Shown here: positions 1 through 53,930 of the stretch, one piece after another
Layout: each line of letters begins with the position of its first letter
How positions within the stretch are numbered: position 1 is the first letter of the stretch
Notes under the pieces: generated by a model
What the model was told of the DNA's origin: nothing
Database searches by the model: none
Seen by the model: only the letters and a program-made list of their open reading frames with translations
NCBI GenBank assembly: GCA_964574545.1
Contig: CAZNOC010000004.1
Coordinates: 1 to 53,930, forward strand
Direction: 5' to 3'
DNA: 53,930 bases
Source: an uncultured Bifidobacteriaceae bacterium
Lineage (GTDB): Bacteria > Acidobacteriota > Vicinamibacteria > Vicinamibacterales > UBA2999
Translations under genes and position numbers: made by a program

Positions 1-3000
1 GCTGGCAGGACCTGCGCGATCGTCTCGGCGAGATCGCCATCAGCACCATCGACGCCTTCTGCCTGTCCCTGCTCCGGGAGTTTCCGCTCGAAGCCGATGT
101 GGACCCCGGCTTCTCGATGGTGGACGAGACCGAGATGCCGGGGCTGGTGGACGAGGCGCTCGACCGTGCCCTCCGGATCGGCAGGGCGCGCAGCATCGAG
201 CAGGAGGACGTCGCCCTTGTCTTCACCCATCTCGGCGAGCACCGGCTTCGGCGTGGCCTTGCGCGGCTGCTGGATCGCCGCCTGGTGGCCGAGCGTGCCC
301 TCGATCGGTACCTGGCACGTGGCCCTCGCGCGCTGACGGCCGCGGACGTGGCGCGGCGCGCCGCGGTCCGTCTGCTGAGGGCGTTCGACGAGGCGCCGGG
401 CGGCCTCGACGGGTTCCTCGGGACTGGCCCACACGACGATCCTCGGTTCGCCCTGCTCGCACACGACCTCCGCCGGCTTCGCGCGTTTCAGGTGGAGCCG
501 GCCGATGCCGCGGACGATGGCCGGGTCCAGGCGCTCATGGCCAGGTGCCGGGAATACTTCTTCACGGCGAAGGGCGAACCGCGCAAGCGCCCGGCCCAGA
601 CGATCGCGCAGTTCGCGTCGCGGACGGCGTATCGTGCCCACGGCGCTCAGGTGGCGGGCCTGGCGCCCTCGGTCGCTCAGGCGATGGCGGCGCACCGCCG
701 GGATCTGAACGTCATCCTCTCGCGCGGCGTCCGCTGGCTGTTCGCACGCGCGCTCGAAGAGCACCGCCGCACCCTCGACGAGCACGCGGTGCTCGACTTC
801 TCGGACGTGCTCACGCGCGCGCTCACACTGCTGCGGCAGATGGACGAGTTCTCACGGAGCCGCTACCGGCTCGAGTCGCGCTACCAGCACGTCCTCGTGG
901 ACGAGTTCCAGGACACCAGCCGCGCGCAGTGGGAGCTGGTCGAACTGCTGATCCGCGCGTGGGGCGAGGGGCTTGGCTTGCCCGGCGAGGGCCGTCTGCC
1001 GCCGTCGGTGTTCATCGTGGGCGACCGCAAGCAGTCGATCTACGGCTTCCGGGACGCGGACGTGGCCGTCCTCGACGAAGCCGCCCGCTTCATCGGCGCG
1101 CTCAGACCCGAGGCCGACGTGCGCCGTGCCATCGCACGGAGCTTCCGGGCGCGGCCGCCCCTGCTCGCGTTCGTGAACGACCTCTTCGTGGCGGTTGACA
1201 AGACCCCGTCGCGCCCGGACGCGTTCCGCTACGACGAGCAGGACCAGTTTCCGCTGGCGTCAGGCGCCGGGGCCGGCGAAGAGGGGCTCGGCGTCGTGGC
1301 GGCCCATGACGTGGCCGCGTGTGCCCGCGCCGTGGCCGGGGAGATTGCGGCCCTCATGGACGGAGGCGCTCTCGTTCGCGACCGTGACAGCGGGCTCAGG
1401 CGACCTCTCCAGGCCGGCGACGTGGCGATTCTCTTCCGCTCCCGGGACACACACCGGGAGTTCGAGCGCGAGCTGGAACGTGCGAACCTCCCGTACTACG
1501 TCTACAAGGGGCTGGGGTTCTTCGACGCTGATGAGATCAAGGACGTCCTGGCGCTCGTGCAGTACCTGGCCGACCCCCACTCCGATCTGCGCGCCGCCGC
1601 GCTGCTGCGCTCGCGCGTCATCAGGCTGTCCGATCCCGGCGTGAAGTTGCTGGCCCCGCGGTTGGCCGCGGCGTTGTCCGACGAGGCGCCACCCGCCGCG
1701 ATGGCCCGGCTGTCCGAGGAGGATCGCGCCGTGCTGGCGCTCGCGCGCCGCTCGGCGCGTGGCTGGCGCGAAATGACCGACCGGGTGCCGCCCGCCGAAC
1801 TGCTCGACCGGGTGCTCACAGAATCGGCGTACGCCGTGGAAGTCTCAGGGCGCGGGCTCACGCAGGCGCGCGAGAACCTGAAGAAGCTGCGCGCGCTTGT
1901 CCGTCGCGTTCAGAACCGCGGGTACGCCACGCTGGCGCGGGTGGCCGACCACTGCCGGCAGCTCGCGGGCGGGGACGAATCGAACGCGGTCATCGACGCC
2001 GTGGACGCCGTCAACCTCATGACCGTGCACGCGGCCAAAGGGCTCGAGTTCCCCGTGGTCTTCATCGTCAACCTCGCGCGCGGCGCCGGCGGGGGAGACG
2101 ACGCGATCCGCGTGTCGGGCACGGAGGCGGAGACGGCGGAGGAGCGCGAAACGGGCGTGCCGTCGGACACGGTGGCGGTCGGGGACTTCGAGTCGGATGT
2201 GGATCGCGATGCGGCCGCACGCGAACGCGAGGAGACCAAACGCCTGCTGTACGTGGCGGTGACCCGCGCGCGCGATCGGCTGTACCTCGCGACGACCCTG
2301 ACCAGGGATGGCCAGGTGCGGCCTGGCAAGGGCAGCCTGGCCGACGTGTTGCCCTCGTCGTTACACGCGGTGTTCGTGGCCGCGGGCACTGCCGCCGCTG
2401 GGGACCTCGTGACGTGGACGGGCCAGTCACATGTCCATCGGTTCCGCGCGTGTCAGCCCACTGCGGTGGTGCGGCCGCTTCCGGCCGAAGCGTGGCCCGA
2501 GGCGCGTGTGGACGACTTCGATCCGGTTCAGCCTGACGCCCCAGGCCCGCGGCGCACCGTGACCGGCGCCGATTCGTGGCATGTGGACGCGCCAGCCGCG
2601 CGTCCGACAGGGGCCGATCGCCTCGCGCTGGGCGGCGCGATCGTCCATCGCGCCATCCAGTCGCTGGTCCCGTTCACGTTGGCGGAGGCGCCCCTGGAAC
2701 TGCGCGCGGCGCTCGCGGCGCTGGTGCGGGAGAGCGAGCGCCGCGAGGGGGATCACCTGGGCAGGGCGATCGACGAGGCGGCCGAGGCGTTCGCGTCGCT
2801 GGCAGGCCAGGACGACCTGCGACGCCTGCTCGCGTCGGGGCGCACGCTCCACGAATTGCCGTTCGTCATGGCGATCGACGGCGGCGGGCTGCTGCGCGGG
2901 GTGATCGATTGCCTGGTGGTGTCGCCAGAGGGGACCGTGACGGTCCTCGAGTTCAAGACCGGGGGGCCCCAGGACGTCCACCGGCGACAGCTGGAGGCCT

Positions 3001-3077
3001 ATGTCGAGGCCGCGAAAGCCCTGTTTCCGGGCTTTTCCGTGGAGGGGCGCCTGGTGTACTCGCGGCGGCACCCATGA
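1..3077 (+). CDS. addA: AddA/RecB-type ATP-dependent helicase-nuclease (UvrD-like helicase plus C-terminal PD-(D/E)XK nuclease); 5' end lies outside the window
   Basis: The frame stays open back to base 3 (WQDLRDRLGEIAISTIDAFC..), so the ATG at 99 is internal. UvrD/Rep motifs: VLVDEFQDTS, FIVGDRKQSIYGFRDA, TVHAAKGLEFPVVF, YVAVTRARDRLY. C-terminal nuclease motif: IDCLVV..VLEFKTG..QLEAY. Confidence 0.85.
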   Translation, partial: WQDLRDRLGEIAISTIDAFCLSLLREFPLEADVDPGFSMVDETEMPGLVDEALDRALRIGRARSIEQEDVALVFTHLGEHRLRRGLARLLDRRLVAERALDRYLARGPRALTAADVARRAAVRLLRAFDEAPGGLDGFLGTGPHDDPRFALLAHDLRRLRAFQVEPADAADDGRVQALMARCREYFFTAKGEPRKRPAQTIAQFASRTAYRAHGAQVAGLAPSVAQAMAAHRRDLNVILSRGVRWLFARALEEHRRTLDEHAVLDFSDVLTRALTLLRQMDEFSRSRYRLESRYQHVLVDEFQDTSRAQWELVELLIRAWGEGLGLPGEGRLPPSVFIVGDRKQSIYGFRDADVAVLDEAARFIGALRPEADVRRAIARSFRARPPLLAFVNDLFVAVDKTPSRPDAFRYDEQDQFPLASGAGAGEEGLGVVAAHDVAACARAVAGEIAALMDGGALVRDRDSGLRRPLQAGDVAILFRSRDTHREFERELERANLPYYVYKGLGFFDADEIKDVLALVQYLADPHSDLRAAALLRSRVIRLSDPGVKLLAPRLAAALSDEAPPAAMARLSEEDRAVLALARRSARGWREMTDRVPPAELLDRVLTESAYAVEVSGRGLTQARENLKKLRALVRRVQNRGYATLARVADHCRQLAGGDESNAVIDAVDAVNLMTVHAAKGLEFPVVFIVNLARGAGGGDDAIRVSGTEAETAEERETGVPSDTVAVGDFESDVDRDAAAREREETKRLLYVAVTRARDRLYLATTLTRDGQVRPGKGSLADVLPSSLHAVFVAAGTAAAGDLVTWTGQSHVHRFRACQPTAVVRPLPAEAWPEARVDDFDPVQPDAPGPRRTVTGADSWHVDAPAARPTGADRLALGGAIVHRAIQSLVPFTLAEAPLELRAALAALVRESERREGDHLGRAIDEAAEAFASLAGQDDLRRLLASGRTLHELPFVMAIDGGGLLRGVIDCLVVSPEGTVTVLEFKTGGPQDVHRRQLEAYVEAAKALFPGFSVEGRLVYSRRHP

Positions 3078-3110
3078 CGCGTCGTCACGCCCGAGCGCCG
3101 CTTTCGTTCT

Positions 3111-3140
3111 TGTATCCGCCTCAGGCTTTTCAATACACTA
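3111..3140 (+). promoter_or_regulatory. Weak sigma70-like promoter candidate for the 3207 zinc-ribbon gene
   Basis: TTGTAT (3111-3116), 18-nt spacer, TACACT (3135-3140), in a locally A+T-richer patch of the 3078-3206 spacer. Confidence 0.25.
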
Positions 3141-3206
3141 GCGAGACGTGTTCGAAGTCCGGCCCGTCGGCAATGGGCGCGGCCGGGCCGCTGTGAGGAG
3201 AGAAGT

Positions 3207-3428
3207 GTGGCGTTGACCTGTCCGAGTTGTGGGAACGAACGTAATTTTCTGGTCAAGACGCTGCAGATGCACGTGTTGCACATCGAGGGCGCGCGTGTCG
3301 AGGTGACCGACGAGACTCAGCCCGCCGCGTTCGAGCTCCTGTGCGACGAGTGCGATACCACCATGTCGCTCGACAGCCTCGAGGACGCGTTCCGGAAGGA
3401 AGTGCTCCTGACGATTGGCGCCCGCTGA
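3207..3428 (+). CDS. Small zinc-ribbon protein (73 aa), function unknown
   Basis: GTG start preceded by GAGGAGA. Cys pairs CPSC near the N-terminus and CDEC in the middle. G/C-biased third codon positions. Confidence 0.6.
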   Translation: MALTCPSCGNERNFLVKTLQMHVLHIEGARVEVTDETQPAAFELLCDECDTTMSLDSLEDAFRKEVLLTIGAR

Positions 3429-3455
3429 CACCCGCCCACCGGGGGGCGCTCGCCG

Positions 3456-3629
3456 CTACGCATCGTCTCGCGCTCCCTGGCTGTCGTCTTCCTCGAAGTA
3501 GTCACACTCCGTACAGACCCATTCCCGCTGCTCGCTCCGGATCTGCTGGGAGCTGCCTGGCACCTGCTGTACGCTCTCGCGGGTGACCAGCCGCATGAAC
3601 TCACCGCACATCGGACACTCTCGTCGCAT
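3456..3629 (-). CDS. Small zinc-ribbon protein (57 aa), below the ORF-track length cutoff
   Basis: Hand translation: MRRECPMCGEFMRLVTRESVQQVPGSSQQIRSEQREWVCTECDYFEEDDSQGARDDA*. Cys pairs CPMC and CTEC. AGGGAG lies 6 nt upstream of the ATG. Third positions are mostly G/C. Convergent with 3207..3428. Confidence 0.5.
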   Translation of the reverse strand: MRRECPMCGEFMRLVTRESVQQVPGSSQQIRSEQREWVCTECDYFEEDDSQGARDDA

Positions 3630-3669
3630 CGCCCGCTCCCTGCGCGCATGCTACGCGCCTCGACTCTCC

Positions 3670-3698
3670 TTGACAAGGGTAGGGTGCCCTCCTATCGT
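3670..3698 (+). promoter_or_regulatory. Near-consensus sigma70-type promoter upstream of the DnaJ-like gene
   Basis: TTGACA (3670-3675), exactly 17-nt spacer, TATCGT (3693-3698). It lies inside the ORF-track extension starting at 3648, which argues that extension is not translated. Confidence 0.55.
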
Positions 3699-3746
3699 AC
3701 GTGCGGAGCGCACGGATGTTCGTGCGAACGCGGTGCGGTGAATGTC

Positions 3747-4208
3747 ATGAAGCCTCAGGCTCTTCGTCAGTGGCGGGTCAACGACCACGGCCCCGCGATC
3801 GTGCGGCCGTCGGCGCAGGCCGTCACGCCGTCCTGCCTGGCAGACGAGGTGGCGATCGACTTTCCCTCCGTGGGTGAAGCCGTGGTCCGGATGCGCGTGG
3901 CGTTCGGAGACGACGAACCGGAGAGGCCGCTGCGTACGGAGATCCTGCTCTCGGAGCGGCAGGCGGGCAGGGGAGCGGCCGTGCCGCTCGAGGTGCCCGT
4001 TCGTTGCACCTGCGGCGAGTGCGGCGGCCGAGGCGAGACCTGGGGCGACGCCTGTCCGCGCTGCCTCGGATCCGGGTACGCGCTCGTGCGGCACCAGCTG
4101 ACCGTGTCCGTGCCCGCCGGCGTGCTCCACGGAGACCGGTTCAGCTTCAGCCTTGCGCATCCCCGAGGGCCACGCACGCGCATCGAGCTGCGCGTGGCCG
4201 TGACGTGA
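3747..4208 (+). CDS. DnaJ-like cysteine-rich zinc-finger protein lacking a J domain
   Basis: Two CxxCxGxG motifs (CGECGGRG, CPRCLGSG), followed by a beta-rich segment resembling the DnaJ C-terminal domain (LTVSVPAGVLHGDRFSF). Start is ATG 3747, or GTG 3738; both are downstream of the promoter at 3670. Confidence 0.7.
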   Translation: MKPQALRQWRVNDHGPAIVRPSAQAVTPSCLADEVAIDFPSVGEAVVRMRVAFGDDEPERPLRTEILLSERQAGRGAAVPLEVPVRCTCGECGGRGETWGDACPRCLGSGYALVRHQLTVSVPAGVLHGDRFSFSLAHPRGPRTRIELRVAVT

Positions 4209-4600
4209 AGCGGCACGTCGACTTCCTCGCCCTCCTCTACATCATCTGGGGCGCGCTCTTCCTGCTGGTTGGCGTGGCCGGACTCGCCCTGTCCGGCGGT
4301 GCGGCCGCGCTCGTCTCGTCGGCGGGCCTCGTCCGCCAGGGCGCCAGCCTCGCGGCCAGCGTGACGGCCATCACGCTGGCGGCGGTTGCCGTCCTGGCGC
4401 TGGTCTGGGCAGCGCTCCACCTCTGGGTCGGGAGCCAGTTGCGGCGCTATCTGCCGTGGGCGCGGCTGCTGGCGCTCGGCCTGGCCGTGATCAACCTGGT
4501 GCTCCTGCCCTTCGGAACGGCGCTCGGAATCTACGCGTGCTGGGCGTTGCTGACGGACGAGGGTCGCCGGCTGTTCGAGCCGTCCTCCTCGGACGGCTGA
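4205..4600 (+). CDS. Integral membrane protein (about 4 TM segments), unknown family
   Basis: GTG 4205 overlaps the upstream TGA (GTGA). Hydrophobic stretches: FLALLYIIWGALFLLVGVAGLAL, AITLAAVAVLALVWAAL, LLALGLAVINLVLLPFGTALGIYACWALL. Confidence 0.7.
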   Translation: MKRHVDFLALLYIIWGALFLLVGVAGLALSGGAAALVSSAGLVRQGASLAASVTAITLAAVAVLALVWAALHLWVGSQLRRYLPWARLLALGLAVINLVLLPFGTALGIYACWALLTDEGRRLFEPSSSDG

Positions 4601-4920
4601 CGGACGAGAGGGACCGGGGGCGGGTCGATCGTGCCCGCGGGCGTCCAGGGACCACAGCGGAAGACCCGCCGCATCGCAAGCCAGCCTCCCTGGACCAGCC
4701 CGTGATGACGCAGGCAGGCCGCCGCGTAGTGGCTGCACGTCGGTGCGAACCGGCACGTCATTCCCATCGCAGCATAGGCGCGTGACAGCGTGGCCTGGTA
4801 CACGTGGACGCCAGCCAGCGCCATCGTCGTGGTGACCTGGCGGTCCGGCGGCCGCGACACGTCAAGACCCACCAGCGCGGTGAACAGGATGGCCAGGGCG
4901 ATCAGTCGTCGGCGCATCAT
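4531..4920 (-). CDS. yidD: Membrane protein insertion efficiency factor YidD, with N-terminal hydrophobic extension and long C-terminal tail
   Basis: YidD signature CRFAPTCSHYAAACLRHHG..RRVFRCGPW. Start placed at the MMRRRL ATG (4920) because an 11-bp hairpin occupies the upstream part of the track ORF, which itself begins with TTG. Confidence 0.8.
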   Translation of the reverse strand: MMRRRLIALAILFTALVGLDVSRPPDRQVTTTMALAGVHVYQATLSRAYAAMGMTCRFAPTCSHYAAACLRHHGLVQGGWLAMRRVFRCGPWTPAGTIDPPPVPLVRQPSEEDGSNSRRPSSVSNAQHA

Positions 4921-4942
4921 TGTGGGCCGGGAAGTGGAGGGG

Positions 4943-4983
4943 CCCGGTACGGGGCGGGGGCCACGGCCCTCTCCCGTACCGGG
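4943..4983 (-). terminator. GC-rich hairpin downstream of the 5032..5385 gene (no U-tract)
   Basis: CCCGGTACGGG (4943-4953) pairs perfectly with CCCGTACCGGG (4973-4983), giving an 11-bp stem. Confidence 0.4.
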
Positions 4984-5031
4984 AACTGATGGCGGATCAC
5001 CACGCCGCAATGCCGCGACAGCGGACCGGTA

Positions 5032-5385
5032 TCAGAGGCGGTCGGCGTACTGGCTGACGCCCGGAACGATGAGCCGCTGCCCCCCCACGCCCTTGACGAT
5101 GCAGAGGATGTGCAGGACGAGCACGCCAATGTAGACCGGCATGAAGAGCACGCCCATCAGGCAGCCGAGCAGCGCCCCGAGCATGTACTGCACGACCCCG
5201 ATGCTGACGTACAGGATCAGCTCGGCAATCATCAGCACGATGCCGTGTTTGGCGTGCCACTGCACTTCCTTGTCGTCCTTCTCCACGAGCAGCGGGACGA
5301 GCGCCAGCAGCCAGAGGTAGGACAGCACGATCATGATGGTGCGGTTGCCGGCCGGGGCACCGCTCGCGGGCGTCGTGTCGTTCAT
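5032..5385 (-). CDS. Small membrane protein, DUF4870-like (117 aa)
   Basis: The ATG at 5385 is preceded by AAGGAGA. Motif LSYLWLLALVPLLVEKDDKEVQWHAKHGIVL, followed by two more TM segments. The family assignment is from memory. Confidence 0.75.
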   Translation of the reverse strand: MNDTTPASGAPAGNRTIMIVLSYLWLLALVPLLVEKDDKEVQWHAKHGIVLMIAELILYVSIGVVQYMLGALLGCLMGVLFMPVYIGVLVLHILCIVKGVGGQRLIVPGVSQYADRL

Positions 5386-5515
5386 CTGCTCGTCTCCTTG
5401 GGGCGGTGGGGAGCGGTCGATGTGGGAACGGAACGAAGGATACACCATGTCCAGGCACCCGGCACCCCCATGCCCGCTGGTTGTCGGTGGTGGGGGAAGC
5501 CGGTAAGCTGAGGAC

Positions 5516-6619
5516 ATGTCCACCGATGTGCTCCAGCCCCAGCGCGTGCTCGACGCCCTTACGGTCGTGATCGACCCCGACCTCGGCAAAGACATCGTCG
5601 CGCTGGGCTTCGTCAAGCAACTGACGATTGACGGGGGGCGTGTGGCCTTCAGTATCGAGTTGACGACCCCGGCGTGCCCCGTCAAGGAGCGGCTGCGCGA
5701 CGAGGCGCACGCGGCCGTGTCGGCCATCCCCGGGGTGACAGGCGTGGTTGTGACGATGACCGCCGTCGTGCGGTCGGTCACCGCACCGGAACACGGACGC
5801 CCGCCCCTGCCAGGCGTCAAGAACGTGATCGCCGTGGGTGCGGGCAAGGGCGGCGTGGGGAAGACCACCGTCTCGGTGAACCTCGCCGTCGCCCTCTCGC
5901 AACGGGGCAGCCGCGTCGGGATCCTGGACGGTGATATCTACGGCCCGAACGTGCCGATCATGTTCGGCATCCAGGCCCAGCTTGGCACGGATGGCGACAA
6001 GATCGTGCCTGCCGAGAAGTTCGGCATTCAGATCGTGTCGATGGGGTTTCTGACGTCCGACGAGACGCCCGTCGTGTGGCGCGGGCCGATGCTGCACAGC
6101 GCCATCCAGCAGTTCTTCCGCGAGGTGGCGTGGAAGGATCTCGATTACCTGATCGTGGACATGCCGCCGGGGACGGGCGACGTGGCGCTCAGCCTCAGTC
6201 AGACCGTACCCGTCGCGGGCGCCATCGTGGTCACGACCCCGCAGCAGGTGTCCCTCGCCGACAGCCGTCGCGCGGTGCGGATGTACCAGAAGCTGAACAT
6301 CCCGACGCTGGGGCTCGTGGAGAACATGAGCTTCTTCGAGTGCCCGAGCTGCCACCACGAAAGCGACATCTTCGGCCACGGTGGCGGTGAGCGAATGGCC
6401 GGCGAACTGGAGATCCCGTTCCTCGGGCGGCTCCCGATCTACCAGCCGATTCGGGTCGGCGGCGATCAGGGCATCCCACTCGTGATCGCCGAACCACAGT
6501 CGGTGGCGTCAAAGGCGTTCGTGGACGTGGCGGAACGCACCGCGGCGCGGGTCTCGATCGCCGCTCACAAGGCCGCGGCGGCCTTCAAGGGAAAGATCCC
6601 GCTGATACCGGTCCGATAG
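5516..6619 (+). CDS. apbC: Fe-S cluster carrier ATPase Mrp/ApbC/NBP35 with N-terminal DUF59 (MIP18) domain
   Basis: Deviant Walker A GKGGVGKTT, CPSCHH cysteine pair, and an N-terminal VIDPDLGKDIVALGFV DUF59-like segment. TGAGGA lies upstream of the ATG. Confidence 0.95.
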   Translation: MSTDVLQPQRVLDALTVVIDPDLGKDIVALGFVKQLTIDGGRVAFSIELTTPACPVKERLRDEAHAAVSAIPGVTGVVVTMTAVVRSVTAPEHGRPPLPGVKNVIAVGAGKGGVGKTTVSVNLAVALSQRGSRVGILDGDIYGPNVPIMFGIQAQLGTDGDKIVPAEKFGIQIVSMGFLTSDETPVVWRGPMLHSAIQQFFREVAWKDLDYLIVDMPPGTGDVALSLSQTVPVAGAIVVTTPQQVSLADSRRAVRMYQKLNIPTLGLVENMSFFECPSCHHESDIFGHGGGERMAGELEIPFLGRLPIYQPIRVGGDQGIPLVIAEPQSVASKAFVDVAERTAARVSIAAHKAAAAFKGKIPLIPVR

Positions 6620-6649
6620 CCGCGCGCTGCATCGGCGCGCGGCTATCGG
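6613..6649. terminator. 15-bp perfect hairpin overlapping the apbC stop codon; candidate bidirectional terminator
   Basis: CCGATAGCCGCGCGC (6613-6627), loop TGCATCG, GCGCGCGGCTATCGG (6635-6649). The left arm contains the TAG at 6617-6619. Confidence 0.55.
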
Positions 6650-6775
6650 CTGTCAGCTGTCAGCTCTCGGCTTCCGGCTTCGGCTTTCGGCCTCGTTCCG
6701 CGTCGAGAGCCGAGAGCTGAAAGCCGATAGCCGAAAGCCGAGGGCCAATCGCCGAGAGCCGATCGCCGAAGGCGA
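6643..6775. repeat. Inverted arrays of heptad repeats (CTnTCGG about 7 copies, then CCGAnAG about 9 copies)
   Basis: Left arm: ctatcgg ctgtcag ctgtcag ctctcgg cttccgg cttcgg ctttcgg. Right arm: ccgagag ctgaaag ccgatag ccgaaag ccgaggg ccaatcg ccgagag ccgatcg ccgaagg. The arrays fill the spacer between the convergent apbC and TonB-receptor genes. Confidence 0.8.
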
Positions 6776-6777
6776 CC

Positions 6778-9159
6778 TTAGAATCCGACCGACATCCCCA
6801 CGTTCACCTGGCGGAAGGGTCCCGGCTGGATGCCCTGCGGGGCGCGTGAGGCGATATAGATGCGGTCGGCGGCGTTCTTGACGCTGACGAAGGGCGCGAA
6901 GCGGCGTGTGCCGCGGCGGAACTCGTAGCTCGCCGATACGTTCCACAGGCCGTACCCCGGCACGGGGCCGACGGTCCCGTCGGCGGATCCCACGGCACGG
7001 TTCTGGTCGTCGCCAAACTGGTCGCCCACGAAGGTGCCATCCACCTGCACCGCCAGGCCGCGCGCATCACGCCATGCCAGGATGAGCGACGTGACGTGCT
7101 CGGGCGCGTACGGCAGCCGGTGACCGGAGAGCACTCCGCTGTCGAAGCGCGCCGTTGGCAGCCAGGTGTAGCGGACGTCTGCCGACAGCCCGGCTTCGCG
7201 TCCCATCCACCGGGCCATGTCCACGCCTGTGCTGACTTCGATTCCGCGGTGCAGCGTCAACCCCGCGTTGACCAGCGTCGTCGTGGCGCCGCCGGAGAGC
7301 GCGGCGGGGACGATCTGGTTGCTGAAGTCGAGCACGAAGAACGTCGCATCGGCGTGCACGCCACGACGAGGCATCCACCGTGTGCCGACCTCGTAGTTCC
7401 AGCTCCGCTCGGCGTCGAGTTCGAGCGAGACGCCCGAGGCGGTGATGGCATCCTTCACGCGCGGCGGGGCGAATCCACGGTGCGCCCCCGCGAACAGCGT
7501 GAAGGCGTCGTGCGCCGACCATGTGGCGCCCAGGCCCGGCACGACCTCGGTCACGGAGTCGTCGTTGCGGACGTCCACCGGCGTCGGCACGCCGCCGATG
7601 GGCGCGCGCAGAATGTGCCGGGTGAACGCGTAGTGCTCGATGCGGACGCCTGGCGTCAGCGTGACGCGCTCTCCCAGGAAGAGGCGGTTCTGCGCGAATG
7701 CCGACCACGCGTCCGCCGGTCTCCGTTCATCGTCCCGCAGGACACGGACGAGTCCCTCCAGGTCCGAATTGAGCTGCTGATCGATGGCCCGCTCGTACAG
7801 GTAGCGCCCGCCGCCTTCGAACGACTGCCGCACGCCGAAGGCCTGGTGGTCGCGCATGAGGCGGGTCTCGACACCGGCCACGCGGAACTCGCGGTCGCGG
7901 CTGAGGGCATCCGTCCGCAGGTACACCGCGCCTCCCGGCACCGTCGTGTCCCCCGCCACGCCCGCGTACACGCGGCCCGCCGCCGGTGCGCGGTCGAAGT
8001 TCTGCCGTCGCCAGAACCGGGTCGTGTCGTACGCGAAGGCAGTCGTCGTGAGGAACGTCCGGTCGTTGACGACGACACGGTGGTGCAGCGAGCCGAACGC
8101 GCGGCGGACATCGAGCTCGTCGCCTGGCACGGCGTTGTCGTTGGGGTTGACGTCGAACTGCGGCTGCGTGAGGCCGAGGTAGGTGGAGTTCGAGATCTCG
8201 TCGTAGTAGTTGGCTTTGAGCGCCAGTGACTGACGGTCGGTCAGCTGCCAGGTGAGCTTCGTCGAGACATCGTTGATGTTGAAGTCAAAGCGCCGAAAGC
8301 CGTCGCCCTGCTTGCGCAGCGCGCCGGCGAAGACGCCGAGCCGCCCATGGGTGACGCCCCAGGATCCCCGGCCGACGAACAGCCCGCGCTGGCCCGCCGT
8401 CAGGTCCACGTCCGTGCGCTGGCGCAGCGGCGGGTCGGGCGTGACGAAGTTCACGACGCCACCGATGGTCTGGGGGCCGAACAGGATCGAGCCGCTGCCC
8501 TTGACGACCTCGACGCGCTGCATCCGCTCGATGGGCGGGCTGTAATACATCTCCGGTTCGCCGTACGGAGCGAGGGCGAGCGGGAGTCCGTCTTCGAGTA
8601 CCAGCACCTGCCGGCTCCGGTCGGGGTTGAGGCCGCGGATGCCGATGCTGAGGCGCATGGCCGCCTGTCCGGCTTCCTCTCGCACGACGACGCCGGGGAT
8701 CCGGCGCAGGACCTCGTTGGCGTCGAAGGTGTGGCTGCGGGCGAGCTCCTCCCGGGAGATGAGGTCGACCGCCCCGGGCACCTCGCGCAGCCGCTCGGCC
8801 GCTTCCCCGACGACATCGACCTGTGTCTCGCGGGAGCGCAGGGCGACGAACGGGACGGCGACCGCGGTCGTCCGGCCGGCGACAACCGGTACGTCGCGCT
8901 GGACGACGTCAGCGAGGTTGTCGGCCTGTACGCGGAGCGTGTAGCGGCCCTCGTCCAGGCCGTCGATGAGGGCGAGGCCGGTGGCATCGGTGACGGCGTC
9001 GGTCCGGGCTTCGAGGATGGCAACGGTGGCGCCGGCGATCACGAGCCCTGAGGGGTCGAGGACGGTGACGCGGAGGGCGCCGGGCGTCTGGGCGGCGGCG
9101 GCGAGGGGGATCAGGCCGGCGAAGGCGAGGGCGAGGAAGGGACGAAGGAACGAAGCCAC
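6778..9159 (-). CDS. TonB-dependent outer-membrane receptor with N-terminal carboxypeptidase-regulatory-like domain
   Basis: Signal peptide VASFLRPFLALAFAGLIPLAAAAQ. Plug-like segment DANEVLRRIPGVVVRE..LEDGLPL. Long beta-barrel region ending in a terminal F. GTG 9159 has GGAGG 5 nt upstream; the track start at 9171 is a TTG that overlaps that RBS. Confidence 0.9.
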   Translation of the reverse strand: MASFLRPFLALAFAGLIPLAAAAQTPGALRVTVLDPSGLVIAGATVAILEARTDAVTDATGLALIDGLDEGRYTLRVQADNLADVVQRDVPVVAGRTTAVAVPFVALRSRETQVDVVGEAAERLREVPGAVDLISREELARSHTFDANEVLRRIPGVVVREEAGQAAMRLSIGIRGLNPDRSRQVLVLEDGLPLALAPYGEPEMYYSPPIERMQRVEVVKGSGSILFGPQTIGGVVNFVTPDPPLRQRTDVDLTAGQRGLFVGRGSWGVTHGRLGVFAGALRKQGDGFRRFDFNINDVSTKLTWQLTDRQSLALKANYYDEISNSTYLGLTQPQFDVNPNDNAVPGDELDVRRAFGSLHHRVVVNDRTFLTTTAFAYDTTRFWRRQNFDRAPAAGRVYAGVAGDTTVPGGAVYLRTDALSRDREFRVAGVETRLMRDHQAFGVRQSFEGGGRYLYERAIDQQLNSDLEGLVRVLRDDERRPADAWSAFAQNRLFLGERVTLTPGVRIEHYAFTRHILRAPIGGVPTPVDVRNDDSVTEVVPGLGATWSAHDAFTLFAGAHRGFAPPRVKDAITASGVSLELDAERSWNYEVGTRWMPRRGVHADATFFVLDFSNQIVPAALSGGATTTLVNAGLTLHRGIEVSTGVDMARWMGREAGLSADVRYTWLPTARFDSGVLSGHRLPYAPEHVTSLILAWRDARGLAVQVDGTFVGDQFGDDQNRAVGSADGTVGPVPGYGLWNVSASYEFRRGTRRFAPFVSVKNAADRIYIASRAPQGIQPGPFRQVNVGMSVGF

Positions 9160-9177
9160 GGGAACCTCCAAGTAATA

Positions 9178-9194
9178 ATGAGACTCAGTCTCAT
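9178..9194. promoter_or_regulatory. Perfect palindromic operator candidate (7-1-7 architecture, Fur-family-like) at the transcription start region of the TonB receptor
   Basis: ATGAGACTCAGTCTCAT, with core TGAGACT-C-AGTCTCA at 9179-9193. It is embedded in an A+T-rich patch (taataatgagactcagtctcatcttat) between the -10 element and the RBS. Confidence 0.45.
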
Positions 9195-9206
9195 CTTATG
9201 GGGTTC

Positions 9207-9236
9207 ATCGTAAATCCGGACCCCGGAGGTCGTCAA
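9207..9236 (-). promoter_or_regulatory. Sigma70-like promoter for the TonB-dependent receptor
   Basis: The minus strand reads TTGACG (9236-9231), 18-nt spacer, TACGAT (9212-9207). A second small palindrome, ATTCTGAGAAT (9241-9251), lies just upstream of the -35 element. Confidence 0.5.
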
Positions 9237-9256
9237 TCAGATTCTGAGAATGGATC

Positions 9257-10483
9257 TCATTTGGCGGGATCGGCCCGCAATCCGCGCATCGCCAGCAGCC
9301 CCAGCACCGGGCCCGGCACCAGCAGCCACGAGGCGTGCTGCCAGCCCACCACCAGCGCCACGCGCGGCAGCGCCTCGATCGTCACGAGCGTCAGCAGAAA
9401 CCCCAGGCACGTCTGCATCGTCAGCGCGGTGCCGACGTGATCGCGCGGGGCGTGCTCGCTGACGAGCGCCGAGAACTGGGCGGAGTCCGCGACGACCGCA
9501 AACCCCCAGATGGCGAGCACGAGGTAGAGCCACTCGGGCCGCCCGCCGTACACGACGCTCATGCCCGCCGCGCAGAGCGCGCTCGTGCCAAGCGCCCACA
9601 TCGCCACCCGCGCGCGGCCCCACCGGTCGGCCAGCAGTCCGGCCAGCACGCACCCGGCGGTGCCAGACCCGATGGCGAGGAAGGCCGCCAGCGAGCCCGC
9701 GGCGCCCGCGTTGGCCACGCCGGACGCCGAGAGACTGGCGGTGGCGAGCACGCCAACCCAGGTCCACATGGCATAGAGCTCCCACATGTGACCGAGGTAG
9801 CCGAAGGTGGCCAGGCGCGCGCCGCGCACCTGGAAGACGCGCCACACCGCGCGCGGGTCGAAGGGCGACGTCACACTGACGTGCGGGCCATCGCGCACGG
9901 TCAGCAGGACGAGGATGCCGCCCGTCACCGCGAGGGCGGAGGCCAGCAGCATCGGCGATCGCCAGTCGCTGCCGAAGAGGGCCGTCAGCAGGTAGGGGAA
10001 CGCCTTGCCAAGCGTCAGGGCGCCGATCAGGATGCCAAGCGCCAGCCCGCGCCGATCGAGGAACCAGCCGGCGGCGATCTTCATCGCCGGCGGGTAGACG
10101 CACGCGAGCGCCGCGCCGGTGACGGCGCGCAAGGCGATCACCAAACCTGGCGACTCGGTGAGCAGAACGCTCGCGTTGGCGGCGGCGCCGGCGAGGCACC
10201 CCAGGAAGACCAGCCGGCGCGGGTTGATGAGATCGGCGAGGTTGCTGACGGCGCTGCCGAGGGTGCCCGCGACGAACCCGGCCTGCACGGCGAGCGTGAG
10301 CCAGGAGGCCTGTCGAGGGGTGAGCGCCAGCTCGAGGGCGAGCCACGGCGCGACCGCGGTGGCCGAGAACCACAGCGTCATGCCCAGCCACTGCGCCAGC
10401 GCGACCAGCGCGAGCATGCGCCAGGCGTTCGGAGGTTTACCCGATGGGCGGATCACGATACGATCGAGCGCTGGCTCACCCAC
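9257..10483 (-). CDS. MFS transporter
   Basis: About 12 hydrophobic segments across 408 aa with typical MFS topology. The start is uncertain: ATG 10417 (MLALVALAQW) is an alternative that would leave a 68-nt divergent spacer to the M16 peptidase gene. Confidence 0.85.
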   Translation of the reverse strand: MGEPALDRIVIRPSGKPPNAWRMLALVALAQWLGMTLWFSATAVAPWLALELALTPRQASWLTLAVQAGFVAGTLGSAVSNLADLINPRRLVFLGCLAGAAANASVLLTESPGLVIALRAVTGAALACVYPPAMKIAAGWFLDRRGLALGILIGALTLGKAFPYLLTALFGSDWRSPMLLASALAVTGGILVLLTVRDGPHVSVTSPFDPRAVWRVFQVRGARLATFGYLGHMWELYAMWTWVGVLATASLSASGVANAGAAGSLAAFLAIGSGTAGCVLAGLLADRWGRARVAMWALGTSALCAAGMSVVYGGRPEWLYLVLAIWGFAVVADSAQFSALVSEHAPRDHVGTALTMQTCLGFLLTLVTIEALPRVALVVGWQHASWLLVPGPVLGLLAMRGLRADPAK

Positions 10484-10485
10484 GA

Positions 10486-11790
10486 ATGCACATACCCTAC
10501 ACCAAGCGGACGCTCGCCAACGGGCTCGACGTGCTCGTGCACGAGGACCATCACCTGCCGATGGTGGCAGTCAACGTGTGGTACCACGTCGGCTCGAAGA
10601 ACGAGCGCCCCGGCCGCACCGGGTTCGCCCACCTGTTCGAGCACCTGATGTTCGAGGGGTCGGCGCACCATGACAGCGGCTACTTCGAACCGCTCCAGCG
10701 CGCCGGCGCTCTCCTGAACGGTTCGACCAACGCCGATCGCACGAACTACTGGGAGGTGGTGCCGACGGGCGCCCTCAACCTGGCGCTCTGGATGGAGTCG
10801 GATCGCATGGGCCACCTGCTGCCGGCCCTGACCGATGCGAAGTTCAACAACCAGCGTGACGTCGTGCTCAACGAGCGCCGCCAGCACTACGAGAACCGGC
10901 CGTACGGCCTGGCCGGCATCGCCGCGTCGGCCGCCCTCTTTCCCTCCGACCACCCGTATCACTGGATGACGATCGGCTCGGCCGACGATCTGCGGGCGTC
11001 CACGCTCGACGAGGTCAGAGCGTTCTTCCGGGCGTACTACCACCCGGCCAACGCGTCGCTGACGCTGGCCGGCGACGTGGACACGGACGCGGCGTTCGAT
11101 CTGGCCGAGCAGTACTTCGGCGACATCCCCGCGGGCCCCGACGTCGCGCCGGTGGCGCATGCCGCGTCACTCGAAACCACGGCCCGGCTCCGGCTGGACG
11201 ACCGCGTCGAGCTGCCGCGCCTCTATCTGAGCTGGCATTCTCCGGCGATGTTCGCGCCGGGTGACGCCGAACTCGATCTCGCCGCCGACCTCCTGGCGCA
11301 CGGCAAGACCTCGCGCCTCTATCGAGCGCTCGTCTACGAGCAGCGCATCGCGGTGGACGTTGTGGCGTACCAGAGCTCGCGGGAGATGTCGGGCATCTTC
11401 CAGCTGATTGCCACCGCCGCGCCGGGCCACGCTCTCGAGGCCCTCGAGAACGCGATCCTCGCCACGATCGCGGCCGTGGCGGCCGATGGCCCGACGCCCG
11501 GGGAGGTCGAGCGCAGCCTCACCCAGGTCGAGTCCCAGTTCATCTACAGGCTGCAGACGATCGGCGGCTTCGGCGGGAAGTCGGACCAGCTGAACGCCTA
11601 CAACGTGTTCCGCGGCGAGCCAGGCTACTTTGACGCCGACCGTGCGAGGTACCGGTCGGTGACCCCGGGCGCCATGGCGGCGGCCGTCGCGCGATACCTC
11701 GTGGAGGCGCCGCACGTGGCCTTGAGCGTCGTGCCGCACGGCGCGGCGCACCTGGCGCTGCCCGGTTCCGTCCCGGTGCAGGCCTCATGA
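10486..11790 (+). CDS. M16 (pitrilysin) family zinc peptidase, catalytic subunit type
   Basis: Inverted zinc motif HxxEH in GFAHLFEHLMFEGS. The start was chosen at MHIPYTKRTLANGL, the typical M16 N-terminus. Confidence 0.9.
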   Translation: MHIPYTKRTLANGLDVLVHEDHHLPMVAVNVWYHVGSKNERPGRTGFAHLFEHLMFEGSAHHDSGYFEPLQRAGALLNGSTNADRTNYWEVVPTGALNLALWMESDRMGHLLPALTDAKFNNQRDVVLNERRQHYENRPYGLAGIAASAALFPSDHPYHWMTIGSADDLRASTLDEVRAFFRAYYHPANASLTLAGDVDTDAAFDLAEQYFGDIPAGPDVAPVAHAASLETTARLRLDDRVELPRLYLSWHSPAMFAPGDAELDLAADLLAHGKTSRLYRALVYEQRIAVDVVAYQSSREMSGIFQLIATAAPGHALEALENAILATIAAVAADGPTPGEVERSLTQVESQFIYRLQTIGGFGGKSDQLNAYNVFRGEPGYFDADRARYRSVTPGAMAAAVARYLVEAPHVALSVVPHGAAHLALPGSVPVQAS

Positions 11791-13157
11791 GCCGCGTGGA
11801 TCGCTCGACGCTGCCCGCGACGGGTCCGGCGCGGGCATTTCGCCTTCCCCGCATCGAGAAGCGCACCCTCGCCAACGGCCTCGAGATCCGGGCGCTCGAG
11901 CACCGCGCCGTCCCCGTCGTGTCGATGGTCGTGATCCTGCCGGGGGGGTCGTCCGCCGATCCGGCCGGCCGGCCCGGACTCGCCGCGCTCACGGCCGACC
12001 TCATCGACGAAGGCAGCGGCGGACGCGACGCGCTCGAAGTCGCGGACCGTCTCGCGAGACTTGGCGCCGATCTCGACATCGACGTCACCGTGGACGCCAC
12101 CGTCATCTCGATCACGACACTGGCGCGCTGCCTTGGCCCCGCACTCGAGATGCTCGCCGAGATCATCACGGCGCCCACCATCACCGGCGAGGACTTCGCC
12201 CGGGTGCGCAACCTCAGGCTCGACCGCCTGCGCCAGATGCGGGACCACGCGCCGGCCGTCGCCGAACGCGCCTTCGCACGCCTCCTCTACCGCGATCATC
12301 CCTACGGCCACCTCAGCCTCGGGACCGAAGCGTCGCTCGAGGCGACGACCGCGGACGAGGTTCGCGCGTTCCATCAGGGCACGTACGTGCCGGCGGGCGC
12401 GACCCTGGTCATTGCCGGTGATGCCGGCGCCGGAGACCTCCTCGATGCCGGCGCGGGTATCTTCGGAGGATGGGAGGCCCGGGTCTCGACCGCCGACCGC
12501 GCCGCGGCACTGGCACCACCATCGCTCGTGCCGGCCGAACGGCTGGCGGTCGTGCCCCGGCCGGGCGCCGCGCAGTCCGAGCTCCGGATCGGGCACGTGT
12601 GCGCGTCGAGGGACACGCCCGACTATCACGCCCTGCTGCTGCTGAACACGATCCTGGGCGGCCAGTTCGTGAGCCGCATCAACCTCAACCTGCGCGAGGA
12701 CAAGGGCTACACGTACGGGGCGCGCACCGGCATCGACCTCCGGCGAGGCCTGGGCCCATTTGTCCTGCAGGCGAGCGTCCAGACGGAGGTGACGGCGGCC
12801 GCCATCACTGAAGCGATTCGCGAAATCGAGGTGGTCCGCGGTGCCCGTCCGGTGACCGGCCCCGAACGCGATCTCGCGGTGGCCTCTCTGACGCTCGGCT
12901 ACCCGCGCGGGTTCGAGACCGCCCAGCAGGTGGCTCGCTCCGTCGCGCAACTGGCCCTGCACCGGCTGCCCGATTCCTACTTCGAGGACTTCGTGCCGGC
13001 CGTGTCGCAAGTCAGCGTGTCGGAGATCACCAGGGTGGCTCAGGACTACCTCAATCCCTCGCGCCTCGTGACGCTCGTGGTCGGCGATCACGCGGTGATC
13101 GCCGAGTCGCTGTCGACGCTCGATCTCGGCGCACCCGCGGTGCTGGAGACCAAGTGA
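11787..13157 (+). CDS. M16 family peptidase-like protein lacking HxxEH (non-catalytic partner type)
   Basis: ATGA overlap with the upstream M16 gene. The equivalent position reads GLAALTADLIDEGS, with no His-x-x-Glu-His. Confidence 0.85.
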   Translation: MSRVDRSTLPATGPARAFRLPRIEKRTLANGLEIRALEHRAVPVVSMVVILPGGSSADPAGRPGLAALTADLIDEGSGGRDALEVADRLARLGADLDIDVTVDATVISITTLARCLGPALEMLAEIITAPTITGEDFARVRNLRLDRLRQMRDHAPAVAERAFARLLYRDHPYGHLSLGTEASLEATTADEVRAFHQGTYVPAGATLVIAGDAGAGDLLDAGAGIFGGWEARVSTADRAAALAPPSLVPAERLAVVPRPGAAQSELRIGHVCASRDTPDYHALLLLNTILGGQFVSRINLNLREDKGYTYGARTGIDLRRGLGPFVLQASVQTEVTAAAITEAIREIEVVRGARPVTGPERDLAVASLTLGYPRGFETAQQVARSVAQLALHRLPDSYFEDFVPAVSQVSVSEITRVAQDYLNPSRLVTLVVGDHAVIAESLSTLDLGAPAVLETK

Positions 13158-14176
13158 AGGCCGTCCGATTTCACGAGCATGGCGGTCCTGATGTTCTCAG
13201 GTACGAGGACGCTCCCGATCCGGCGCCCGGGCCCGGTGACGCCGTCGTGCGCGTTCGCGCCTGCGCGCTCAACCACCTCGACCTGTGGCAGCGGCGGGGC
13301 ATCGATCGCGTGCGCATTCCCTTCCCGCACATCTCCGGCGCCGACGTCGCCGGCGAGGTCGTCTCGTCGCCGGACGATGGCCTGTCACCGGGCCGACGGG
13401 TCCTGCTGCAGCCCGGGCTGTCGTGCGGGCGGTGTACGGCGTGTCTGGATGGGCACGACAATGACTGCCCGGCCTACGATGTCCTCGGCTATCAGAGCGC
13501 GGGCGGCTACGCGGAGTACGTGTCGCTGCCGGCTCACAACCTGGTGGCCATTCCCGACTCCATCGGGTTCACCGAGGCTGCGGCGTTTCCCCTGACGTTC
13601 CTGACCGCCTGGCACATGCTGGTCACCCGCGCACGCCTTCGCCCCGGCGAGGACGTGCTGGTCCTCGGGGCCGGCAGCGGGGTCGGACAGGCAGCGATCC
13701 AGGTGGCAGTGCTGCACGGGGCGCGCGTGATCGCCACGGCCGGCACGGAAGAGAAGCTGGCGCGCGCCCGAACACTCGGCGCCCACGAGGGGATCAACCA
13801 CCACGCGCAGGACATCCCGGCCGAAGTCCGTCGCCTGACCGACAAGCGCGGAGTGGATGTGGTCGTCGAACACGTCGGCCAGGCGACCTGGGAGCGCAGC
13901 GTGAAGTGCCTCGCCCGCGCCGGCCGGCTGGTCACCTGCGGGGCCACCACCGGGCACGAGGCCCGCCTCGACCTCCGGTTCCTCTTCGGCCGGCAGCTCT
14001 CGCTGCTCGGATCGTACATGGGCACCAAGGCGGAGTTGCTCCGGGCGGCGCAGTTCTTCTTCACGGGCGAACTGCGCCCGGTGGTGGACCGCACGTACCC
14101 GCTGGCGGACGCCGCGGAGGCCCATCGCCGCCTGGAGGCGGGGGACCAATTCGGCAAGATCGTGCTGGAATGCTGA
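13154..14176 (+). CDS. Zinc-binding alcohol dehydrogenase / quinone oxidoreductase family (MDR)
   Basis: GTGA overlap with the upstream gene. Structural-zinc cysteines CGRCTACLDGHDNDC, Rossmann motif GAGSGVGQAAIQVA, and a C-terminal GKIVLE. Confidence 0.9.
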   Translation: MKAVRFHEHGGPDVLRYEDAPDPAPGPGDAVVRVRACALNHLDLWQRRGIDRVRIPFPHISGADVAGEVVSSPDDGLSPGRRVLLQPGLSCGRCTACLDGHDNDCPAYDVLGYQSAGGYAEYVSLPAHNLVAIPDSIGFTEAAAFPLTFLTAWHMLVTRARLRPGEDVLVLGAGSGVGQAAIQVAVLHGARVIATAGTEEKLARARTLGAHEGINHHAQDIPAEVRRLTDKRGVDVVVEHVGQATWERSVKCLARAGRLVTCGATTGHEARLDLRFLFGRQLSLLGSYMGTKAELLRAAQFFFTGELRPVVDRTYPLADAAEAHRRLEAGDQFGKIVLEC

Positions 14177-14279
14177 CCCGGGGGCGGCCTTGCACGTGAC
14201 CGGCCCCCCCGAACTCTTCTCCCCCCGCCATCGTCCAACCTGCTGATCGCGGTGCTATGATCCGACCGATCACTCACCC

Positions 14280-14507
14280 ATGGCCGATGCACGTCGACGC
14301 GCGCGGGGCCCAGGCAACCTGAGTTTCAGCCTCTTCGGCATTGTCGGGTTGCTGGCCGCCATCATCGCCGGTGCGACCATCTGGCTGCTGCTCACCGACC
14401 CGGTGACGGTGGCCGAATCGGTCGACTCGGGCGAGGTGTCGCCGCTCGTCCGCCAGCTCGCCACGGCGCTCTACGGCGCCTTCGTCGGACTGCTCAAGTA
14501 CCTGTAG
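14280..14507 (+). CDS. Small hypothetical membrane protein (75 aa)
   Basis: One clear TM segment (FSLFGIVGLLAAIIAGATIWLLL). G/C-biased third positions. Extended -10-like TGCTATGAT at 14253-14261. No obvious SD. Confidence 0.45.
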   Translation: MADARRRARGPGNLSFSLFGIVGLLAAIIAGATIWLLLTDPVTVAESVDSGEVSPLVRQLATALYGAFVGLLKYL

Positions 14508-14512
14508 GTTCC

Positions 14513-14592
14513 GAGTTCAAGCCCCCGGTGTGCGGAGCCCCGGTGCGGCCGCAGACTGTCTTTGAACTGTGAACTGACAACTGACAACTGCA
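14513..14592. repeat. Degenerate copy of the TTCAAG/CTTTGAAC-core palindromic element, with a heptad array on the right arm
   Basis: GAGTTCAAG (14513-14521) .. CTTTGAACTG (14560-14569), followed by gaactga caactga caactgc. An internal direct repeat CCCCGGTG(T)GCGG occurs twice. Confidence 0.7.
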
Positions 14593-14609
14593 AGACTCGT
14601 CGAGAGTGT

Positions 14610-15665
14610 CTAGAGCTTCCTGGACAGGAACCTCTGAAGGTAGTACGCGTCGAGGTACTTGAAGGGGGTCACCCCGGTGCTGTAGTGCCCGCAGGGCAGC
14701 ATCGCCACTTCGTGGTCGAGTCCCCGCCGCGCGAACTCCGCAATGAGCTGCCGCGACAGGTCCATCGGGAACGTCAGGTCGTAACGCGCGTACACGAGCA
14801 GCGTGCGCAGCCGTGAGGCGCGATCGAGGTGGGACCAGGGACTGAGCGGCTTCCAGACCTCGCGCAGGCCCTCGAGGTCGATGTGTCCCTCGAGCCCGGC
14901 ACGGACGTGCGCGGTCGAGAGTCCCCGCCACACGACATCGGCGAAGAAGGGGGACACGTGGTTCAGGGCCTGCACCCGCACCAGCGGCTCGTGACACGCG
15001 GTGAGCGTTGCCAGGCACGACCCCAGACTGGTGCCCAGCACGCCTATCCGCTCGAATCCCTGTGCGTGCAGCCACCACACCGCGCGCCTGGCGTCGAGCA
15101 CGGCCTGCCGGCAGACTTGCAGGGTGCGTCCGACGTTGGCGCTGAGAACGTAATCGGCGCGTCGCAGTTCCGGTGGCATCCTGACGTCATGATAGGGAAG
15201 GCTCAACCGCAACGCGCTGAGGCCGGACCGTGCCAGCAGGCGGCACAACCCGACATGGCCGTCCGCGTCGGAGTTCCACTGGGGCAGCACGACGACCGCC
15301 CGTCGAGGCGCTGACGCGCGGCCCCGTCGCCACGGTTGCGCCGGAAACAACCTGGCGGTCACGGTGTTGTTCTCGGGGTGAGGCGTCTCGAGGGCGCTCG
15401 GGAACCGGAGGGTGCCGGCGCCGGGTCGGTCGCCCTCGCCCCCGGTCTCGCCGGTGAACTCGTACTCGGCTGTCGGCGCGGGCGTGAAGAAGCGGTCCGT
15501 GTCCGCCATCGCCTCCGCGGACCAGGCGAGCACCGCCTCGCCCGGCGGGGAGCCGCGATCGTGGCCGGGCAGCCAGTCGAGTCCCCATTCGAACGGCCGC
15601 ACGACGCGGTCGGTGCTGACGGATGCGAGACGCGCCTCCCAGGCGTGGAAGACCCTGGCGATCAT
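14610..15665 (-). CDS. Alpha/beta hydrolase (ABHD18/DUF2048-like)
   Basis: The ATG at 15665 overlaps the amidase TGA (ATGA). Nucleophile elbow GTSLGS. The family name is from memory of similar bacterial proteins. Confidence 0.8.
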   Translation of the reverse strand: MIARVFHAWEARLASVSTDRVVRPFEWGLDWLPGHDRGSPPGEAVLAWSAEAMADTDRFFTPAPTAEYEFTGETGGEGDRPGAGTLRFPSALETPHPENNTVTARLFPAQPWRRGRASAPRRAVVVLPQWNSDADGHVGLCRLLARSGLSALRLSLPYHDVRMPPELRRADYVLSANVGRTLQVCRQAVLDARRAVWWLHAQGFERIGVLGTSLGSCLATLTACHEPLVRVQALNHVSPFFADVVWRGLSTAHVRAGLEGHIDLEGLREVWKPLSPWSHLDRASRLRTLLVYARYDLTFPMDLSRQLIAEFARRGLDHEVAMLPCGHYSTGVTPFKYLDAYYLQRFLSRKL

Positions 15666-17020
15666 CCGGGCGCGATCACGCCTTCGCAGGTGCGCGCGAG
15701 GCGAAGGAGCCGCTGCGTGCCGTGATCCTGACCCACGATCTGCAGGCCCACCGGCAGTCCCGCCGCAGTGGGCGCGCACGGCACACTGATGGCGGGGTGG
15801 CCCGAGAGGTTGAAGATCTGCGTGAGCCGGAGCATCGCGTTGCGAACGGGCTCCTCGCCCTGCTTGATTGGTACGGTGGCGGCGCCGATCGGCGGGGCGG
15901 GAATGGCGAGCGCGGGCAGCAGCAGCCCGTCACGCCCGTCGAGGGCCGCCATCACGTCGCGCCGCAGCACCTGCCGGCCCAGTTGCGCGCGCACGTAGTC
16001 CTCGGCCATCACATACCGCCCCATCTCGAGCCTGAGGCGGACGTTGGGCGTGTAGTCGCCGGGCCGGCTGTCGAGCGTCGGCGAGTGATACGACGCGGCG
16101 TCGGCGAGCACGAGGTGCAGGTAGATGGCCGCCACGTCGGCGGCGTGCGGCAGTCGCACCTCTTCGATCTCGACGCCCGCGCGCCGCAACTGCTCCACGG
16201 CCCCGAGCACCGAGGCTTCGACACCCGCGTCGATGCGGTCGAACGCGTAGTCCCGGAGCAGGCCCAGCCGGAGGCCGCGCACGGGGAGTCCCTCGAGCTG
16301 CTCGCCGGCACGCCGCGCTTCGCCCCGCATGGCCTCGAACATCAGCCAGGCGTCGGTCACGGTGCGCGCCATGGGCCCGACGTGATCGAGCTGCCGGCTG
16401 AGCGGGACCACCCGGTCGGCCGGGATGTCGTGCGCGCACGGTTTCAGCCCCACGATGCCACAGGCCGCCGCCGGAATCCTGATGGACCCGCCGGTGTCGG
16501 TGCCGACCGAGGCGATCGACATGCCCGTGCGCACGGCAATCGCCGACCCGCCGCTCGACCCGCCGGGCGACCGCGTGGGATCAAGGGGATGACGGGCAGG
16601 CCCGAAGGCGGAATCCTCGTTCGTGGTGCCGAAGGCGAACTCGTGCAGATTCGTCTTGCCGATGAACGAGACGCCCGCGCCGCGCAGGCGCCTCGTCACG
16701 ATCGCGTCGCGATCGGCCTTGTGATCCCGGCGCACGCGCGAGCCCGCGGTCGTCGGCACGCCCTCCTGGTCGATGAGGTCCTTGAGCGAGACGGGGATGC
16801 CGTGCAGCGCGCCCAGGTAGCGTCCGGCGGCGATCTCCGCGTCGGCGTGGCGCGCCGCAGCGAGGGCCTCGTCTGCCGTGACCGTGATGAACGCGTTCAG
16901 CTCCGGGTTGAGCGCGGCGACGCGGGCCAGGCACTGCTCCGCGAGGGACTCCGCCCGTACGGCGCCACGCGCCAACTGCGGCGCCATCTCCGCGATGGAC
17001 TGCGAGAGCACGTCGGTCAC
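15662..17020 (-). CDS. Amidase-signature family amidohydrolase (GatA/AtzE-like)
   Basis: AS signature GGSSGGSAIAV..SVGTDTGGSIRIPAA and a KDLIDQEGVPTTAGS segment. The GTG at 17020 overlaps the TGA of the small upstream ORF (GTGA). The N-terminal 82 aa of the track ORF are Arg-rich and look non-coding. Confidence 0.9.
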   Translation of the reverse strand: MTDVLSQSIAEMAPQLARGAVRAESLAEQCLARVAALNPELNAFITVTADEALAAARHADAEIAAGRYLGALHGIPVSLKDLIDQEGVPTTAGSRVRRDHKADRDAIVTRRLRGAGVSFIGKTNLHEFAFGTTNEDSAFGPARHPLDPTRSPGGSSGGSAIAVRTGMSIASVGTDTGGSIRIPAAACGIVGLKPCAHDIPADRVVPLSRQLDHVGPMARTVTDAWLMFEAMRGEARRAGEQLEGLPVRGLRLGLLRDYAFDRIDAGVEASVLGAVEQLRRAGVEIEEVRLPHAADVAAIYLHLVLADAASYHSPTLDSRPGDYTPNVRLRLEMGRYVMAEDYVRAQLGRQVLRRDVMAALDGRDGLLLPALAIPAPPIGAATVPIKQGEEPVRNAMLRLTQIFNLSGHPAISVPCAPTAAGLPVGLQIVGQDHGTQRLLRLARTCEGVIAPG

Positions 17021-17190
17021 CAGGCCTCCCCGCTGTCCCCAGGCGAGGGACCGTCGGCCTCGTCGTTCCAGTCCGCCGCACGGAGCGACGCGGTGGCGTT
17101 GCCCAGCGACTCGAGGAGGGCCGGGAGCCCGTCGAGTCCCCGTTGCTCGGCATCCGCGCTTGCCCACTCGAGCCAGCGCTCGAGGGTCAT
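17017..17190 (-). CDS. 57-aa acidic protein, translationally coupled on both sides; positional analogue of GatC/AtzG
   Basis: MTLERWLEWASADAEQRGLDGLPALLESLGNATASLRAADWNDEADGPSPGDSGEAW. Its ATG overlaps the upstream TGA (ATGA), and its TGA overlaps the amidase GTG. Confidence 0.5.
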   Translation of the reverse strand: MTLERWLEWASADAEQRGLDGLPALLESLGNATASLRAADWNDEADGPSPGDSGEAW

Positions 17191-17534
17191 GCCGGCACCT
17201 CGATCTCGTCGAGTGTCGCGATCGCGCGCCGCAGGTGCGGGATGACGATGGAGCCGCCGACGACAAGCGCGACGTTGAACGCCTCGAGAAAGGCCGCGCG
17301 GGTGACCCCTTCCTCCCGGCACCGCACGATGTGATAGGTGATGCAATCGTCGCACCGGAGCACCATCGAGGCGACCAGGCCCATCAGCTCCTTCGTCTGT
17401 GTCGGCAGCGCGCCCGGTTCGTAGGCGCGGGTGTCGAGCGCGAAGAATCGCTTGATCTCGAGGTTGTCCGACTCGAGAATCCGCGCGTTCATCTTCTCGC
17501 GAAACTCCCGGAACTCCTTCAGCGGCTCACTCAT
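17187..17534 (-). CDS. Carboxymuconolactone decarboxylase / AhpD-like family protein
   Basis: CxxC..H motif RCDDCITYH. The ATG at 17534 is preceded by AAGGGAGA. 115 aa. Confidence 0.85.
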   Translation of the reverse strand: MSEPLKEFREFREKMNARILESDNLEIKRFFALDTRAYEPGALPTQTKELMGLVASMVLRCDDCITYHIVRCREEGVTRAAFLEAFNVALVVGGSIVIPHLRRAIATLDEIEVPA

Positions 17535-17547
17535 GTTCCGTCTCCCT

Positions 17548-18201
17548 TCACGGTGTGATCCTGACCGACACCGCCACGCCGTCTCCCACCGGCAGGAACG
17601 ACGTGTACAGCCGCGGATCGTCTGCGAGGCGCTGGTTGTAGGCAGCAATCGCCGCCGTATCCTCCGGCTCCCGCCTGGGCGGCGTCACGAAGCCCGGCAC
17701 CACTTCGCCGTCCCAGAGCATGTTGTCGGTGACCAGCACGCCGCGAGGGGCGAGCAGCGAGACGAGCCTGTCGAGCATCGACGCGTACTGGCCTTTGTCA
17801 CCGTCCTGGAAGATCAGATCGAACGGTCCGGCGATCTTGTGCAGGTAGCGGCTCGCGTCCCCGATCATCACGCTGACGCGCGCGTCCACGCCGGCGGCCT
17901 CGAAGTGCCGTCGCGCGGCTTCGGCCCGGTCCGCCTGCCGCTCCAGGGTGATCAGCCGTCCGTCGGGCGGCAGCGCCGTCGCCATCCACGTCGCGGAGTA
18001 CCCGATGGCCGTCCCCACCTCGAGGATGCGCCTGGCGCCTGCGACCCGTACGAGCGTGTGGAGCAGCGCGCCCGTGGCGGCGTCGACGATGGGCAGGCCG
18101 TGGGCGCGCCCCTCCGCGGCGATGTCCGCGAGGTGCGGATGCGGCAGCCGTCGCAACAGGCCGAGGTAATCGGCAATGGGGACCGGGGTGATCTGGCTCA
18201 T
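17548..18201 (-). CDS. Class I SAM-dependent O-methyltransferase (caffeoyl-CoA OMT / YrrM-like)
   Basis: SAM-binding motif ILEVGTAIGYSATWMA and DLIFQDGDK. 217 aa from MSQITPV. The 420-aa upstream extension in the track is a shadow of pyk on the opposite strand. Confidence 0.9.
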   Translation of the reverse strand: MSQITPVPIADYLGLLRRLPHPHLADIAAEGRAHGLPIVDAATGALLHTLVRVAGARRILEVGTAIGYSATWMATALPPDGRLITLERQADRAEAARRHFEAAGVDARVSVMIGDASRYLHKIAGPFDLIFQDGDKGQYASMLDRLVSLLAPRGVLVTDNMLWDGEVVPGFVTPPRREPEDTAAIAAYNQRLADDPRLYTSFLPVGDGVAVSVRITP

Positions 18202-18228
18202 CCGAACAAGCGATTGTAAGCTGGTCGC

Positions 18229-19635
18229 GTGCGACACACAAAAATCATCGCGACACTCGGACCTGCCACACGCACAGACGAGGCGATTGATGCGCTCGTC
18301 GACGCGGGCGTGGACGTGTTCCGGCTCAACTTCTCGCACGGCACGCACGAGGGCCACGCCGACGTCTTCCAGCGCGTCCGCCGATCGGCAGCGCGCGCAG
18401 GGCGGCATGTCGCGATCCTGCAGGATCTGAGCGGCCCGAAGATCCGCACCGGGCGGCTCGCCGGAGGCGGGCCGGTGGAGCTCGTTGCGGGACGGACGTT
18501 GACGATCGTGTTCGGTGACGGCGCAGGCACGGCCGAGGTCGTGTCGACCACCTACAGGCCGCTCGCGACCGCCGTGTCCCCGGGCGACCGCCTGCTCCTC
18601 GACGACGGCCGGATCGAACTGGAGGTGGTGGAGGGAGGCGAAGCCGGCATCCGGACGAGGATCATCGACGGCGGGCCGCTCGGGGAGCACAAGGGCATCA
18701 ATGCCCCGAACGTGCCGCTGCCTGCCGTGGGCGTGACGACGAAGGACGCGGAGGACCTGGCGTTCGGCCTGTCGCTCGGCGTGGACCTCGTCGCGCTGAG
18801 CTTCGTTCAGTCGGCGGGCGACCTGCAGCGCGCCCGGCAACTGGCAGACCTCGCGGGCCGGCCCGATGTCCCGCTCATCGCGAAGATCGAACGCCCCGAG
18901 GCCGTGGCGCGGCTCGACGAAGTGATGGCCGCGGCGGACGCCGTGATGGTGGCGCGCGGCGACCTCGGGCTCGAGCTGCCGATGGCCGAGGTGCCGCGCG
19001 TGCAGCGGGAGATCCTGCGGATGGGCCGGCAGCACGGCGTGCCCGTCATCGTCGCCACGCAGGTGCTCGAGTCGATGCGCACCCAGATGCGTCCCACGCG
19101 CGCGGAGGTGAGCGATGCGGCCGGGGCGGTGGACGGTGGCGCCGACGCCATCATGCTGTCCGGCGAGACCGCGATCGGGGCGTATCCGACCCGGGCCGTG
19201 CAGGTGCTCGACAGCATCATCCGCGCGGCGGAGTCGATCCCCGCCGTGGATCAGCCGCCGCCCACCAGCCGCGATGCCGACCACATCCCGGCGCTCTGCG
19301 ACGCGGCCGTGATGCTCGCCAACCAGGGCCGTGCCGACGCCCTGGTCGCCGTGACGCGCCGGGGGAGGACGGCGCGGCTGCTTTCGGCCCGGCGGCCGAG
19401 GGCGCTGATCTATGCCGCGACCGAACGGGAGGACGTCGCGCGCCGGCTCGCTCTGTGGCACGGCGTCGTGCCGCTGACCGCCCCAATCGAAGGCGACGTG
19501 GACGACGTGGCCACTAGCGTGGTTGCCCGCATTCGCGATGGCGGCCTGCCCGGCGGTTCCACGGTTGTGTTCGTCAACGCCAGCCTCGATCTCACCCGCG
19601 ACGCCGCCAATTTCGTGAGGATCAAGAAGGTGTAG
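18229..19635 (+). CDS. pyk: Pyruvate kinase
   Basis: TKIIATLGPAT, RLNFSHG, MVARGDLGLELP. 468 aa. GTG start. Confidence 0.95.
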   Translation: MRHTKIIATLGPATRTDEAIDALVDAGVDVFRLNFSHGTHEGHADVFQRVRRSAARAGRHVAILQDLSGPKIRTGRLAGGGPVELVAGRTLTIVFGDGAGTAEVVSTTYRPLATAVSPGDRLLLDDGRIELEVVEGGEAGIRTRIIDGGPLGEHKGINAPNVPLPAVGVTTKDAEDLAFGLSLGVDLVALSFVQSAGDLQRARQLADLAGRPDVPLIAKIERPEAVARLDEVMAAADAVMVARGDLGLELPMAEVPRVQREILRMGRQHGVPVIVATQVLESMRTQMRPTRAEVSDAAGAVDGGADAIMLSGETAIGAYPTRAVQVLDSIIRAAESIPAVDQPPPTSRDADHIPALCDAAVMLANQGRADALVAVTRRGRTARLLSARRPRALIYAATEREDVARRLALWHGVVPLTAPIEGDVDDVATSVVARIRDGGLPGGSTVVFVNASLDLTRDAANFVRIKKV

Positions 19636-19653
19636 GACTGTGCGCCATCCGTG

Positions 19654-20841
19654 TCAGATCGTCGCGCCGTCGTGAACGAGCGCGCCGCGTTCGAAGCGAT
19701 CGGGCGCGAAGAGGTCCACATCGAACGTCTCGGAGCGCCCGACGCGGACCAGCTCGGAGACGATCTTCCCGGTGGCCGGCGACATCATCAGGCCGTGGCC
19801 GCTGAAGCCGCAGGCCATGATGAAGCCGGCAAGGGCCGGGTGCTCGCCGATCACGGGATTGTGGTCGGGGGTCATCTCGTACAATCCGGCCCATGCCACC
19901 ACGTCGCTGACGTCACGGAGTGCCGGCAGCCGGCGGATGAGCGCCGGGTGCACCTCTCGCGCCCACCGCGTGCCGTCCGCGTCGAAGTTCTCTCCGGCGG
20001 CCTCGCCCCAGTTCGTATAGGCCACGATGATTCCGTCGCGGTCGTCCGCCGCCACCGGGTCGTCATGCCGCCAGTGCACGCCGCAGGGGTCCACGATCAT
20101 CGGAAAGCGGTAGGGCCAGTGGTGCGGAAGCGTGGCGCGGAACAGCATCTGCCGGAGCGGCTCCACGGGCACCGGGACGCCGGCGAGCGCGGCGACCCGC
20201 CCGGCCCAGGCGCCAGCGGCGTTGACGACCACCGGCGCCTGGATCTCGCGGCCGCTCGCGAGGCGCACGCCCGCCACGCGTGCGCCGGTCCGGTGGACCG
20301 CCACGACCTCGTCCTCGACGTATTCGGCGCCCGCGGCCGTCGCCGCGTGCCGGAGGCCGGCCAGCACCTCACGCGGGTTCGCGTACCCGTCCTCAGGGCC
20401 GAGAAATCCGAACACGATGTCGTCCAGCACCACGTCCGGCACGAGCGCCCTCAGCTCGTCGCGGGAGAGCAGGCGCGCGAGCGCCCCGGCGCGCTGCTGG
20501 GCCTCGAAGCGTTCCCACAGCCCGGCCGATGAAGGCTCATCGGCGAGAAACAGGTATCCGCGCTGGCGAAACCAGGCGCGGGGCGTGTGGCCGGGCACGG
20601 CCATCCGCGTGTCGAAGGCCTTCCATAGCTCCACGCTGAACTGCACCATCTGGACCGTCACCGGCGTGCAGAACTGTTGCCGGATGCCGCCCATCGCGAG
20701 GAAGGCGGACGCGCGCGCGTAGGTGGAATCCCGTTCGATGACCAGGAGGCGCCCGCGGTGGCCGTCCCGCCGCAGGTGCCACGCCGCGCTGGACCCGACC
20801 ACGCCGCCGCCGATGATGACGACGTCCGCAGTGTTGCTCAC
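19654..20841 (-). CDS. FAD-dependent oxidoreductase (DAO family: sarcosine / D-amino-acid / glycine oxidase-like)
   Basis: Dinucleotide-binding motif DVVIIGGGVVGSSAAWHL. GTG 20841 overlaps the permease TGA (GTGA). C-terminal GFSGHGLMMSPATG. Confidence 0.9.
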   Translation of the reverse strand: MSNTADVVIIGGGVVGSSAAWHLRRDGHRGRLLVIERDSTYARASAFLAMGGIRQQFCTPVTVQMVQFSVELWKAFDTRMAVPGHTPRAWFRQRGYLFLADEPSSAGLWERFEAQQRAGALARLLSRDELRALVPDVVLDDIVFGFLGPEDGYANPREVLAGLRHAATAAGAEYVEDEVVAVHRTGARVAGVRLASGREIQAPVVVNAAGAWAGRVAALAGVPVPVEPLRQMLFRATLPHHWPYRFPMIVDPCGVHWRHDDPVAADDRDGIIVAYTNWGEAAGENFDADGTRWAREVHPALIRRLPALRDVSDVVAWAGLYEMTPDHNPVIGEHPALAGFIMACGFSGHGLMMSPATGKIVSELVRVGRSETFDVDLFAPDRFERGALVHDGATI

Positions 20842-22310
20842 CCGTTCACTTCCTTCACGGTGGTGCGTCGGGACCACCAGTAGAAGCACAGGCCGACCCC
20901 CAGGACGCCGGCGGCCTGGCCCACGAGATTGGCTTCGTAGCTCAGGACGCTGGCCGTCCCTGCGGGCGGCACGAACACAAGGCCGATGGCCACGACGGTG
21001 GCGAAGAACCCGCACGCCGTGACCGCCCAGGCGCCGAGCCATCCGCCTGGCACGCGCGCGTCGCTCGTCTCCGGCGCCCGCGTGGCATCGTCCAGGCGGC
21101 GCAGCCTGATGAAGGACGCGAAGAGGTACAGGTAGGGTACGAAGTACAACAGGATGGTGAGGTTCACCAGGATGTCGTACGCCTCCTGGATCGAGGTTTC
21201 CTCTCCACCGAGCGTAACGAACACGCTGGCGAGGAACAGGGCCGAGGCGGCCGCGGCCTGCGCGAGGAGTGCCACGTGCGGCGTTCGGAATCGCGGGTGG
21301 AGGCGGCCGAACGCGGCCGGCAGTGCCCGGTCCACGCCGACCGCGAACGGCACACGCGCGGCGCCGGCCACCCACGAACTCGTGCCGCCGATCGTCCCGA
21401 TGGCCAGCAGCAGGCCCGTGAGGGCGCCAAGGCCCGCGAGCCCAAGGCGGCCGGTCACGACGTCCACGGCATCGGTGATGCCGCTCAGCTCGGAGAGTTC
21501 CGACGCAGGGACCGCGACCAGCACGGACGAGGAGCCGAGGATGTAGACGCCCGTGATGGCCACGCCCGACAGCACGATGCCTCGGGGAATGGTCCGTTTC
21601 GGATCGCGCACCTCCTGCCCGACCATCGACGAGATCTCGAAGCCCGAGAAGGCGAAGCACATCGCCGACCACAGGCTGAGCGTGCCCCAGAAGTCGTCGC
21701 GCGGCACGAGCGCCTCCGGCGCGAACGAGGTCGCCGACCCGAACATCACGAACGCCGCGGCGCCGCAGGCGATGAGCAGCATCGCGGGAATCCACGTCGC
21801 GAGGCCGCCGACGTTCTGGACCCACTTGGCGGCCGACAGACCCACGACGTTCAGTCCGGTCGTGAGCCACAGCCAGCCGAGCACGAAAACGACGGCGTAG
21901 AGCCGGCTGTCGGCAAGCGCGGGGAAGGGGCCGGAGACGAGCCAGGCGGCGTTCGCCGCGCCGAAGAGCAGGAGTGACGGGAAGTAGAAGAGGTTGTTGA
22001 CCCAGAGGCACCAGCCGCAGATGAAGCCGTGCAGGGGGCCGAAGGCGCGCCGGGTCCAGACGTAGATGCCCCCCTGCGCCGGGTCCCGGCTGGACAGTTC
22101 GGCCAGGGCGGCGGCGAGTGGCAGGAAGAAGACCGACCCGGCCAGCGTCCAGAGCGTGACCGACGGCGCGCCGACGCGGGCACTGCGCGCAATCCACCGC
22201 AACCCCACGACCGCCACGATGTTCATGGCGACGACGTCCCAGAGGCCGAGCGACTTGATCAGCCCCGGATCGCGCGTCGTGTCGGCGGGAGCCTCGGCCA
22301 CGATGGTCAC
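20838..22310 (-). CDS. APC-superfamily amino acid / polyamine permease
   Basis: About 12 TM segments with an N-terminal LWDVVAMNIVAVVGLRW..GGIYVWTRRAFG pattern. The start may instead be GTG 22301, which has GAGGG 8 nt upstream. Confidence 0.9.
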   Translation of the reverse strand: MTIVAEAPADTTRDPGLIKSLGLWDVVAMNIVAVVGLRWIARSARVGAPSVTLWTLAGSVFFLPLAAALAELSSRDPAQGGIYVWTRRAFGPLHGFICGWCLWVNNLFYFPSLLLFGAANAAWLVSGPFPALADSRLYAVVFVLGWLWLTTGLNVVGLSAAKWVQNVGGLATWIPAMLLIACGAAAFVMFGSATSFAPEALVPRDDFWGTLSLWSAMCFAFSGFEISSMVGQEVRDPKRTIPRGIVLSGVAITGVYILGSSSVLVAVPASELSELSGITDAVDVVTGRLGLAGLGALTGLLLAIGTIGGTSSWVAGAARVPFAVGVDRALPAAFGRLHPRFRTPHVALLAQAAAASALFLASVFVTLGGEETSIQEAYDILVNLTILLYFVPYLYLFASFIRLRRLDDATRAPETSDARVPGGWLGAWAVTACGFFATVVAIGLVFVPPAGTASVLSYEANLVGQAAGVLGVGLCFYWWSRRTTVKEVNG

Positions 22311-22319
22311 CCTCGGCGC

Positions 22320-22817
22320 CTACTTGCGGTACGTCTCGGCTTCGAGGTGCTGCCGCAGCGCCTCGAGCGCGTGGGTCCAGCCCGCCGAGACGATCTCGAA
22401 GTAGCGCGCCCAGCGCTCCTCTTCTCCGTCGGTCTCGTCGGCGCTCTGGCGTACGGTCAACGTGGTGATGCCGCCCCGTCCCTGGGGTCTGCAGATCACC
22501 TCGAGCGCCATGGGACCGAGCGGAAGACCCCGGGGCGGATGCCAGTGGGCGTCGGCGACGAAGAGTTCCCGGTCCTCCAGGTACTCCATGACGGTGCCCT
22601 GAAACGCCCCTCCCAGCGGGCCCAGCACCTCATCGTGGGTGTCAGCGACGCCCCAGTCCACGACGTAGGTGCCCAGGGGCCGCGTCAGAGCCACGGACCT
22701 GGCGACCTGCCACCACACAGCAAGGTCGGCGTGCTCGACGAAGGCGCGGAGCACGCGGGCGGGCCTCGCGTGGATGACGATCGTCTGCTCGAAGCGCAGC
22801 GGGGTGGCGTCGGCCAT
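22320..22817 (-). CDS. SRPBCC-superfamily protein (AHSA1/START-like)
   Basis: 165 aa. Typical pattern IHARPARVLRAFVEHADLAVWW .. and a C-terminal helix WARYFEIVSAGWTHALEALRQHLE. TGATG overlap with the upstream gene. Confidence 0.75.
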   Translation of the reverse strand: MADATPLRFEQTIVIHARPARVLRAFVEHADLAVWWQVARSVALTRPLGTYVVDWGVADTHDEVLGPLGGAFQGTVMEYLEDRELFVADAHWHPPRGLPLGPMALEVICRPQGRGGITTLTVRQSADETDGEEERWARYFEIVSAGWTHALEALRQHLEAETYRK

Positions 22818-23983
22818 CAGTCGTACCGGAGGACGTCCTGCCTGATCGCGAGGAAGGCCCCGGCTGCGCCGGCCCATCCCTCGACGATCTCTGCCGCGGG
22901 CACGCCGCGGTCGAGGGCCGTGCGCAGCGACGAGGATCCCGCCAGGATGTCGATGGGCTGCAGCCGCTGCTCGTACTCGTACGGCGGCGGGCGCCACGCG
23001 AAGCTCGACGCGCCGGCGTCACGCACGGCCTCGATCAGCGCGACCCCGGTGGCGACGGGCAGGAAGCGCTGGCGATCGATCACGTGCATCTGGCAGCCGC
23101 CGCACCTGGTGCGCGCATGCTTCTGGAACGTGGGCTCGAAATCCGCCGGCCGGAAGTGCACGCCGGGCAGGCCCCGACCATTGAGGCCCTCGGCAAATCG
23201 CTCCGACTCGATCCATGGCGCCCCGACGATCTCGAACGGCCGCGTCGTGCCCCGGCCTTCGGAGGCGTTGGTGCCCTCGAAGAGGACCGTGCCGGGATAG
23301 ACCACTGCGCTGTCGAGCGTGGGGATGTTCGGCGAAGGCATGACCCACGGCAGCCCGGTGTCGTCCCAGTACATCTCCCGGCGCCAGCCCGACATCGGCA
23401 CGACCTCGAGGTCCGCGCCGATGCCGAACTGCGTGTTGAACAGCCGCGCCAGCTCTCCGATCGTCATCCCGTGACGCATCGGCATCGGAAACTGACCGAC
23501 GAACGATTCGAATCCGGCCTCGAGCAGCGGACCCTCGACGGCCGCCCCGCCAATCGGATTCGGCCGGTCGCACACGATCACGGGCACGCCGTGCCGCCGG
23601 CACGCACGCAGGCAGTTGGCCATCGTGTAGATGTAGGTGTAGATCCGCGCGCCGATGTCCTGCAGGTCGATGACCAGCGTGTCGAGCTCGGCCAGCATCT
23701 CGGGCAGGGGCTCCCGCGTCTCGCTGTACAGGGAGTAGACGGGCACGCGTCGTTTCGCGTCGTGCGCGTGCGGCGACTCGATCATGTTGTCCTGCACGTC
23801 GGCGCTGAAGCCGTGCTGCGGGCCGAAGATCGCCTGGAGCCGCACATCCGGAGCGGCCCCCAGACGGTCCACGACGTGACGGAAGCGATGGTCGAGAGAG
23901 GCGGGGTTGGCGACAATCCCGACCCGGAGGCCGCCAAGGCGGCCCGAGTCGATCAACCGCGTGGATCCGAGGGTGACCGGCAC
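22817..23983 (-). CDS. DUF1343 family protein (YzbB/NamZ-like putative exo-muramidase)
   Basis: LRVGIVANPAS, IFGPQHGF, DLQDIGARIYTYIYTM, GQFPMPMRHGMTIGE. The start was set at GTG 23983 (VPVTLGSTRL), consistent with family N-termini; upstream residues in the track ORF are Arg/Gly-rich. Confidence 0.85.
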   Translation of the reverse strand: MPVTLGSTRLIDSGRLGGLRVGIVANPASLDHRFRHVVDRLGAAPDVRLQAIFGPQHGFSADVQDNMIESPHAHDAKRRVPVYSLYSETREPLPEMLAELDTLVIDLQDIGARIYTYIYTMANCLRACRRHGVPVIVCDRPNPIGGAAVEGPLLEAGFESFVGQFPMPMRHGMTIGELARLFNTQFGIGADLEVVPMSGWRREMYWDDTGLPWVMPSPNIPTLDSAVVYPGTVLFEGTNASEGRGTTRPFEIVGAPWIESERFAEGLNGRGLPGVHFRPADFEPTFQKHARTRCGGCQMHVIDRQRFLPVATGVALIEAVRDAGASSFAWRPPPYEYEQRLQPIDILAGSSSLRTALDRGVPAAEIVEGWAGAAGAFLAIRQDVLRYD

Positions 23984-24053
23984 CCCGCGATTATATCGAT
24001 GACGGCGTCCCGACCCCCTTGCTCCCCCGCCGATGAACCGGCATGCTTGACAC

Positions 24054-24593
24054 ATGAGCGAAGGACTACGCCGCTGCCGGGCCCGAACACACCTCCGCTG
24101 CGGGGTCGGAGCCGTTCTCGTGGCCGCCACGCTGTCGGCCTGCGGCGGCGCGACCGGCCGGGTCCAGACGGCCCCCGAGTCCGCGTCCGCTCCCGTGCGC
24201 GTCGATCAGCAGATGCTCGGGCAGTGGGAGCTGGTGTCCCTCGAAGTGCAGCGGGACGGCCAGGCCGTGCGGAGGAGCGCCCATGGCGAACTGAGTTACG
24301 ACGAGTTTGCCAACCTCAGCGTTCGTGTCGAGCTGTCGCCCCAGGATCCGTCGGTGTCGCCGCCACGGGTCGTGCTGCTCGACTTCATCGCGAAGGCGTC
24401 GCCCGATCGGGCACGGGGCGAGCTCGCCTACGTCGGACTCCAGCCGCGCAGTCCCGCGGACCGGCTGGTACCGGATGCCGTCGACGCCTCGGAGTGGCGG
24501 CACTTCGACCTCCAGGGGGAAGTGCTCCGCCTCTCGGTCGTGGAAAACGGGCGGACGGTTGCGACCCTCACGTGGCGTCGCGCTGGCCAGTGA
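24054..24593 (+). CDS. Hypothetical lipoprotein
   Basis: Lipobox-like signal VLVAATLSAC, followed by a beta-rich body. The 3' end overlaps the convergent ClC gene by 26 nt. Confidence 0.6.
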   Translation: MSEGLRRCRARTHLRCGVGAVLVAATLSACGGATGRVQTAPESASAPVRVDQQMLGQWELVSLEVQRDGQAVRRSAHGELSYDEFANLSVRVELSPQDPSVSPPRVVLLDFIAKASPDRARGELAYVGLQPRSPADRLVPDAVDASEWRHFDLQGEVLRLSVVENGRTVATLTWRRAGQ

Positions 24594-26295
24594 CGGGCCC
24601 CGCTGGCGTCGCCAGCCCGTAGGCCGCGAGCACGCGCTCCCGGCGAAGCACGCCGAGCACGCGCGTCGGTGCCCCTCGCCCGACAACGGCGATGACGGGG
24701 TGCACGCCAAGCAGTTCCAGGGCATCGTCGAGCCGATCGTCGGGGTGGAGTTCCTCCAGGGCGTGGTCGCGCGCAAGCTGCGCGAGTGGCGTCTGATCGC
24801 CGAGCGGCGGGTCCCCCACGGGCACCCTGACGAGCCGCTCGCCATCGTCGCCCCCGTCCACGATCAGGAACTCGAGCGGTGCGCCACTGTGCTGGCGTCG
24901 CACGTGTCCGAGCGTGGCGGCCCGCGCGGCTCGCGGGTAGTCGGCCGCGGACATCAGCCGCTCCACGGGGCGAGAGCGGCGCTCCCGGCCCTCGGCTGTC
25001 GGGAACCGGGCGCCGTCCTGCCGGGTCAGGCCCTCGAAGAGGGACTGGGTCTGCAGGCTTCGCGACACGAGGTACGAGACGGTGTTGGCGACCATCACCG
25101 GCAGGATGATCACGTAGGTGGCGCTGACCTCGAAGACCATGAAGATCGACGTCATCGGCGTCCGGAACACGGCGGCGAAGAACGTGCCCATGCCGACAAG
25201 CACGTACGCGCTGGCGGGGCTCGTCGGCGCCGGCCAGTAGCCGGCGGCGAGCCCGCCGATCCCCCCGCCGAGCATCGCCCCCACGAAGAGCGTCGGCGCA
25301 AAGAGCCCGCCAGGCACGCCTGCCGAGAAGCACACCGCGGTGAGGATGGCCTTGGCGACGCCAAGCGCGAGCAGCAGGTGCCAGGGGAACTCGTCGTGCA
25401 ACGCGGCGTCGATGGCGCCGTAGCCGGCGCCAAGCACTTGCGGCAGCAGCAGTCCCGTGAGGCCGACCGCGAGCCCGGCGGCCAGCGGGAGAAGAGGGGC
25501 CGTCCACGGTGAGGCGCGACGCGCGCGGGCTCTGAATGCCAGCAGCCCCCGGGTGTAAATCGCCCCCGCCAACCCTCCGGCCAGCCCGATACCGGCGTAC
25601 AGGACCAGCTCGGACGGATCGGTGAGCGTGAAGCTCGGGACCTGGAACAAGGGTTCGTCGCCGAGGAAGCTGCGCGTGACCACCGACGCGGACACCGCGG
25701 CAAGAACGATGGATCCGAGCACCCCGGCGTCCCATCCCGACAACACTTCCTCGATGACGAAGAGGACGGCGGTGATCGGGGTGTTGAACGCGGCGGCGAT
25801 CCCGGCCGCGGCGCCGACCGGCGCGATCTGCCGCATGTGATCGCGCGAGAGCCGGAGCGTCCGGCCGAGACGGGACGCCACACCAGCGCCCATCTGGAGC
25901 GCGGGGTCCTCCGGGCCGAGCGGGACGCCCGACCCGATCGAGAGGGCGCAGGCGATGAACTTGCCAATGACGCTGCTCGATGGAATGTAGCCGTCCGAGA
26001 CGTAGATCGCCGACTTGGTGTAGGTGATGCCGGAGCCCTGGGCGGATGGCACCCCGAAACGCACGAGCATCGCAGCGGCCGTGGCGCCGATCGCCGGGCC
26101 CAGAACCGTGGCCCACGGGGAGGCCCCGATGGGCGTGCCGAGGATGCGCCACGAGAGCATGTCGATGGTGACGTGAAAGATCGTGACCAGAAGTCCCGCG
26201 AAGAGGCCGATGAGGATCGACAGGAGCAGGTACCGTTGGGTGTCGCCGAGGCGCCACGCCGGCCGGAGGTCGTTGAACGACGGCGCCGGCGTCAT
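24568..26295 (-). CDS. ClC-family chloride channel / Cl-/H+ antiporter with C-terminal CBS pair
   Basis: ClC motifs GSGI(T), GPEDP, GVPGGLFAPTLFVGAMLG. C-terminal CBS-like VIAVVGRGAPTRVLGVLRRERVLAAYG. ATG 26295 has GGGAGA upstream and overlaps the TPR-gene TGA (ATGA). Confidence 0.9.
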   Translation of the reverse strand: MTPAPSFNDLRPAWRLGDTQRYLLLSILIGLFAGLLVTIFHVTIDMLSWRILGTPIGASPWATVLGPAIGATAAAMLVRFGVPSAQGSGITYTKSAIYVSDGYIPSSSVIGKFIACALSIGSGVPLGPEDPALQMGAGVASRLGRTLRLSRDHMRQIAPVGAAAGIAAAFNTPITAVLFVIEEVLSGWDAGVLGSIVLAAVSASVVTRSFLGDEPLFQVPSFTLTDPSELVLYAGIGLAGGLAGAIYTRGLLAFRARARRASPWTAPLLPLAAGLAVGLTGLLLPQVLGAGYGAIDAALHDEFPWHLLLALGVAKAILTAVCFSAGVPGGLFAPTLFVGAMLGGGIGGLAAGYWPAPTSPASAYVLVGMGTFFAAVFRTPMTSIFMVFEVSATYVIILPVMVANTVSYLVSRSLQTQSLFEGLTRQDGARFPTAEGRERRSRPVERLMSAADYPRAARAATLGHVRRQHSGAPLEFLIVDGGDDGERLVRVPVGDPPLGDQTPLAQLARDHALEELHPDDRLDDALELLGVHPVIAVVGRGAPTRVLGVLRRERVLAAYGLATPAGPVTGQRDAT

Positions 26296-27407
26296 CGGGG
26301 CGTCTCCCGTGAGGCGAGGGACGCCATGACCAACGCGAGCGCGTCGTACTCGGCAGGCCACTCGTCACACCGGGATGCGCGCGTCTGCCAGAGCTGCTCG
26401 ATCACGGGCAGGACCACCTCTTCGTCGATCCTCGCGATGGGCAGGGCGAGCAGCTCGCCGGCCTGTTCGCGGAGGCGGCCAGGTTCCGCGTCGATCACGC
26501 AGCCGTCGAAGGCGGCCGCCGACAGGGCCAGGAGCTGCTGCCACCTTCGCAACCGCTCGCGGGTCGCCAGACGGGGCTGGGAGGGATCGAGGGCAAGGAC
26601 GGCGGCGCTGGTGTCCGCGATTCGCCGTGCGTCCTGGTCATCAGGTGCGAGCTCCGTGGCCCTCAATGCGGTCAGCCGGGCGGTCGCGAAGTTCCGCGTG
26701 GCAAAGTGCGCGTCGGCGAGGGTGCGCCACGCGTCCGCGTGCTCCGGGTCGCGTTCAACCGCCCGCTCGAGCGGCGCGACGGCATCGCCTGCGGCGCCGG
26801 CTTGCAGTAGAAGGGCGCCCAGCCGGACCAGAAGTTCGGGCGAATCCGGGATGTCGGTCGAGAGCTGCGAAAGCACGCCCACTGCGCGGACGTCCTCGCC
26901 GCGTCCCAGCAGGTACTCCGCAAGTTCGAAGCCGACAAGGGCGCGCTGCTGCAGCCCTTCCGGCCAGACGCCAAACCAGGCGCGCTGATAGAAGACCTCG
27001 GCGCCCGCAGAGTCGCCGAGCGCCCGTGCGACCTGCGCCTGCGTCAGGTTCGTGATGCCGCTCGTGGGGTCGAGCGCCAGGACGCCGTCGAGATAGCTCT
27101 GGGCTTCGCGCGGGGCGCCTGCGGCGGCGAGCGCGCGGGCCAGGAGGCGGGCGTAGTCGGCGTTGCCGCGGTCCAGCGCAATCGCGGCCCGCAGCTCGGT
27201 GATGCCCGGCTCGAGCTGTCCTGCCTCGACCAGCACGCGTCCTCGCGTGAAGTGACCGTCGGCGCGTGCCGCCTTGGCGCCGTGATACTGCTGGCCAAGC
27301 CAGGCGGTGCCCGCGAAGACCGCCGCGAGCAGCGTCAACACCAGGACGTACACATGGAGGGGCGGGCCGGTCGCAGGGATGGACGAAGTCCCGCCGGCGC
27401 CGGTCAT
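26292..27407 (-). CDS. TPR-repeat protein with one N-terminal TM anchor
   Basis: N-terminal LHVYVLVLTLLAAVFAGTAWL, followed by repeated Ala/Leu-rich TPR-like units (..GNADYARLLARALAAAG..). ATGA overlaps on both sides. Confidence 0.75.
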   Translation of the reverse strand: MTGAGGTSSIPATGPPLHVYVLVLTLLAAVFAGTAWLGQQYHGAKAARADGHFTRGRVLVEAGQLEPGITELRAAIALDRGNADYARLLARALAAAGAPREAQSYLDGVLALDPTSGITNLTQAQVARALGDSAGAEVFYQRAWFGVWPEGLQQRALVGFELAEYLLGRGEDVRAVGVLSQLSTDIPDSPELLVRLGALLLQAGAAGDAVAPLERAVERDPEHADAWRTLADAHFATRNFATARLTALRATELAPDDQDARRIADTSAAVLALDPSQPRLATRERLRRWQQLLALSAAAFDGCVIDAEPGRLREQAGELLALPIARIDEEVVLPVIEQLWQTRASRCDEWPAEYDALALVMASLASRETPR

Positions 27408-28189
27408 CGAAGCACCGCCAGCATCACAGCGAGCGTCATCACGAAGACGACAATCAGCGACCAGCCGATCTCGCGCAGGCGGCGCGCCGGCACGGGGGCC
27501 GCCATGAGCGCGAGGGCGGCCACGCACGACGGCAGCAGCGTGAGGACAAGGCCCTGCGGCGTCACGCCGGCCCGGCTCAGCAGGACGGCGGTCGCCGGGC
27601 CCCCGATCGACAGCACCAGGCCGCTGGCCAGCACCGGCCAGTACGGGCGTCGGGTCGCGCGCGCGATCACCACATGAACCGCACACGTGGCTGCCGAGAA
27701 GGCCAGGCTCCAGACCGCCCAGGTCGTGAGCGCGTCGCGCCACGAGAGGCCGGCGGCGAGTGAGGTCGGGACGCTCCACGCCGATAACGCGACGGCCGCC
27801 AGCGTCTCTCCTCCCATCGTCCGCTCCTGCCCCTTCCACGCGACGATGATGGCCAGGCTCGATAGACCCGCGGCGATGGCGAGTCCGACCCAGGCTGCGG
27901 CCGTCAGCCCCGTGAGCGCCAGCATCGCGCCTGCGACGGCGAGCCCGCCGAAGAGCGCGACCGAACGCCACGCCGGCCTCGCGTGCTCACGCGCCGCGCG
28001 CGGGCCACGCCGTCCCAGCAGCACCACGAACCCCTCGTGGGCAAGGTAGCCGCCGAGGGCCGTTGCGGCAATGCCCCACGCGGCAGGGCCAGCGGACCCG
28101 AGCCCAAGAGCGGCAGTCAGCGGGAGGAGGATCTCCCCGTACGTGCCGTGCTCCTTCGGCAGCAGCACGACTGGCGATGCGCGGCGCAC
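27404..28189 (-). CDS. YwiC-like family integral membrane protein
   Basis: N-terminal LPKEHGTYGE resembles the YwiC-like PKxHGxW start. About 8 hydrophobic segments. GTG start. Confidence 0.65.
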   Translation of the reverse strand: MRRASPVVLLPKEHGTYGEILLPLTAALGLGSAGPAAWGIAATALGGYLAHEGFVVLLGRRGPRAAREHARPAWRSVALFGGLAVAGAMLALTGLTAAAWVGLAIAAGLSSLAIIVAWKGQERTMGGETLAAVALSAWSVPTSLAAGLSWRDALTTWAVWSLAFSAATCAVHVVIARATRRPYWPVLASGLVLSIGGPATAVLLSRAGVTPQGLVLTLLPSCVAALALMAAPVPARRLREIGWSLIVVFVMTLAVMLAVLR

Positions 28190-28256
28190 AGCCTAAGTTC
28201 TACCACGCGAACCGATCCACGGCGCGTCGCAGGGCGGCGGATCGATCGGATGTCGA

Positions 28257-29693
28257 TCAGAGGAGGAGAAAACACGCAGCCGAGATGAGCGTGGGCACGA
28301 CCGCGCCCGCCAGCAGCCCGAGCGGTGAAATCCCGCCGTGGAAGTACTTCGACAGCAGGGCCTGCCCGGCCGGGTTCGGCGCGTTGGCGATCACCGTGAG
28401 GCCGCCGCCCGTGACCGCGCCGGCCACGATCGCGTACTTGAGCGCGTCGTTGAGGTCTGGCACGAGCGTCGCGAGGTAGGTGATCAGGGCGTTGTCGTTG
28501 AACGCCGTCAGCACGACCGCGCCGGTGAAAAGGGGCACGTCGGTCAGCGTTCCGAGGACCGGCGCGATCCACCACGCCTGGAGCCCTCCGTGGATGACGA
28601 GCCCCGCGAGGAAGAATCCGACGAGCATGGGCGGCCCGAGATCGATGGGCGTCTGGTACGGCTCGGTTGTCTTCGCAAAGCCCAGGAAGAACAGGAACCC
28701 GCCGACGAAGAGGACCGGGTAGTGGGCGAGCGCGACCGTCCACGCCAGCGCGGCCATGTGCGCGAGGACGACCCAGGCCGGGATGGTCTCGCGAGCCTCT
28801 GGCGCCACGAGGCGCTCGTGCACCGACGGTTCCGCTGGGGACGACAACCGCTGCAGCTCCCGCCGGAACACCCCGTAGTGCAGCAGGTTGGCGATCGCGA
28901 TCGCGATGCAGGCCTTCCAGCCGAAGTTGGAGGCCATGTGGACGAGCGACCAGTCCCACGTGCGGGCCACCATCAGGACGGGCGGCGCCGCGAAGTGGGT
29001 CAACGTGCCGCCGATCGAGATGTTGCAGAACAGCAGACCGAGCGTGGCGTACTGCAGGGTCAGGCTGGGGGCATGGGCGTAGAACTGCCGGCCGAGCAGC
29101 ATCGCGCTGATGGTCATGGCGGCCGGCTCGGTGATGAGCGAGCCCAGCAGCGGCCCGACGGTCAGGATCGTCACCCACCACGCTGCCGGCGTGCCCCCGC
29201 CGAGGTCCGCGACACGGCGCAGCGCGCCCTGGGCGAAGTTGACGATCGGCTTCGAGGCCGCGATCGCCATCACGACGACCACGAACATCGGTTCGGTGAA
29301 GTTGACCGCGTCGGAGAGATAGTGGACCGCCGTGTCCCAGTCGAAGAACCACACGACGGCGGCCAGGACCGGGACGACCCACAGCCCGAACACCACTTCG
29401 ATCTCGCCAAGAAAGTGCAACACCTCCGCCCGAAAGGAGATCTGCGGCTCGAGACCCTGGGCGTAGCGCTGCTGATCGGCACGGTGCTGCACCTCGTGGG
29501 ACCAGACGGCGAAGCGCTTGGCGAAGAACGTGTGGGCGACGGCCAGCAGGAAGATGCCCGTGACGACCACGTTGAAGGGGTGCAACTCCGCGCGCGCGAC
29601 GAGAACGTCGAACAACGCGGCGCCGTCCTGGGTGGGGTACTGATCGAGCGGCGGCGGAAAGGGTATGGATGAGGCTTCCGGGGCTGCGGACAT
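28257..29693 (-). CDS. Putative Na+/H+ antiporter, DUF1504 (Na_H_antiport_2) family
   Basis: 478 aa polytopic protein. Conserved-looking blocks: FTEPMFVVVVMAIAASKPI, GSLITEPAAMTISAMLL, AFNDNALITYLA, VIANAPNPAG. The family assignment is from memory. Confidence 0.75.
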   Translation of the reverse strand: MSAAPEASSIPFPPPLDQYPTQDGAALFDVLVARAELHPFNVVVTGIFLLAVAHTFFAKRFAVWSHEVQHRADQQRYAQGLEPQISFRAEVLHFLGEIEVVFGLWVVPVLAAVVWFFDWDTAVHYLSDAVNFTEPMFVVVVMAIAASKPIVNFAQGALRRVADLGGGTPAAWWVTILTVGPLLGSLITEPAAMTISAMLLGRQFYAHAPSLTLQYATLGLLFCNISIGGTLTHFAAPPVLMVARTWDWSLVHMASNFGWKACIAIAIANLLHYGVFRRELQRLSSPAEPSVHERLVAPEARETIPAWVVLAHMAALAWTVALAHYPVLFVGGFLFFLGFAKTTEPYQTPIDLGPPMLVGFFLAGLVIHGGLQAWWIAPVLGTLTDVPLFTGAVVLTAFNDNALITYLATLVPDLNDALKYAIVAGAVTGGGLTVIANAPNPAGQALLSKYFHGGISPLGLLAGAVVPTLISAACFLLL

Positions 29694-29737
29694 GAGCTGG
29701 ACGCCCTACTGTAGCAGAGGGACCGGCGTCCGACGGC

Positions 29738-30127
29738 TCAGGATGACGGCGCCGACGGCGTCTCGCGGCCGGACGACAGCGTCCTGGCCTGCCGGTCGTA
29801 CTGACCGTGCAGGTCGTCCCGTTTGGTGCCCTTCCAGAGCGGCGTCCCGGACAGATACGCGGCCCGCCCAATCATGTGCGCGGCGACGGGCGTGGTCAGC
29901 AGCAGGAAGATCGTGCCAGCCAGCGCCCGGACGCCGATGCCGACGTCGGCCGACGCCACGCCGAGTGCCAGCAGCAGGCACGACGCGCCGAGCGAGGACG
30001 CCTTGGACGTGGCCGACATGCGCAGAAAGACGTCGGGCAGGCGCAGGGTGCCGACCGCTGCGATCAGCAACAGCGCCGTGCCCGTCGTCACAAGCCCGAT
30101 GACGGCCATCGTGCGCAGCAGGTCCAT
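29738..30127 (-). CDS. mrpG: Mrp/Mnh Na+/H+ antiporter subunit G
   Basis: Last gene of the mrp row. GTLRLPDVFLRMSATSKASSLG motif. TGATG overlap with mrpF. Confidence 0.85.
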   Translation of the reverse strand: MDLLRTMAVIGLVTTGTALLLIAAVGTLRLPDVFLRMSATSKASSLGASCLLLALGVASADVGIGVRALAGTIFLLLTTPVAAHMIGRAAYLSGTPLWKGTKRDDLHGQYDRQARTLSSGRETPSAPSS

Positions 30128-30390
30128 CACACGCCTCGCTCGATGTAACGGGCGAACGCCACCGTGCCCAGGAACCCGATCAGCGCGACGGCGAGCGCCA
30201 CGTCCACCAGCATGTGCTCGTCGACCGCGAGCGCGAATGCCGCGACGAACCCGATGCAGATGGCGCCCAGCAGGTCGAGCGCCACCGCCCGGTCCGCCAG
30301 GCTGGGTCCGCGCAGCATGCGGATCGTGGCGCAGACCGCGCTCACGGCCAGCGCCGGCATGACGGCCCACAGCAGGAACTGCGTCACCAT
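30127..30390 (-). CDS. mrpF: Mrp/Mnh antiporter subunit F
   Basis: 87 aa with 3 TM segments. IRMLRGPSLADRAVALDLL motif typical of MnhF. 1-nt overlaps on both sides. Confidence 0.85.
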   Translation of the reverse strand: MVTQFLLWAVMPALAVSAVCATIRMLRGPSLADRAVALDLLGAICIGFVAAFALAVDEHMLVDVALAVALIGFLGTVAFARYIERGV

Positions 30391-30863
30391 TATGCGTAGA
30401 TCTCCCGCACGCCACGCTCGAACGCCTTGATCGACGCCAGCGCCGCGTCCGGATGGCTCAGGTCGAGGACGTGCACGAACAACGTATGCCGGTCGTTCGA
30501 GATGTCGAGCGACAAGGTGCCCGGGGTCAGCGTGAGCAGGTTCGCCAGGGCCGTGATTTCTGCGTCGCTTTCGAGATCCACCGGCACGGCGATGATGCCG
30601 GGCGTGAGCTGATCCAGCGGTGTGAAGAGCACGGAACGTGCCACCCTCAGGTTCGACAGCACGAGCGCCCAGATCACCACGAACGGGAACCGAAAGAGCG
30701 CCCAGGACAGGCTCAGCCGTTTCGCGCTCCGTCGGGCCGGCACGGCCAGCCGCATGGCGCCGATGCCGAGCAACACGCCAACGCCGAGGTTGAACAGCGA
30801 GAACTGGCCCGTGAGGGCGACCCAGATCACGGCGAGCAACAACGCAATCGGAATGCCTGTCAT
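30390..30863 (-). CDS. mrpE: Mrp/Mnh antiporter subunit E
   Basis: 157 aa. [17 protein letters not shown] motif. ATGA overlap with mrpD. Confidence 0.85.
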
Positions 30864-32356
30864 GGACGTCCCTCCAGCACCGCTCGCACGTACTCGGACG
30901 GGTCGAGCAACTGGTCCGCGGCTCGGAGCGACAGCGCCAGCACGGGTTCCGCGCCCAGGCCCACCAGGATCGTCAACAGGGCCAGGGCGGCCACCGGCAG
31001 GATCAGGCCACGCCAGGCGCCAGGTCCAATCGTCGCCTCTGCCGGGTCGGGCGGCGTCTTCCAGAACGCCTCCGTCCAGAGCTTCGTCATCGAATACAAG
31101 GTCAGCAGGCTCACGAGCAGGGCCACGAGCACGATCGTATAGGAAGAGGCTTCGAGGCCGGCCTGCACGAGGATGAGTTTGGCCCAGAAGCCCGAGAGCG
31201 GAGGGAGTCCCGCAAGCGACAGTGCCGGCACCAGGAAGAGCAGGCTCAGAATGGGGCGTGTCCGGTAGAGCCCGCCGAGCGCTGGCAGGTCGAGCGTTCC
31301 CTTCAGCCGCAGGACGATGCCGCTGATCAGGAACAGGTTGGTCTTCACGATGATGTGGTGCGCGAGGTAGAAGACCGTGCCCGCGAGGGCGAGCCGCGTG
31401 TAGAGGCCGAGGCCCATCAGCATATAGCCGATCTGGCTGATGATGTGGAACGACAGCACCCGGCGAAACTCGCCCTGCGCCGCGGCCCCGAGCACCCCCG
31501 ACACCATGGTCAGGCCGGAGAGCACGAGAATGAGGCCGTGGGTGACGCCGGTCTCGTGCGTGAAGATCAGCGTGAACACCCGCACGAGGGCGTACACGCC
31601 CACCTTCGTGAGCAGGCCGGCAAAGATCGCCGACACCACGACCGGCGGGGTGTGGTACGACGCCGGGAGCCAGGCGAAGACCGGGAAGATCGCCGCCTTG
31701 ATGCCGAACGCCACCAGAAACAGCATCGCGATCGCCATGATCAGCCGGCTGTCGAATCGCGAATCCTGCAGCACCACGGACAGGTCCGCCATGTTGAGGG
31801 TCCCGGCGGTGTGGTAGAGCACGCCCACGGCGGCGAGAAAGATCGCGGACGAGAGCAGATTGAGCGTGACGTACTTGACCGACCCTTCGAGCTGCTTGCG
31901 TTCCCCGCCGAGCCCCATCAGCACGAACGACGAGATCAGAAGCACCTCGAACCAGACGTACAAGTTGAAGAGATCTCCCGTCAGGAACGCGCCGCACACG
32001 CCGGCCAGCAGCACGTGGTACAGGGGGTGGTACCCGTACGCCTCCCGTCGCGCGTCGATCGAGACGATCGAGTACGCGGCCACGGCCGCTCCCACGATGC
32101 CGGTCACCGAGACCATCACCGCGCTCAGCAGATCGGCGACCAGGGTGATGCCGAACGGCGCCGGCCAGCGGCCGATGGCGGTCGCCTGGATGCCCTCGCT
32201 CCAGATCCAGGCGAGCAGCGTGAGCGCCGACGCCAGCAGCCCGATGGCTCCGGCGAGGCTGACGAGGCGTTGCGCTCCCCGGTGGCGCCAGAGAAACAGC
32301 GCCAACGTCGCCGTGGCGAGCGGCATCAGGATGGGGAGAATCAGCAGCAGATGCAT
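30860..32356 (-). CDS. mrpD: Mrp/Mnh antiporter subunit D (NuoN/NuoM-like)
   Basis: 498 aa from [13 protein letters not shown]-quinone oxidoreductase chain M/N-like proton-pumping fold ([25 protein letters not shown]). Confidence 0.9.
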
Positions 32357-32706
32357 CAGTGCGCGTCCGTGGTGCGCATCTCGTCGAGGTTCTCTGCGCC
32401 GCACCTGCGGTGGGCCTGGCGGAACAGGACCAGCGCGAACGCCTGGAGCCCGAAGCCGATGACGATCGCGGTCAGGATCAGCGCCTGCGGCAGCGGGTCC
32501 GCGAACGGCGCGAGGATCTCGGTGGCGCCCTCCGGCACGATGGGCGGGTTCGACTTGGTGACGCGGCCGGCCGAGAAGATCAAGAGGTTGACGGCGTGCC
32601 CGAGGATCACGAGGCCGAAGATGAGCCGCACGATGCTGCGGCGCATCATCAAGTAGAGGCCGGCGGCGTAGAGCGCGCCGATGAGCAGGGCCAGCACCGT
32701 GTCCAT
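32356..32706 (-). CDS. mrpC: Mrp/Mnh antiporter subunit C (NuoK-like)
   Basis: 116 aa with 3 TM segments. [17 protein letters not shown]. Confidence 0.9.
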
Positions 32707-33116
32707 CAGTCGTCCTCCTCGAGCGCGAAGAGCATGGTCAGGGCCACGGCCAGCACGGTCAGGTAGACGCCGACGTCAAACACGAGGGGCGTCCCCACCT
32801 TGCCCACCACGGGCAGCGGCAGGTCCAGCCAGTACCCGGTGAGGAACGGGTCGCCGACAAGCAGTCCGGCGACGCCGCTGCCGAGCGCGAGGGCGAGCCC
32901 CACCGCCAGCAGCAGGTGGGGATCGACGCGCAACGCCCGGCGCGCGGTGCCGACACCCTCGGCGAGCGAGGCGAGCGCGAAGGCGACTGCCGCGACCAGC
33001 CCCCCCACGAATCCACCGCCGGGCGCGTTGTGCCCGCGCATCAGCAGGTACACCGAAAACACGAGGGTGAGCGGCATGATCGCGCGAGCCGTGGTCGAGA
33101 GAATCAGCGAGAACAT
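32706..33116 (-). CDS. mrpB: Mrp/Mnh antiporter subunit B
   Basis: 136 aa. [17 protein letters not shown] motif characteristic of MnhB. Confidence 0.9.
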
Positions 33117-35410
33117 CAGCCAGCCTCTCCGTGCGGCCGGAGCTTGAGCAGCGCGTAGACGCCGAGCGCCGCGACCGCCAGCACGACGATCTCGCCGAGC
33201 GTATCGAGGCTTCGGAAGTCCACCAGGATCACGTTGACGATGTTGCGTCCCATCGCGGCCGGCACCGCCTGCTCCGCGTAGAAGCCGCTGACGCGGGAGT
33301 CGCCCGACTGCGACTGGGCCGCCAGCACGAGCAGCGTCATGACCGCGCCGGCCGAGACGGCGATCACCGCATCACGCGCGCGCTCCGCTCGGGTCGTCAG
33401 GACCTTGAACTCCGGGAGGCGATACAGCACCAGGACGAACACGACGACGCTCAGCGTCTCAATCGCGAACTGTGTCAGCGCCAGATCCGGGGCGCCGTAC
33501 GACAGGTAGATGAGCGCGACGCCGTAGCCTACGCCCCCGAGCCCGGCGACCGCGGCCATGCGGGAGCCCGTGGTCAGCACGAACCCCGTGGACAGCAGGA
33601 CCACCACGACGAGGGCGGCCTCGAACAACCCCACCGGACCGAACGTGAGGCCGCCGATCGGCGAGCCTGGCCACGCCAGCAGCACACCCAGCGGGAGGAG
33701 CGTCAGGACCACCGTCACGATGTAGTAGCGGAGATAGCCGTGCTGGAGGAGGCGCGTCTGCCAGCGGGCGATCGCGACGAATGCCGCGAGGCCGAGGTCG
33801 AACAATCGATAGGGGCCGCGCTGGTAGAGCCAGTCCAGGTTGCGCGCCAGCCGGAGCAACGGACCGTGCGCCCGGTAGAACCCGACGCCGAGGACGAGCG
33901 TCAGGACGCTGAAGCCCAGCGCCACGAGCGCTTCGAACTCGAACCCCTGCCAGAGGGCGAGCTTGACCGGCACCCGCACCCCGGCCATGTCGCTTGCGGC
34001 GTGCGCCACGACGCCTTCGCCCATCCAGCCAAGCACCCCGAGCAGCAGCCCGGCGATCCCGAGCAGGAGCGGCCCCTGCCACAGCGAGACCGGCACCGGG
34101 CCCGGGTCGTCGGGGATGACCTGCCGCTCGCCCGTGAAGATGCGCCACCCGACGACGATGGCCACCAGCATGCCAAACGCGTTGGCCAGCACGGACGCCC
34201 CGAGCAGCCAGGGGAAGTCCAGCAATGCGGCATAGGTGGTTTCCTTGGCCAGGAACCCCGAGAAGGGCACGAGCCCGCCAGCGGAGAGCGACGCGAGGCC
34301 CGCGCCGATCGTCGTGATGGGCAGCGCCGACCGCAGGCCGCTCAGCCGAAGGATGTCGCGCGTGCCGGTCTTGTGATCGACGATGCCGGCCACCATGAAG
34401 AGGGCGGCCTTGTAGAGGGCGTGCGCGCCGAACAGCACGATGGCGGCCTTGAGCGCCGCGGGGGTGCCCAGCCCGATCAGCATGGTCAGCGTGCCGAGCG
34501 CGCTGACCGTGGTGTAGGCCAGCACCCGCTTCAGGTCGGTTTGCTGCGTCGCGAGGAACGCGCTGACGACCATGGTGAGCGTGCCGAACCCCACGAGAAG
34601 GTCCTGCCAGAGGGCCCCACTCGACAGGACGGGGGCGAGGCGCGCGAGCAGGAACACGCCTGCCTTCACCATCGTTGCCGAGTGCAGGTAGGCACTGACC
34701 GGTGTCGGCGCTTCCATGGCGCCCGGCAGCCAGAAGTGCAGCGGCATCTGGGCCGACTTCGTGAAGGCCCCGGCCGCGACGGCGAGCACGATCGCCGGGT
34801 AGAGCGGATGCGCGGCAATGAGTTCCCGGCGGGCCACAAGGACCGAGATGTCGAAGCTGTCCCCGGCGATCCCGAGCATCAGCAGGCCGGCCAGCAGTGC
34901 GAGGCCGCCGGTGGCCGTGACGAGCAGCGCCTGCAGCGCGGCTTTGCGGGCCTTCTCCGACTCGTGCTTGTAGCCGATGAGCAGGTATGACGTGATGCTG
35001 GTGAGTTCCCAGAAGACGAACAGCAGAATCACGTTGGCCGACAGGACGAGGCCCAGCATCGAGGCCATGAACGCGAGGAGCAGCCCATACAGGCGGCCGA
35101 GCCGCGGATCATCCTCGAGGTAGCCGCCCGCATACACGATGATGAGGGTGCCGATGCCGGAGACGAGGAGGGCCACGATCAACGCAAGGCCGTCGAGCTC
35201 GAACGACAGCGCGATGCCGAGGGACGGCACCCACGCGCGGCTCGAGCGAAACACCTCGCCGTTGCTGACGGAGGGCAGGAAGCTCGCGAAGTAGAGGGTG
35301 AGTGCGAGTGGGATCGCCGCCAGGATCCAACCGCAGGCGCGACCCAGTACGCGGTTCGCGACGGGCGCAATCAACGCGCCTGCAAACCCTGCGAGCACGG
35401 CGTACAGCAC
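33116..35410 (-). CDS. mrpA: Mrp/Mnh antiporter subunit A (NuoL-like, with fused C-terminal MnhB-like region)
   Basis: 764 aa. [28 protein letters not shown] (NuoL-type). GTG start. First gene of the A-to-G row, which is linked throughout by 1- or 4-nt overlaps. Confidence 0.92.
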
Positions 35411-35571
35411 GGCCCTAAGCGTACCGGGGATCCCGCCGGCCGCTCAAGGCGAATCGGCGCGTTGCAGGGCCAGGCTCGGTGTGAAGATGATTGACAGCCT
35501 CGGACCGGCTCGGATAAGGACTGAGCGTGCGGATCGCGCGCGGAGCGTCGATGCCAGGGGAGGCCGCGGCC

Positions 35572-36060
35572 ATGGAGTACGTGATCGTCGAGAGCCCCAT
35601 CGGGCCGCTGATGCTGGCGGGCGAGGCCGACGTGCTGCATGTGCTGGCGTTTCAGTCGGGGTCGCGTGCCCAGGGACCTGATGCGTCGTGGACGCTCGCG
35701 CCAGGCGCGTTTCGCAGAGTGCGCGCCGAACTGGATCGCTACTTCGCCGGCACGCTTCGCGAGTTCCGGTCGCCGGTGGCGCCGGCTGGCACCGAGTTCC
35801 AGCGGCGCGTCTGGGAAGAGCTGAGACGCATCCCGTACGGCGAGACGATCAGCTACCTGGAACTCGCCAGACGGATCGGCAACGAGAAGGCCGTGCGTGC
35901 CGTGGGTCTCGCCAACGGCGCCAATCCACTCCCGGTGATCGTGCCGTGCCACCGCGTCATCGGGTCGAACGGCAGCCTGGTGGGGTTCGGAGGAGGTCTC
36001 GCGATCAAGAGGGCGCTGCTGGATCTGGAGACAGGACAAGGAGCACTCGAGATCTCTTGA
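35572..36060 (+). CDS. ogt: Methylated-DNA-protein-cysteine methyltransferase
   Basis: Active site IVPCHRVIGSNGSLVGFGGG. ATG 35572 is preceded by GGGGAGG. Confidence 0.9.
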   Translation: MEYVIVESPIGPLMLAGEADVLHVLAFQSGSRAQGPDASWTLAPGAFRRVRAELDRYFAGTLREFRSPVAPAGTEFQRRVWEELRRIPYGETISYLELARRIGNEKAVRAVGLANGANPLPVIVPCHRVIGSNGSLVGFGGGLAIKRALLDLETGQGALEIS

Positions 36061-36091
36061 TGTGGTGATGTGGTGATCTGATCTGGAGATC
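36058..36091. repeat. Short tandem repeats starting on the ogt stop codon, plus the palindrome GATCTGGAGATC
   Basis: TGATGTGG x2, TGATC x2, then GATCTGGAGATC (36080-36091). TGA occurs at 36058, 36066, 36074 and 36079, so it appears in all three frames. Confidence 0.7.
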
Positions 36092-36120
36092 CGGGGACCT
36101 GCCCCGAACTCCGGGGTGCG

Positions 36121-36143
36121 GAGGCCGTCCCGCGGGCGGCCTC
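36121..36143 (+). terminator. GC hairpin downstream of ogt
   Basis: GAGGCCG tcccgcggg CGGCCTC (7-bp stem). There is no U-tract. Confidence 0.35.
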
Positions 36144-36165
36144 AGGCCGCGAGGGTGGCGTTCAC

Positions 36166-36217
36166 CTGCACGATCGTGAGCCCGCTCGGGCGGCTTGCCG
36201 GGCTCACGATCGCGCAG
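36166..36217. other. Long perfect hairpin / palindrome in the 407-nt non-coding region
   Basis: CGATCGTGAGCCCG (36171-36184) pairs perfectly with CGGGCTCACGATCG (36199-36212). Four more base pairs follow a single mismatch (36166-36169 with 36214-36217). Confidence 0.6.
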
Positions 36218-36378
36218 TTGAGCGCCACCCCCGTCGGTCCCCTGGGACCGGCGGCCGCGGGACGGGTCGCCAGGCGCCGTCCGCGTCATCTGCGCAATCT
36301 GCGGATTTGAACAGTGCCCGACGGGCCGCGCCAGGACCGCGTGCCGGAAGGGATGCTGCGTCGTTCGGCCTTCTGGCC

Positions 36379-36384
36379 TATAAT
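36379..36384 (+). promoter_or_regulatory. Consensus -10 hexamer TATAAT upstream of the GltD-like/korAB genes
   Basis: The all-A/T hexamer TATAAT in a very G+C-rich spacer, 83 nt upstream of ATG 36468. I found no convincing -35 element. Confidence 0.35.
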
Positions 36385-36467
36385 TCGCTCACCAACGGCA
36401 AGCGCATCGGCGGCCCTGAGTTTCGGCGACCTTCGTACCTGAACGTCGCCCCGCGGGGGTAGCAGGC

Positions 36468-38255
36468 ATGAAGCGTACGGACGATCGCCACCCGGACTAC
36501 TTCCACAAGGTCGTGGACTGCCAGTGGGCGTGTCCTGCCCACACGAACGTCCCCGAGTACATCCGCCTCATCGCGCAGGAACGCTACACGGAGGCGTACC
36601 TGCTCAACCGCGAGTCCAACGTGTTTCCGGGCATCCTGGGCCGCACCTGCGACAGGCCGTGCGAGCCGGCGTGCCGGCGGACGAGGGTGGACGGGAAGCC
36701 GGTGGCCATCTGCCGCCTGAAGCGTGTTGCGGCCGACCAGCGCGACGAGGTGAAGCACCTCCTGCCGAAGGCGGCCACAGAGAAGAACGGCAAGCGGGTG
36801 GCCCTGATCGGGGCGGGGCCGGCCTCGCTCACGGTCGCTAACGACCTGATGCCGCTCGGCTACGCCTGCACGATCTTCGAGAAGCTGCCGACACCGGGCG
36901 GGTTGATGCGCACGAACATCCCCGCCTTCCGCCTCCCGGCGACCGTTCTCGACGAGGAGATCGACTACATCGTCGATATGGGCGTGGAGGTGAAGTACAA
37001 CACGCCGGTCGACAGCCTGAAGGCGCTGCTCGAGATGCGGGAGTTCGACGCCGTATTCGTCGGCAGCGGCGCCCCCAAGGGCAAGGAACTGGACATCCCG
37101 GGCCGCTGGGACAGCGACCAGATCTTCATCGGCATCGAGTGGCTCGAGGCCATCCACTTCGGGCACGTCTCGTCGATCGGCCCGAAGGTGCTCATCATCG
37201 GCGTCGGCAACACGGCGATGGACTGCTGCCGGTCGTCGAAGCGGCTGGGTGCGACGGACGTGAAGGTGATCGCGCGCAAGACGCGGAAGTACTTCAAGGC
37301 CTCGCCCTGGGAACTCGAGGACGCGGAGGAGGAAGGCGTCGAGATCGTCGAGAACCTGCAGCCGGTGCGCTTCGTGTACGAAGGAGGGCGGCTCGTCGGC
37401 ATGGAGTTCGACCGCTTCTCGTCGCAGGAGATCGACGGAAAGCTGAAGCAGGAGGTGATCGGCCGCGAGATCCTGCCGTGCGACTCCGTGGTGCTCGCGA
37501 TCGGCCAGGACAACGCCTTCCCCTGGATCGAGCGCGACATCGGCCTCGAGTTCGATCCGAAGTGGGACATGCCCGTCGTGGACAAGACCACGTTCATGAG
37601 CACCCGCGAGGGTGTGTTCTTCGGCGGCGATGCGGCGTTCGGCCCGCTCAACATCATCTGGGCCGTGGAACACGGGCATCAGGCGGCCATCTCGATCCAT
37701 CAGTACTGCCAGGGCTTGCCGGTCACCGAGCGTCCGCCGCGTGGCATCACGCTGACGAGCACCAAGATGGGGCTCCACGAGTGGGCCTACAGCAACGACT
37801 ACGACCCGGTGCCGCGCCAGAAGATGGTGCACGCCGAGATGCCCGCACGCTTCGAGCAGATGCACATCGAGGTGGAGAAGGGCTTCACCCCCGAGCAGAC
37901 CCGCGCCGAGGTGGAGCGCTGTCTCAACTGCGACGTGCAGACCCACTTCACCGACAGGCTGTGCATTGAATGCGACGCCTGCATCGACATCTGTCCGGTG
38001 GACTGCCTCACCATCGCTCCGAACGGCGAGGAAGCCGATCTGCGCGCGCGCCTGACGGCGCCCGCCGAGAACCTCGATCAGCCGCTGTTCGTGTCGGGCG
38101 GGCTGAAGCAGACCGGCCGGGTGATGGTGAAGGACGAGAACGTCTGCCTGCACTGCGGCCTCTGCGCCGAGCGCTGTCCGACCTATGCCTGGGACATGCG
38201 CAAGTCGCTCGTCCAGCTTCCCTATGCCGGCGCCCCGGTGCCGACGCCGGTGTAG
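36468..38255 (+). CDS. GltD-like NAD(P)H-dependent FAD oxidoreductase fused to a 2x[4Fe-4S] ferredoxin domain
   Basis: KRVALIGAGPASLTVANDL dinucleotide fold. N-terminal Cys cluster (CQWACPAHT..CDRPCEPAC), as in the glutamate synthase small chain. C-terminal CIECDACIDICP and CLHCGLCAERCP. Confidence 0.85.
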   Translation: MKRTDDRHPDYFHKVVDCQWACPAHTNVPEYIRLIAQERYTEAYLLNRESNVFPGILGRTCDRPCEPACRRTRVDGKPVAICRLKRVAADQRDEVKHLLPKAATEKNGKRVALIGAGPASLTVANDLMPLGYACTIFEKLPTPGGLMRTNIPAFRLPATVLDEEIDYIVDMGVEVKYNTPVDSLKALLEMREFDAVFVGSGAPKGKELDIPGRWDSDQIFIGIEWLEAIHFGHVSSIGPKVLIIGVGNTAMDCCRSSKRLGATDVKVIARKTRKYFKASPWELEDAEEEGVEIVENLQPVRFVYEGGRLVGMEFDRFSSQEIDGKLKQEVIGREILPCDSVVLAIGQDNAFPWIERDIGLEFDPKWDMPVVDKTTFMSTREGVFFGGDAAFGPLNIIWAVEHGHQAAISIHQYCQGLPVTERPPRGITLTSTKMGLHEWAYSNDYDPVPRQKMVHAEMPARFEQMHIEVEKGFTPEQTRAEVERCLNCDVQTHFTDRLCIECDACIDICPVDCLTIAPNGEEADLRARLTAPAENLDQPLFVSGGLKQTGRVMVKDENVCLHCGLCAERCPTYAWDMRKSLVQLPYAGAPVPTPV

Positions 38256-38270
38256 GCGATTGGCAATTCG

Positions 38271-38368
38271 CGAACCGCGAACCGGAATAACGAATAACGA
38301 ATCGCGAATAGCGAATAGCGAATGGCGAATAGCGAATGGCGAATAGCGAATAGCGACCAGCGAACCAG
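38271..38368. repeat. Heptad tandem array (CGAAnnG, about 14 copies) filling the spacer before korA
   Basis: cgaaccg cgaaccg gaataa cgaataa cgaatcg cgaatag cgaatag cgaatgg cgaatag cgaatgg cgaatag cgaatag cgaccag cgaaccag. The array ends 1 nt before the korA ATG. Confidence 0.85.
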
Positions 38369-38369
38369 T

Positions 38370-40166
38370 ATGGACCGTACGAACGATTTCGCCTTCAAGA
38401 TCGCCACACCCAACGGCACGGGGTCCGCATCGGCCAACGGGCTGATCATGCAGGCCATTTTTCGGATGGGCGTGCCGGTGACGGGCAAGAACGTGTTCCC
38501 GTCGAACATCCAGGGCCTGCCCACGTGGTACGAGATGCGCGTCAGCAAGGACGGGTACACCGCCCGCACGCCGCACTTCGACCTGATGGTGGCGCTCAAC
38601 CCGGCGACCTATGCGAAGGACGTGGCCGAGGTGCGGAGTGGCGGCTGGCTGCTCTACGACTCGACGTGGCCGCTCGACGCCGCCCTGAAGCGGCCGGACG
38701 TCACCTACCTGGGCGTGCCGCTGGCCAGGATGTGCAACGAACGCTTCGCGGGCGTGCGCGAGCGCATCCTGATGAAGAACATCGCCTATGCGGGCGCGCT
38801 GGCGGCCTTCCTGGGCATCGACACCGGGATCGTCAAGGCGCTCACGAAGGAGAAGTATGCGGCCAAGCCGGCGCTGCTCGACTCGAACGAGCAGGCGATC
38901 GCGCTCGGGCACGACTACGCGACGACGCACTTCGAGTGCCCGCTCCCGATCCACCTCGTGCCGATGGACGAGACGAAGGACGCCATCCTGATCGACGGCA
39001 ACACGTCGGCGGCGCTCGGCTGCCTGTACGCCGGGGCCACGGTGGGTGCGTGGTACCCGATCACGCCCTCCACGTCACTCATGGAGGCGTTCAAGGGGTT
39101 CTGCCAGAAGTATCGCCGCGATCCCGAGTCGAAGGAGAACCGCTACGCGATCCTTCAGGCCGAGGACGAGCTGGCCGCCATCGGCATGGTCATTGGCGCC
39201 GGGTGGTCGGGCGCCCGCGCGTTCACGCCGACCTCCGGGCCCGGTATCTCGCTCATGAACGAGTTCCTCGGCCTCGCCTACTATGCCGAGGTGCCCGCCG
39301 TGATCTTTGACGTGCAGCGCACCGGCCCGTCCACGGGGATGCCGACCCGCACGCAGCAGGGCGACCTGATGATGTGCGCCTATGCGTCGCACGGCGACAC
39401 GCGCCACATCTGCATTTATCCTTCCGACCCGCGCGAGGCGTTCGAGTTCGCCGTCGCGGCGTTCGACCTGGCCGAGCGCTTCCAGACGCCGGTATTCGTG
39501 CTGACGGACCTCGACATCGGCATGAACGACTGGATGATTCCGAAGCTCACCTGGGATGACGCGTACCGGCCGGACCGGGGGAAGGTGCTCGGCGCCGAGG
39601 AGCTGGAGCACGTCGCGCAGTTCCATCGCTACCTGGACGTGGACGGCGACGGCATCCCTGCCCGTACCCTCCCGGGAGTGCATCCGAACGGCGCCTACTT
39701 CGCGCGGGGCTCCGGCCACAACCGCTACGGCCGCTACACGGAAGACGACGAGGAGTACACGGACGTCGTCGATCGCATCGCCCGCAAGATCCAGAACGCG
39801 GCGAAGGCCGTGCCCGCCCCGGTCATTCGCCGCAGCCCGGGCGCGACCATGGGGGTGGTCACGGTCGGTGGGTGCCACGCGGCGTGCGTGGAAGCGCTGG
39901 ACCTTCTGGCAAGGGAGGGCATTGCGCTCGACTACATGCGGGTGCGCGGCTTCCCCTTCGGCGACGACGTGCGGGAGTTCCTCGCGTCTCACGAGGTCAA
40001 CTTCGTCGTTGAACAGAACCGTGACGCGCAGCTGCGCAGCTTGCTGACGCTCGAGACCGCCGTTCCGCTGGACCGCCTGCACTCGGTGCGCTACTACGGG
40101 GGGTTCCCGATGAGCGCGCATCACGTGGTGACGGGCGTGAAGGCCCGGCTGGACTGGGCGGCATAG
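38370..40166 (+). CDS. korA: 2-oxoacid:ferredoxin (acceptor) oxidoreductase subunit alpha
   Basis: N-terminus MDRTNDFAFKIATPNGTGSASANG, typical of KorA. The 16 residues upstream in the track ORF (MANSEWRIANSDQRTS) are a translation of the heptad repeat. Confidence 0.9.
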   Translation: MDRTNDFAFKIATPNGTGSASANGLIMQAIFRMGVPVTGKNVFPSNIQGLPTWYEMRVSKDGYTARTPHFDLMVALNPATYAKDVAEVRSGGWLLYDSTWPLDAALKRPDVTYLGVPLARMCNERFAGVRERILMKNIAYAGALAAFLGIDTGIVKALTKEKYAAKPALLDSNEQAIALGHDYATTHFECPLPIHLVPMDETKDAILIDGNTSAALGCLYAGATVGAWYPITPSTSLMEAFKGFCQKYRRDPESKENRYAILQAEDELAAIGMVIGAGWSGARAFTPTSGPGISLMNEFLGLAYYAEVPAVIFDVQRTGPSTGMPTRTQQGDLMMCAYASHGDTRHICIYPSDPREAFEFAVAAFDLAERFQTPVFVLTDLDIGMNDWMIPKLTWDDAYRPDRGKVLGAEELEHVAQFHRYLDVDGDGIPARTLPGVHPNGAYFARGSGHNRYGRYTEDDEEYTDVVDRIARKIQNAAKAVPAPVIRRSPGATMGVVTVGGCHAACVEALDLLAREGIALDYMRVRGFPFGDDVREFLASHEVNFVVEQNRDAQLRSLLTLETAVPLDRLHSVRYYGGFPMSAHHVVTGVKARLDWAA

Positions 40167-40173
40167 GGAGTTT

Positions 40174-40253
40174 CCAGTGGCCAGTTGCCAGTTCAAAGGC
40201 CGCCTCAGCCCTCGCGCACCTTTGAACTGATAACTGACAACTGATGACTGAAG
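40174..40253. repeat. Palindromic element: CCAGTnn heptads, CAGTTCAAAGG core, loop, CCTTTGAACTG core, nnnACTG heptads
   Basis: ccagtgg ccagttg ccagttcaaagg (40174-40199), a 19-nt loop, then cctttgaactg ataactg acaactg atgactg (40219-40250). It lies between the korA stop and the korB ATG. Confidence 0.85.
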
Positions 40254-40260
40254 ACCAACC

Positions 40261-41316
40261 ATGACCTACATCACCAAGCCAAAGGTCCACCACCCTTCGC
40301 TCCAGAAGAACGCCATCGGGCTGACCCGCCGCGACTACGAGGGGTCGATGTCCACCCTCTGTGCCGGCTGCGGGCACGACTCGGTCACGGCGGCGGTCAA
40401 CCAGGCGTTCTGGGAACTCGACATCGCGCCCTACAAGGTGGCGAAGCTCTCGGGCATCGGGTGCTCGTCGAAGACGCCGACGTACTTCCTGAAGGAGGCG
40501 CACGGTTTCAACAGCGTGCACGGCCGCATGCCGGCGCTGGCGACCGGGGCGAACGCGGCCAACGGCGACGTCATCTACATCGGCGTCTCGGGCGACGGCG
40601 ACTCGCTGTCGATCGGGCTCGGACAGATGTGCCATGCGATCCGCCGCAACGTGAACCTGCTGTACGTCCTCGAGAACAACGGCGTGTACGGGCTGACGAA
40701 GGGCCAGTTCTCGGCCTCGGCCGATCCGGGATCCACCAGCAAGAAGGGCGAGGCCAACACGATGGAGGCCATCGACGGCTGCCTCCTGGCCCTGTCGCTC
40801 GGCGCCACGTTCGTCGCCAGGAGCTTCTCGGGCGACAAGGCGCAGCTTGTCCCCATCCTGAAGGCGGGGCTCGCGCACAGAGGCTTTGCCTTCATCGACG
40901 TGATCTCGCCGTGCGTGACCTTCAACGACCACGAGGGGTCCACCAAGAGCTACGCCTACACGCGCGAGCACAACGTGGAAGTCGTGCAGGCCGACTTCGT
41001 GCCGCCGAGGGCCGAGATCACGACCGACTACGAGCCGGGCACCGCACGCAACGTGATGCTGCACGACGGAAGCTGGGTCCGGCTGCGGAAGCTGGCCGAG
41101 GACTACGACCCGACCGACCGCGACCGCGCGTACGCCTACATCCGCGAGCAGCAGCGGAAGGGCGAGGTCGTGACGGGCCTGCTGCACATCTCGCCCACGT
41201 CGAAGGACATGCACGAGCAGGCCGGCACGGTGCCGGCGCCCCTCGTGCACCTGCCGTACGAGCAGCTGTGCCCGGGCAGCGCCGAGCTGGAGAAGCTTCA
41301 GCAGCGGTTCAGATAG
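40261..41316 (+). CDS. korB: 2-oxoacid:ferredoxin oxidoreductase subunit beta (TPP-binding)
   Basis: LCAGCGH cysteine motif and GVSGDGDSLSIG TPP-binding motif. 351 aa. Confidence 0.92.
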   Translation: MTYITKPKVHHPSLQKNAIGLTRRDYEGSMSTLCAGCGHDSVTAAVNQAFWELDIAPYKVAKLSGIGCSSKTPTYFLKEAHGFNSVHGRMPALATGANAANGDVIYIGVSGDGDSLSIGLGQMCHAIRRNVNLLYVLENNGVYGLTKGQFSASADPGSTSKKGEANTMEAIDGCLLALSLGATFVARSFSGDKAQLVPILKAGLAHRGFAFIDVISPCVTFNDHEGSTKSYAYTREHNVEVVQADFVPPRAEITTDYEPGTARNVMLHDGSWVRLRKLAEDYDPTDRDRAYAYIREQQRKGEVVTGLLHISPTSKDMHEQAGTVPAPLVHLPYEQLCPGSAELEKLQQRFR

Positions 41317-41317
41317 G

Positions 41318-42796
41318 TCAGGTGTTCCACTCACGCGGCGTGAGGCGCAGCTTTCCGCTGAACCCCTTCGCCGACGAGAGCGGGATGTACCAGCCGGTCT
41401 CGTCTTCCTTCGCCGGGGTGCCTGTCTGCTCGCTCCACTGGTCGTCGGTCATGTTGTAGCGGATCGACCAGCCGTCCTCTTTCGGCAGGGCGCGGACCGT
41501 GACGGTGTTCCGGAACAGGTACTCGCCCGGAACGTGCTTGTCGAGGAAGAGGAACCCATCGATCTCGTACCCCGTCGTCGAGACCGCCAGGTCCACGCTG
41601 AAGACGATCGTCTGGCCCGAGGTGATCTTCTTCCGGTCGAGGAACGTCGAGAAGAGCACCGGCCACCGCCCCTCCTTGCCTCGCGGCGGCTGCATCATCT
41701 CGTCGAACTCCCGAAGCACGGCCGAGTAGGTGTCGATGCGCCGATCCGTCAGCTTGAAGGTGATGTTGCCGCGAGGCGACACCGTGGACTCGAAGTAGTA
41801 CGACGCCCGGATCGTCTTGCCCTCGTCCTTGGCCTTCTGGACCGACGGGGGCAGCGGCAGCGCCTCGACTTCGACCAGGCCGTCGACACGGGTGTCTCCG
41901 AAGAGGAACCGCACGAGGTTCTGGTAGCCCTCCTCCGAGTTCACGATGCCGTAGGGACCGCTGTGGCTGCGGAAGACGAACGCCCGTGGCGCGCCGGACA
42001 CCACGGCGTTCTCGATCTTCACCAGCCCGTCGCTCATCTCGCCCGCGAGCCGGCGCGACAGGCCGCCGCCCGCGTCGTAGTCCTTGTGGTTCGTGCCGAC
42101 GAGGCAGAAGAAGCGCTCAGGGTCGAAGGCGTCGCCGAGCGTGTCCACGCGCTTCGGCGAGCCGGCGAGACCCAGGTAGCCCGCGATGCGCTTCCGGTTG
42201 AAGTTGTTGAGGTCCCAGACGCCGAGGAACCCCGGGACGTTGATGCCGGCCATCTCGATGCCGTTATGGGGGCTGGCGTAGGTGAAGACCTTGTCCACGA
42301 GCGCGCGCTCGGCCTTCGTCGCGATCTTCTGCAGGAACGAACGGCACACCAGGCCACCCATCGAGTGGGCCACCAGGTAGACGCGGAAGGCCCTGCGCGC
42401 GGCCGCATCCTCACCGCACACCTGGTCCCGGACCTTCAGGATGAGGTCCCGTAAGCCTCTGGCGGCGTCCTCGATCGACGGGGCCTTCCCCGTACCGAGG
42501 TCGGGATCTCCCTCCTCGTAGTAGCGGTAGATGACCACGCTCTTCGCCGGCAGGGTGCCGGGCTGCTCGATGCCGTCCATGTAGATGTCGCGGTAGCCGT
42601 AGTCCTTCATCAGGCGGACGAGCGGCGACTCGAAGATGTGACGCACCACGCCGCCAGTCGAGTTCTGGCGCACCTTCGTGGACCCGAGGTTGAAGCCCAT
42701 GTAGGGCGTGGCGACGGTGGCGGCGATCTCGCCGGGGGTCATCGCGTAGCCGCGCACGTAGATGATGGGGTGATGCGGGGGGGTGACGATGGACAC
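41318..42796 (-). CDS. Lipase/PGAP1-like alpha/beta hydrolase with an uncharacterised beta-rich C-terminal domain of about 200 aa
   Basis: Nucleophile elbow VYLVAHSMGGLV. N-terminal PIIYVRGY start typical of lipase-like folds. GTG start with GGAG 8 nt upstream. I do not recognise the C-terminal half (from about VDGLVEVEALPLPP). Confidence 0.8.
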   Translation of the reverse strand: MSIVTPPHHPIIYVRGYAMTPGEIAATVATPYMGFNLGSTKVRQNSTGGVVRHIFESPLVRLMKDYGYRDIYMDGIEQPGTLPAKSVVIYRYYEEGDPDLGTGKAPSIEDAARGLRDLILKVRDQVCGEDAAARRAFRVYLVAHSMGGLVCRSFLQKIATKAERALVDKVFTYASPHNGIEMAGINVPGFLGVWDLNNFNRKRIAGYLGLAGSPKRVDTLGDAFDPERFFCLVGTNHKDYDAGGGLSRRLAGEMSDGLVKIENAVVSGAPRAFVFRSHSGPYGIVNSEEGYQNLVRFLFGDTRVDGLVEVEALPLPPSVQKAKDEGKTIRASYYFESTVSPRGNITFKLTDRRIDTYSAVLREFDEMMQPPRGKEGRWPVLFSTFLDRKKITSGQTIVFSVDLAVSTTGYEIDGFLFLDKHVPGEYLFRNTVTVRALPKEDGWSIRYNMTDDQWSEQTGTPAKEDETGWYIPLSSAKGFSGKLRLTPREWNT

Positions 42797-42990
42797 GGGC
42801 GGCTCCGGGGCTAGGCCGGTCCAGGCACATCGGAGCCGGCGCGGTGAACGACTGATGGCGCCCGGTCATTCTCCACGATCGCGAGGGCTCTGATGTGAAG
42901 ACTTGAGCCGCGTCAGGATTGAGGGAGGCAGCCCGAGGGAGGGGTGGCGGGCTCCCTCAGATGCGAGAGCCCGGCGACGATCGCAGGATG

Positions 42991-43275
42991 TCAGTTCGCG
43001 GGGCCGACGTCGCGGCGCAGGAGGCGTTCCGCACGGCGCACGTAGGTGCCCCGATCGGTGCGAGCGAGGAAGCCGTCCTTGAGGAGCCGTCCGCAGAGGT
43101 ACTCGCACGTCAAACGGTCGAGCCCCCAGAGGCGCTGCGCTTGCGGGAGGGTCAGGTCGAGTCCCGGCATCTCAGCGAACTCGGCCCGGATCCGATCCAG
43201 GAGGAGGCGCTCGTCGATGGGGCGGACGCGTACCTGGATGCTGGTCGTGCCGGAAGAACGGGAGAGAACTGTCAC
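42991..43275 (-). CDS. Small winged-helix-like putative DNA-binding protein (94 aa)
   Basis: LTLPQAQRLWGLDRLTCEYLCGRLLKDGFLARTDRGTYVR resembles a wHTH recognition helix plus wing. GTG start preceded by AAGGGGG. Same strand as the lipase-like gene and upstream of it. Confidence 0.6.
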   Translation of the reverse strand: MTVLSRSSGTTSIQVRVRPIDERLLLDRIRAEFAEMPGLDLTLPQAQRLWGLDRLTCEYLCGRLLKDGFLARTDRGTYVRRAERLLRRDVGPAN

Positions 43276-43454
43276 GATGCCCCCTTGGAACGCTGTGGCT
43301 CGGGTGGCAGAGGGGGGACGGTCTTCGGCCGACCGTGTAGCGTTCTGTCCCCATCATTCTTGCTCGGCGCGGCGGCTCCGGGCAAGCCGAATCCGTCGGA
43401 GACATAAACTTTTCGTGCACCTGTCCCGTCAAAGAGCCACGAAGGGCCCAACTG

Positions 43455-45965
43455 ATGAGACACCTGAAGCTCGCCGTCCGCACGTTGCTGAAGACCCCGT
43501 TCGTGACGGTCGTGGCCGTTGTCTCGCTGGCCCTCGGAATCGGGGCGAATGCCGCGATCTTCTCGCTCTTCGACCAGATGCTCCTCAAGCCGCTGCCGGT
43601 GCAGGCTCCGCGGGAGCTGGTCAACCTGGCGGCGCCGGGTCCCAAGCCAGGCTCCACCTCGTGCAATCAGGCGGGAGATTGCACGGCGGTCTTCAGCTAC
43701 GGGATGTTCAGGGACCTCGAGCGCGAACAGCAGGTCTTTGCGGGCATGGCCGCGCACCGTGCGTTCGGGGCGAACCTCGCGTACCAGGGACAGACGACCA
43801 GCAACGAGGGCATGCTCGTGTCGGGCAGCTACTTCCCGGTCCTGGGTCTGGTTCCCGCCGCGGGTCGCCTGATCGGCGCGCAGGATGACGCCAGCGTGGG
43901 ACAGTCGCCGGTGGTCGTGCTCAGTCACGACTACTGGCGCCGCCGCTTCGCCGAGGACCCTGCCATCGTCAACCAGACGATGATCGTCAATGGCCAGTCG
44001 ATGACGATCATCGGCATCGCGCCCGAGGGGTTTACCGGAACGACGCTCGGGAGCCGGCCGTCGGTGTTCGTGCCGATCACCTTGCGCGGGCTGATGCAGC
44101 CCGGCTTCGTCACCGACACCTCGAACGGGTTCGAGAATCGCCGCAGCTACTGGGTGTACGTGTTCGCCCGCCTCAAGCCCGGTGTGTCGATCGAGCAGGC
44201 GGCGACGGGCGTCAACGGTCCGTACCGCAACCTGATCAACGAGCTCGAAGCGCCGCTGCAGACGGGCATGAGCGATCAGACCCTGGGGCAGTTCCGTGCG
44301 AGGGAGGTGCTCCTCGAGCCCGGGTACCGTGGGCAGAGCAACCTGCACGCGAACGCGCAGACACCGCTCCTGCTGTTGCTCACGGTGACGGGGGTCGTGC
44401 TGCTCATCGCGTGCGCCAACATCGCCAACCTGCTGCTGGCCCGCGCCGCCGGCCGGGCCGGGGAGATGGCGGTTCGGCTGTCGATCGGCGCGAACCGGCG
44501 CCAGCTGATCGGCCAGCTCCTGACCGAGTCGTGCCTGCTGGCGGTGCTCGGCGGCCTGGCGGGCCTGCTGGTGGCACGCTGGACCATCGCGGGCATCGGC
44601 CTGATCCTGCCGCCCGAGGCCGCCGAGACGATTTCCTACGATTTGAGCGGAACCGCGCTCCTCTTTGCCGCCGGCCTGGCGCTCGCGACCGGGCTCCTGT
44701 TCGGCTTGTACCCGTCCATTCACGCGACGAGGCCGGACCTGCTGGGCACGCTCAAGGGCACCGCGGGTCAGCCGTCTGGCGCGCGCGCGGCGTCGCGCTT
44801 CCGGACGACACTGGCAACGGTGCAGATTGCCCTGTCGATGGCGCTGCTGATGTCGGCCGGGCTCTTTACGAAGAGCCTGATGAACGTGAGCCGCGTGGAC
44901 CTCGGGATCGACGTCGAGAACGTGATCACCTTCGGCATTGCGCCCGAGTTGAATGGGTACGCTCCGGAGCAGTCGCGCCAGCTCTTCGAGCGCGTCGAGG
45001 CCGAGCTGGCCGCGATTCCCGGTGTCGCGTCCGTGACGGCGTCGATGGTCGCCGCCCTCGCAGGCAACAACTGGGGTAGCGACGTTCGTGTGGAGGGGTT
45101 CGAGGCCGGCCCGGACACCGACCGCAACTCCCGCTATAACGAAGTGGGTCCCGGGTACTTCAGGACGATGGGCATCCCGCTCATGGCTGGCCGCGAGTTC
45201 ACCGACGCCGACGCGATCGGGGCGCCGCGCGTGGCGATCGTGAACGAGGCGTTCCTCGCGAAATTCAACCTCGGCCGCGATGCGGTCGGCACGCGCATGT
45301 CGAGCGGCGCCAGCGAGGAGCTCGACACCGAGATCATCGGCATTGTCCGGAACGCGAAGTACAGCGACGTGAAGCAGGAGGTGCCGCCGCTCTTCTTCCG
45401 GCCGTACCGGCAGAACGCGCGTCTGGGCTACCTCAACCTCTACGCGCGGACGGCGCTGCCCGCGGAATCGGTGCTGGCGTCGGTCCCGCCGGTGATGGCG
45501 CGCCTCGACCCGAACCTGCCGGTGATGGAGCTGAAGACCATGCCGCAGCAGGTGCGCGAGAATGTCTTCATGGACCGCATGATCACGACGCTATCGTCGG
45601 CGTTCGCGATTCTGGCCACGCTGCTGGCGGCGGTGGGGCTCTACGGGGTGCTCGCCTACACCGTCACCCAGCGCACGCGCGAGATCGGCCTGCGCATGGC
45701 GCTCGGGGCAGACGGCTCCCGCGTGCGGAGCATGCTGCTCCGGCAGGTCATGAAGATGACGATCGTCGGCGGCATCGTCGGGCTGGCCGCGGCCGTCGGC
45801 ATCGGCACGCTCGCGAAGTCGCTGCTCTTCGAGATTGAAGGCTACGACCCCACGGTGGTCGCCGTGTCGGTCGTCCTCCTGGCGATGGTGGCGATGACGG
45901 CCGGGCTCATCCCGGCGCTGAAGGCCTCCCGCATCGACCCGATGGTCGCGTTGCGATACGAGTGA
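43455..45965 (+). CDS. ADOP-family duplicated permease (two MacB-like/FtsX modules, no adjacent ATPase)
   Basis: N-terminus MRHLKLAVRTLLKTPFVTVVAVVSLALGIGANAAIFSLFDQMLLKPLP matches my memory of the acidobacterial duplicated orphan permease family. 836 aa with two FtsX-type 4-TM modules. Confidence 0.85.
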   Translation: MRHLKLAVRTLLKTPFVTVVAVVSLALGIGANAAIFSLFDQMLLKPLPVQAPRELVNLAAPGPKPGSTSCNQAGDCTAVFSYGMFRDLEREQQVFAGMAAHRAFGANLAYQGQTTSNEGMLVSGSYFPVLGLVPAAGRLIGAQDDASVGQSPVVVLSHDYWRRRFAEDPAIVNQTMIVNGQSMTIIGIAPEGFTGTTLGSRPSVFVPITLRGLMQPGFVTDTSNGFENRRSYWVYVFARLKPGVSIEQAATGVNGPYRNLINELEAPLQTGMSDQTLGQFRAREVLLEPGYRGQSNLHANAQTPLLLLLTVTGVVLLIACANIANLLLARAAGRAGEMAVRLSIGANRRQLIGQLLTESCLLAVLGGLAGLLVARWTIAGIGLILPPEAAETISYDLSGTALLFAAGLALATGLLFGLYPSIHATRPDLLGTLKGTAGQPSGARAASRFRTTLATVQIALSMALLMSAGLFTKSLMNVSRVDLGIDVENVITFGIAPELNGYAPEQSRQLFERVEAELAAIPGVASVTASMVAALAGNNWGSDVRVEGFEAGPDTDRNSRYNEVGPGYFRTMGIPLMAGREFTDADAIGAPRVAIVNEAFLAKFNLGRDAVGTRMSSGASEELDTEIIGIVRNAKYSDVKQEVPPLFFRPYRQNARLGYLNLYARTALPAESVLASVPPVMARLDPNLPVMELKTMPQQVRENVFMDRMITTLSSAFAILATLLAAVGLYGVLAYTVTQRTREIGLRMALGADGSRVRSMLLRQVMKMTIVGGIVGLAAAVGIGTLAKSLLFEIEGYDPTVVAVSVVLLAMVAMTAGLIPALKASRIDPMVALRYE

Positions 45966-45971
45966 GGGGTT

Positions 45972-46067
45972 CCAGTTGCCAGTGATCAGTTCTCAGTTCA
46001 AAGGGGGATCTGATGGAATTGGCGCACCAATCCCCTTTGAACTGGTCACTGACGACTGAGAACTACG
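45972..46067. repeat. Palindromic element of the same family as 40174..40253
   Basis: ccagttg ccagtga tcagttc tcagttcaaaggggga (45972-46008), loop, then tcccctttgaactg gtcactg acgactg agaacta (46031-46065). GAATTGGCG is repeated at 46015 and 46072. Confidence 0.85.
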
Positions 46068-46101
46068 TGGACGAATTGGCGACGGTCCCGCCGTTCTTCC
46101 C

Positions 46102-46551
46102 TCACTCCAGGTGCGACCGCAGCATCCAGGCGTGCTTCTCGTGGACGTCGAGGCGGCGCGTGGCCAGGTCGGCGGTGGCCTGATCCCGTACCGCCTCTGC
46201 GGCTTCGATCACGCGGCGCGCTGATTCCGACACGCGTTCCTGATCCGCGACCAGGTTGGCGATCATCGCCTTCGCGTCCGGCCGGCCCGTCTCTTCCTTC
46301 ACCGTCGCCAACTCCATGAACGCGCTGTAGCTGCCCGGAGCGAACGCGCCCAGCGAACGGATGCGCTCGGCCACCTCGTCCACGGCCGTCGCCAGTTCGG
46401 TGTACTGGGTCTCGAAAAGCGTGTGCAGCGTGGTGAACATCGGGCCGGTGACGTTCCAGTGGTAGTTGTGGGTCTTGGTATAGAGCGTGTAGCTGTTGGC
46501 CAGAAGCGTCGACAGCGTGTCGACGACGGCCTGCTTTTCTGTGGTGCTCAT
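46102..46551 (-). CDS. dps: Dps (DNA starvation/stationary-phase protection, ferritin-like)
   Basis: HWNVTGPMFTTLHTLFETQY and a conserved Dps core. ATG 46551 is preceded by AGGAGG. The remainder of track ORF 46102..47877 is a shadow of plus-strand genes. Confidence 0.92.
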   Translation of the reverse strand: MSTTEKQAVVDTLSTLLANSYTLYTKTHNYHWNVTGPMFTTLHTLFETQYTELATAVDEVAERIRSLGAFAPGSYSAFMELATVKEETGRPDAKAMIANLVADQERVSESARRVIEAAEAVRDQATADLATRRLDVHEKHAWMLRSHLE

Positions 46552-46657
46552 CAAAGGCCTCCTGCCTTCATTAGACTCGAAATCGGCGGCCCCGTGCGCG
46601 CTGTGGCCAGCCTCCGTGGTCGGGCTCGCGGCGGCGGCGGGCTCTGGGCGCGCCGAG

Positions 46658-46663
46658 TATAAT
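46658..46663 (+). promoter_or_regulatory. Consensus -10 hexamer TATAAT, 17 nt upstream of the queD ATG
   Basis: gagTATAATttcctcgagctgcacacATG. No SD lies between the hexamer and the ATG, which implies a very short leader. Confidence 0.4.
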
Positions 46664-46680
46664 TTCCTCGAGCTGCACAC

Positions 46681-47118
46681 ATGGAAAAGATCATCGTTCA
46701 CGCGAAGTTTCATACCGGGCACCGGCAACTGGGCTATCCGGGCAAGTGCAAGTGGGTGCACGGCCACACATGGCGCGGCACCGTGACCGTGTCGGCCGAC
46801 GAGTTTCCGCGGGACGATCTCGACATGTCGCTGGACTTCGGCGACATCAAGCACATCATGCGGAATCTCGACCACAAGATTCTGGTGACCGAGCAGGACA
46901 CGACGTTTCTCGACCCGAACCTCTTCGAGCCCGAGGGCGTGGTCCTGCTCAAGGGCAAGGGCCCCAGTGTTGAGAACGTCGCGCATTACGTGTTCGACCA
47001 CGTCGTGGATCTCATCGAGGCGAAGTACCCGGGGCGGGGCGTGCGATACGCGATTGAGGTCTCGATTCAGGAGACGGAGAACAACATCTTCGTTGTCCAG
47101 AAGGACGTCACGGTCTAG
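46681..47118 (+). CDS. queD: 6-carboxy-5,6,7,8-tetrahydropterin synthase (PTPS family)
   Basis: His triad context HTGHRQLGYPGKCKWVHGHTWRGTVTV. 145 aa. Visibly lower-G+C codons than the neighbouring genes. Confidence 0.85.
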   Translation: MEKIIVHAKFHTGHRQLGYPGKCKWVHGHTWRGTVTVSADEFPRDDLDMSLDFGDIKHIMRNLDHKILVTEQDTTFLDPNLFEPEGVVLLKGKGPSVENVAHYVFDHVVDLIEAKYPGRGVRYAIEVSIQETENNIFVVQKDVTV

Positions 47119-47217
47119 CTGCACACCGCGAGGCCTCGGCCGATTGCGCTGTTGTTGCGCCGGGATTCCTGACATCCTGAGCTGAACGTGCGCCGGCGCG
47201 GCGCGCCGGAGTTCTCC

Positions 47218-47934
47218 GTGTCTACCGATGGCCCTCCCGTCTTCGAAGCGCGCGGTCTCACCAAGGTCTACACCATGGGCGAGGTGCCTGTGCAGGCGTT
47301 GCGCGGCATCGACTTCGATCTTCGCGCGTCGGAGTTCGTCGTGCTGCTGGGGCCGTCGGGGAGCGGCAAGTCCACGCTGCTCAACATCCTCGGGGGGCTC
47401 GACACGCCAACGGCCGGCCGTGTCCTGTACCACGGCACCGACCTGGGGGCGGCCGACGAGGCCGCGCTGACCGAGTATCGGCGCCGGCACGTCGGGTTCG
47501 TCTTCCAGTTCTACAACCTCATCCCGAGCCTCACGGCCCGCGAGAACGTGGCGCTCGTCACCGAGATCGCCGACGACCCCATGGTGCCGGACGATGCGCT
47601 GGCGCTCGTCGGGCTCGAGCACCGCCTCGGGCACTTTCCGTCGCAGCTCTCGGGCGGCGAGCAGCAGCGTGTGGCGATCGCGCGCGCCATTGCCAAGCGC
47701 CCGAGCGTGCTCCTGTGCGACGAGCCAACGGGGGCCCTCGATATCACCACCGGGATCGTCGTCCTCGAGGCGATCGCCCGCGTGAACGAGGAACTGGGGA
47801 CCGCGACGGTCGTCATCACGCACAACGCCGCCATTTCGGCGATGGCCGACCGCGTCGTGCGCCTCGCCGACGGGCATGTCGCCGGCGAGGAGCGGAATCA
47901 GTCGCGGCGCGCCGCGCGGGAGCTGGTGTGGTGA
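47218..47934 (+). CDS. ABC transporter ATP-binding protein (MacB/LolD-type)
   Basis: Walker [10 protein letters not shown], signature [14 protein letters not shown], Walker [16 protein letters not shown] 47218 has GGAG 6 nt upstream; the track start, GTG 47188, is possible but less well supported. Confidence 0.9.
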
Positions 47935-50309
47935 GGCGCGTGACGCTCTCGGCGCTCGACCGCAAGCTGCTCCGTGACCTGTGGGGTATGAAGGGCCAGG
48001 CCGCGGCCATCGGGCTCGTGATGGCGGCGGGCGTCTCGATGTTCGTCATGTACCTGTCGAACTTCGAGTCGTTGCGGCGCACGCAGACGGCCTACTACGA
48101 GCAGCAGCGCCTGGCGGATGTGTTCGCGTCGCTCAAGCGCGCCCCGGAGCGGCTGAGCACGCGGATAGCCGCGATTCCGGAAGTGGCGGCTGTGGACACG
48201 CGGGTGGTCGTCAATGTGACGCTGGACGTGCCGGGGTTCTCGGAGCCGGCCAGCGGGCGCCTGATCTCGGTGCCCCCCAGCGGGCGGCCCCTGCTGAATG
48301 ACGTCGTGCTGCGCCGGGGACGCTGGCTGGACCCGGCGCGACCTGACGAGGTGCTCGCAAGCGAGGCGTTTGTCGATGCGCACGGCTTCGTGCCGGGGGA
48401 TAGGGTGTCGGCCGTCATCAACGGCCGTCGCCGGCAGCTCCAGATTGCCGGCGTCGTGCTCTCTCCGGAGTACGTCTACTCCATCCGGCCCGGCGAGATC
48501 ATGCCGGACAACCGGCGCTACGGCGTGTTCTGGATGTCGCGCCGCGCGCTGGCGAGCGCGTTCGACATGGAGGGGGGATTCAACGACGTCGCCCTTCGGC
48601 TGATGCCCGGCGCGGCCCCGGAGGCCGCGATCGCCGCCCTCGACCGGCTGATCGAGCCGTACGGCGGGCTGGGCGCCATCCCCCGCGCCCAGCAACTCTC
48701 GGTGTGGACGCTCGAGAACGAGCTGGCGCAGTTGCAGAGCTTCGGCTTCGTCACGCCCGCCATCTTCCTGGCGGTGGCCGCCTTCGTGCTGAACGTGGCG
48801 CTCGCGCGGGCGCTCGCGCTCCAGCGTTCGCAGGTGGCGGCGCTCAAGGCGCTGGGGTACTCGAATCAGGCCATCGGCTGGCACTACATGAAGTGGGCGG
48901 TCGCCATCGCGACGTGCGGGGCGCTCGCCGGCATCGCCGTGGGCGCCTGGCTCGGCGGCGCGATGATCGAGCTGTACAACGACTTCTTCAAGTTCCCCGC
49001 GCTCGACTACGGATTGTCGCTCAGGGTCGCCCTCGGCGCGCTGGCGTTCAGCCTGGCCGCGGCCGTGCTCGGGGCTCGCACGGCGGTGGCACGCGCCGTC
49101 CGGATCCCGCCCGCCGAGGCGATGCGCCCCGAGCCCCCGGCGCGCTATCACACGAGCATGGCCGAGGCCCTCGGCGTGCTGCGCCGGCTCCCGCATGCCA
49201 GCCGCATGGTGCTGCGCAACCTGGAGCGTTCGCCCGTGCGGGCTGTGGTCTCCATCATCGGCATTGCCTCGGCTGGCGGGATCCTGCTCGTGGGCTTCGC
49301 GATGATCGATGCGATCGACGTGCTGATCACGCGGCAGTTCGAGGAGGCGATGCGCCAGGATGTGAGCCTGTCGTTCGTCGAGCCTCGCGGTGGCGCCGCG
49401 CTGCACGAGGCGGCACGCCTGCCAGGCGTCATCCAGGTCGAACCCATGCGCGTCGTCCCCGCCCGGCTGCGCGCAGGACATCGGTCCCGTCCGCTCGCGA
49501 TCACGGGCCTTGTGTCCCGTCCCGATCTGAACCGGGCGCTCGACCTCGAGGGCCGGGCCCATTCGATGCCCGCGTCGGGGCTGCTGCTGTCGGCCCTGCT
49601 GGCCACGGCGCTCGACGTCCGCCCGGGCGAGTTCGTGCAGGTCGAGGTGCTCGAGGGCCGCCGGCCCGTGCGGCACGTGCCGGTGGCCGGCACCGTGGAC
49701 GATGCGATGGGGCTGCAGGCGTACATGGAGATCGAGGCGCTCCGCGCCCTCGTGGGAGAAGGCGACACCGTCTCGGGCGCCTACCTCCGCGTGGACAGCG
49801 CCGAGACGAACGCGCTCCACGCCCGCGTCAAGGCGCTGCCGCTTGTGGCCGGTGTCGGACTCAAGGATGCGGTGCTGCAAAGCTTTCGCGAGACGATGGC
49901 CGAGAACATGAACCTGATGATCGTCATGAACGTCTTGTTCGCGGGGATCATCGCGTTCGGCGTGGTCTACAACGCGGCGCGCGTCTCGCTGTCCGAGCGG
50001 AGCCACGAGCTGGCGAGCCTCCGCGTGCTGGGCTTTACGCGCGCGGAGATCTCGTCGATCCTGCTTGGAGAACTCGCCATCCTCACGTTGCTGGCCCTGC
50101 CGGTCGGGTCCCTCATCGGCGCCGGGCTCGGGTGGATCATCGCGACGGGGTTCACAAGCGAGGTCTTCCGGATTCCGTTCGTTGCCACGCCCCAGGCTCA
50201 TGCCTGGACGTGGCTCACCGTCATCGCCGCCGCGGCGGTCTCGGGACTGGCCGTCCGCCGCAGGCTCGACCATCTCGACCTCGTGGCGGTGCTCAAGGTG
50301 CAGGGGTAG
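47931..50309 (+). CDS. ABC transporter permease with two FtsX-type modules
   Basis: GTG 47931 overlaps the ATPase TGA (GTGA). N-terminus [30 protein letters not shown]. Two 4-TM FtsX-like blocks separated by large extracytoplasmic domains. Confidence 0.88.
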
Positions 50310-50380
50310 ATCGGGGATCGGGGACCAGGGACCAGGGACCGGGGACCGGGGACCGGGGACCAGGGGCCGGGGATTCAGGG
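50309..50380. repeat. G-rich heptad array (GAYCRGG, about 10 copies) between the permease stop and the adaptor start
   Basis: gatcggg gatcggg gaccagg gaccagg gaccggg gaccggg gaccggg gaccagg ggccggg gattcaggg. The array starts on the G of the TAG stop. Confidence 0.9.
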
Positions 50381-50388
50381 GTGCGTCT

Positions 50389-51576
50389 TTGAAGCGATAT
50401 CGTAGCTGGCTGTTCGGGATCCTGATCGTGGGGGCGCTGCTTGCCGTGGCGTTCTGGCCCCAGGAGATGGCCGTCGATCTCGGTGAGGTGACCCGATCGA
50501 CGCTGCAGGTGACGATCGACGAAGAGGGCGAGACACGTGTCCGCCGCCGCTTCGTGGTGTCGGCGCCCGTGACCGCGCGTGTCCTGCGCATCGAACTCGA
50601 GCCGGGAGATCCGGTCGTGCGCGACGAGACGGTGATTGCCGAGTTGCAGCCCGAGACGCCGGCGCTTCTCGATGCGCGCAGCCGTGCCGAGGCCGAGGCC
50701 GCAGCCGCCGCGGCCCGGGCCGCGCTGGGGAGGACTCGCGCCGAGGTCGAACGGGCCCGCGCGGATCTCGCGCGGCTCGAGCGCGAACTCGCCCGCGAGC
50801 GGGATCTCGATGCGTCCGGCCTGACGACCCGCCAGGCCGTGGACCTTCGAGAGGCGGACGTCGAGGCCGCCCGAGAGACGCTGCGCGCTTCGGAGTTTGC
50901 GAGTGCCTCCGCGGCGTCCGATCTGACACGTGCCGAGGCGCGGCTCGCGCCCTCGACCGGCCGCGGTGGACGCGTGCTGTCGGTGACCGCGCCCATCGAC
51001 GGCGTGGTGCTGCGGCGGCTGCGCGAAAGCGAGGGGCTGGTGCCCGCGGGGGAACCGCTGGTGGAGCTTGGTAACCCGTCCGACCTGGAGATCGTGGCGG
51101 ATCTGCTGTCCACCGACGCCGTGCGGGTGCAACCAGGCGCCGGCGTGCTGATCGATCAGTGGGGAGGGGACACCGTGCTGCGTGCGCGCGTTCGCCGCAT
51201 CGAGCCCGCCGGCTTCACGAAGATCTCGGCGCTCGGTGTCGAAGAGCAGCGAGTCAACGTGGTGCTCGATCTCGAGGATGCCGAGGACGCATGGGCGCGC
51301 CTCGGCGACGGTTACCGCGTGGAGGTGCGCATCATCGTCTGGGAAGGGGCCGACATCGTGACCGTGCCGACGAGCGCGCTCTTTCGCCGCGGCGACGGAT
51401 GGGCCGTGTTCGTCGCCGACGCCGGCCGCGCCAGACTCGCGCCGGTCACGATTGGCCAGCGCAGCCAGACGCATGCCGAAGTGACCGGAGGGCTCTCGCC
51501 CGGCGATCAGGTCGTCCTGCATCCAGGCGATGCCCTCGATGACGGGGCGCGGCTGTCGCCGCGCGGCGAAATCTAG
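50389..51576 (+). CDS. HlyD-family periplasmic adaptor (membrane fusion protein)
   Basis: N-terminal TM segment WLFGILIVGALLAVAF, a coiled-coil AEAEAAAAAARAALGRTRAEVERARADLARLERELA, and beta-barrel/lipoyl-like segments. TTG 50389 is the only start codon between the repeat and the TM segment, so the exact start is uncertain. Confidence 0.8.
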   Translation: MKRYRSWLFGILIVGALLAVAFWPQEMAVDLGEVTRSTLQVTIDEEGETRVRRRFVVSAPVTARVLRIELEPGDPVVRDETVIAELQPETPALLDARSRAEAEAAAAAARAALGRTRAEVERARADLARLERELARERDLDASGLTTRQAVDLREADVEAARETLRASEFASASAASDLTRAEARLAPSTGRGGRVLSVTAPIDGVVLRRLRESEGLVPAGEPLVELGNPSDLEIVADLLSTDAVRVQPGAGVLIDQWGGDTVLRARVRRIEPAGFTKISALGVEEQRVNVVLDLEDAEDAWARLGDGYRVEVRIIVWEGADIVTVPTSALFRRGDGWAVFVADAGRARLAPVTIGQRSQTHAEVTGGLSPGDQVVLHPGDALDDGARLSPRGEI

Positions 51577-51593
51577 GGCAAGATGTAGGGCGA

Positions 51594-53885
51594 ATGCCGC
51601 CGACCGTGCTGCTCGCCGCCCTGCTCGTTCTCTTTTTCCTCTCCGGTGCGGCGGGCCTGATCTACCAGGTACTGTGGCTGCGACTGCTGAGCCTCGTCTT
51701 CGGCGTGACCGTCTACGCCGCTGCGACGGTGCTCGCCAGCTTCATGAGCGGGCTGGCCGTCGGCAGCTGGCTCGCGGGCCGCGCGGGCGCACGCCTCGGC
51801 GATCCCGTCAGGGCGTTCGCGGTCGTCGAAGTCCTGATCGGCGTGTCGGCCCTGGCCACGCCGGTCGCGCTCGATGCCGCCACGGCCGTCTACCTCGCCG
51901 TCTCCGACATCGCCCCCGGTTCGCTGCCGCTTCTCACCCTCGCCCGCTTCCTGTGCTCCTTCCTCGTGCTGTTCGTGCCCACCATGCTCATGGGCGCCAC
52001 GCTTCCGCTGCTCAGCGCCTCGACGCTGGTGCGGGGCGCGCGCTTCGGCGCGCGCATCGGCCTGCTGTACGCTCTCAACACGGCTGGCGCGCTCACCGGC
52101 GCCATGCTCACCGGGTACGTCCTGATTGGCGCCATCGGCATCCAGCGGTCGTTCCTGATCGGAGCCACCCTGAACCTCGTGGTTGGCGCGCTGGCGTTTG
52201 TACTGTCCCGCCACTCGCCCGGCGATCCCGTGCGCGTTGCCGAGGTCCCGGCGCCCGTCGCATCGCCCCGGGCGTCTACCGGTCGCGACCTGCGACCGCT
52301 GGTGCTCGGGGTCATGGCCGTGTCGGGGATCGCGTCGCTGGCCCTCGAGATCGTCTGGTTCCGCGTGCTCGTGCAGTTCCTGCCGGCCACCTCCTACGCC
52401 TTCACCACGATGCTGGCCACCGTGCTTGGGGGCATCGCGCTCGGCAGCGCCCTGGCCTCCCCGGTGTTGCGTCGCGAGCGGGACTGGGTCTGGACCCTGG
52501 CGCTCGTGCAGATTGTCACGAGCCTGACGGTGCTCGCGTCCCTGACGGCCCTCGCCTGGTCGTATGCCGCCGGCTGGCGCACAGGTGGACTGACCCAGGC
52601 CAGCATGCTGGCCATCCTGCCCGCGGCGATCTGCATGGGGCTCGGGTTCCCCATCGGCCTCCGCCTGTGGACCGTGCAGCAGCAGGCCGTCGATCCGGGC
52701 CAGGCCGAGGTGGCGCGGCGCGTCAGCATCCTGTACTCGGTCAACGTCATCGGGGCGATCGCCGGGTCGCTGGCCGGCGGGTTCTTCCTGCTGCCCGCGT
52801 TCGGAAGCCGCCTGTCGCTGATCCTCCTCGCGGGTCTCTACCTGGCGTCCGGTCTCGTGCTGGTCGTTGCGCACGCCACGCCCGCGCGCGCGCTGACCAC
52901 GGCGATCGCGACCGCCGTGCTGTTCGCCATCGGCGCCCAGGCCGTCCCGGATCCCTTCGATGCCGCGCTCCGCCGCCGCCATGGACCCAGCGAGCAGATC
53001 ATCTGGCGCGAGGAAGGGCTGCAGACCAGCGTCAGCGTCCATCGCCGCCCCATCAACAACCGCGTGCTGTACCTCGACGGGCTTCACCAGGCCAACGACA
53101 CCGCCGACATGGTGCGGCTGCACCGGCTGATCGGACTGCTGCCGATGGCCTTGCATCCCATGCCCCACCAGGCGCTCGTCATCGGGCTCGGCGGCGGCGC
53201 GACGCCAGGTGCGGTGAGCCAGCACGCCGGCACCGAGGTGGATGTCGTGGAGCTCTCGGAGACGGTGGTGCGGGGCGCCGGGTACTTCGGCCATGTCAAC
53301 TATGAGGTGCTCGATCGGCCCAACGTCCGCCTGCACGTGGACGACGGCCGCAACTTCCTGCTGCTGACCGGACGTCGCTTCGACGTCATCACCGCCGACA
53401 TCATCCAGCCCGTCCACGCCGGCGCGGGCAACCTCTACTCGCGGGAGTACTTCACCCTCGTCCGGAACGCCCTCGAGGACGACGGGCTCGTGCTGCAGTG
53501 GATCGGCCATCGTCCCGACACGCAGTACAAGCTCATCATGCGCACGTTCCTCGAGGTGTTCCCGGAGACGACCCTCTGGCTCGATGGCAACCTGATGGTA
53601 GGCGCAAAGCGGCCGCTGACCGTGGCGCCGGATCTCGTCGAGCAGAAACGGCAAGACGCCGGCACCCGCGGCGTATTCGACGATGTGGGGCTCGACAGCA
53701 CGGCGACGCTGCTGTCGTGGTACACGGCAGGTCCCGAGGAGATGCGATCGTTTGTCGGCGAGGGCATCGTGCTGTCCGACGACCGGCCGCTCGTCGAGTA
53801 CCACCGATCGCTTCCGGCCGACGACCCTCCCGTGGACGTCTCGGGGCTCCGGGGAGACGTGGGGCGGATCATGGGTGGTGGGTAG
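51594..53885 (+). CDS. Fused polytopic membrane domain plus spermidine-synthase-like (aminopropyltransferase fold) protein
   Basis: N-terminal half with about 10 or more TM segments. C-terminal ALVIGLGGGATPGA and FDVITADIIQP (class I MTase/SpeE-like). Confidence 0.85.
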   Translation: MPPTVLLAALLVLFFLSGAAGLIYQVLWLRLLSLVFGVTVYAAATVLASFMSGLAVGSWLAGRAGARLGDPVRAFAVVEVLIGVSALATPVALDAATAVYLAVSDIAPGSLPLLTLARFLCSFLVLFVPTMLMGATLPLLSASTLVRGARFGARIGLLYALNTAGALTGAMLTGYVLIGAIGIQRSFLIGATLNLVVGALAFVLSRHSPGDPVRVAEVPAPVASPRASTGRDLRPLVLGVMAVSGIASLALEIVWFRVLVQFLPATSYAFTTMLATVLGGIALGSALASPVLRRERDWVWTLALVQIVTSLTVLASLTALAWSYAAGWRTGGLTQASMLAILPAAICMGLGFPIGLRLWTVQQQAVDPGQAEVARRVSILYSVNVIGAIAGSLAGGFFLLPAFGSRLSLILLAGLYLASGLVLVVAHATPARALTTAIATAVLFAIGAQAVPDPFDAALRRRHGPSEQIIWREEGLQTSVSVHRRPINNRVLYLDGLHQANDTADMVRLHRLIGLLPMALHPMPHQALVIGLGGGATPGAVSQHAGTEVDVVELSETVVRGAGYFGHVNYEVLDRPNVRLHVDDGRNFLLLTGRRFDVITADIIQPVHAGAGNLYSREYFTLVRNALEDDGLVLQWIGHRPDTQYKLIMRTFLEVFPETTLWLDGNLMVGAKRPLTVAPDLVEQKRQDAGTRGVFDDVGLDSTATLLSWYTAGPEEMRSFVGEGIVLSDDRPLVEYHRSLPADDPPVDVSGLRGDVGRIMGGG

Positions 53886-53930
53886 TGGGTCGTGGGTAGT
53901 GGGTAGTGGGTGGTGGGTGGTGGGTGGTGG
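53871..53930. repeat. Heptad array GTGGGTn (about 8 copies), starting in the last codons of the preceding gene and running off the window
   Basis: atgggtg gtgggta gtgggtc gtgggta gtgggta gtgggtg gtgggtg gtgggtg gtgg. The TAG stop at 53883-53885 is part of one unit. Confidence 0.85.

Follow-up and report, generated by a model that had tools for sequence, protein, structure and literature searches.

Introduction

Individual cyanobacterial genomes carry several tandem heptamers in their non-coding DNA (the STRR sequences), some of them with CAGT/ACTG, and REP/BIME elements and MITEs (Correia, ERIC, RUP) are short, dispersed, multicopy intergenic inverted repeats that lie at gene 3' ends or inside operons and can form hairpins in the mRNA. 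Three tandem heptanucleotides were reported from Calothrix PCC 7601 (Mazel et al., 1990, as cited in PMC4692102), and the STRR-like class is known from cyanobacteria, Xanthomonas, Burkholderia, Beggiatoaceae and Bacteroidetes. Rehm et al. (2015; PMC4692102) described quadruplex-forming heptamer repeats, GGGAATC and GGGGA(C/T)T, in Xanthomonas and Nostoc, MacGregor (2015; PMC4679880) described TAACTGA direct repeats in marine Beggiatoaceae, cyanobacteria and Bacteroidetes, and there is experimental proof that the 5'-UTR hairpin of the (ATCTTTC)n repeat at Haemophilus influenzae hmw is cut by RNase III (PMC12721329). Mrazek, Guo & Shah (2007), as relayed in PMC4679880 and PMC4692102, proposed a polymerase slippage that is favoured at 7 nt.

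In this article, I will discuss a contig whose heptamer arrays belong to a class of repeats known before from other bacteria. What is new is that they occur in Vicinamibacterales and that one family of hairpin-shaped repeats is widely dispersed, and no literature link of Acidobacteriota or Gemmatimonadota to heptamer repeats was found. The novelty implied by an earlier note on this DNA does not hold, since stop-adjacent arrays, inverted pairs, whole-unit strain differences, repeat-free relatives and contig breaks have all been published in other phyla.

Heptamer arrays and their placement

The window, by which I mean the whole 53,930-nt stretch that was analysed, is an entire metagenomic contig from a soil-type Vicinamibacterales (Acidobacteriota) bacterium, and seven of its spacers hold period-7 arrays, with no comparable behaviour at other periods (Table 1). 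Arrays were called with Tandem Repeats Finder (TRF), which gave no call for the 45972-46067 element, too degenerate for it but seen by eye and as a 33-nt inverted repeat. The earlier note had counted at least eight filled spacers, and the eighth (36058) does have the 8- and 5-nt units claimed for it, in agreement with TRF, but with its short length and a TRF score of 40 it resembles many weak TRF rows within genes, and I rejected it as a member of the period-7 set. Lag-7 autocorrelation against shuffled controls, which the note had proposed, singles out the same period: with a fixed 28-nt window, at least 82% lag identity and lags 2 to 15, lag 7 gives five runs (292 nt) in the contig and every other lag none except the harmonic 14, dinucleotide shuffles give no runs at the lag 7 test settings, and shorter lag windows give the same pattern. 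Across 1.32 Mb from many lineages, sampled solely by the presence of a homologous gene, lag 7 yields 15 runs against 1-4 at other lags, and among 118 GC-rich loci with crude gene calls period-7 arrays are mostly non-coding in 85%, compared with 19-28% for periods 3 and 6.

Table 1. Repeat features of the window. Copies are TRF values, preceded by the TRF coordinates.
Position	Strand	Feature	TRF call	Basis or setting
6613..6649	.	perfect 15-bp palindrome, CCGATAGCCGCGCGC / GCGCGCGGCTATCGG		inverted-repeat search
6640..6691	.	large hairpin, left arm, ~7 units CGGCTnT (GGCTnTC family)	6640-6691, 7.6 copies	TRF, unit listing
6704..6773	.	large hairpin, right arm, ~10 units CGAnAGC, inverse of left arm	6704-6769, 9.4 copies	TRF, fold, inverted-repeat search
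14508..14600	.	degenerate CAGTT/AACTG family member	14572-14590, 2.7 copies	between convergent genes
36058..36091	+	weak repeat, TGATGTGG x2.5 then TGATC x2		TRF; ogt-like stop codon
38262..38368	+	~15 units in blocks GGCAATT, CGCGAAC, ACGAATA, GCGAATA	38269-38364, ~14 copies	TRF, sequence
40167..40252	.	CAGTT/AACTG family hairpin	40169-40193, 3.6 copies; 40225-40251, 3.9 copies	sequence, fold z -4.4; between korA and korB
45966..46067	.	CAGTT/AACTG family hairpin, 31-nt loop		fold z -4.45; between convergent MacB-like permease and ferritin-like genes
50310..50376	+	G-rich, 9-10 units, ATCGGGG x2, then ACCAGGG and ACCGGGG blocks	50312-50373, 8.9 copies	TRF
53872..53930	+	G-rich, TGGGTGG / TGGGTAG / TGGGTCG, at least 8.4 units	53872-53930, 8.4 copies, cut by contig end	TRF

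Two architectures coexist, namely one-directional arrays (38262, 50310, 53872) and hairpins with inverted heptamer arrays as both arms (6631-6773, 40167, 45966 and, degenerate, 14508), and at least five unrelated heptamer units occur within the 54-kb window. The period is indeed common to all, as the earlier note had it, whereas its statement that each array has a unit of its own fails for 14563, 40174 and 45972, which are a single family. The 38262 array takes up the spacer between the GltD-like gene and korA as far as the korA start (ATG at 38370), the 50310 array extends from the stop codon of the FtsX permease gene as far as AGGGG, the Shine-Dalgarno-like sequence of the HlyD adaptor gene, which starts with TTG at 50389, and the third begins within a spermidine-synthase-like gene, 14 nt ahead of its TAG stop codon, and continues off the contig end; the sense strand of the latter two fits a G-quadruplex pattern. 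Variant units lie in neighbouring blocks within the long arrays, as local duplication predicts. The Mrp/ParA-like gene has its TAG stop codon inside the palindrome at 6613, and the palindrome runs into the large hairpin at its left arm. The two arms of this hairpin fill the 158 nt that separate the convergent Mrp-like and TonB-receptor genes, with a predicted dG of -96 kcal/mol (z -7.5) and one mismatched nucleotide roughly every 7 nt.

By the gene calls in the window, every array lies in a spacer or overlaps at most the last four codons of a gene, and coding and CRISPR, as had been claimed, do not account for them. Elements generally start between -14 and +7 nt relative to a plus-strand stop codon, inside the roughly 25 nt first proposed, with the exception of 14563, where the hairpin begins at +1 and the repeat proper 56 nt past the stop. 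A hairpin occupies three of the four convergent junctions (the remaining one has a spacer of 1 nt only), none of the six divergent spacers holds an array, and period-7 arrays occur in four of the 11 co-directional spacers of at least 60 nt, with the spacer after 53885, cut by the contig end before any downstream gene, taken as one of them. Three arrays do sit in apparent operons (GltD-like/korA, korA/korB, FtsX permease/HlyD adaptor). Canonical hairpin-plus-U terminators were not found in the scanned segments 1-20000 and 34000-53930, and the stable hairpin separating korA from korB, two genes whose products are needed together, speaks against strong termination.

A dispersed hairpin family

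The three CAGTT/AACTG elements (14508, 40167 and 45966) are not independent but one dispersed family with the architecture (nnCAGTT)4-CAGTTCAAAG-loop-CTTTGAACTG-(nnAACTG)4, found also in at least 28 (about 30) other soil metagenome contigs, one of which is assigned to Acidobacteriota/Vicinamibacterales by its protein names. The window has five exact copies of CTTTGAACTG and six with one mismatch, where 0.64 are expected at one mismatch, and all of them fall inside these three elements. The korA/korB copy is complete, with four units on either side of the two cores and a 21-nt loop, and its right array stops 9 nt before the korB start codon, which has no Shine-Dalgarno sequence; the 14508 copy has an eroded left arm (GTTCCGAGTTCAAG) and an intact right arm of CTTTGAACTG and about three AACTG units, only part of it scored by TRF, and folds no better than shuffles (z -0.9). 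Nearly every copy has four units per arm and a variable loop, the ends are defined as GTCAGTT...AACTGAC or TAGTTTCC...GGAAACTA, the 33-nt inverted arms recur in many genomic contexts, and the orientation relative to flanking genes is mixed. Among 27 members the pentamer is nearly invariant at a strict 7-nt phase, and no covariation between arms was found at the two variable heptamer positions, so that pairing is not demonstrably under selection. Loops are replaced between strains that are 97.4% identical.

Copy-number change and empty sites in relatives

The GltD-like/korA array has 15 units (114 nt) in the window and 24 units (177 nt) in L081, an assembly otherwise 99.8% identical, the difference being 63 nt or nine units, and GAAGTAA units number eight in L084 and seven in L086, where the KorA protein is identical; comparison with related assemblies, as had been suggested, finds copy number changing by whole units. 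Insertion is lineage-specific: L082, with a 90% identical KorA protein, has both the GltD/korA array (about 14 units of AGCGAAT) and the korA/korB hairpin, and L083 and L084 (85-86%) have repeat-free GltD/korA spacers of 7-18 nt and an empty korA/korB site with an ATGA overlap. A possible 2-3 nt (C)AT duplication separates filled from empty sites, and no convincing target-site duplication was found at these sites. Hairpins with inverted heptamer arms also occur in L002, L006 and L008; L002 has three unit families, each twice within 21 kb, including two further occurrences of the GGCTnTC/GAnAGCC unit of 6640-6775, and in the Gemmatimonadaceae (L006, L008) the GltD/korA junction acquired heptamer hairpins independently of the Acidobacteriota, with different units.

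Comparison with described repeats

Prokaryotic heptanucleotide long simple-sequence repeats (LSSRs), as PMC4679880 and PMC4692102 present them, resemble the arrays here in their head-to-tail 7-nt units, intergenic position and sporadic lineages, in that 7 is the commonest long-repeat period, and in their enrichment in large, GC-rich, non-pathogen genomes with slippage as the proposed cause; they differ in that the lineages given in these accounts do not include Acidobacteriota and Gemmatimonadota. The Xanthomonas and Nostoc repeats (PMC4692102) share with the window G-rich sense-strand heptamers within 50 nt of the stop codon, single arrays as well as inverted pairs that converge, of which a Xanthomonas genome has 70-75, rarity between divergent genes, and related genomes that keep the repeat type while array length varies. 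The first two units of the 50310 array, GGGGATC, fit the GGGNATC of that paper, whereas most are GGGGACC or AGGGACC; Xanthomonas has essentially one unit genome-wide against at least five in the window, whose inverted pairs are not G-rich and whose G-quadruplexes are predicted from sequence pattern.

The TAACTGA repeats (PMC4679880) have the AACTG core at the same 7-nt phase with related 7-mers interspersed, overlap or abut stop codons, can end a few nucleotides before a start without Shine-Dalgarno sequence, as at korB, vary between strains by indels in 7-nt steps beside relatives with short, repeat-free spacers, and likewise end contigs. Here, in a different phylum, two non-core positions are variable and exact TAACTGA occurs only once, and the units are the two arms of hairpins with a conserved CAGTTCAAAG/CTTTGAACTG core and variable loop, compared with a single inverted repeat found in the Beggiatoa genome. 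The hmw repeat (PMC12721329) is similarly a heptamer repeat of varying copy number in a transcribed untranslated region, where it makes up one arm of a long RNA hairpin, with transcription here being assumed, but it belongs to the promoter/5'-UTR of a phase-variable adhesin in a host-adapted pathogen, unlike the 3' or intercistronic elements of housekeeping operons that are read here from sequence. Several different tandem heptamers in the non-coding DNA of one genome also recall the cyanobacterial STRR, although phylum and base composition differ and hairpin pairing is not a described STRR feature. Arms of phased heptamers and a hypervariable loop distinguish the hairpins from REP/BIME elements and MITEs, and no GTAG-type head, RAYT or clear target-site duplication was found at the window elements.

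Origin and possible roles

The reading I prefer, with a probability of roughly 70%, is that these are heptanucleotide LSSRs of the STRR-like class in Vicinamibacterales, comprising slippage arrays and hairpins inserted at gene junctions. One-directional arrays would gain and lose whole units, most simply by slipped-strand mispairing in replication, and growth by slippage is supported; the AACTG-core family, with its fixed 4+4 units and variable loop, is dispersed through Vicinamibacterales genomes in a REP/MITE-like manner. Both forms would have entered once-compact junctions and persisted solely where neither reading frame nor promoter is broken, which would account for starts at stop codons, filled convergent and intra-operon spacers and avoidance of divergent ones. 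If transcribed with their operons, paired arrays may form long imperfect duplexes and G-rich arrays G-quadruplexes, a putative RNA-level role in which they could serve as barriers at 3' ends, or as sites of RNase III-type processing, and tune the flanking genes, with the hmw repeat of H. influenzae as the experimental precedent. Slippage alone leaves unexplained the fixed four units per arm, the loop replacement between near-identical strains and the recurrence of few unit families within L002.

It is possible, if doubtful, that the arrays are neutral by-products of replication or repair bias without RNA- or DNA-level function. Array-free junctions in close relatives, the fast turnover of units and copy numbers, the lack of arm covariation and flanking genes of unrelated functional classes, as in Xanthomonas (PMC4692102), would all suit this, but the orthologous GCGAATA array and korA/korB hairpin persist from the window to L082 and the GltD/korA junction was colonized independently in two phyla; avoidance of divergent spacers speaks against it as well, although purifying selection against promoter damage would give the same pattern.

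I consider it unlikely that all elements are non-autonomous mobile DNA, REP/BIME-like or MITE-like, with an enzyme (RAYT or another transposase) recognizing heptamer-phased arms and one-directional arrays as decayed or expanded half-elements. The defined ends and many contexts of the CAGTT family, its half-decayed 14508-14600 copy, the loop swaps, the filled and empty sites with their possible (C)AT duplication, and the repeated families of L002 point that way, while a Pfam scan of the 20 larger proteins of the window found no transposase and no RAYT, target-site duplication is not convincing, loci have different units, unrelated phyla carry other units at the same junction, and mobility does not explain block-wise unit duplication and whole-unit length change. 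The earlier note had set aside any single mobile sequence, REP and MITE families included, in favour of a structural or mechanistic constraint, and had named one family behind all arrays as the contrary outcome: for the whole set its position stands, a period-specific bias being the published reading, but three of the eight loci are one dispersed family to which a REP/MITE-like description applies, the remaining units being unrelated.

Less probable still are heptamers as phased sites for a trans-acting protein with 6-7 nt per domain (cold-shock, S1/OB-fold or a DNA-binding factor), the arrays being a regulatory code at gene boundaries and the AACTG core, which the TAACTGA repeats of Beggiatoaceae, cyanobacteria and Bacteroidetes also have, marking a conserved reader. 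A nearly invariant pentamer without arm covariation means that sequence is kept rather than pairing, the AACTG+2 unit is that of PMC4679880, whose author suggested S1, Csp or CsrA-type binders, and the 40225-40251 array ends just before korB; a single reader, however, cannot cover at least five unrelated units in 54 kb, no candidate protein was identified, array orientation is mixed, and the pentamer could equally well be conserved through gene conversion among copies or their recent common ancestry.

Short-read metagenome assembly as the source of the arrays, the artefact the earlier note had allowed for, is scarcely credible. Contigs do break within arrays, leaving copy numbers of long arrays insecure, and the single long array compared has different lengths between assemblies. 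Against this, as many as three independent assemblies from separate sequencing runs agree exactly on hairpin arrays, arrays of a similar kind turn up in dozens of assemblies unrelated to this one, NCBI MAGs with contigs of hundreds of kb among them, and finished genomes document heptamer arrays. An independent ENA assembly, whose contig ends, by coordinates, at about window position 53912, matches the window base for base in the arrays at 6640-6775, 14563, 40167 and 45966, and a Logan assembly from another run has the identical 6640 array up to where its contig stops.

Period-7 arrays and their position between genes

Seven spacers of this window, a complete contig of 53,930 nt with a G+C content of 69-70%, carry head-to-tail arrays of 7-nt units, as the earlier note had claimed from the sequence, and the check it proposed, lag-7 autocorrelation and Tandem Repeats Finder (TRF) with shuffled controls, was run on the window and bears this out. 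With 28-nt autocorrelation windows and at least 82% lag identity, lag 7 gave 5 runs covering 292 nt, whereas the other lags from 2 to 15 gave none, the harmonic 14 excepted, and the shuffles also gave none; shorter autocorrelation windows again returned the same specificity for period 7. The arrays found by TRF are listed in the table together with their spacers. The element at 45972-46067 is degenerate beyond TRF detection and is evident by eye in the sequence and as a 33-nt inverted repeat. The locus at 36058, which the same note had described as an 8- and 5-nt repeat, was recovered by TRF as period 8 and then 5, and this short repeat does not exceed many intragenic TRF hits in strength.

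Heptamer arrays of the window, with their spacers, flanking genes and architecture
Spacer	Left gene	Right gene	Arrangement	Period-7 arrays (TRF)	Architecture	Predicted fold
6620-6777	Mrp/ParA-like (+)	TonB receptor (-)	convergent	6640-6691; 6704-6769	hairpin 6628-6777	dG -96 kcal/mol, z -7.5
14508-14609	small ORF (+)	hydrolase-like (-)	convergent	14572-14590	hairpin copy 14508-14600, half-decayed	
38256-38369	GltD-like ferredoxin oxidoreductase (+)	korA (+)	operon	38269-38364	one-directional (GCGAATA)n 38262-38368	not significant
40167-40260	korA (+)	korB (+)	operon	40169-40193; 40225-40251	hairpin 40167-40250	z -4.4
45966-46101	MacB-like permease (+)	ferritin-like (-)	convergent		hairpin 45966-46065	z -4.45
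50310-50388	FtsX permease (+)	HlyD adaptor (+)	operon	50312-50373	one-directional (GGGGAYC/ACCRGGG)n 50310-50376	not significant
53886-end	spermidine-synthase-like (+)		contig end	53872-53930	one-directional (TGGGTRG)n 53872-end	not significant

Gene context was taken from Pfam scans and from the gene calls attached to a nearly identical ENA contig (L081, hereafter the twin contig), and every array of the window lies within a spacer or the final four codons of a gene. In the annotated parts of the window, a hairpin occupies three of the four convergent junctions (the fourth has a spacer of 1 nt), none of the six divergent spacers holds an array, and of the 11 co-directional spacers that reach 60 nt or more, counting the one that begins after 53885 and meets the contig end, 4 have a period-7 array. 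Of the period-7 arrays in 118 loci, 85% were non-coding according to crude gene calls, compared with 19-28% for periods 3 and 6. At 6613-6649, a perfect 15-bp palindrome includes the TAG stop of the Mrp/ParA-like gene, and its CCGATAG is one unit of the adjoining array; either the array was seeded from the gene end or the element supplies the last codons of the gene. The GltD-like and KorA proteins of the window find their nearest matches among Acidobacteriota/Vicinamibacterales MAG proteins, and exact-protein look-ups for the GltD-like and HlyD proteins returned no match.

Two architectures

Folding separates hairpins, whose arms are inverted arrays of one heptamer, from one-directional arrays, whose predicted folds are not significant, and in the predicted fold of the first hairpin a base is left unpaired about every 7 nt. 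Variant units are grouped in adjacent blocks, as local duplication would give. Only six matches to a G-quadruplex pattern occur in the window, the longest two being the 50310 and 53872 arrays, on the sense strand and at a stop codon; as a sequence pattern, at least four G3 tracts extend over 50303-50381 and 53873-53924 on that strand.

Several familiar classes of element were compared with the arrays. REP/BIME elements are short imperfect palindromes of conserved sequence in many intergenic copies, a description that fits the CAGTT/AACTG hairpins (14508-14600, 40167-40252 and 45966-46067) alone, which number three here and recur on at least 28 contigs from soil. REP sequences also carry a conserved GT(A/G)G head and have a cognate RAYT transposase; no Y1 transposase was found among the 20 larger window proteins scanned against Pfam. 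A MITE is defined by terminal inverted repeats with a target-site duplication; the CAGTT family has inverted arms of 33 nt, and a search for a fixed insertion target or a target-site duplication yielded no clear case, although (C)AT, 2-3 nt, is possibly duplicated where one filled site was compared with its empty counterpart. An intrinsic terminator is a GC-rich stem-loop followed by a T run; a terminator and promoter scan called no array as one, and terminator-like sites in segments 1-20000 and 34000-53930 were fewer than in shuffles. Rfam covariance models gave no match at gathering score over the whole window. CRISPR arrays have repeats of 23-50 nt with unique spacers of similar length between them and are ruled out by contiguous units of 7 nt. 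Translation through the arrays is ruled out too, as GCGAATA and AACTG-type units give stops in all three frames; the 56-aa gene called in the twin contig across the 45966 hairpin sits on the repeat.

Array dynamics in assemblies and relatives

The twin contig (68,993 nt, stromatolite metagenome) is 99.6-99.9% identical to the window and covers it to about 53,912 by locus coordinates, and outside the arrays the two differ by scattered substitutions and a single-base indel at 3632. This indel lies in the region of a small minus-strand ORF and is the only one outside arrays in the 38 kb compared. Within the arrays, the GltD-like/korA spacer is 177 nt long in the twin contig against 114 nt in the window, and the additional 63 nt are exactly 9 heptamers, distributed across several variant blocks; similarly, the database loci L084 and L086, whose KorA proteins are identical, are one GAAGTAA unit apart, although both of these whole-unit differences derive from short-read assemblies. 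The hairpin arrays are all identical between the window and the twin contig, and a Logan assembly from another run has the same sequence for the 6640 hairpin, on a contig that stops inside the hairpin. The end of the window and that of the twin contig (about 53912, by coordinates) both fall in or at the 53872 array. Considering the identity of hairpins across assemblies and the contigs that end in arrays, the arrays are real, but short reads do not give secure exact copy numbers for the long ones. Short-read contigs that start or end in heptamer arrays include the window itself (53872-53930), the database locus L088 (5595-5708), the korA-bearing relative L082 and the loci L099, L124, L146, L157, L162 and L166. 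Assemblies of this lineage seem to break systematically at heptamer repeats, a practical concern for short-read metagenomes that contain Vicinamibacterales.

Among the relatives, L082 (KorA 90% identical) has orthologues of both elements, an (AGCGAAT)~14 array and a korA/korB hairpin that has diverged, while in L083 and L084 (KorA 85-86% identical) the GltD/korA spacers are 7 and 18 nt, respectively, and korA and korB overlap by a 4-nt ATGA in both; from these compact junctions it follows that the elements are insertions into once-compact junctions. The korA/korB element amounts to 94 nt in the comparison of 40164-40263 with L083 11805-11815 and L084 11793-11803, where the relatives have the ATGA overlap; its first bases complete a new TAG stop, and CAT is possibly duplicated.

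At other places, L083 and L084 do have heptamer arrays, along with some inverted arrays of period 9. Inverted tandem arrays of period 9 (or 8-9) were seen at 11822-11901 and 14929-15030 of another relative, L002, and at 6065-6283 of L084, with units such as CACGATGnn and AGGGTGCCA/GCACCCCTG. Seven is thus the dominant period and not the sole one, the period-9 arrays of the relatives having the same hairpin architecture. Further afield, the GltD-like/korA junction of two Gemmatimonadaceae MAGs carries hairpins with heptamer arms whose units are unrelated to those of the window: (CGAGATT)4...(AATCTCG)4 at L006 11762-11875, where four CGAGATT units form a perfect stem of about 35 bp (z -10.4), and (GGACCGA)n...(TCGGTCC)n at L008 6369-6480. 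In 83 loci (1.32 Mb) chosen only for a GltD-like homologue, lag 7 gave 15 runs versus 1-4 at other lags, these runs being clustered in few lineages (Acidobacteriota, Gemmatimonadaceae and one Wenzhouxiangella MAG), and the TRF period histogram also shows an over-representation of period 7.

A dispersed hairpin family

The three CAGTT/AACTG elements of the window have an exact inner core in common, CAGTTCAAAG ... CTTTGAACTG, which occurs five times exactly and six times with at most one mismatch (0.64 expected at one mismatch) and is confined in the window to these elements. Among the 80 metagenome matches listed, at least 28 (about 30) are soil and rhizosphere contigs of 59-65% G+C with the same architecture, namely a loop of 9-38 nt between two copies of the core, with four nnCAGTT units before the first copy and four nnAACTG units after the second, and with the ends GTCAGTT/TAGTTTCC and AACTGAC/GGAAACTA; one of these contigs was assigned to Acidobacteriota/Vicinamibacterales from the names of its best protein matches. 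About 25 further matches (L089, L094, L100, L107-L109 and some 20 more contigs) are an unrelated conserved human-gut palindrome, CAGTTCAAAGAATTA...TAATTCTTTGAACTG, and four others (L091, L106, L137 and L149) are an equally unrelated operator-like palindrome, TTGACTTTGCAGTTCAAAG...CTTTGAACTGCAAAGTCAA, on GC-rich contigs; both groups were excluded from the family.

Across 27 members, the pentamer is near-invariant at a strict 7-nt phase and the other two positions vary, with no arm-to-arm covariation at the variable positions beyond column composition, and selection on an RNA structure therefore could not be supported. Loop turnover is much faster than that of the flanks: L124 (1214-1290) and L162 (3192-3284), whose flanks are 97.4% identical, share the insertion site of the element, but their loops, 11 and 27 nt long, are unrelated. 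L162 also has an extra 15 nt after the element relative to L124. Many copies of the family lie 3-10 nt past a stop codon, a loose tendency given the crude gene calls, and orientation relative to flanking genes is mixed, as far as it could be read from the loop motif CCCTCAGTKCC, which is present in a subset. Contigs with the CAGTT family also hold other period-7 arrays.

Recurrence is not limited to this family, since L002 has two occurrences of the GGCTnTC/GAnAGCC unit known from 6640-6775, and three unit families in L002 each occur twice within 21 kb. The unit families of any one genome seem to be limited in number.

Comparison with known repeats

Because of the common core and the recurring L002 units, the arrays are not all independent, contrary to the idea that each has its own unit; the interpretation offered in the earlier note stands in its shared period of 7 and in the failure of CRISPR or coding to account for the arrays, and it gives way on the independence of all arrays and on the implied novelty of the phenomenon, since every general feature that it listed had already been described in other phyla. 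With head-to-tail 7-nt units beyond chance, an excess of period 7, a mainly non-coding location and whole-unit copy-number change, the arrays belong with LSSR/STRR repeats. According to the accounts of Mrazek et al. (2007) given in PMC4679880 and PMC4692102, in most repeat-rich genomes, notably large GC-rich ones, no class of long SSR is more abundant than the heptanucleotides, and slippage was proposed to be favoured by the length of DNA contacted by the polymerase.

The GGGAATC/GGGGAYT heptamers of Xanthomonas and Nostoc (Rehm et al., 2015; PMC4692102) have a non-coding bias, have the G-rich strand no more than 50 nt downstream of a stop codon, are scarcer between divergent genes and form 70-75 convergent inverted pairs per genome, their length differing between species while the single or paired type is kept. 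The G-rich arrays of the window resemble these in stop-codon placement (+1 for the 50310 array and -14 nt for the 53872 array). Against the published units, GGGNATC or GGGGA(C/T)T, 2 of the approximately 10 units at 50310 are GGGGATC, the rest being GGGGACC or AGGGACC, and the unit at 53872 is TGGGTRG. The TAACTGA repeats with an AACTG core (MacGregor, 2015; PMC4679880) abut stop and start codons, vary by 7-nt indels between strains, are missing from the spacers of relatives and terminate contigs. Unlike these exact repeats, the window units vary in the two positions before AACTG (nnAACTG; examples are ATAACTG, ACAACTG and ATGACTG), exact TAACTGA never stands in tandem with a second copy, and the TAACTGA-like forward placement a few nt before a start without an RBS holds for 40225-40251 (korB) and not for 14563 and 46035, which face convergent genes. 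In Haemophilus influenzae, experiments showed that RNase III cuts a long 5'-UTR hairpin in which the (ATCTTTC)n repeat of hmw makes up one arm, and copy-number change of this repeat needs transcription and the hairpin (Rapun-Araiz et al., 2025; PMC12721329), whereas the hairpins here are predicted. The literature search found no paper tying such heptamer repeats to Acidobacteria or Gemmatimonadetes, and what is new is the lineage, the number of different units in a short stretch and the CAGTT hairpin family, the phenomenon itself being already known.

Mechanism and significance

Whole-unit growth and shrinkage, block-wise duplication of units, lineage-specific insertion and dispersal of at least one family are established here, as is the restriction of arrays to positions that break neither reading frames nor promoters. 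On the simplest reading, the arrays would arise by slipped-strand mispairing and the hairpin family would spread by copying or mobility, or by gene conversion between copies. The elements are presumably transcribed within their operons, in which case paired arrays could form long imperfect duplexes on the RNA and G-rich arrays quadruplexes, and such structures may stop exonucleases or serve for processing of the RNase III type, and so modulate how strongly the neighbouring genes are expressed. Between korA and korB, strong termination is unlikely, because the two products must be made together. A bolder idea, to which I give roughly one chance in eight, is that CAGTT/AACTG represents an undescribed, order-wide family of heptad-phased hairpins, upheld or spread by a factor reading AACTG at 7-nt spacing, and that the same class of factor lies behind the TAACTGA repeats of Beggiatoaceae, cyanobacteria and Bacteroidetes. 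If this were true, heptamer repeats would be the trace of a conserved machine that binds or processes nucleic acids, instead of resulting from generic slippage of the polymerase.

Among the long microsatellites of many large bacterial genomes, those with a 7-nt unit are the most frequent, and the window adds a new phylum to these together with useful material: many different units next to each other in a single genome, orthologous junctions of essential operons in both the filled and the empty state, a natural variant of 15 versus 24 units and a dispersed hairpin family that conserves a phased pentamer over base pairing. Together, these provide concrete constructs for asking whether the repeats tune operon expression.

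Neighboring features

A further hairpin, at 36150-36233 in the spacer of 407 nt that separates the ogt-like gene from the GltD-like one, has 35-nt arms that are 89% complementary and is without heptamer periodicity, and additional GC-rich stem-loops adjoin it. Beside the last convergent junction, mechanical ORF calling gives a minus-strand frame of 591 aa at 46102-47877, where the twin contig calls only a 149-aa ferritin-like gene (46102-46551); the 591-aa form is probably a spurious high-GC extension over the plus-strand PTPS and ABC genes.

Follow-up and report, generated by a model that had tools for sequence, protein, structure and literature searches.

How should a palindromic sequence be understood that parts the two subunit genes of one enzyme and recurs at two further places in the same stretch of DNA? 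In the window, here defined as the whole 53.9-kb stretch that was analysed (69% GC), the korA-like gene for the alpha subunit of a 2-oxoacid:acceptor oxidoreductase (38322..40166, + strand; Pfam POR and POR_N; TIGR03710, 541 bits) has its stop codon 1-2 nt before copy 1 of this sequence, and the korB-like gene for the beta subunit (40261..41316, + strand) has its start codon 10 nt past it, with no Shine-Dalgarno motif between the two. Copy 2 lies downstream of an ADOP-family duplicated permease gene (43455..45965, + strand; TIGR03434, 839 bits against a cut-off of 622) and faces a convergent Dps-like ferritin-fold gene (46102..46650, - strand) that ends at 46102; the mechanical ORF of 591 aa for this gene is over-extended, and 46650 marks only the edge of the searched stretch. 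Copy 3 faces a convergent RcgR-like hydrolase gene (14610-15779, - strand) and has a 75-aa ORF on its other flank. The first-pass annotation of this DNA had placed two full copies at a korA-korB junction and between an ADOP permease and a convergent dps, and both contexts were confirmed, the permease for example by its TIGR03434 score.

The window copies have a common design, namely (T)CAGTTnY three times followed by CAGTTCAAAG, a variable interior and the mirror image of the first arm. Copies 1 and 2 are full (40168-40251 and 45973-46065, respectively) and copy 3 is a half copy (14513-14590); the inverted arms measure 25-33 nt, with a complementarity of 79-84%. The + strand carries the exact 11-mer CAGTTCAAAGG at 40189 and 45994, and the - strand carries it at 40219-40229 and 46034-46044 and, with one mismatch, at 14559-14569; simple arithmetic gives a chance expectation of about 0.03 exact matches in 2 x 53.9 kb, and fewer at 69% GC. 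Throughout the window, CAGT or ACTG recurring with a 7-nt period is confined to 14566-14580, 40175-40240 and 45973-46048.

The left arm of copy 1 (40168..40198) reads GAGTTTC, CAGTGGC and CAGTTGC followed by the core CAGTTCAAAG (exact core at 40189; 34 bits against the arm model), and its right arm (40220..40251; 30 bits) reads CTTTGAACTG followed by the TAACTGA-type heptads ATAACTG, ACAACTG and ATGACTG(A), with the korB ATG 10 nt downstream. The 21-nt interior between them (40199..40219), G CCGCCTCAGCCCTCGCGCA C, looks like a shortened form of a 33-nt interior, 'cCCTCAGTGCCAtTTCCgGCAa', a resemblance judged by eye. Copy 2 begins 7 nt past the permease stop codon (45963-45965) with a left arm of CAGTTGC, CAGTGAT, CAGTTCT and CAGTTCAAAG (45973..46003; 29 bits), continues through a 31-nt interior of the same subfamily of about 33 nt (46004..46034; compare L015:5321 and L064) and ends in a right arm of CTTTGAACTG, GTCACTG, ACGACTG and AGAACTA (46035..46065; 28 bits); the convergent dps has its stop codon 36 nt further on. 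What had been described as a third, degenerate copy does keep an intact right arm (CTTTGAACTG, TGAACTG, ACAACTG and ACAACTG; 14560..14590; 30 bits), with 19 nt to the convergent hydrolase gene's stop codon, but it is half an element: the three left heptads are missing and the left core is just a remnant, GAGTTCAAG (14513..14521), beyond the stop codon of the 75-aa ORF (14505-14507). The heptads had been written CCAGTnn; the 7-nt period of the arms stands, but the unit is better given as CAGTT-n-Y, with three heptads and CAGTTCAAAG in each arm. When the RNA was folded and compared with shuffled sequences, copies 1 and 2 did better on both strands (z -3.3 to -6.4) and formed long bulged hairpins, in line with the shared architecture and hairpin potential first attributed to them, and copy 3 did no better (z -1.7 and +0.1). 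The window corresponds to a contig of a stromatolite metagenome, and its sequence was met only in DNA metagenomes of stromatolite samples. Comparison of the contigs of these metagenomes with the window found the copy 1 element with two SNPs and no empty-site joint at the element. Depth over the element is raised in four runs of the stromatolite study, which reflects reads of other family copies.

The GTDB species representatives, one genome per species, were scanned with the pattern TTTGAACTGNNNACTGNNNACTG, which is matched by all three window copies. The scan returned at least 112 blocks, each of up to 8 kb, most of them from Acidobacteriota MAGs, several of which have many matches, and two of the source MAGs are labelled Vicinamibacterales. 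About 20 blocks among the matches listed come from a single MAG, MFD02840.bin.1.220, and one of its 8-kb blocks (L015) holds five elements. An arm profile recognised about 75 elements among the matches listed, made up of 55 inverted pairs and 20 high-scoring solo arms, and 50 elements among these matches have both exact cores no more than 120 nt apart, window copies 1 and 2 included. The recurrence of the core outside the window, on which the first-pass proposal of a repeat family hinged, is hence borne out, nearly all of these elements being from Acidobacteriota MAGs.

The consensus arm among the matches listed is (tG)T CAGTTtY CAGTTrY CAGTTrY CAGTTCAAAG(g), that is, four CAGTT pentamers at a 7-nt period, arranged as three heptads and the 10-nt core CAGTTCAAAG, of which CAAAG is the non-heptad part. 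Exactly three heptads and a core are present in about 78% of the arms among the matches listed, where the arms measure 31-36 bp, the interior 3 to 105 nt and the whole element 58-172 nt. At its ends the element has tGT|CAGTT...AACTG|ACr, and intact solo arms exist. Two interior subfamilies can be told apart. One, 'cCCTCAGTGCCAtTTCCgGCAa', is about 33 nt long, includes copy 2 and probably copy 1, and is shared by its copies within and between genomes; the other, a Vicinamibacterales type, continues with further heptads. In metatranscriptome contigs, which for soil samples are short fragments when aligned with a ribosomal-protein locus, arms are joined to other interiors, and some of these contigs run from a coding region into an element. 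The window has no match in Rfam 15 at the gathering thresholds, three element-rich loci searched against Rfam 15 at E <= 0.1 gave only one chance miRNA match, and a plasmid collection contained no match. We are highly confident that the three window loci are members of a dispersed palindromic intergenic family of the Acidobacteriota, with elements of about 60-135 nt, in which the interior is free and the pentamers are maintained amid drift.

The surroundings of these elements follow a narrow pattern. Coding strands of the flanks were assigned from the codon-position G+C pattern, and the 26 elements among the matches listed with both flanks assigned comprise ten in -/- contexts, eight in +/+ contexts, eight between convergent genes and none in a divergent spacer. 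All gene tails that face an element among these matches end 1-41 nt away from it, mostly under 20, and in tandem contexts the next start codon often follows just 6-26 nt past the element; by eye, a Shine-Dalgarno-like motif precedes about half of these downstream genes. Operon contexts include korA-korB, positions upstream of rplF, rpmJ, rpsD and tpiA (the last presumably with pgk as its neighbour, in a pgk-tpiA operon), ispF-gltX and the cmk-rpsA-HU region, and the element takes either orientation relative to the neighbouring gene. It lies strictly after stop codons in transcribed spacers, often between cistrons, and we infer that korA and korB are co-transcribed with read-through across copy 1.

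Some of these sites are occupied in more than one genome. The rpsK-rpsD site, whose spacer measures no more than 13-40 nt in RNA contigs from other taxa, carries an element in both L083 and L087; ispF-gltX is occupied in L008 and L020, with matching post-stop-codon spacers; and L015 and L091 have an element at the same site in different MAGs. The pentamers are kept in these shared-site pairs and the interiors differ (33 nt against 3, 18 against 36, and 33 against 40), at a third-codon identity of the flanking genes of 0.41-0.77.

The position within operons bears on a reading as a terminator. The first-pass annotation had thought a strong terminator unexpected at the korA-korB junction, and this doubt was well placed: there is no U-tract, and other copies lie inside ribosomal-protein operons and the pgk-tpiA operon. 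An intrinsic (Rho-independent) terminator was rejected on the grounds that the terminator scan flags no element, that CTTTGAACTG rather than a T run follows the stem and that copies lie within operons; a strong terminator is unlikely for the same reasons.

The history of copy 1 can be read from its orthologous sites. Of 80 metagenomic korB loci (KorB 64-85% identical), 44 extend into the korA-korB junction (KorB 65-84% identical) and were compared there; the element is present at this junction in none of the 44. The korA and korB genes of the closest relatives overlap, stop codon to start codon (gcggcATGAcc), and the junction of L117, gcggcaTAGgacctccATG, aligns with the window sequences on either side of the element, gcggcaTAGG before it and GACCaaCCATG after it, so that no more than 1 nt appears duplicated at the insertion in this comparison. 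Because the junctions of relatives are without the element and L117 matches both window flanks, copy 1 is, on the evidence of these alignments, a lineage-specific insertion of about 85 nt (40168-40252) that arrived as one unit. In L121 a related heptad palindrome, lacking the CAAAG core, begins directly at the stop codon of korB, a position that is empty in the window.

Compensatory changes between the arms, whose absence the first-pass annotation had named as refuting its proposal, were looked for, and none were seen. In 30 gap-free copies the covariation score was 0.088 against 0.084 for shuffles, a value reached by 153 of 500 shuffles, and paired cells made up 82.7% against 82.1%; a second test on 50 copies likewise found no compensatory change between arms. 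Two-sided changes are limited to 2-3 pairs just inside CAAAG (GC against TA) and track the subfamilies, the inner stem extends just 2-3 bp beyond CAAAG, and the interiors show no marked structure (mean z -0.6). The free positions of the heptads are less complementary between arms than chance would have it (29 of 116 against 41.2 +/- 4.4, p = 0.002), and a second comparison of free positions also fell below chance (46 against 56.6 +/- 4.6, p = 0.012). G.U wobbles showed no significant preference for the sense strand (48 against 37, p = 0.28), and there is therefore no strand-specific signature of RNA pairing.

The pentamers themselves behave differently from the free positions. In the outermost heptad, which lies outside the search pattern, AGTT is kept at 82-90% and the free positions at 54-63%. 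Constrained positions in the shared-site pairs are 88% identical against 50% for free positions, a contrast that is supportive only and inflated, since both members of each pair came from the search pattern; conservation of the two inner heptads is inflated in the same way as that of the orthologous pairs, because the pattern demands intact pentamers in one arm. The conserved feature is the sequence of the CAGTT pentamer rather than pairing, and the long hairpin is not supported as a selected structure, given the lack of covariation and the anti-complementary free positions.

A pentamer of this kind has a counterpart in the literature. TAACTGA occurs as direct repeats of 2-6 units, with 169 sets and one inverted repeat in a 'Maribeggiatoa' genome, and also in other Beggiatoaceae, Thiocystis, cyanobacteria and five Bacteroidetes (MacGregor 2015, PMC4679880). 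Of the 170 sets, 147 are directed at a start codon, mostly one without a ribosome-binding site, and rpsD, rpsA, rplC, fusA and pnp are among the genes downstream; a post-transcriptional regulator such as S1, Csp or CsrA was suggested by the author, the function, the reader and the means of spread being unknown (PMC4679880). TAACTGA is AACTG with AT, and thus one case of the AACTG-R-Y heptad of the palindromic family; copy 1 reads ATAACTGACAACTGATGACTGA and literally contains TAACTGA, CAACTGA and TGACTGA. Each arm of the palindrome has four CAGTT/AACTG pentamers, and so has at least two tandem 7-nt AACTG units. Both kinds of repeat are intergenic and found near start codons, in ribosomal-protein operons and upstream of rpsD; in tandem contexts of the palindromic family the start codon follows 6-26 nt past the forward arm, as it does 10 nt past it at korB without a Shine-Dalgarno motif. 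Control of the start codon is nevertheless not the whole story, because 8 of the 26 contexts are convergent with no downstream start codon.

The two kinds of repeat differ in their construction. TAACTGA repeats are direct and strand-polar, with 1 of 170 sets inverted, whereas the palindromic family consists of inverted pairs (55 of about 75 elements among the matches listed) joined by a CAAAG...CTTTG core. The former are partnerless and have no predicted secondary structure, whereas full copies of the latter fold (z -3.3 to -6.4). The palindromic family further has a fixed number of units with two free spacer bases, its copies are defined by proximity to a stop codon and in some cases lie between convergent genes, and its Acidobacteriota hosts are not reported in PMC4679880. 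AACTG-type repeats in Acidobacteriota are not previously reported in the literature searched, and the family is a new palindromic and cored variant of the unexplained AACTG-type heptamer repeats.

The best explanation that we can offer, taking identity and mechanism together, is a palindromic family of the Acidobacteriota that acts in mRNA as a self-masked AACUG array; we put it forward tentatively, as having nearly an even prospect of being right. In the transcript of either strand, the 3' arm reads (R-Y-AACUG) three times after CUUUGAACUG, the same heptad as in the TAACTGA repeats. This AACUG array may be the recognised part, on which a single-strand binder with sequence specificity, or the ribosome, would land, and the 5' arm, a CAGUU array, would be its built-in antisense mask, with the mismatched spacer bases making a bulged hairpin that could be opened. 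Such an array would be expected to influence the processing of the mRNA or the stability of its 3' end, together with translation of the downstream cistron, rather than to terminate transcription. A masked AACUG array would account for pentamer conservation in both arms without covariation, for free and mismatched spacers and for a loop of any length, and action in RNA would account for the absence from untranscribed spacers and for the published strand polarity of the direct-repeat relatives. Action at the RNA level is in our estimation a real possibility that stops short of being probable, and it counts against this model that sequence conservation without covariation would follow just as well from a reader of double-stranded DNA.

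Such a reader belongs to the main rival, which places the element at the DNA level, either as a MITE with terminal inverted repeats of 33-36 bp that represent four transposase sites or as a set of heptad operators, the hairpin being a by-product. We consider it somewhat unlikely, even though a good deal of the evidence suits it: both arms are conserved in sequence without covariation, the ends resemble tGT...ACa, intact solo arms occur, an interior of about 33 nt is common to subfamily members, whether in one genome or in several, either orientation to the neighbouring gene is found, and terminal inverted repeats with a small size (58-172 nt) are what a MITE would have. The gain of a whole unit at korA-korB, with filled and empty orthologous sites (0 of 44 carry it), is of the same tenor. 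However, no target-site duplication was detected in 32 copies (direct repeats of 2-5 nt at offsets 0-4, none above chance) or at korA-korB, although the copies are old and erosion is possible; and about 1.1 Mb of element loci yielded neither an ORF enclosed by an arm pair 0.3-8 kb apart nor any transposase. Judged by eye, the interiors of copies from the same genome have a likeness of only about two-thirds, which speaks against a recent burst, and yet the pentamers are intact at shared sites. The absence from divergent spacers (0 of 26) would also be unexpected for a DNA-level site or for random insertion.

Known DNA elements show where the resemblance begins and ends. Correia elements of Neisseria, ERIC, RUP and BOX, bacterial MITEs that fold in mRNA, likewise measure about 100 nt, carry terminal inverted repeats of some 30 bp, are co-transcribed with their neighbours and show filled and empty sites. 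Correia elements duplicate TA at the target, whereas the palindromic family has neither a target-site duplication nor a known related insertion sequence, and differs from all four in that its inverted repeats are built of repeated pentamers and its interior is unconserved. A precedent for the reading of heptads in double-stranded DNA is provided by omega of pSM19035, a ribbon-helix-helix repressor that reads contiguous 7-bp WATCACW units, direct or inverted, on double-stranded DNA. It serves as a model for a DNA-level reading, but the omega arrays have another motif and belong to plasmid promoters and centromeres, and no such protein is linked to the palindromic family.

A purely structural hairpin of the REP type, in which the sequence would be irrelevant, is rather improbable in our view. 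As a barrier to 3'-exonucleases, or as a weak bidirectional terminator or attenuator that tunes neighbouring cistrons, it would agree with the stability of full copies on both strands (z -3.3 to -6.4), with the free loop length, with the position after stop codons and within operons as for E. coli REPs, and with canonical terminators not being enriched in the window (3 found against 6.5 expected). Pairing alone, however, predicts covariation of the pentamers and a drifting apart of the four heptads, neither of which is seen; the spacer bases are mismatched above chance, there is no U-tract, and a terminator within korAB or ribosomal-protein operons would do harm.

The comparison with REPs was already made in the first-pass annotation. 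REPs are defined as imperfect palindromic units of 20-40 nt with a conserved GTAG or CGTC head (PMC3733652). The family resembles REP, BIME and REPIN sequences in being a set of short, high-copy extragenic palindromes, which occupy positions 3' of genes or between cistrons, face either way, lack target-site duplications and persist for long at orthologous sites. In contrast to them it has no GTAG or CGTC head, and its arm is a tandem heptad array and not a small palindrome, so that the unit itself is no palindrome. No RAYT gene was found either, tblastn with E. coli RayT against about 1.1 Mb of element loci and the window giving nothing below E = 0.26. The term 'REP-like' is accordingly fair for the placement of the element (extragenic, after stop codons, in either orientation and within operons) but not for its composition.

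Heptamer arrays of other kinds lead to a further reading. The cyanobacterial heptanucleotide repeats STRR1 (CCCCAGT) and STRR3 (CAACAGT) were reportedly described by Mazel and colleagues in 1990. Both contain CAGT, and arrays that match them were met in the scan at L082, L097 and L006. Inverted CAGT-heptad arrays around variable centres occur among the matches listed in Terriglobia, Blastocatellia, Planctomycetota, Armatimonadota and cyanobacteria; in these arrays the right arm was selected by the pattern and the left arm was unselected. The Xanthomonas GGGAnTn heptamers mostly have four units, with some inverted pairs, and are intergenic (PMC4692102), and a 2022 Nostoc preprint still treats the reader of heptamer repeats as unidentified. 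The STRR and Xanthomonas repeats have in common with the palindromic family a 7-nt period, 4-5 fixed and 2-3 free positions and an intergenic location, but differ from it in variable array length, the lack of a conserved core, fixed bases other than CAGTT and no demonstrated movement as a unit.

Neutral growth in place, by which heptamer repeats born of slippage would have been made symmetric by template switching around an existing hairpin and would have no function, could draw on these arrays, and we regard it as very improbable. Many bacteria have an excess of heptameric repeats, for which slippage has been put forward as the cause (PMC4692102), inverted CAGT-heptad arrays with other spacer bases exist in other phyla, and long arrays do occur, such as the 12 units of CAGTTCT in L058. 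Against this, the number of units is fixed at 3 + 1 around the conserved non-heptad core CAAAG, and the korA-korB junction had no prior hairpin to build on. Slippage has not homogenised the heptads, because adjacent ones differ at their free positions, and template switching predicts more, not less, complementarity of the arms.

An integron attC-like recombination site ending gene cassettes could be brought to mind by an imperfect inverted repeat right after stop codons, its ends conserved and its centre variable, and by the five elements in the 8-kb L015 block. This reading is effectively refuted and has hardly any probability left: the genes between elements serve housekeeping functions and point in mixed directions (cmk, rpsA, HU, HIT and acyl-CoA dehydrogenase), copies lie inside korAB and ribosomal-protein operons, the RYYYAAC and GTTRRRY boxes are absent and no integrase was seen. 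Several resemblances of short motifs were also set aside. GTTCAAA in the core resembles a tRNA T-loop, but nothing supports that reading, and the window is without tRNA or tmRNA genes; a sigma-54 box in the 33-nt interior has its TTGC and TGGCAC parts in the wrong order; the half-sites of a LexA box are wrongly directed; and likenesses to Myb CNGTTR, the V(D)J heptamer, head-to-head type III restriction sites, Chi and boxA were dropped.

To our knowledge, the heptamer repeats of bacteria (STRR, GGGAATC and TAACTGA) have been without a known reader or function after 35 years. To these the present family adds a fixed architecture of four and four pentamers with a core, evidence that the sequence of the pentamer and not pairing is maintained, and retention at identical intercistronic sites across genomes. 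It also provides a defined bait, (AACUG-R-Y)4 or its duplex, for a search for the binding factor, and at korA-korB a concrete test case in which the two subunits of one enzyme are split by an 85-nt insert that is missing in relatives. For annotation, the family explains AT-rich islands after Acidobacteriota stop codons and warns against terminator calls there.

A wider reading extends the self-masked AACUG array to a 7-nt AACUG/CAGUU 'heptad code' across phyla with one conserved reader, for example an OB-fold S1 or cold-shock protein, the palindromic form being a self-masking intercistronic switch; we think this extension unlikely. OB-fold binders such as ribosomal protein S1 and cold-shock proteins take roughly seven nucleotides per domain. 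The groups proposed for such a code are Beggiatoaceae, cyanobacteria, Bacteroidetes, Acidobacteriota, Planctomycetota and Armatimonadota. If it is true, a heptad switch would set the Shine-Dalgarno-independent translation or the mRNA fate of hundreds of genes, ribosomal-protein operons included.

A sister class of heptad elements was found in the Terriglobia, where sequence blocks from Terracidiphilus and Acidobacteriaceae MAGs (L018 and L032) carry three to five CAGTnnn heptads on both sides of a short G+C-rich hairpin, at a density of three elements per 8-kb block. The hairpin is sometimes followed by TTTT, e.g. ACCGGCTTTGCCGGGGTTTTGAACTG, and in one of these elements (L032:309) the free heptad positions match between the two arms. 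Long uninterrupted heptad arrays were also detected in other taxa (L058:3785-3870, L039:1-130 and L077:7406-7500); these include a CAGTTCT x12 array in an Acidobacteriaceae MAG as well as arrays with many ATAACTG or ACAACTG units in Cytophagaceae and Chlorobiaceae. Such arrays behave like microsatellites, whereas the fixed family, with three heptads and one CAAAG-containing core per arm, does not. A complete element of this family was located at L044:2103-2190, on a 1.4-Mb contig (67% GC) of a MAG labelled Chloroflexia; either a horizontally transferred element or an error in the label or the binning of this MAG could account for it.

A second recurrent REP-like palindrome, GTGGCTTCCGCCTKCAGGCGGAAG, unrelated to the heptad family, was observed in MAG MFD00962.bin.1.9 (L010:5085-5170, L050:940-1010 and L074 near 4600-4700). 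It is placed within or adjoining heptad elements, and in L010 two copies of it fill the element interior.

The mechanically called ORF of 591 aa at 46102-47877 on the minus strand, the convergent neighbour of copy 2 (45973-46065), includes a Dps domain. The ferritin/Dps match is confined to the C-terminal ~140 residues (453-591) and the ORF is over-extended.

For copy 1 (40168-40251), contigs from two stromatolite metagenome runs (X1 and X2) carry A>G at 40197 and C>G at 40200, which convert CAAAGGC to CAAGGGG in the left core. The right arm is unchanged in these contigs and the strain variation in copy 1 is therefore uncompensated.

The korA and korB genes on either side of copy 1 have a different junction in their closest relatives (L114, L118, L119, L121 and L123), in which the korA stop and korB start codons overlap (ATGA). 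In L121, whose KorB is 81% identical, a sister heptad palindrome of the form (CAGTTYC)x3 ... (RnnACTG)x5, lacking the CAAAG core, starts at the korB stop codon (L121:1484-1560); no counterpart is present at the korB stop codon in the window. The ATGA overlap implies translational coupling, and the overlap, together with any such coupling, has been lost in the window's lineage through insertion of the element. A Shine-Dalgarno-like GGGAG (40166-40170) lies immediately left of copy 1, and the spacer from the end of the right arm to the korB ATG consists of just AGACCAACC (40252-40260). Formation of the hairpin would place GGGAG ~10 nt from the start codon, and we speculate that korB may be served by a split ribosome-binding site.
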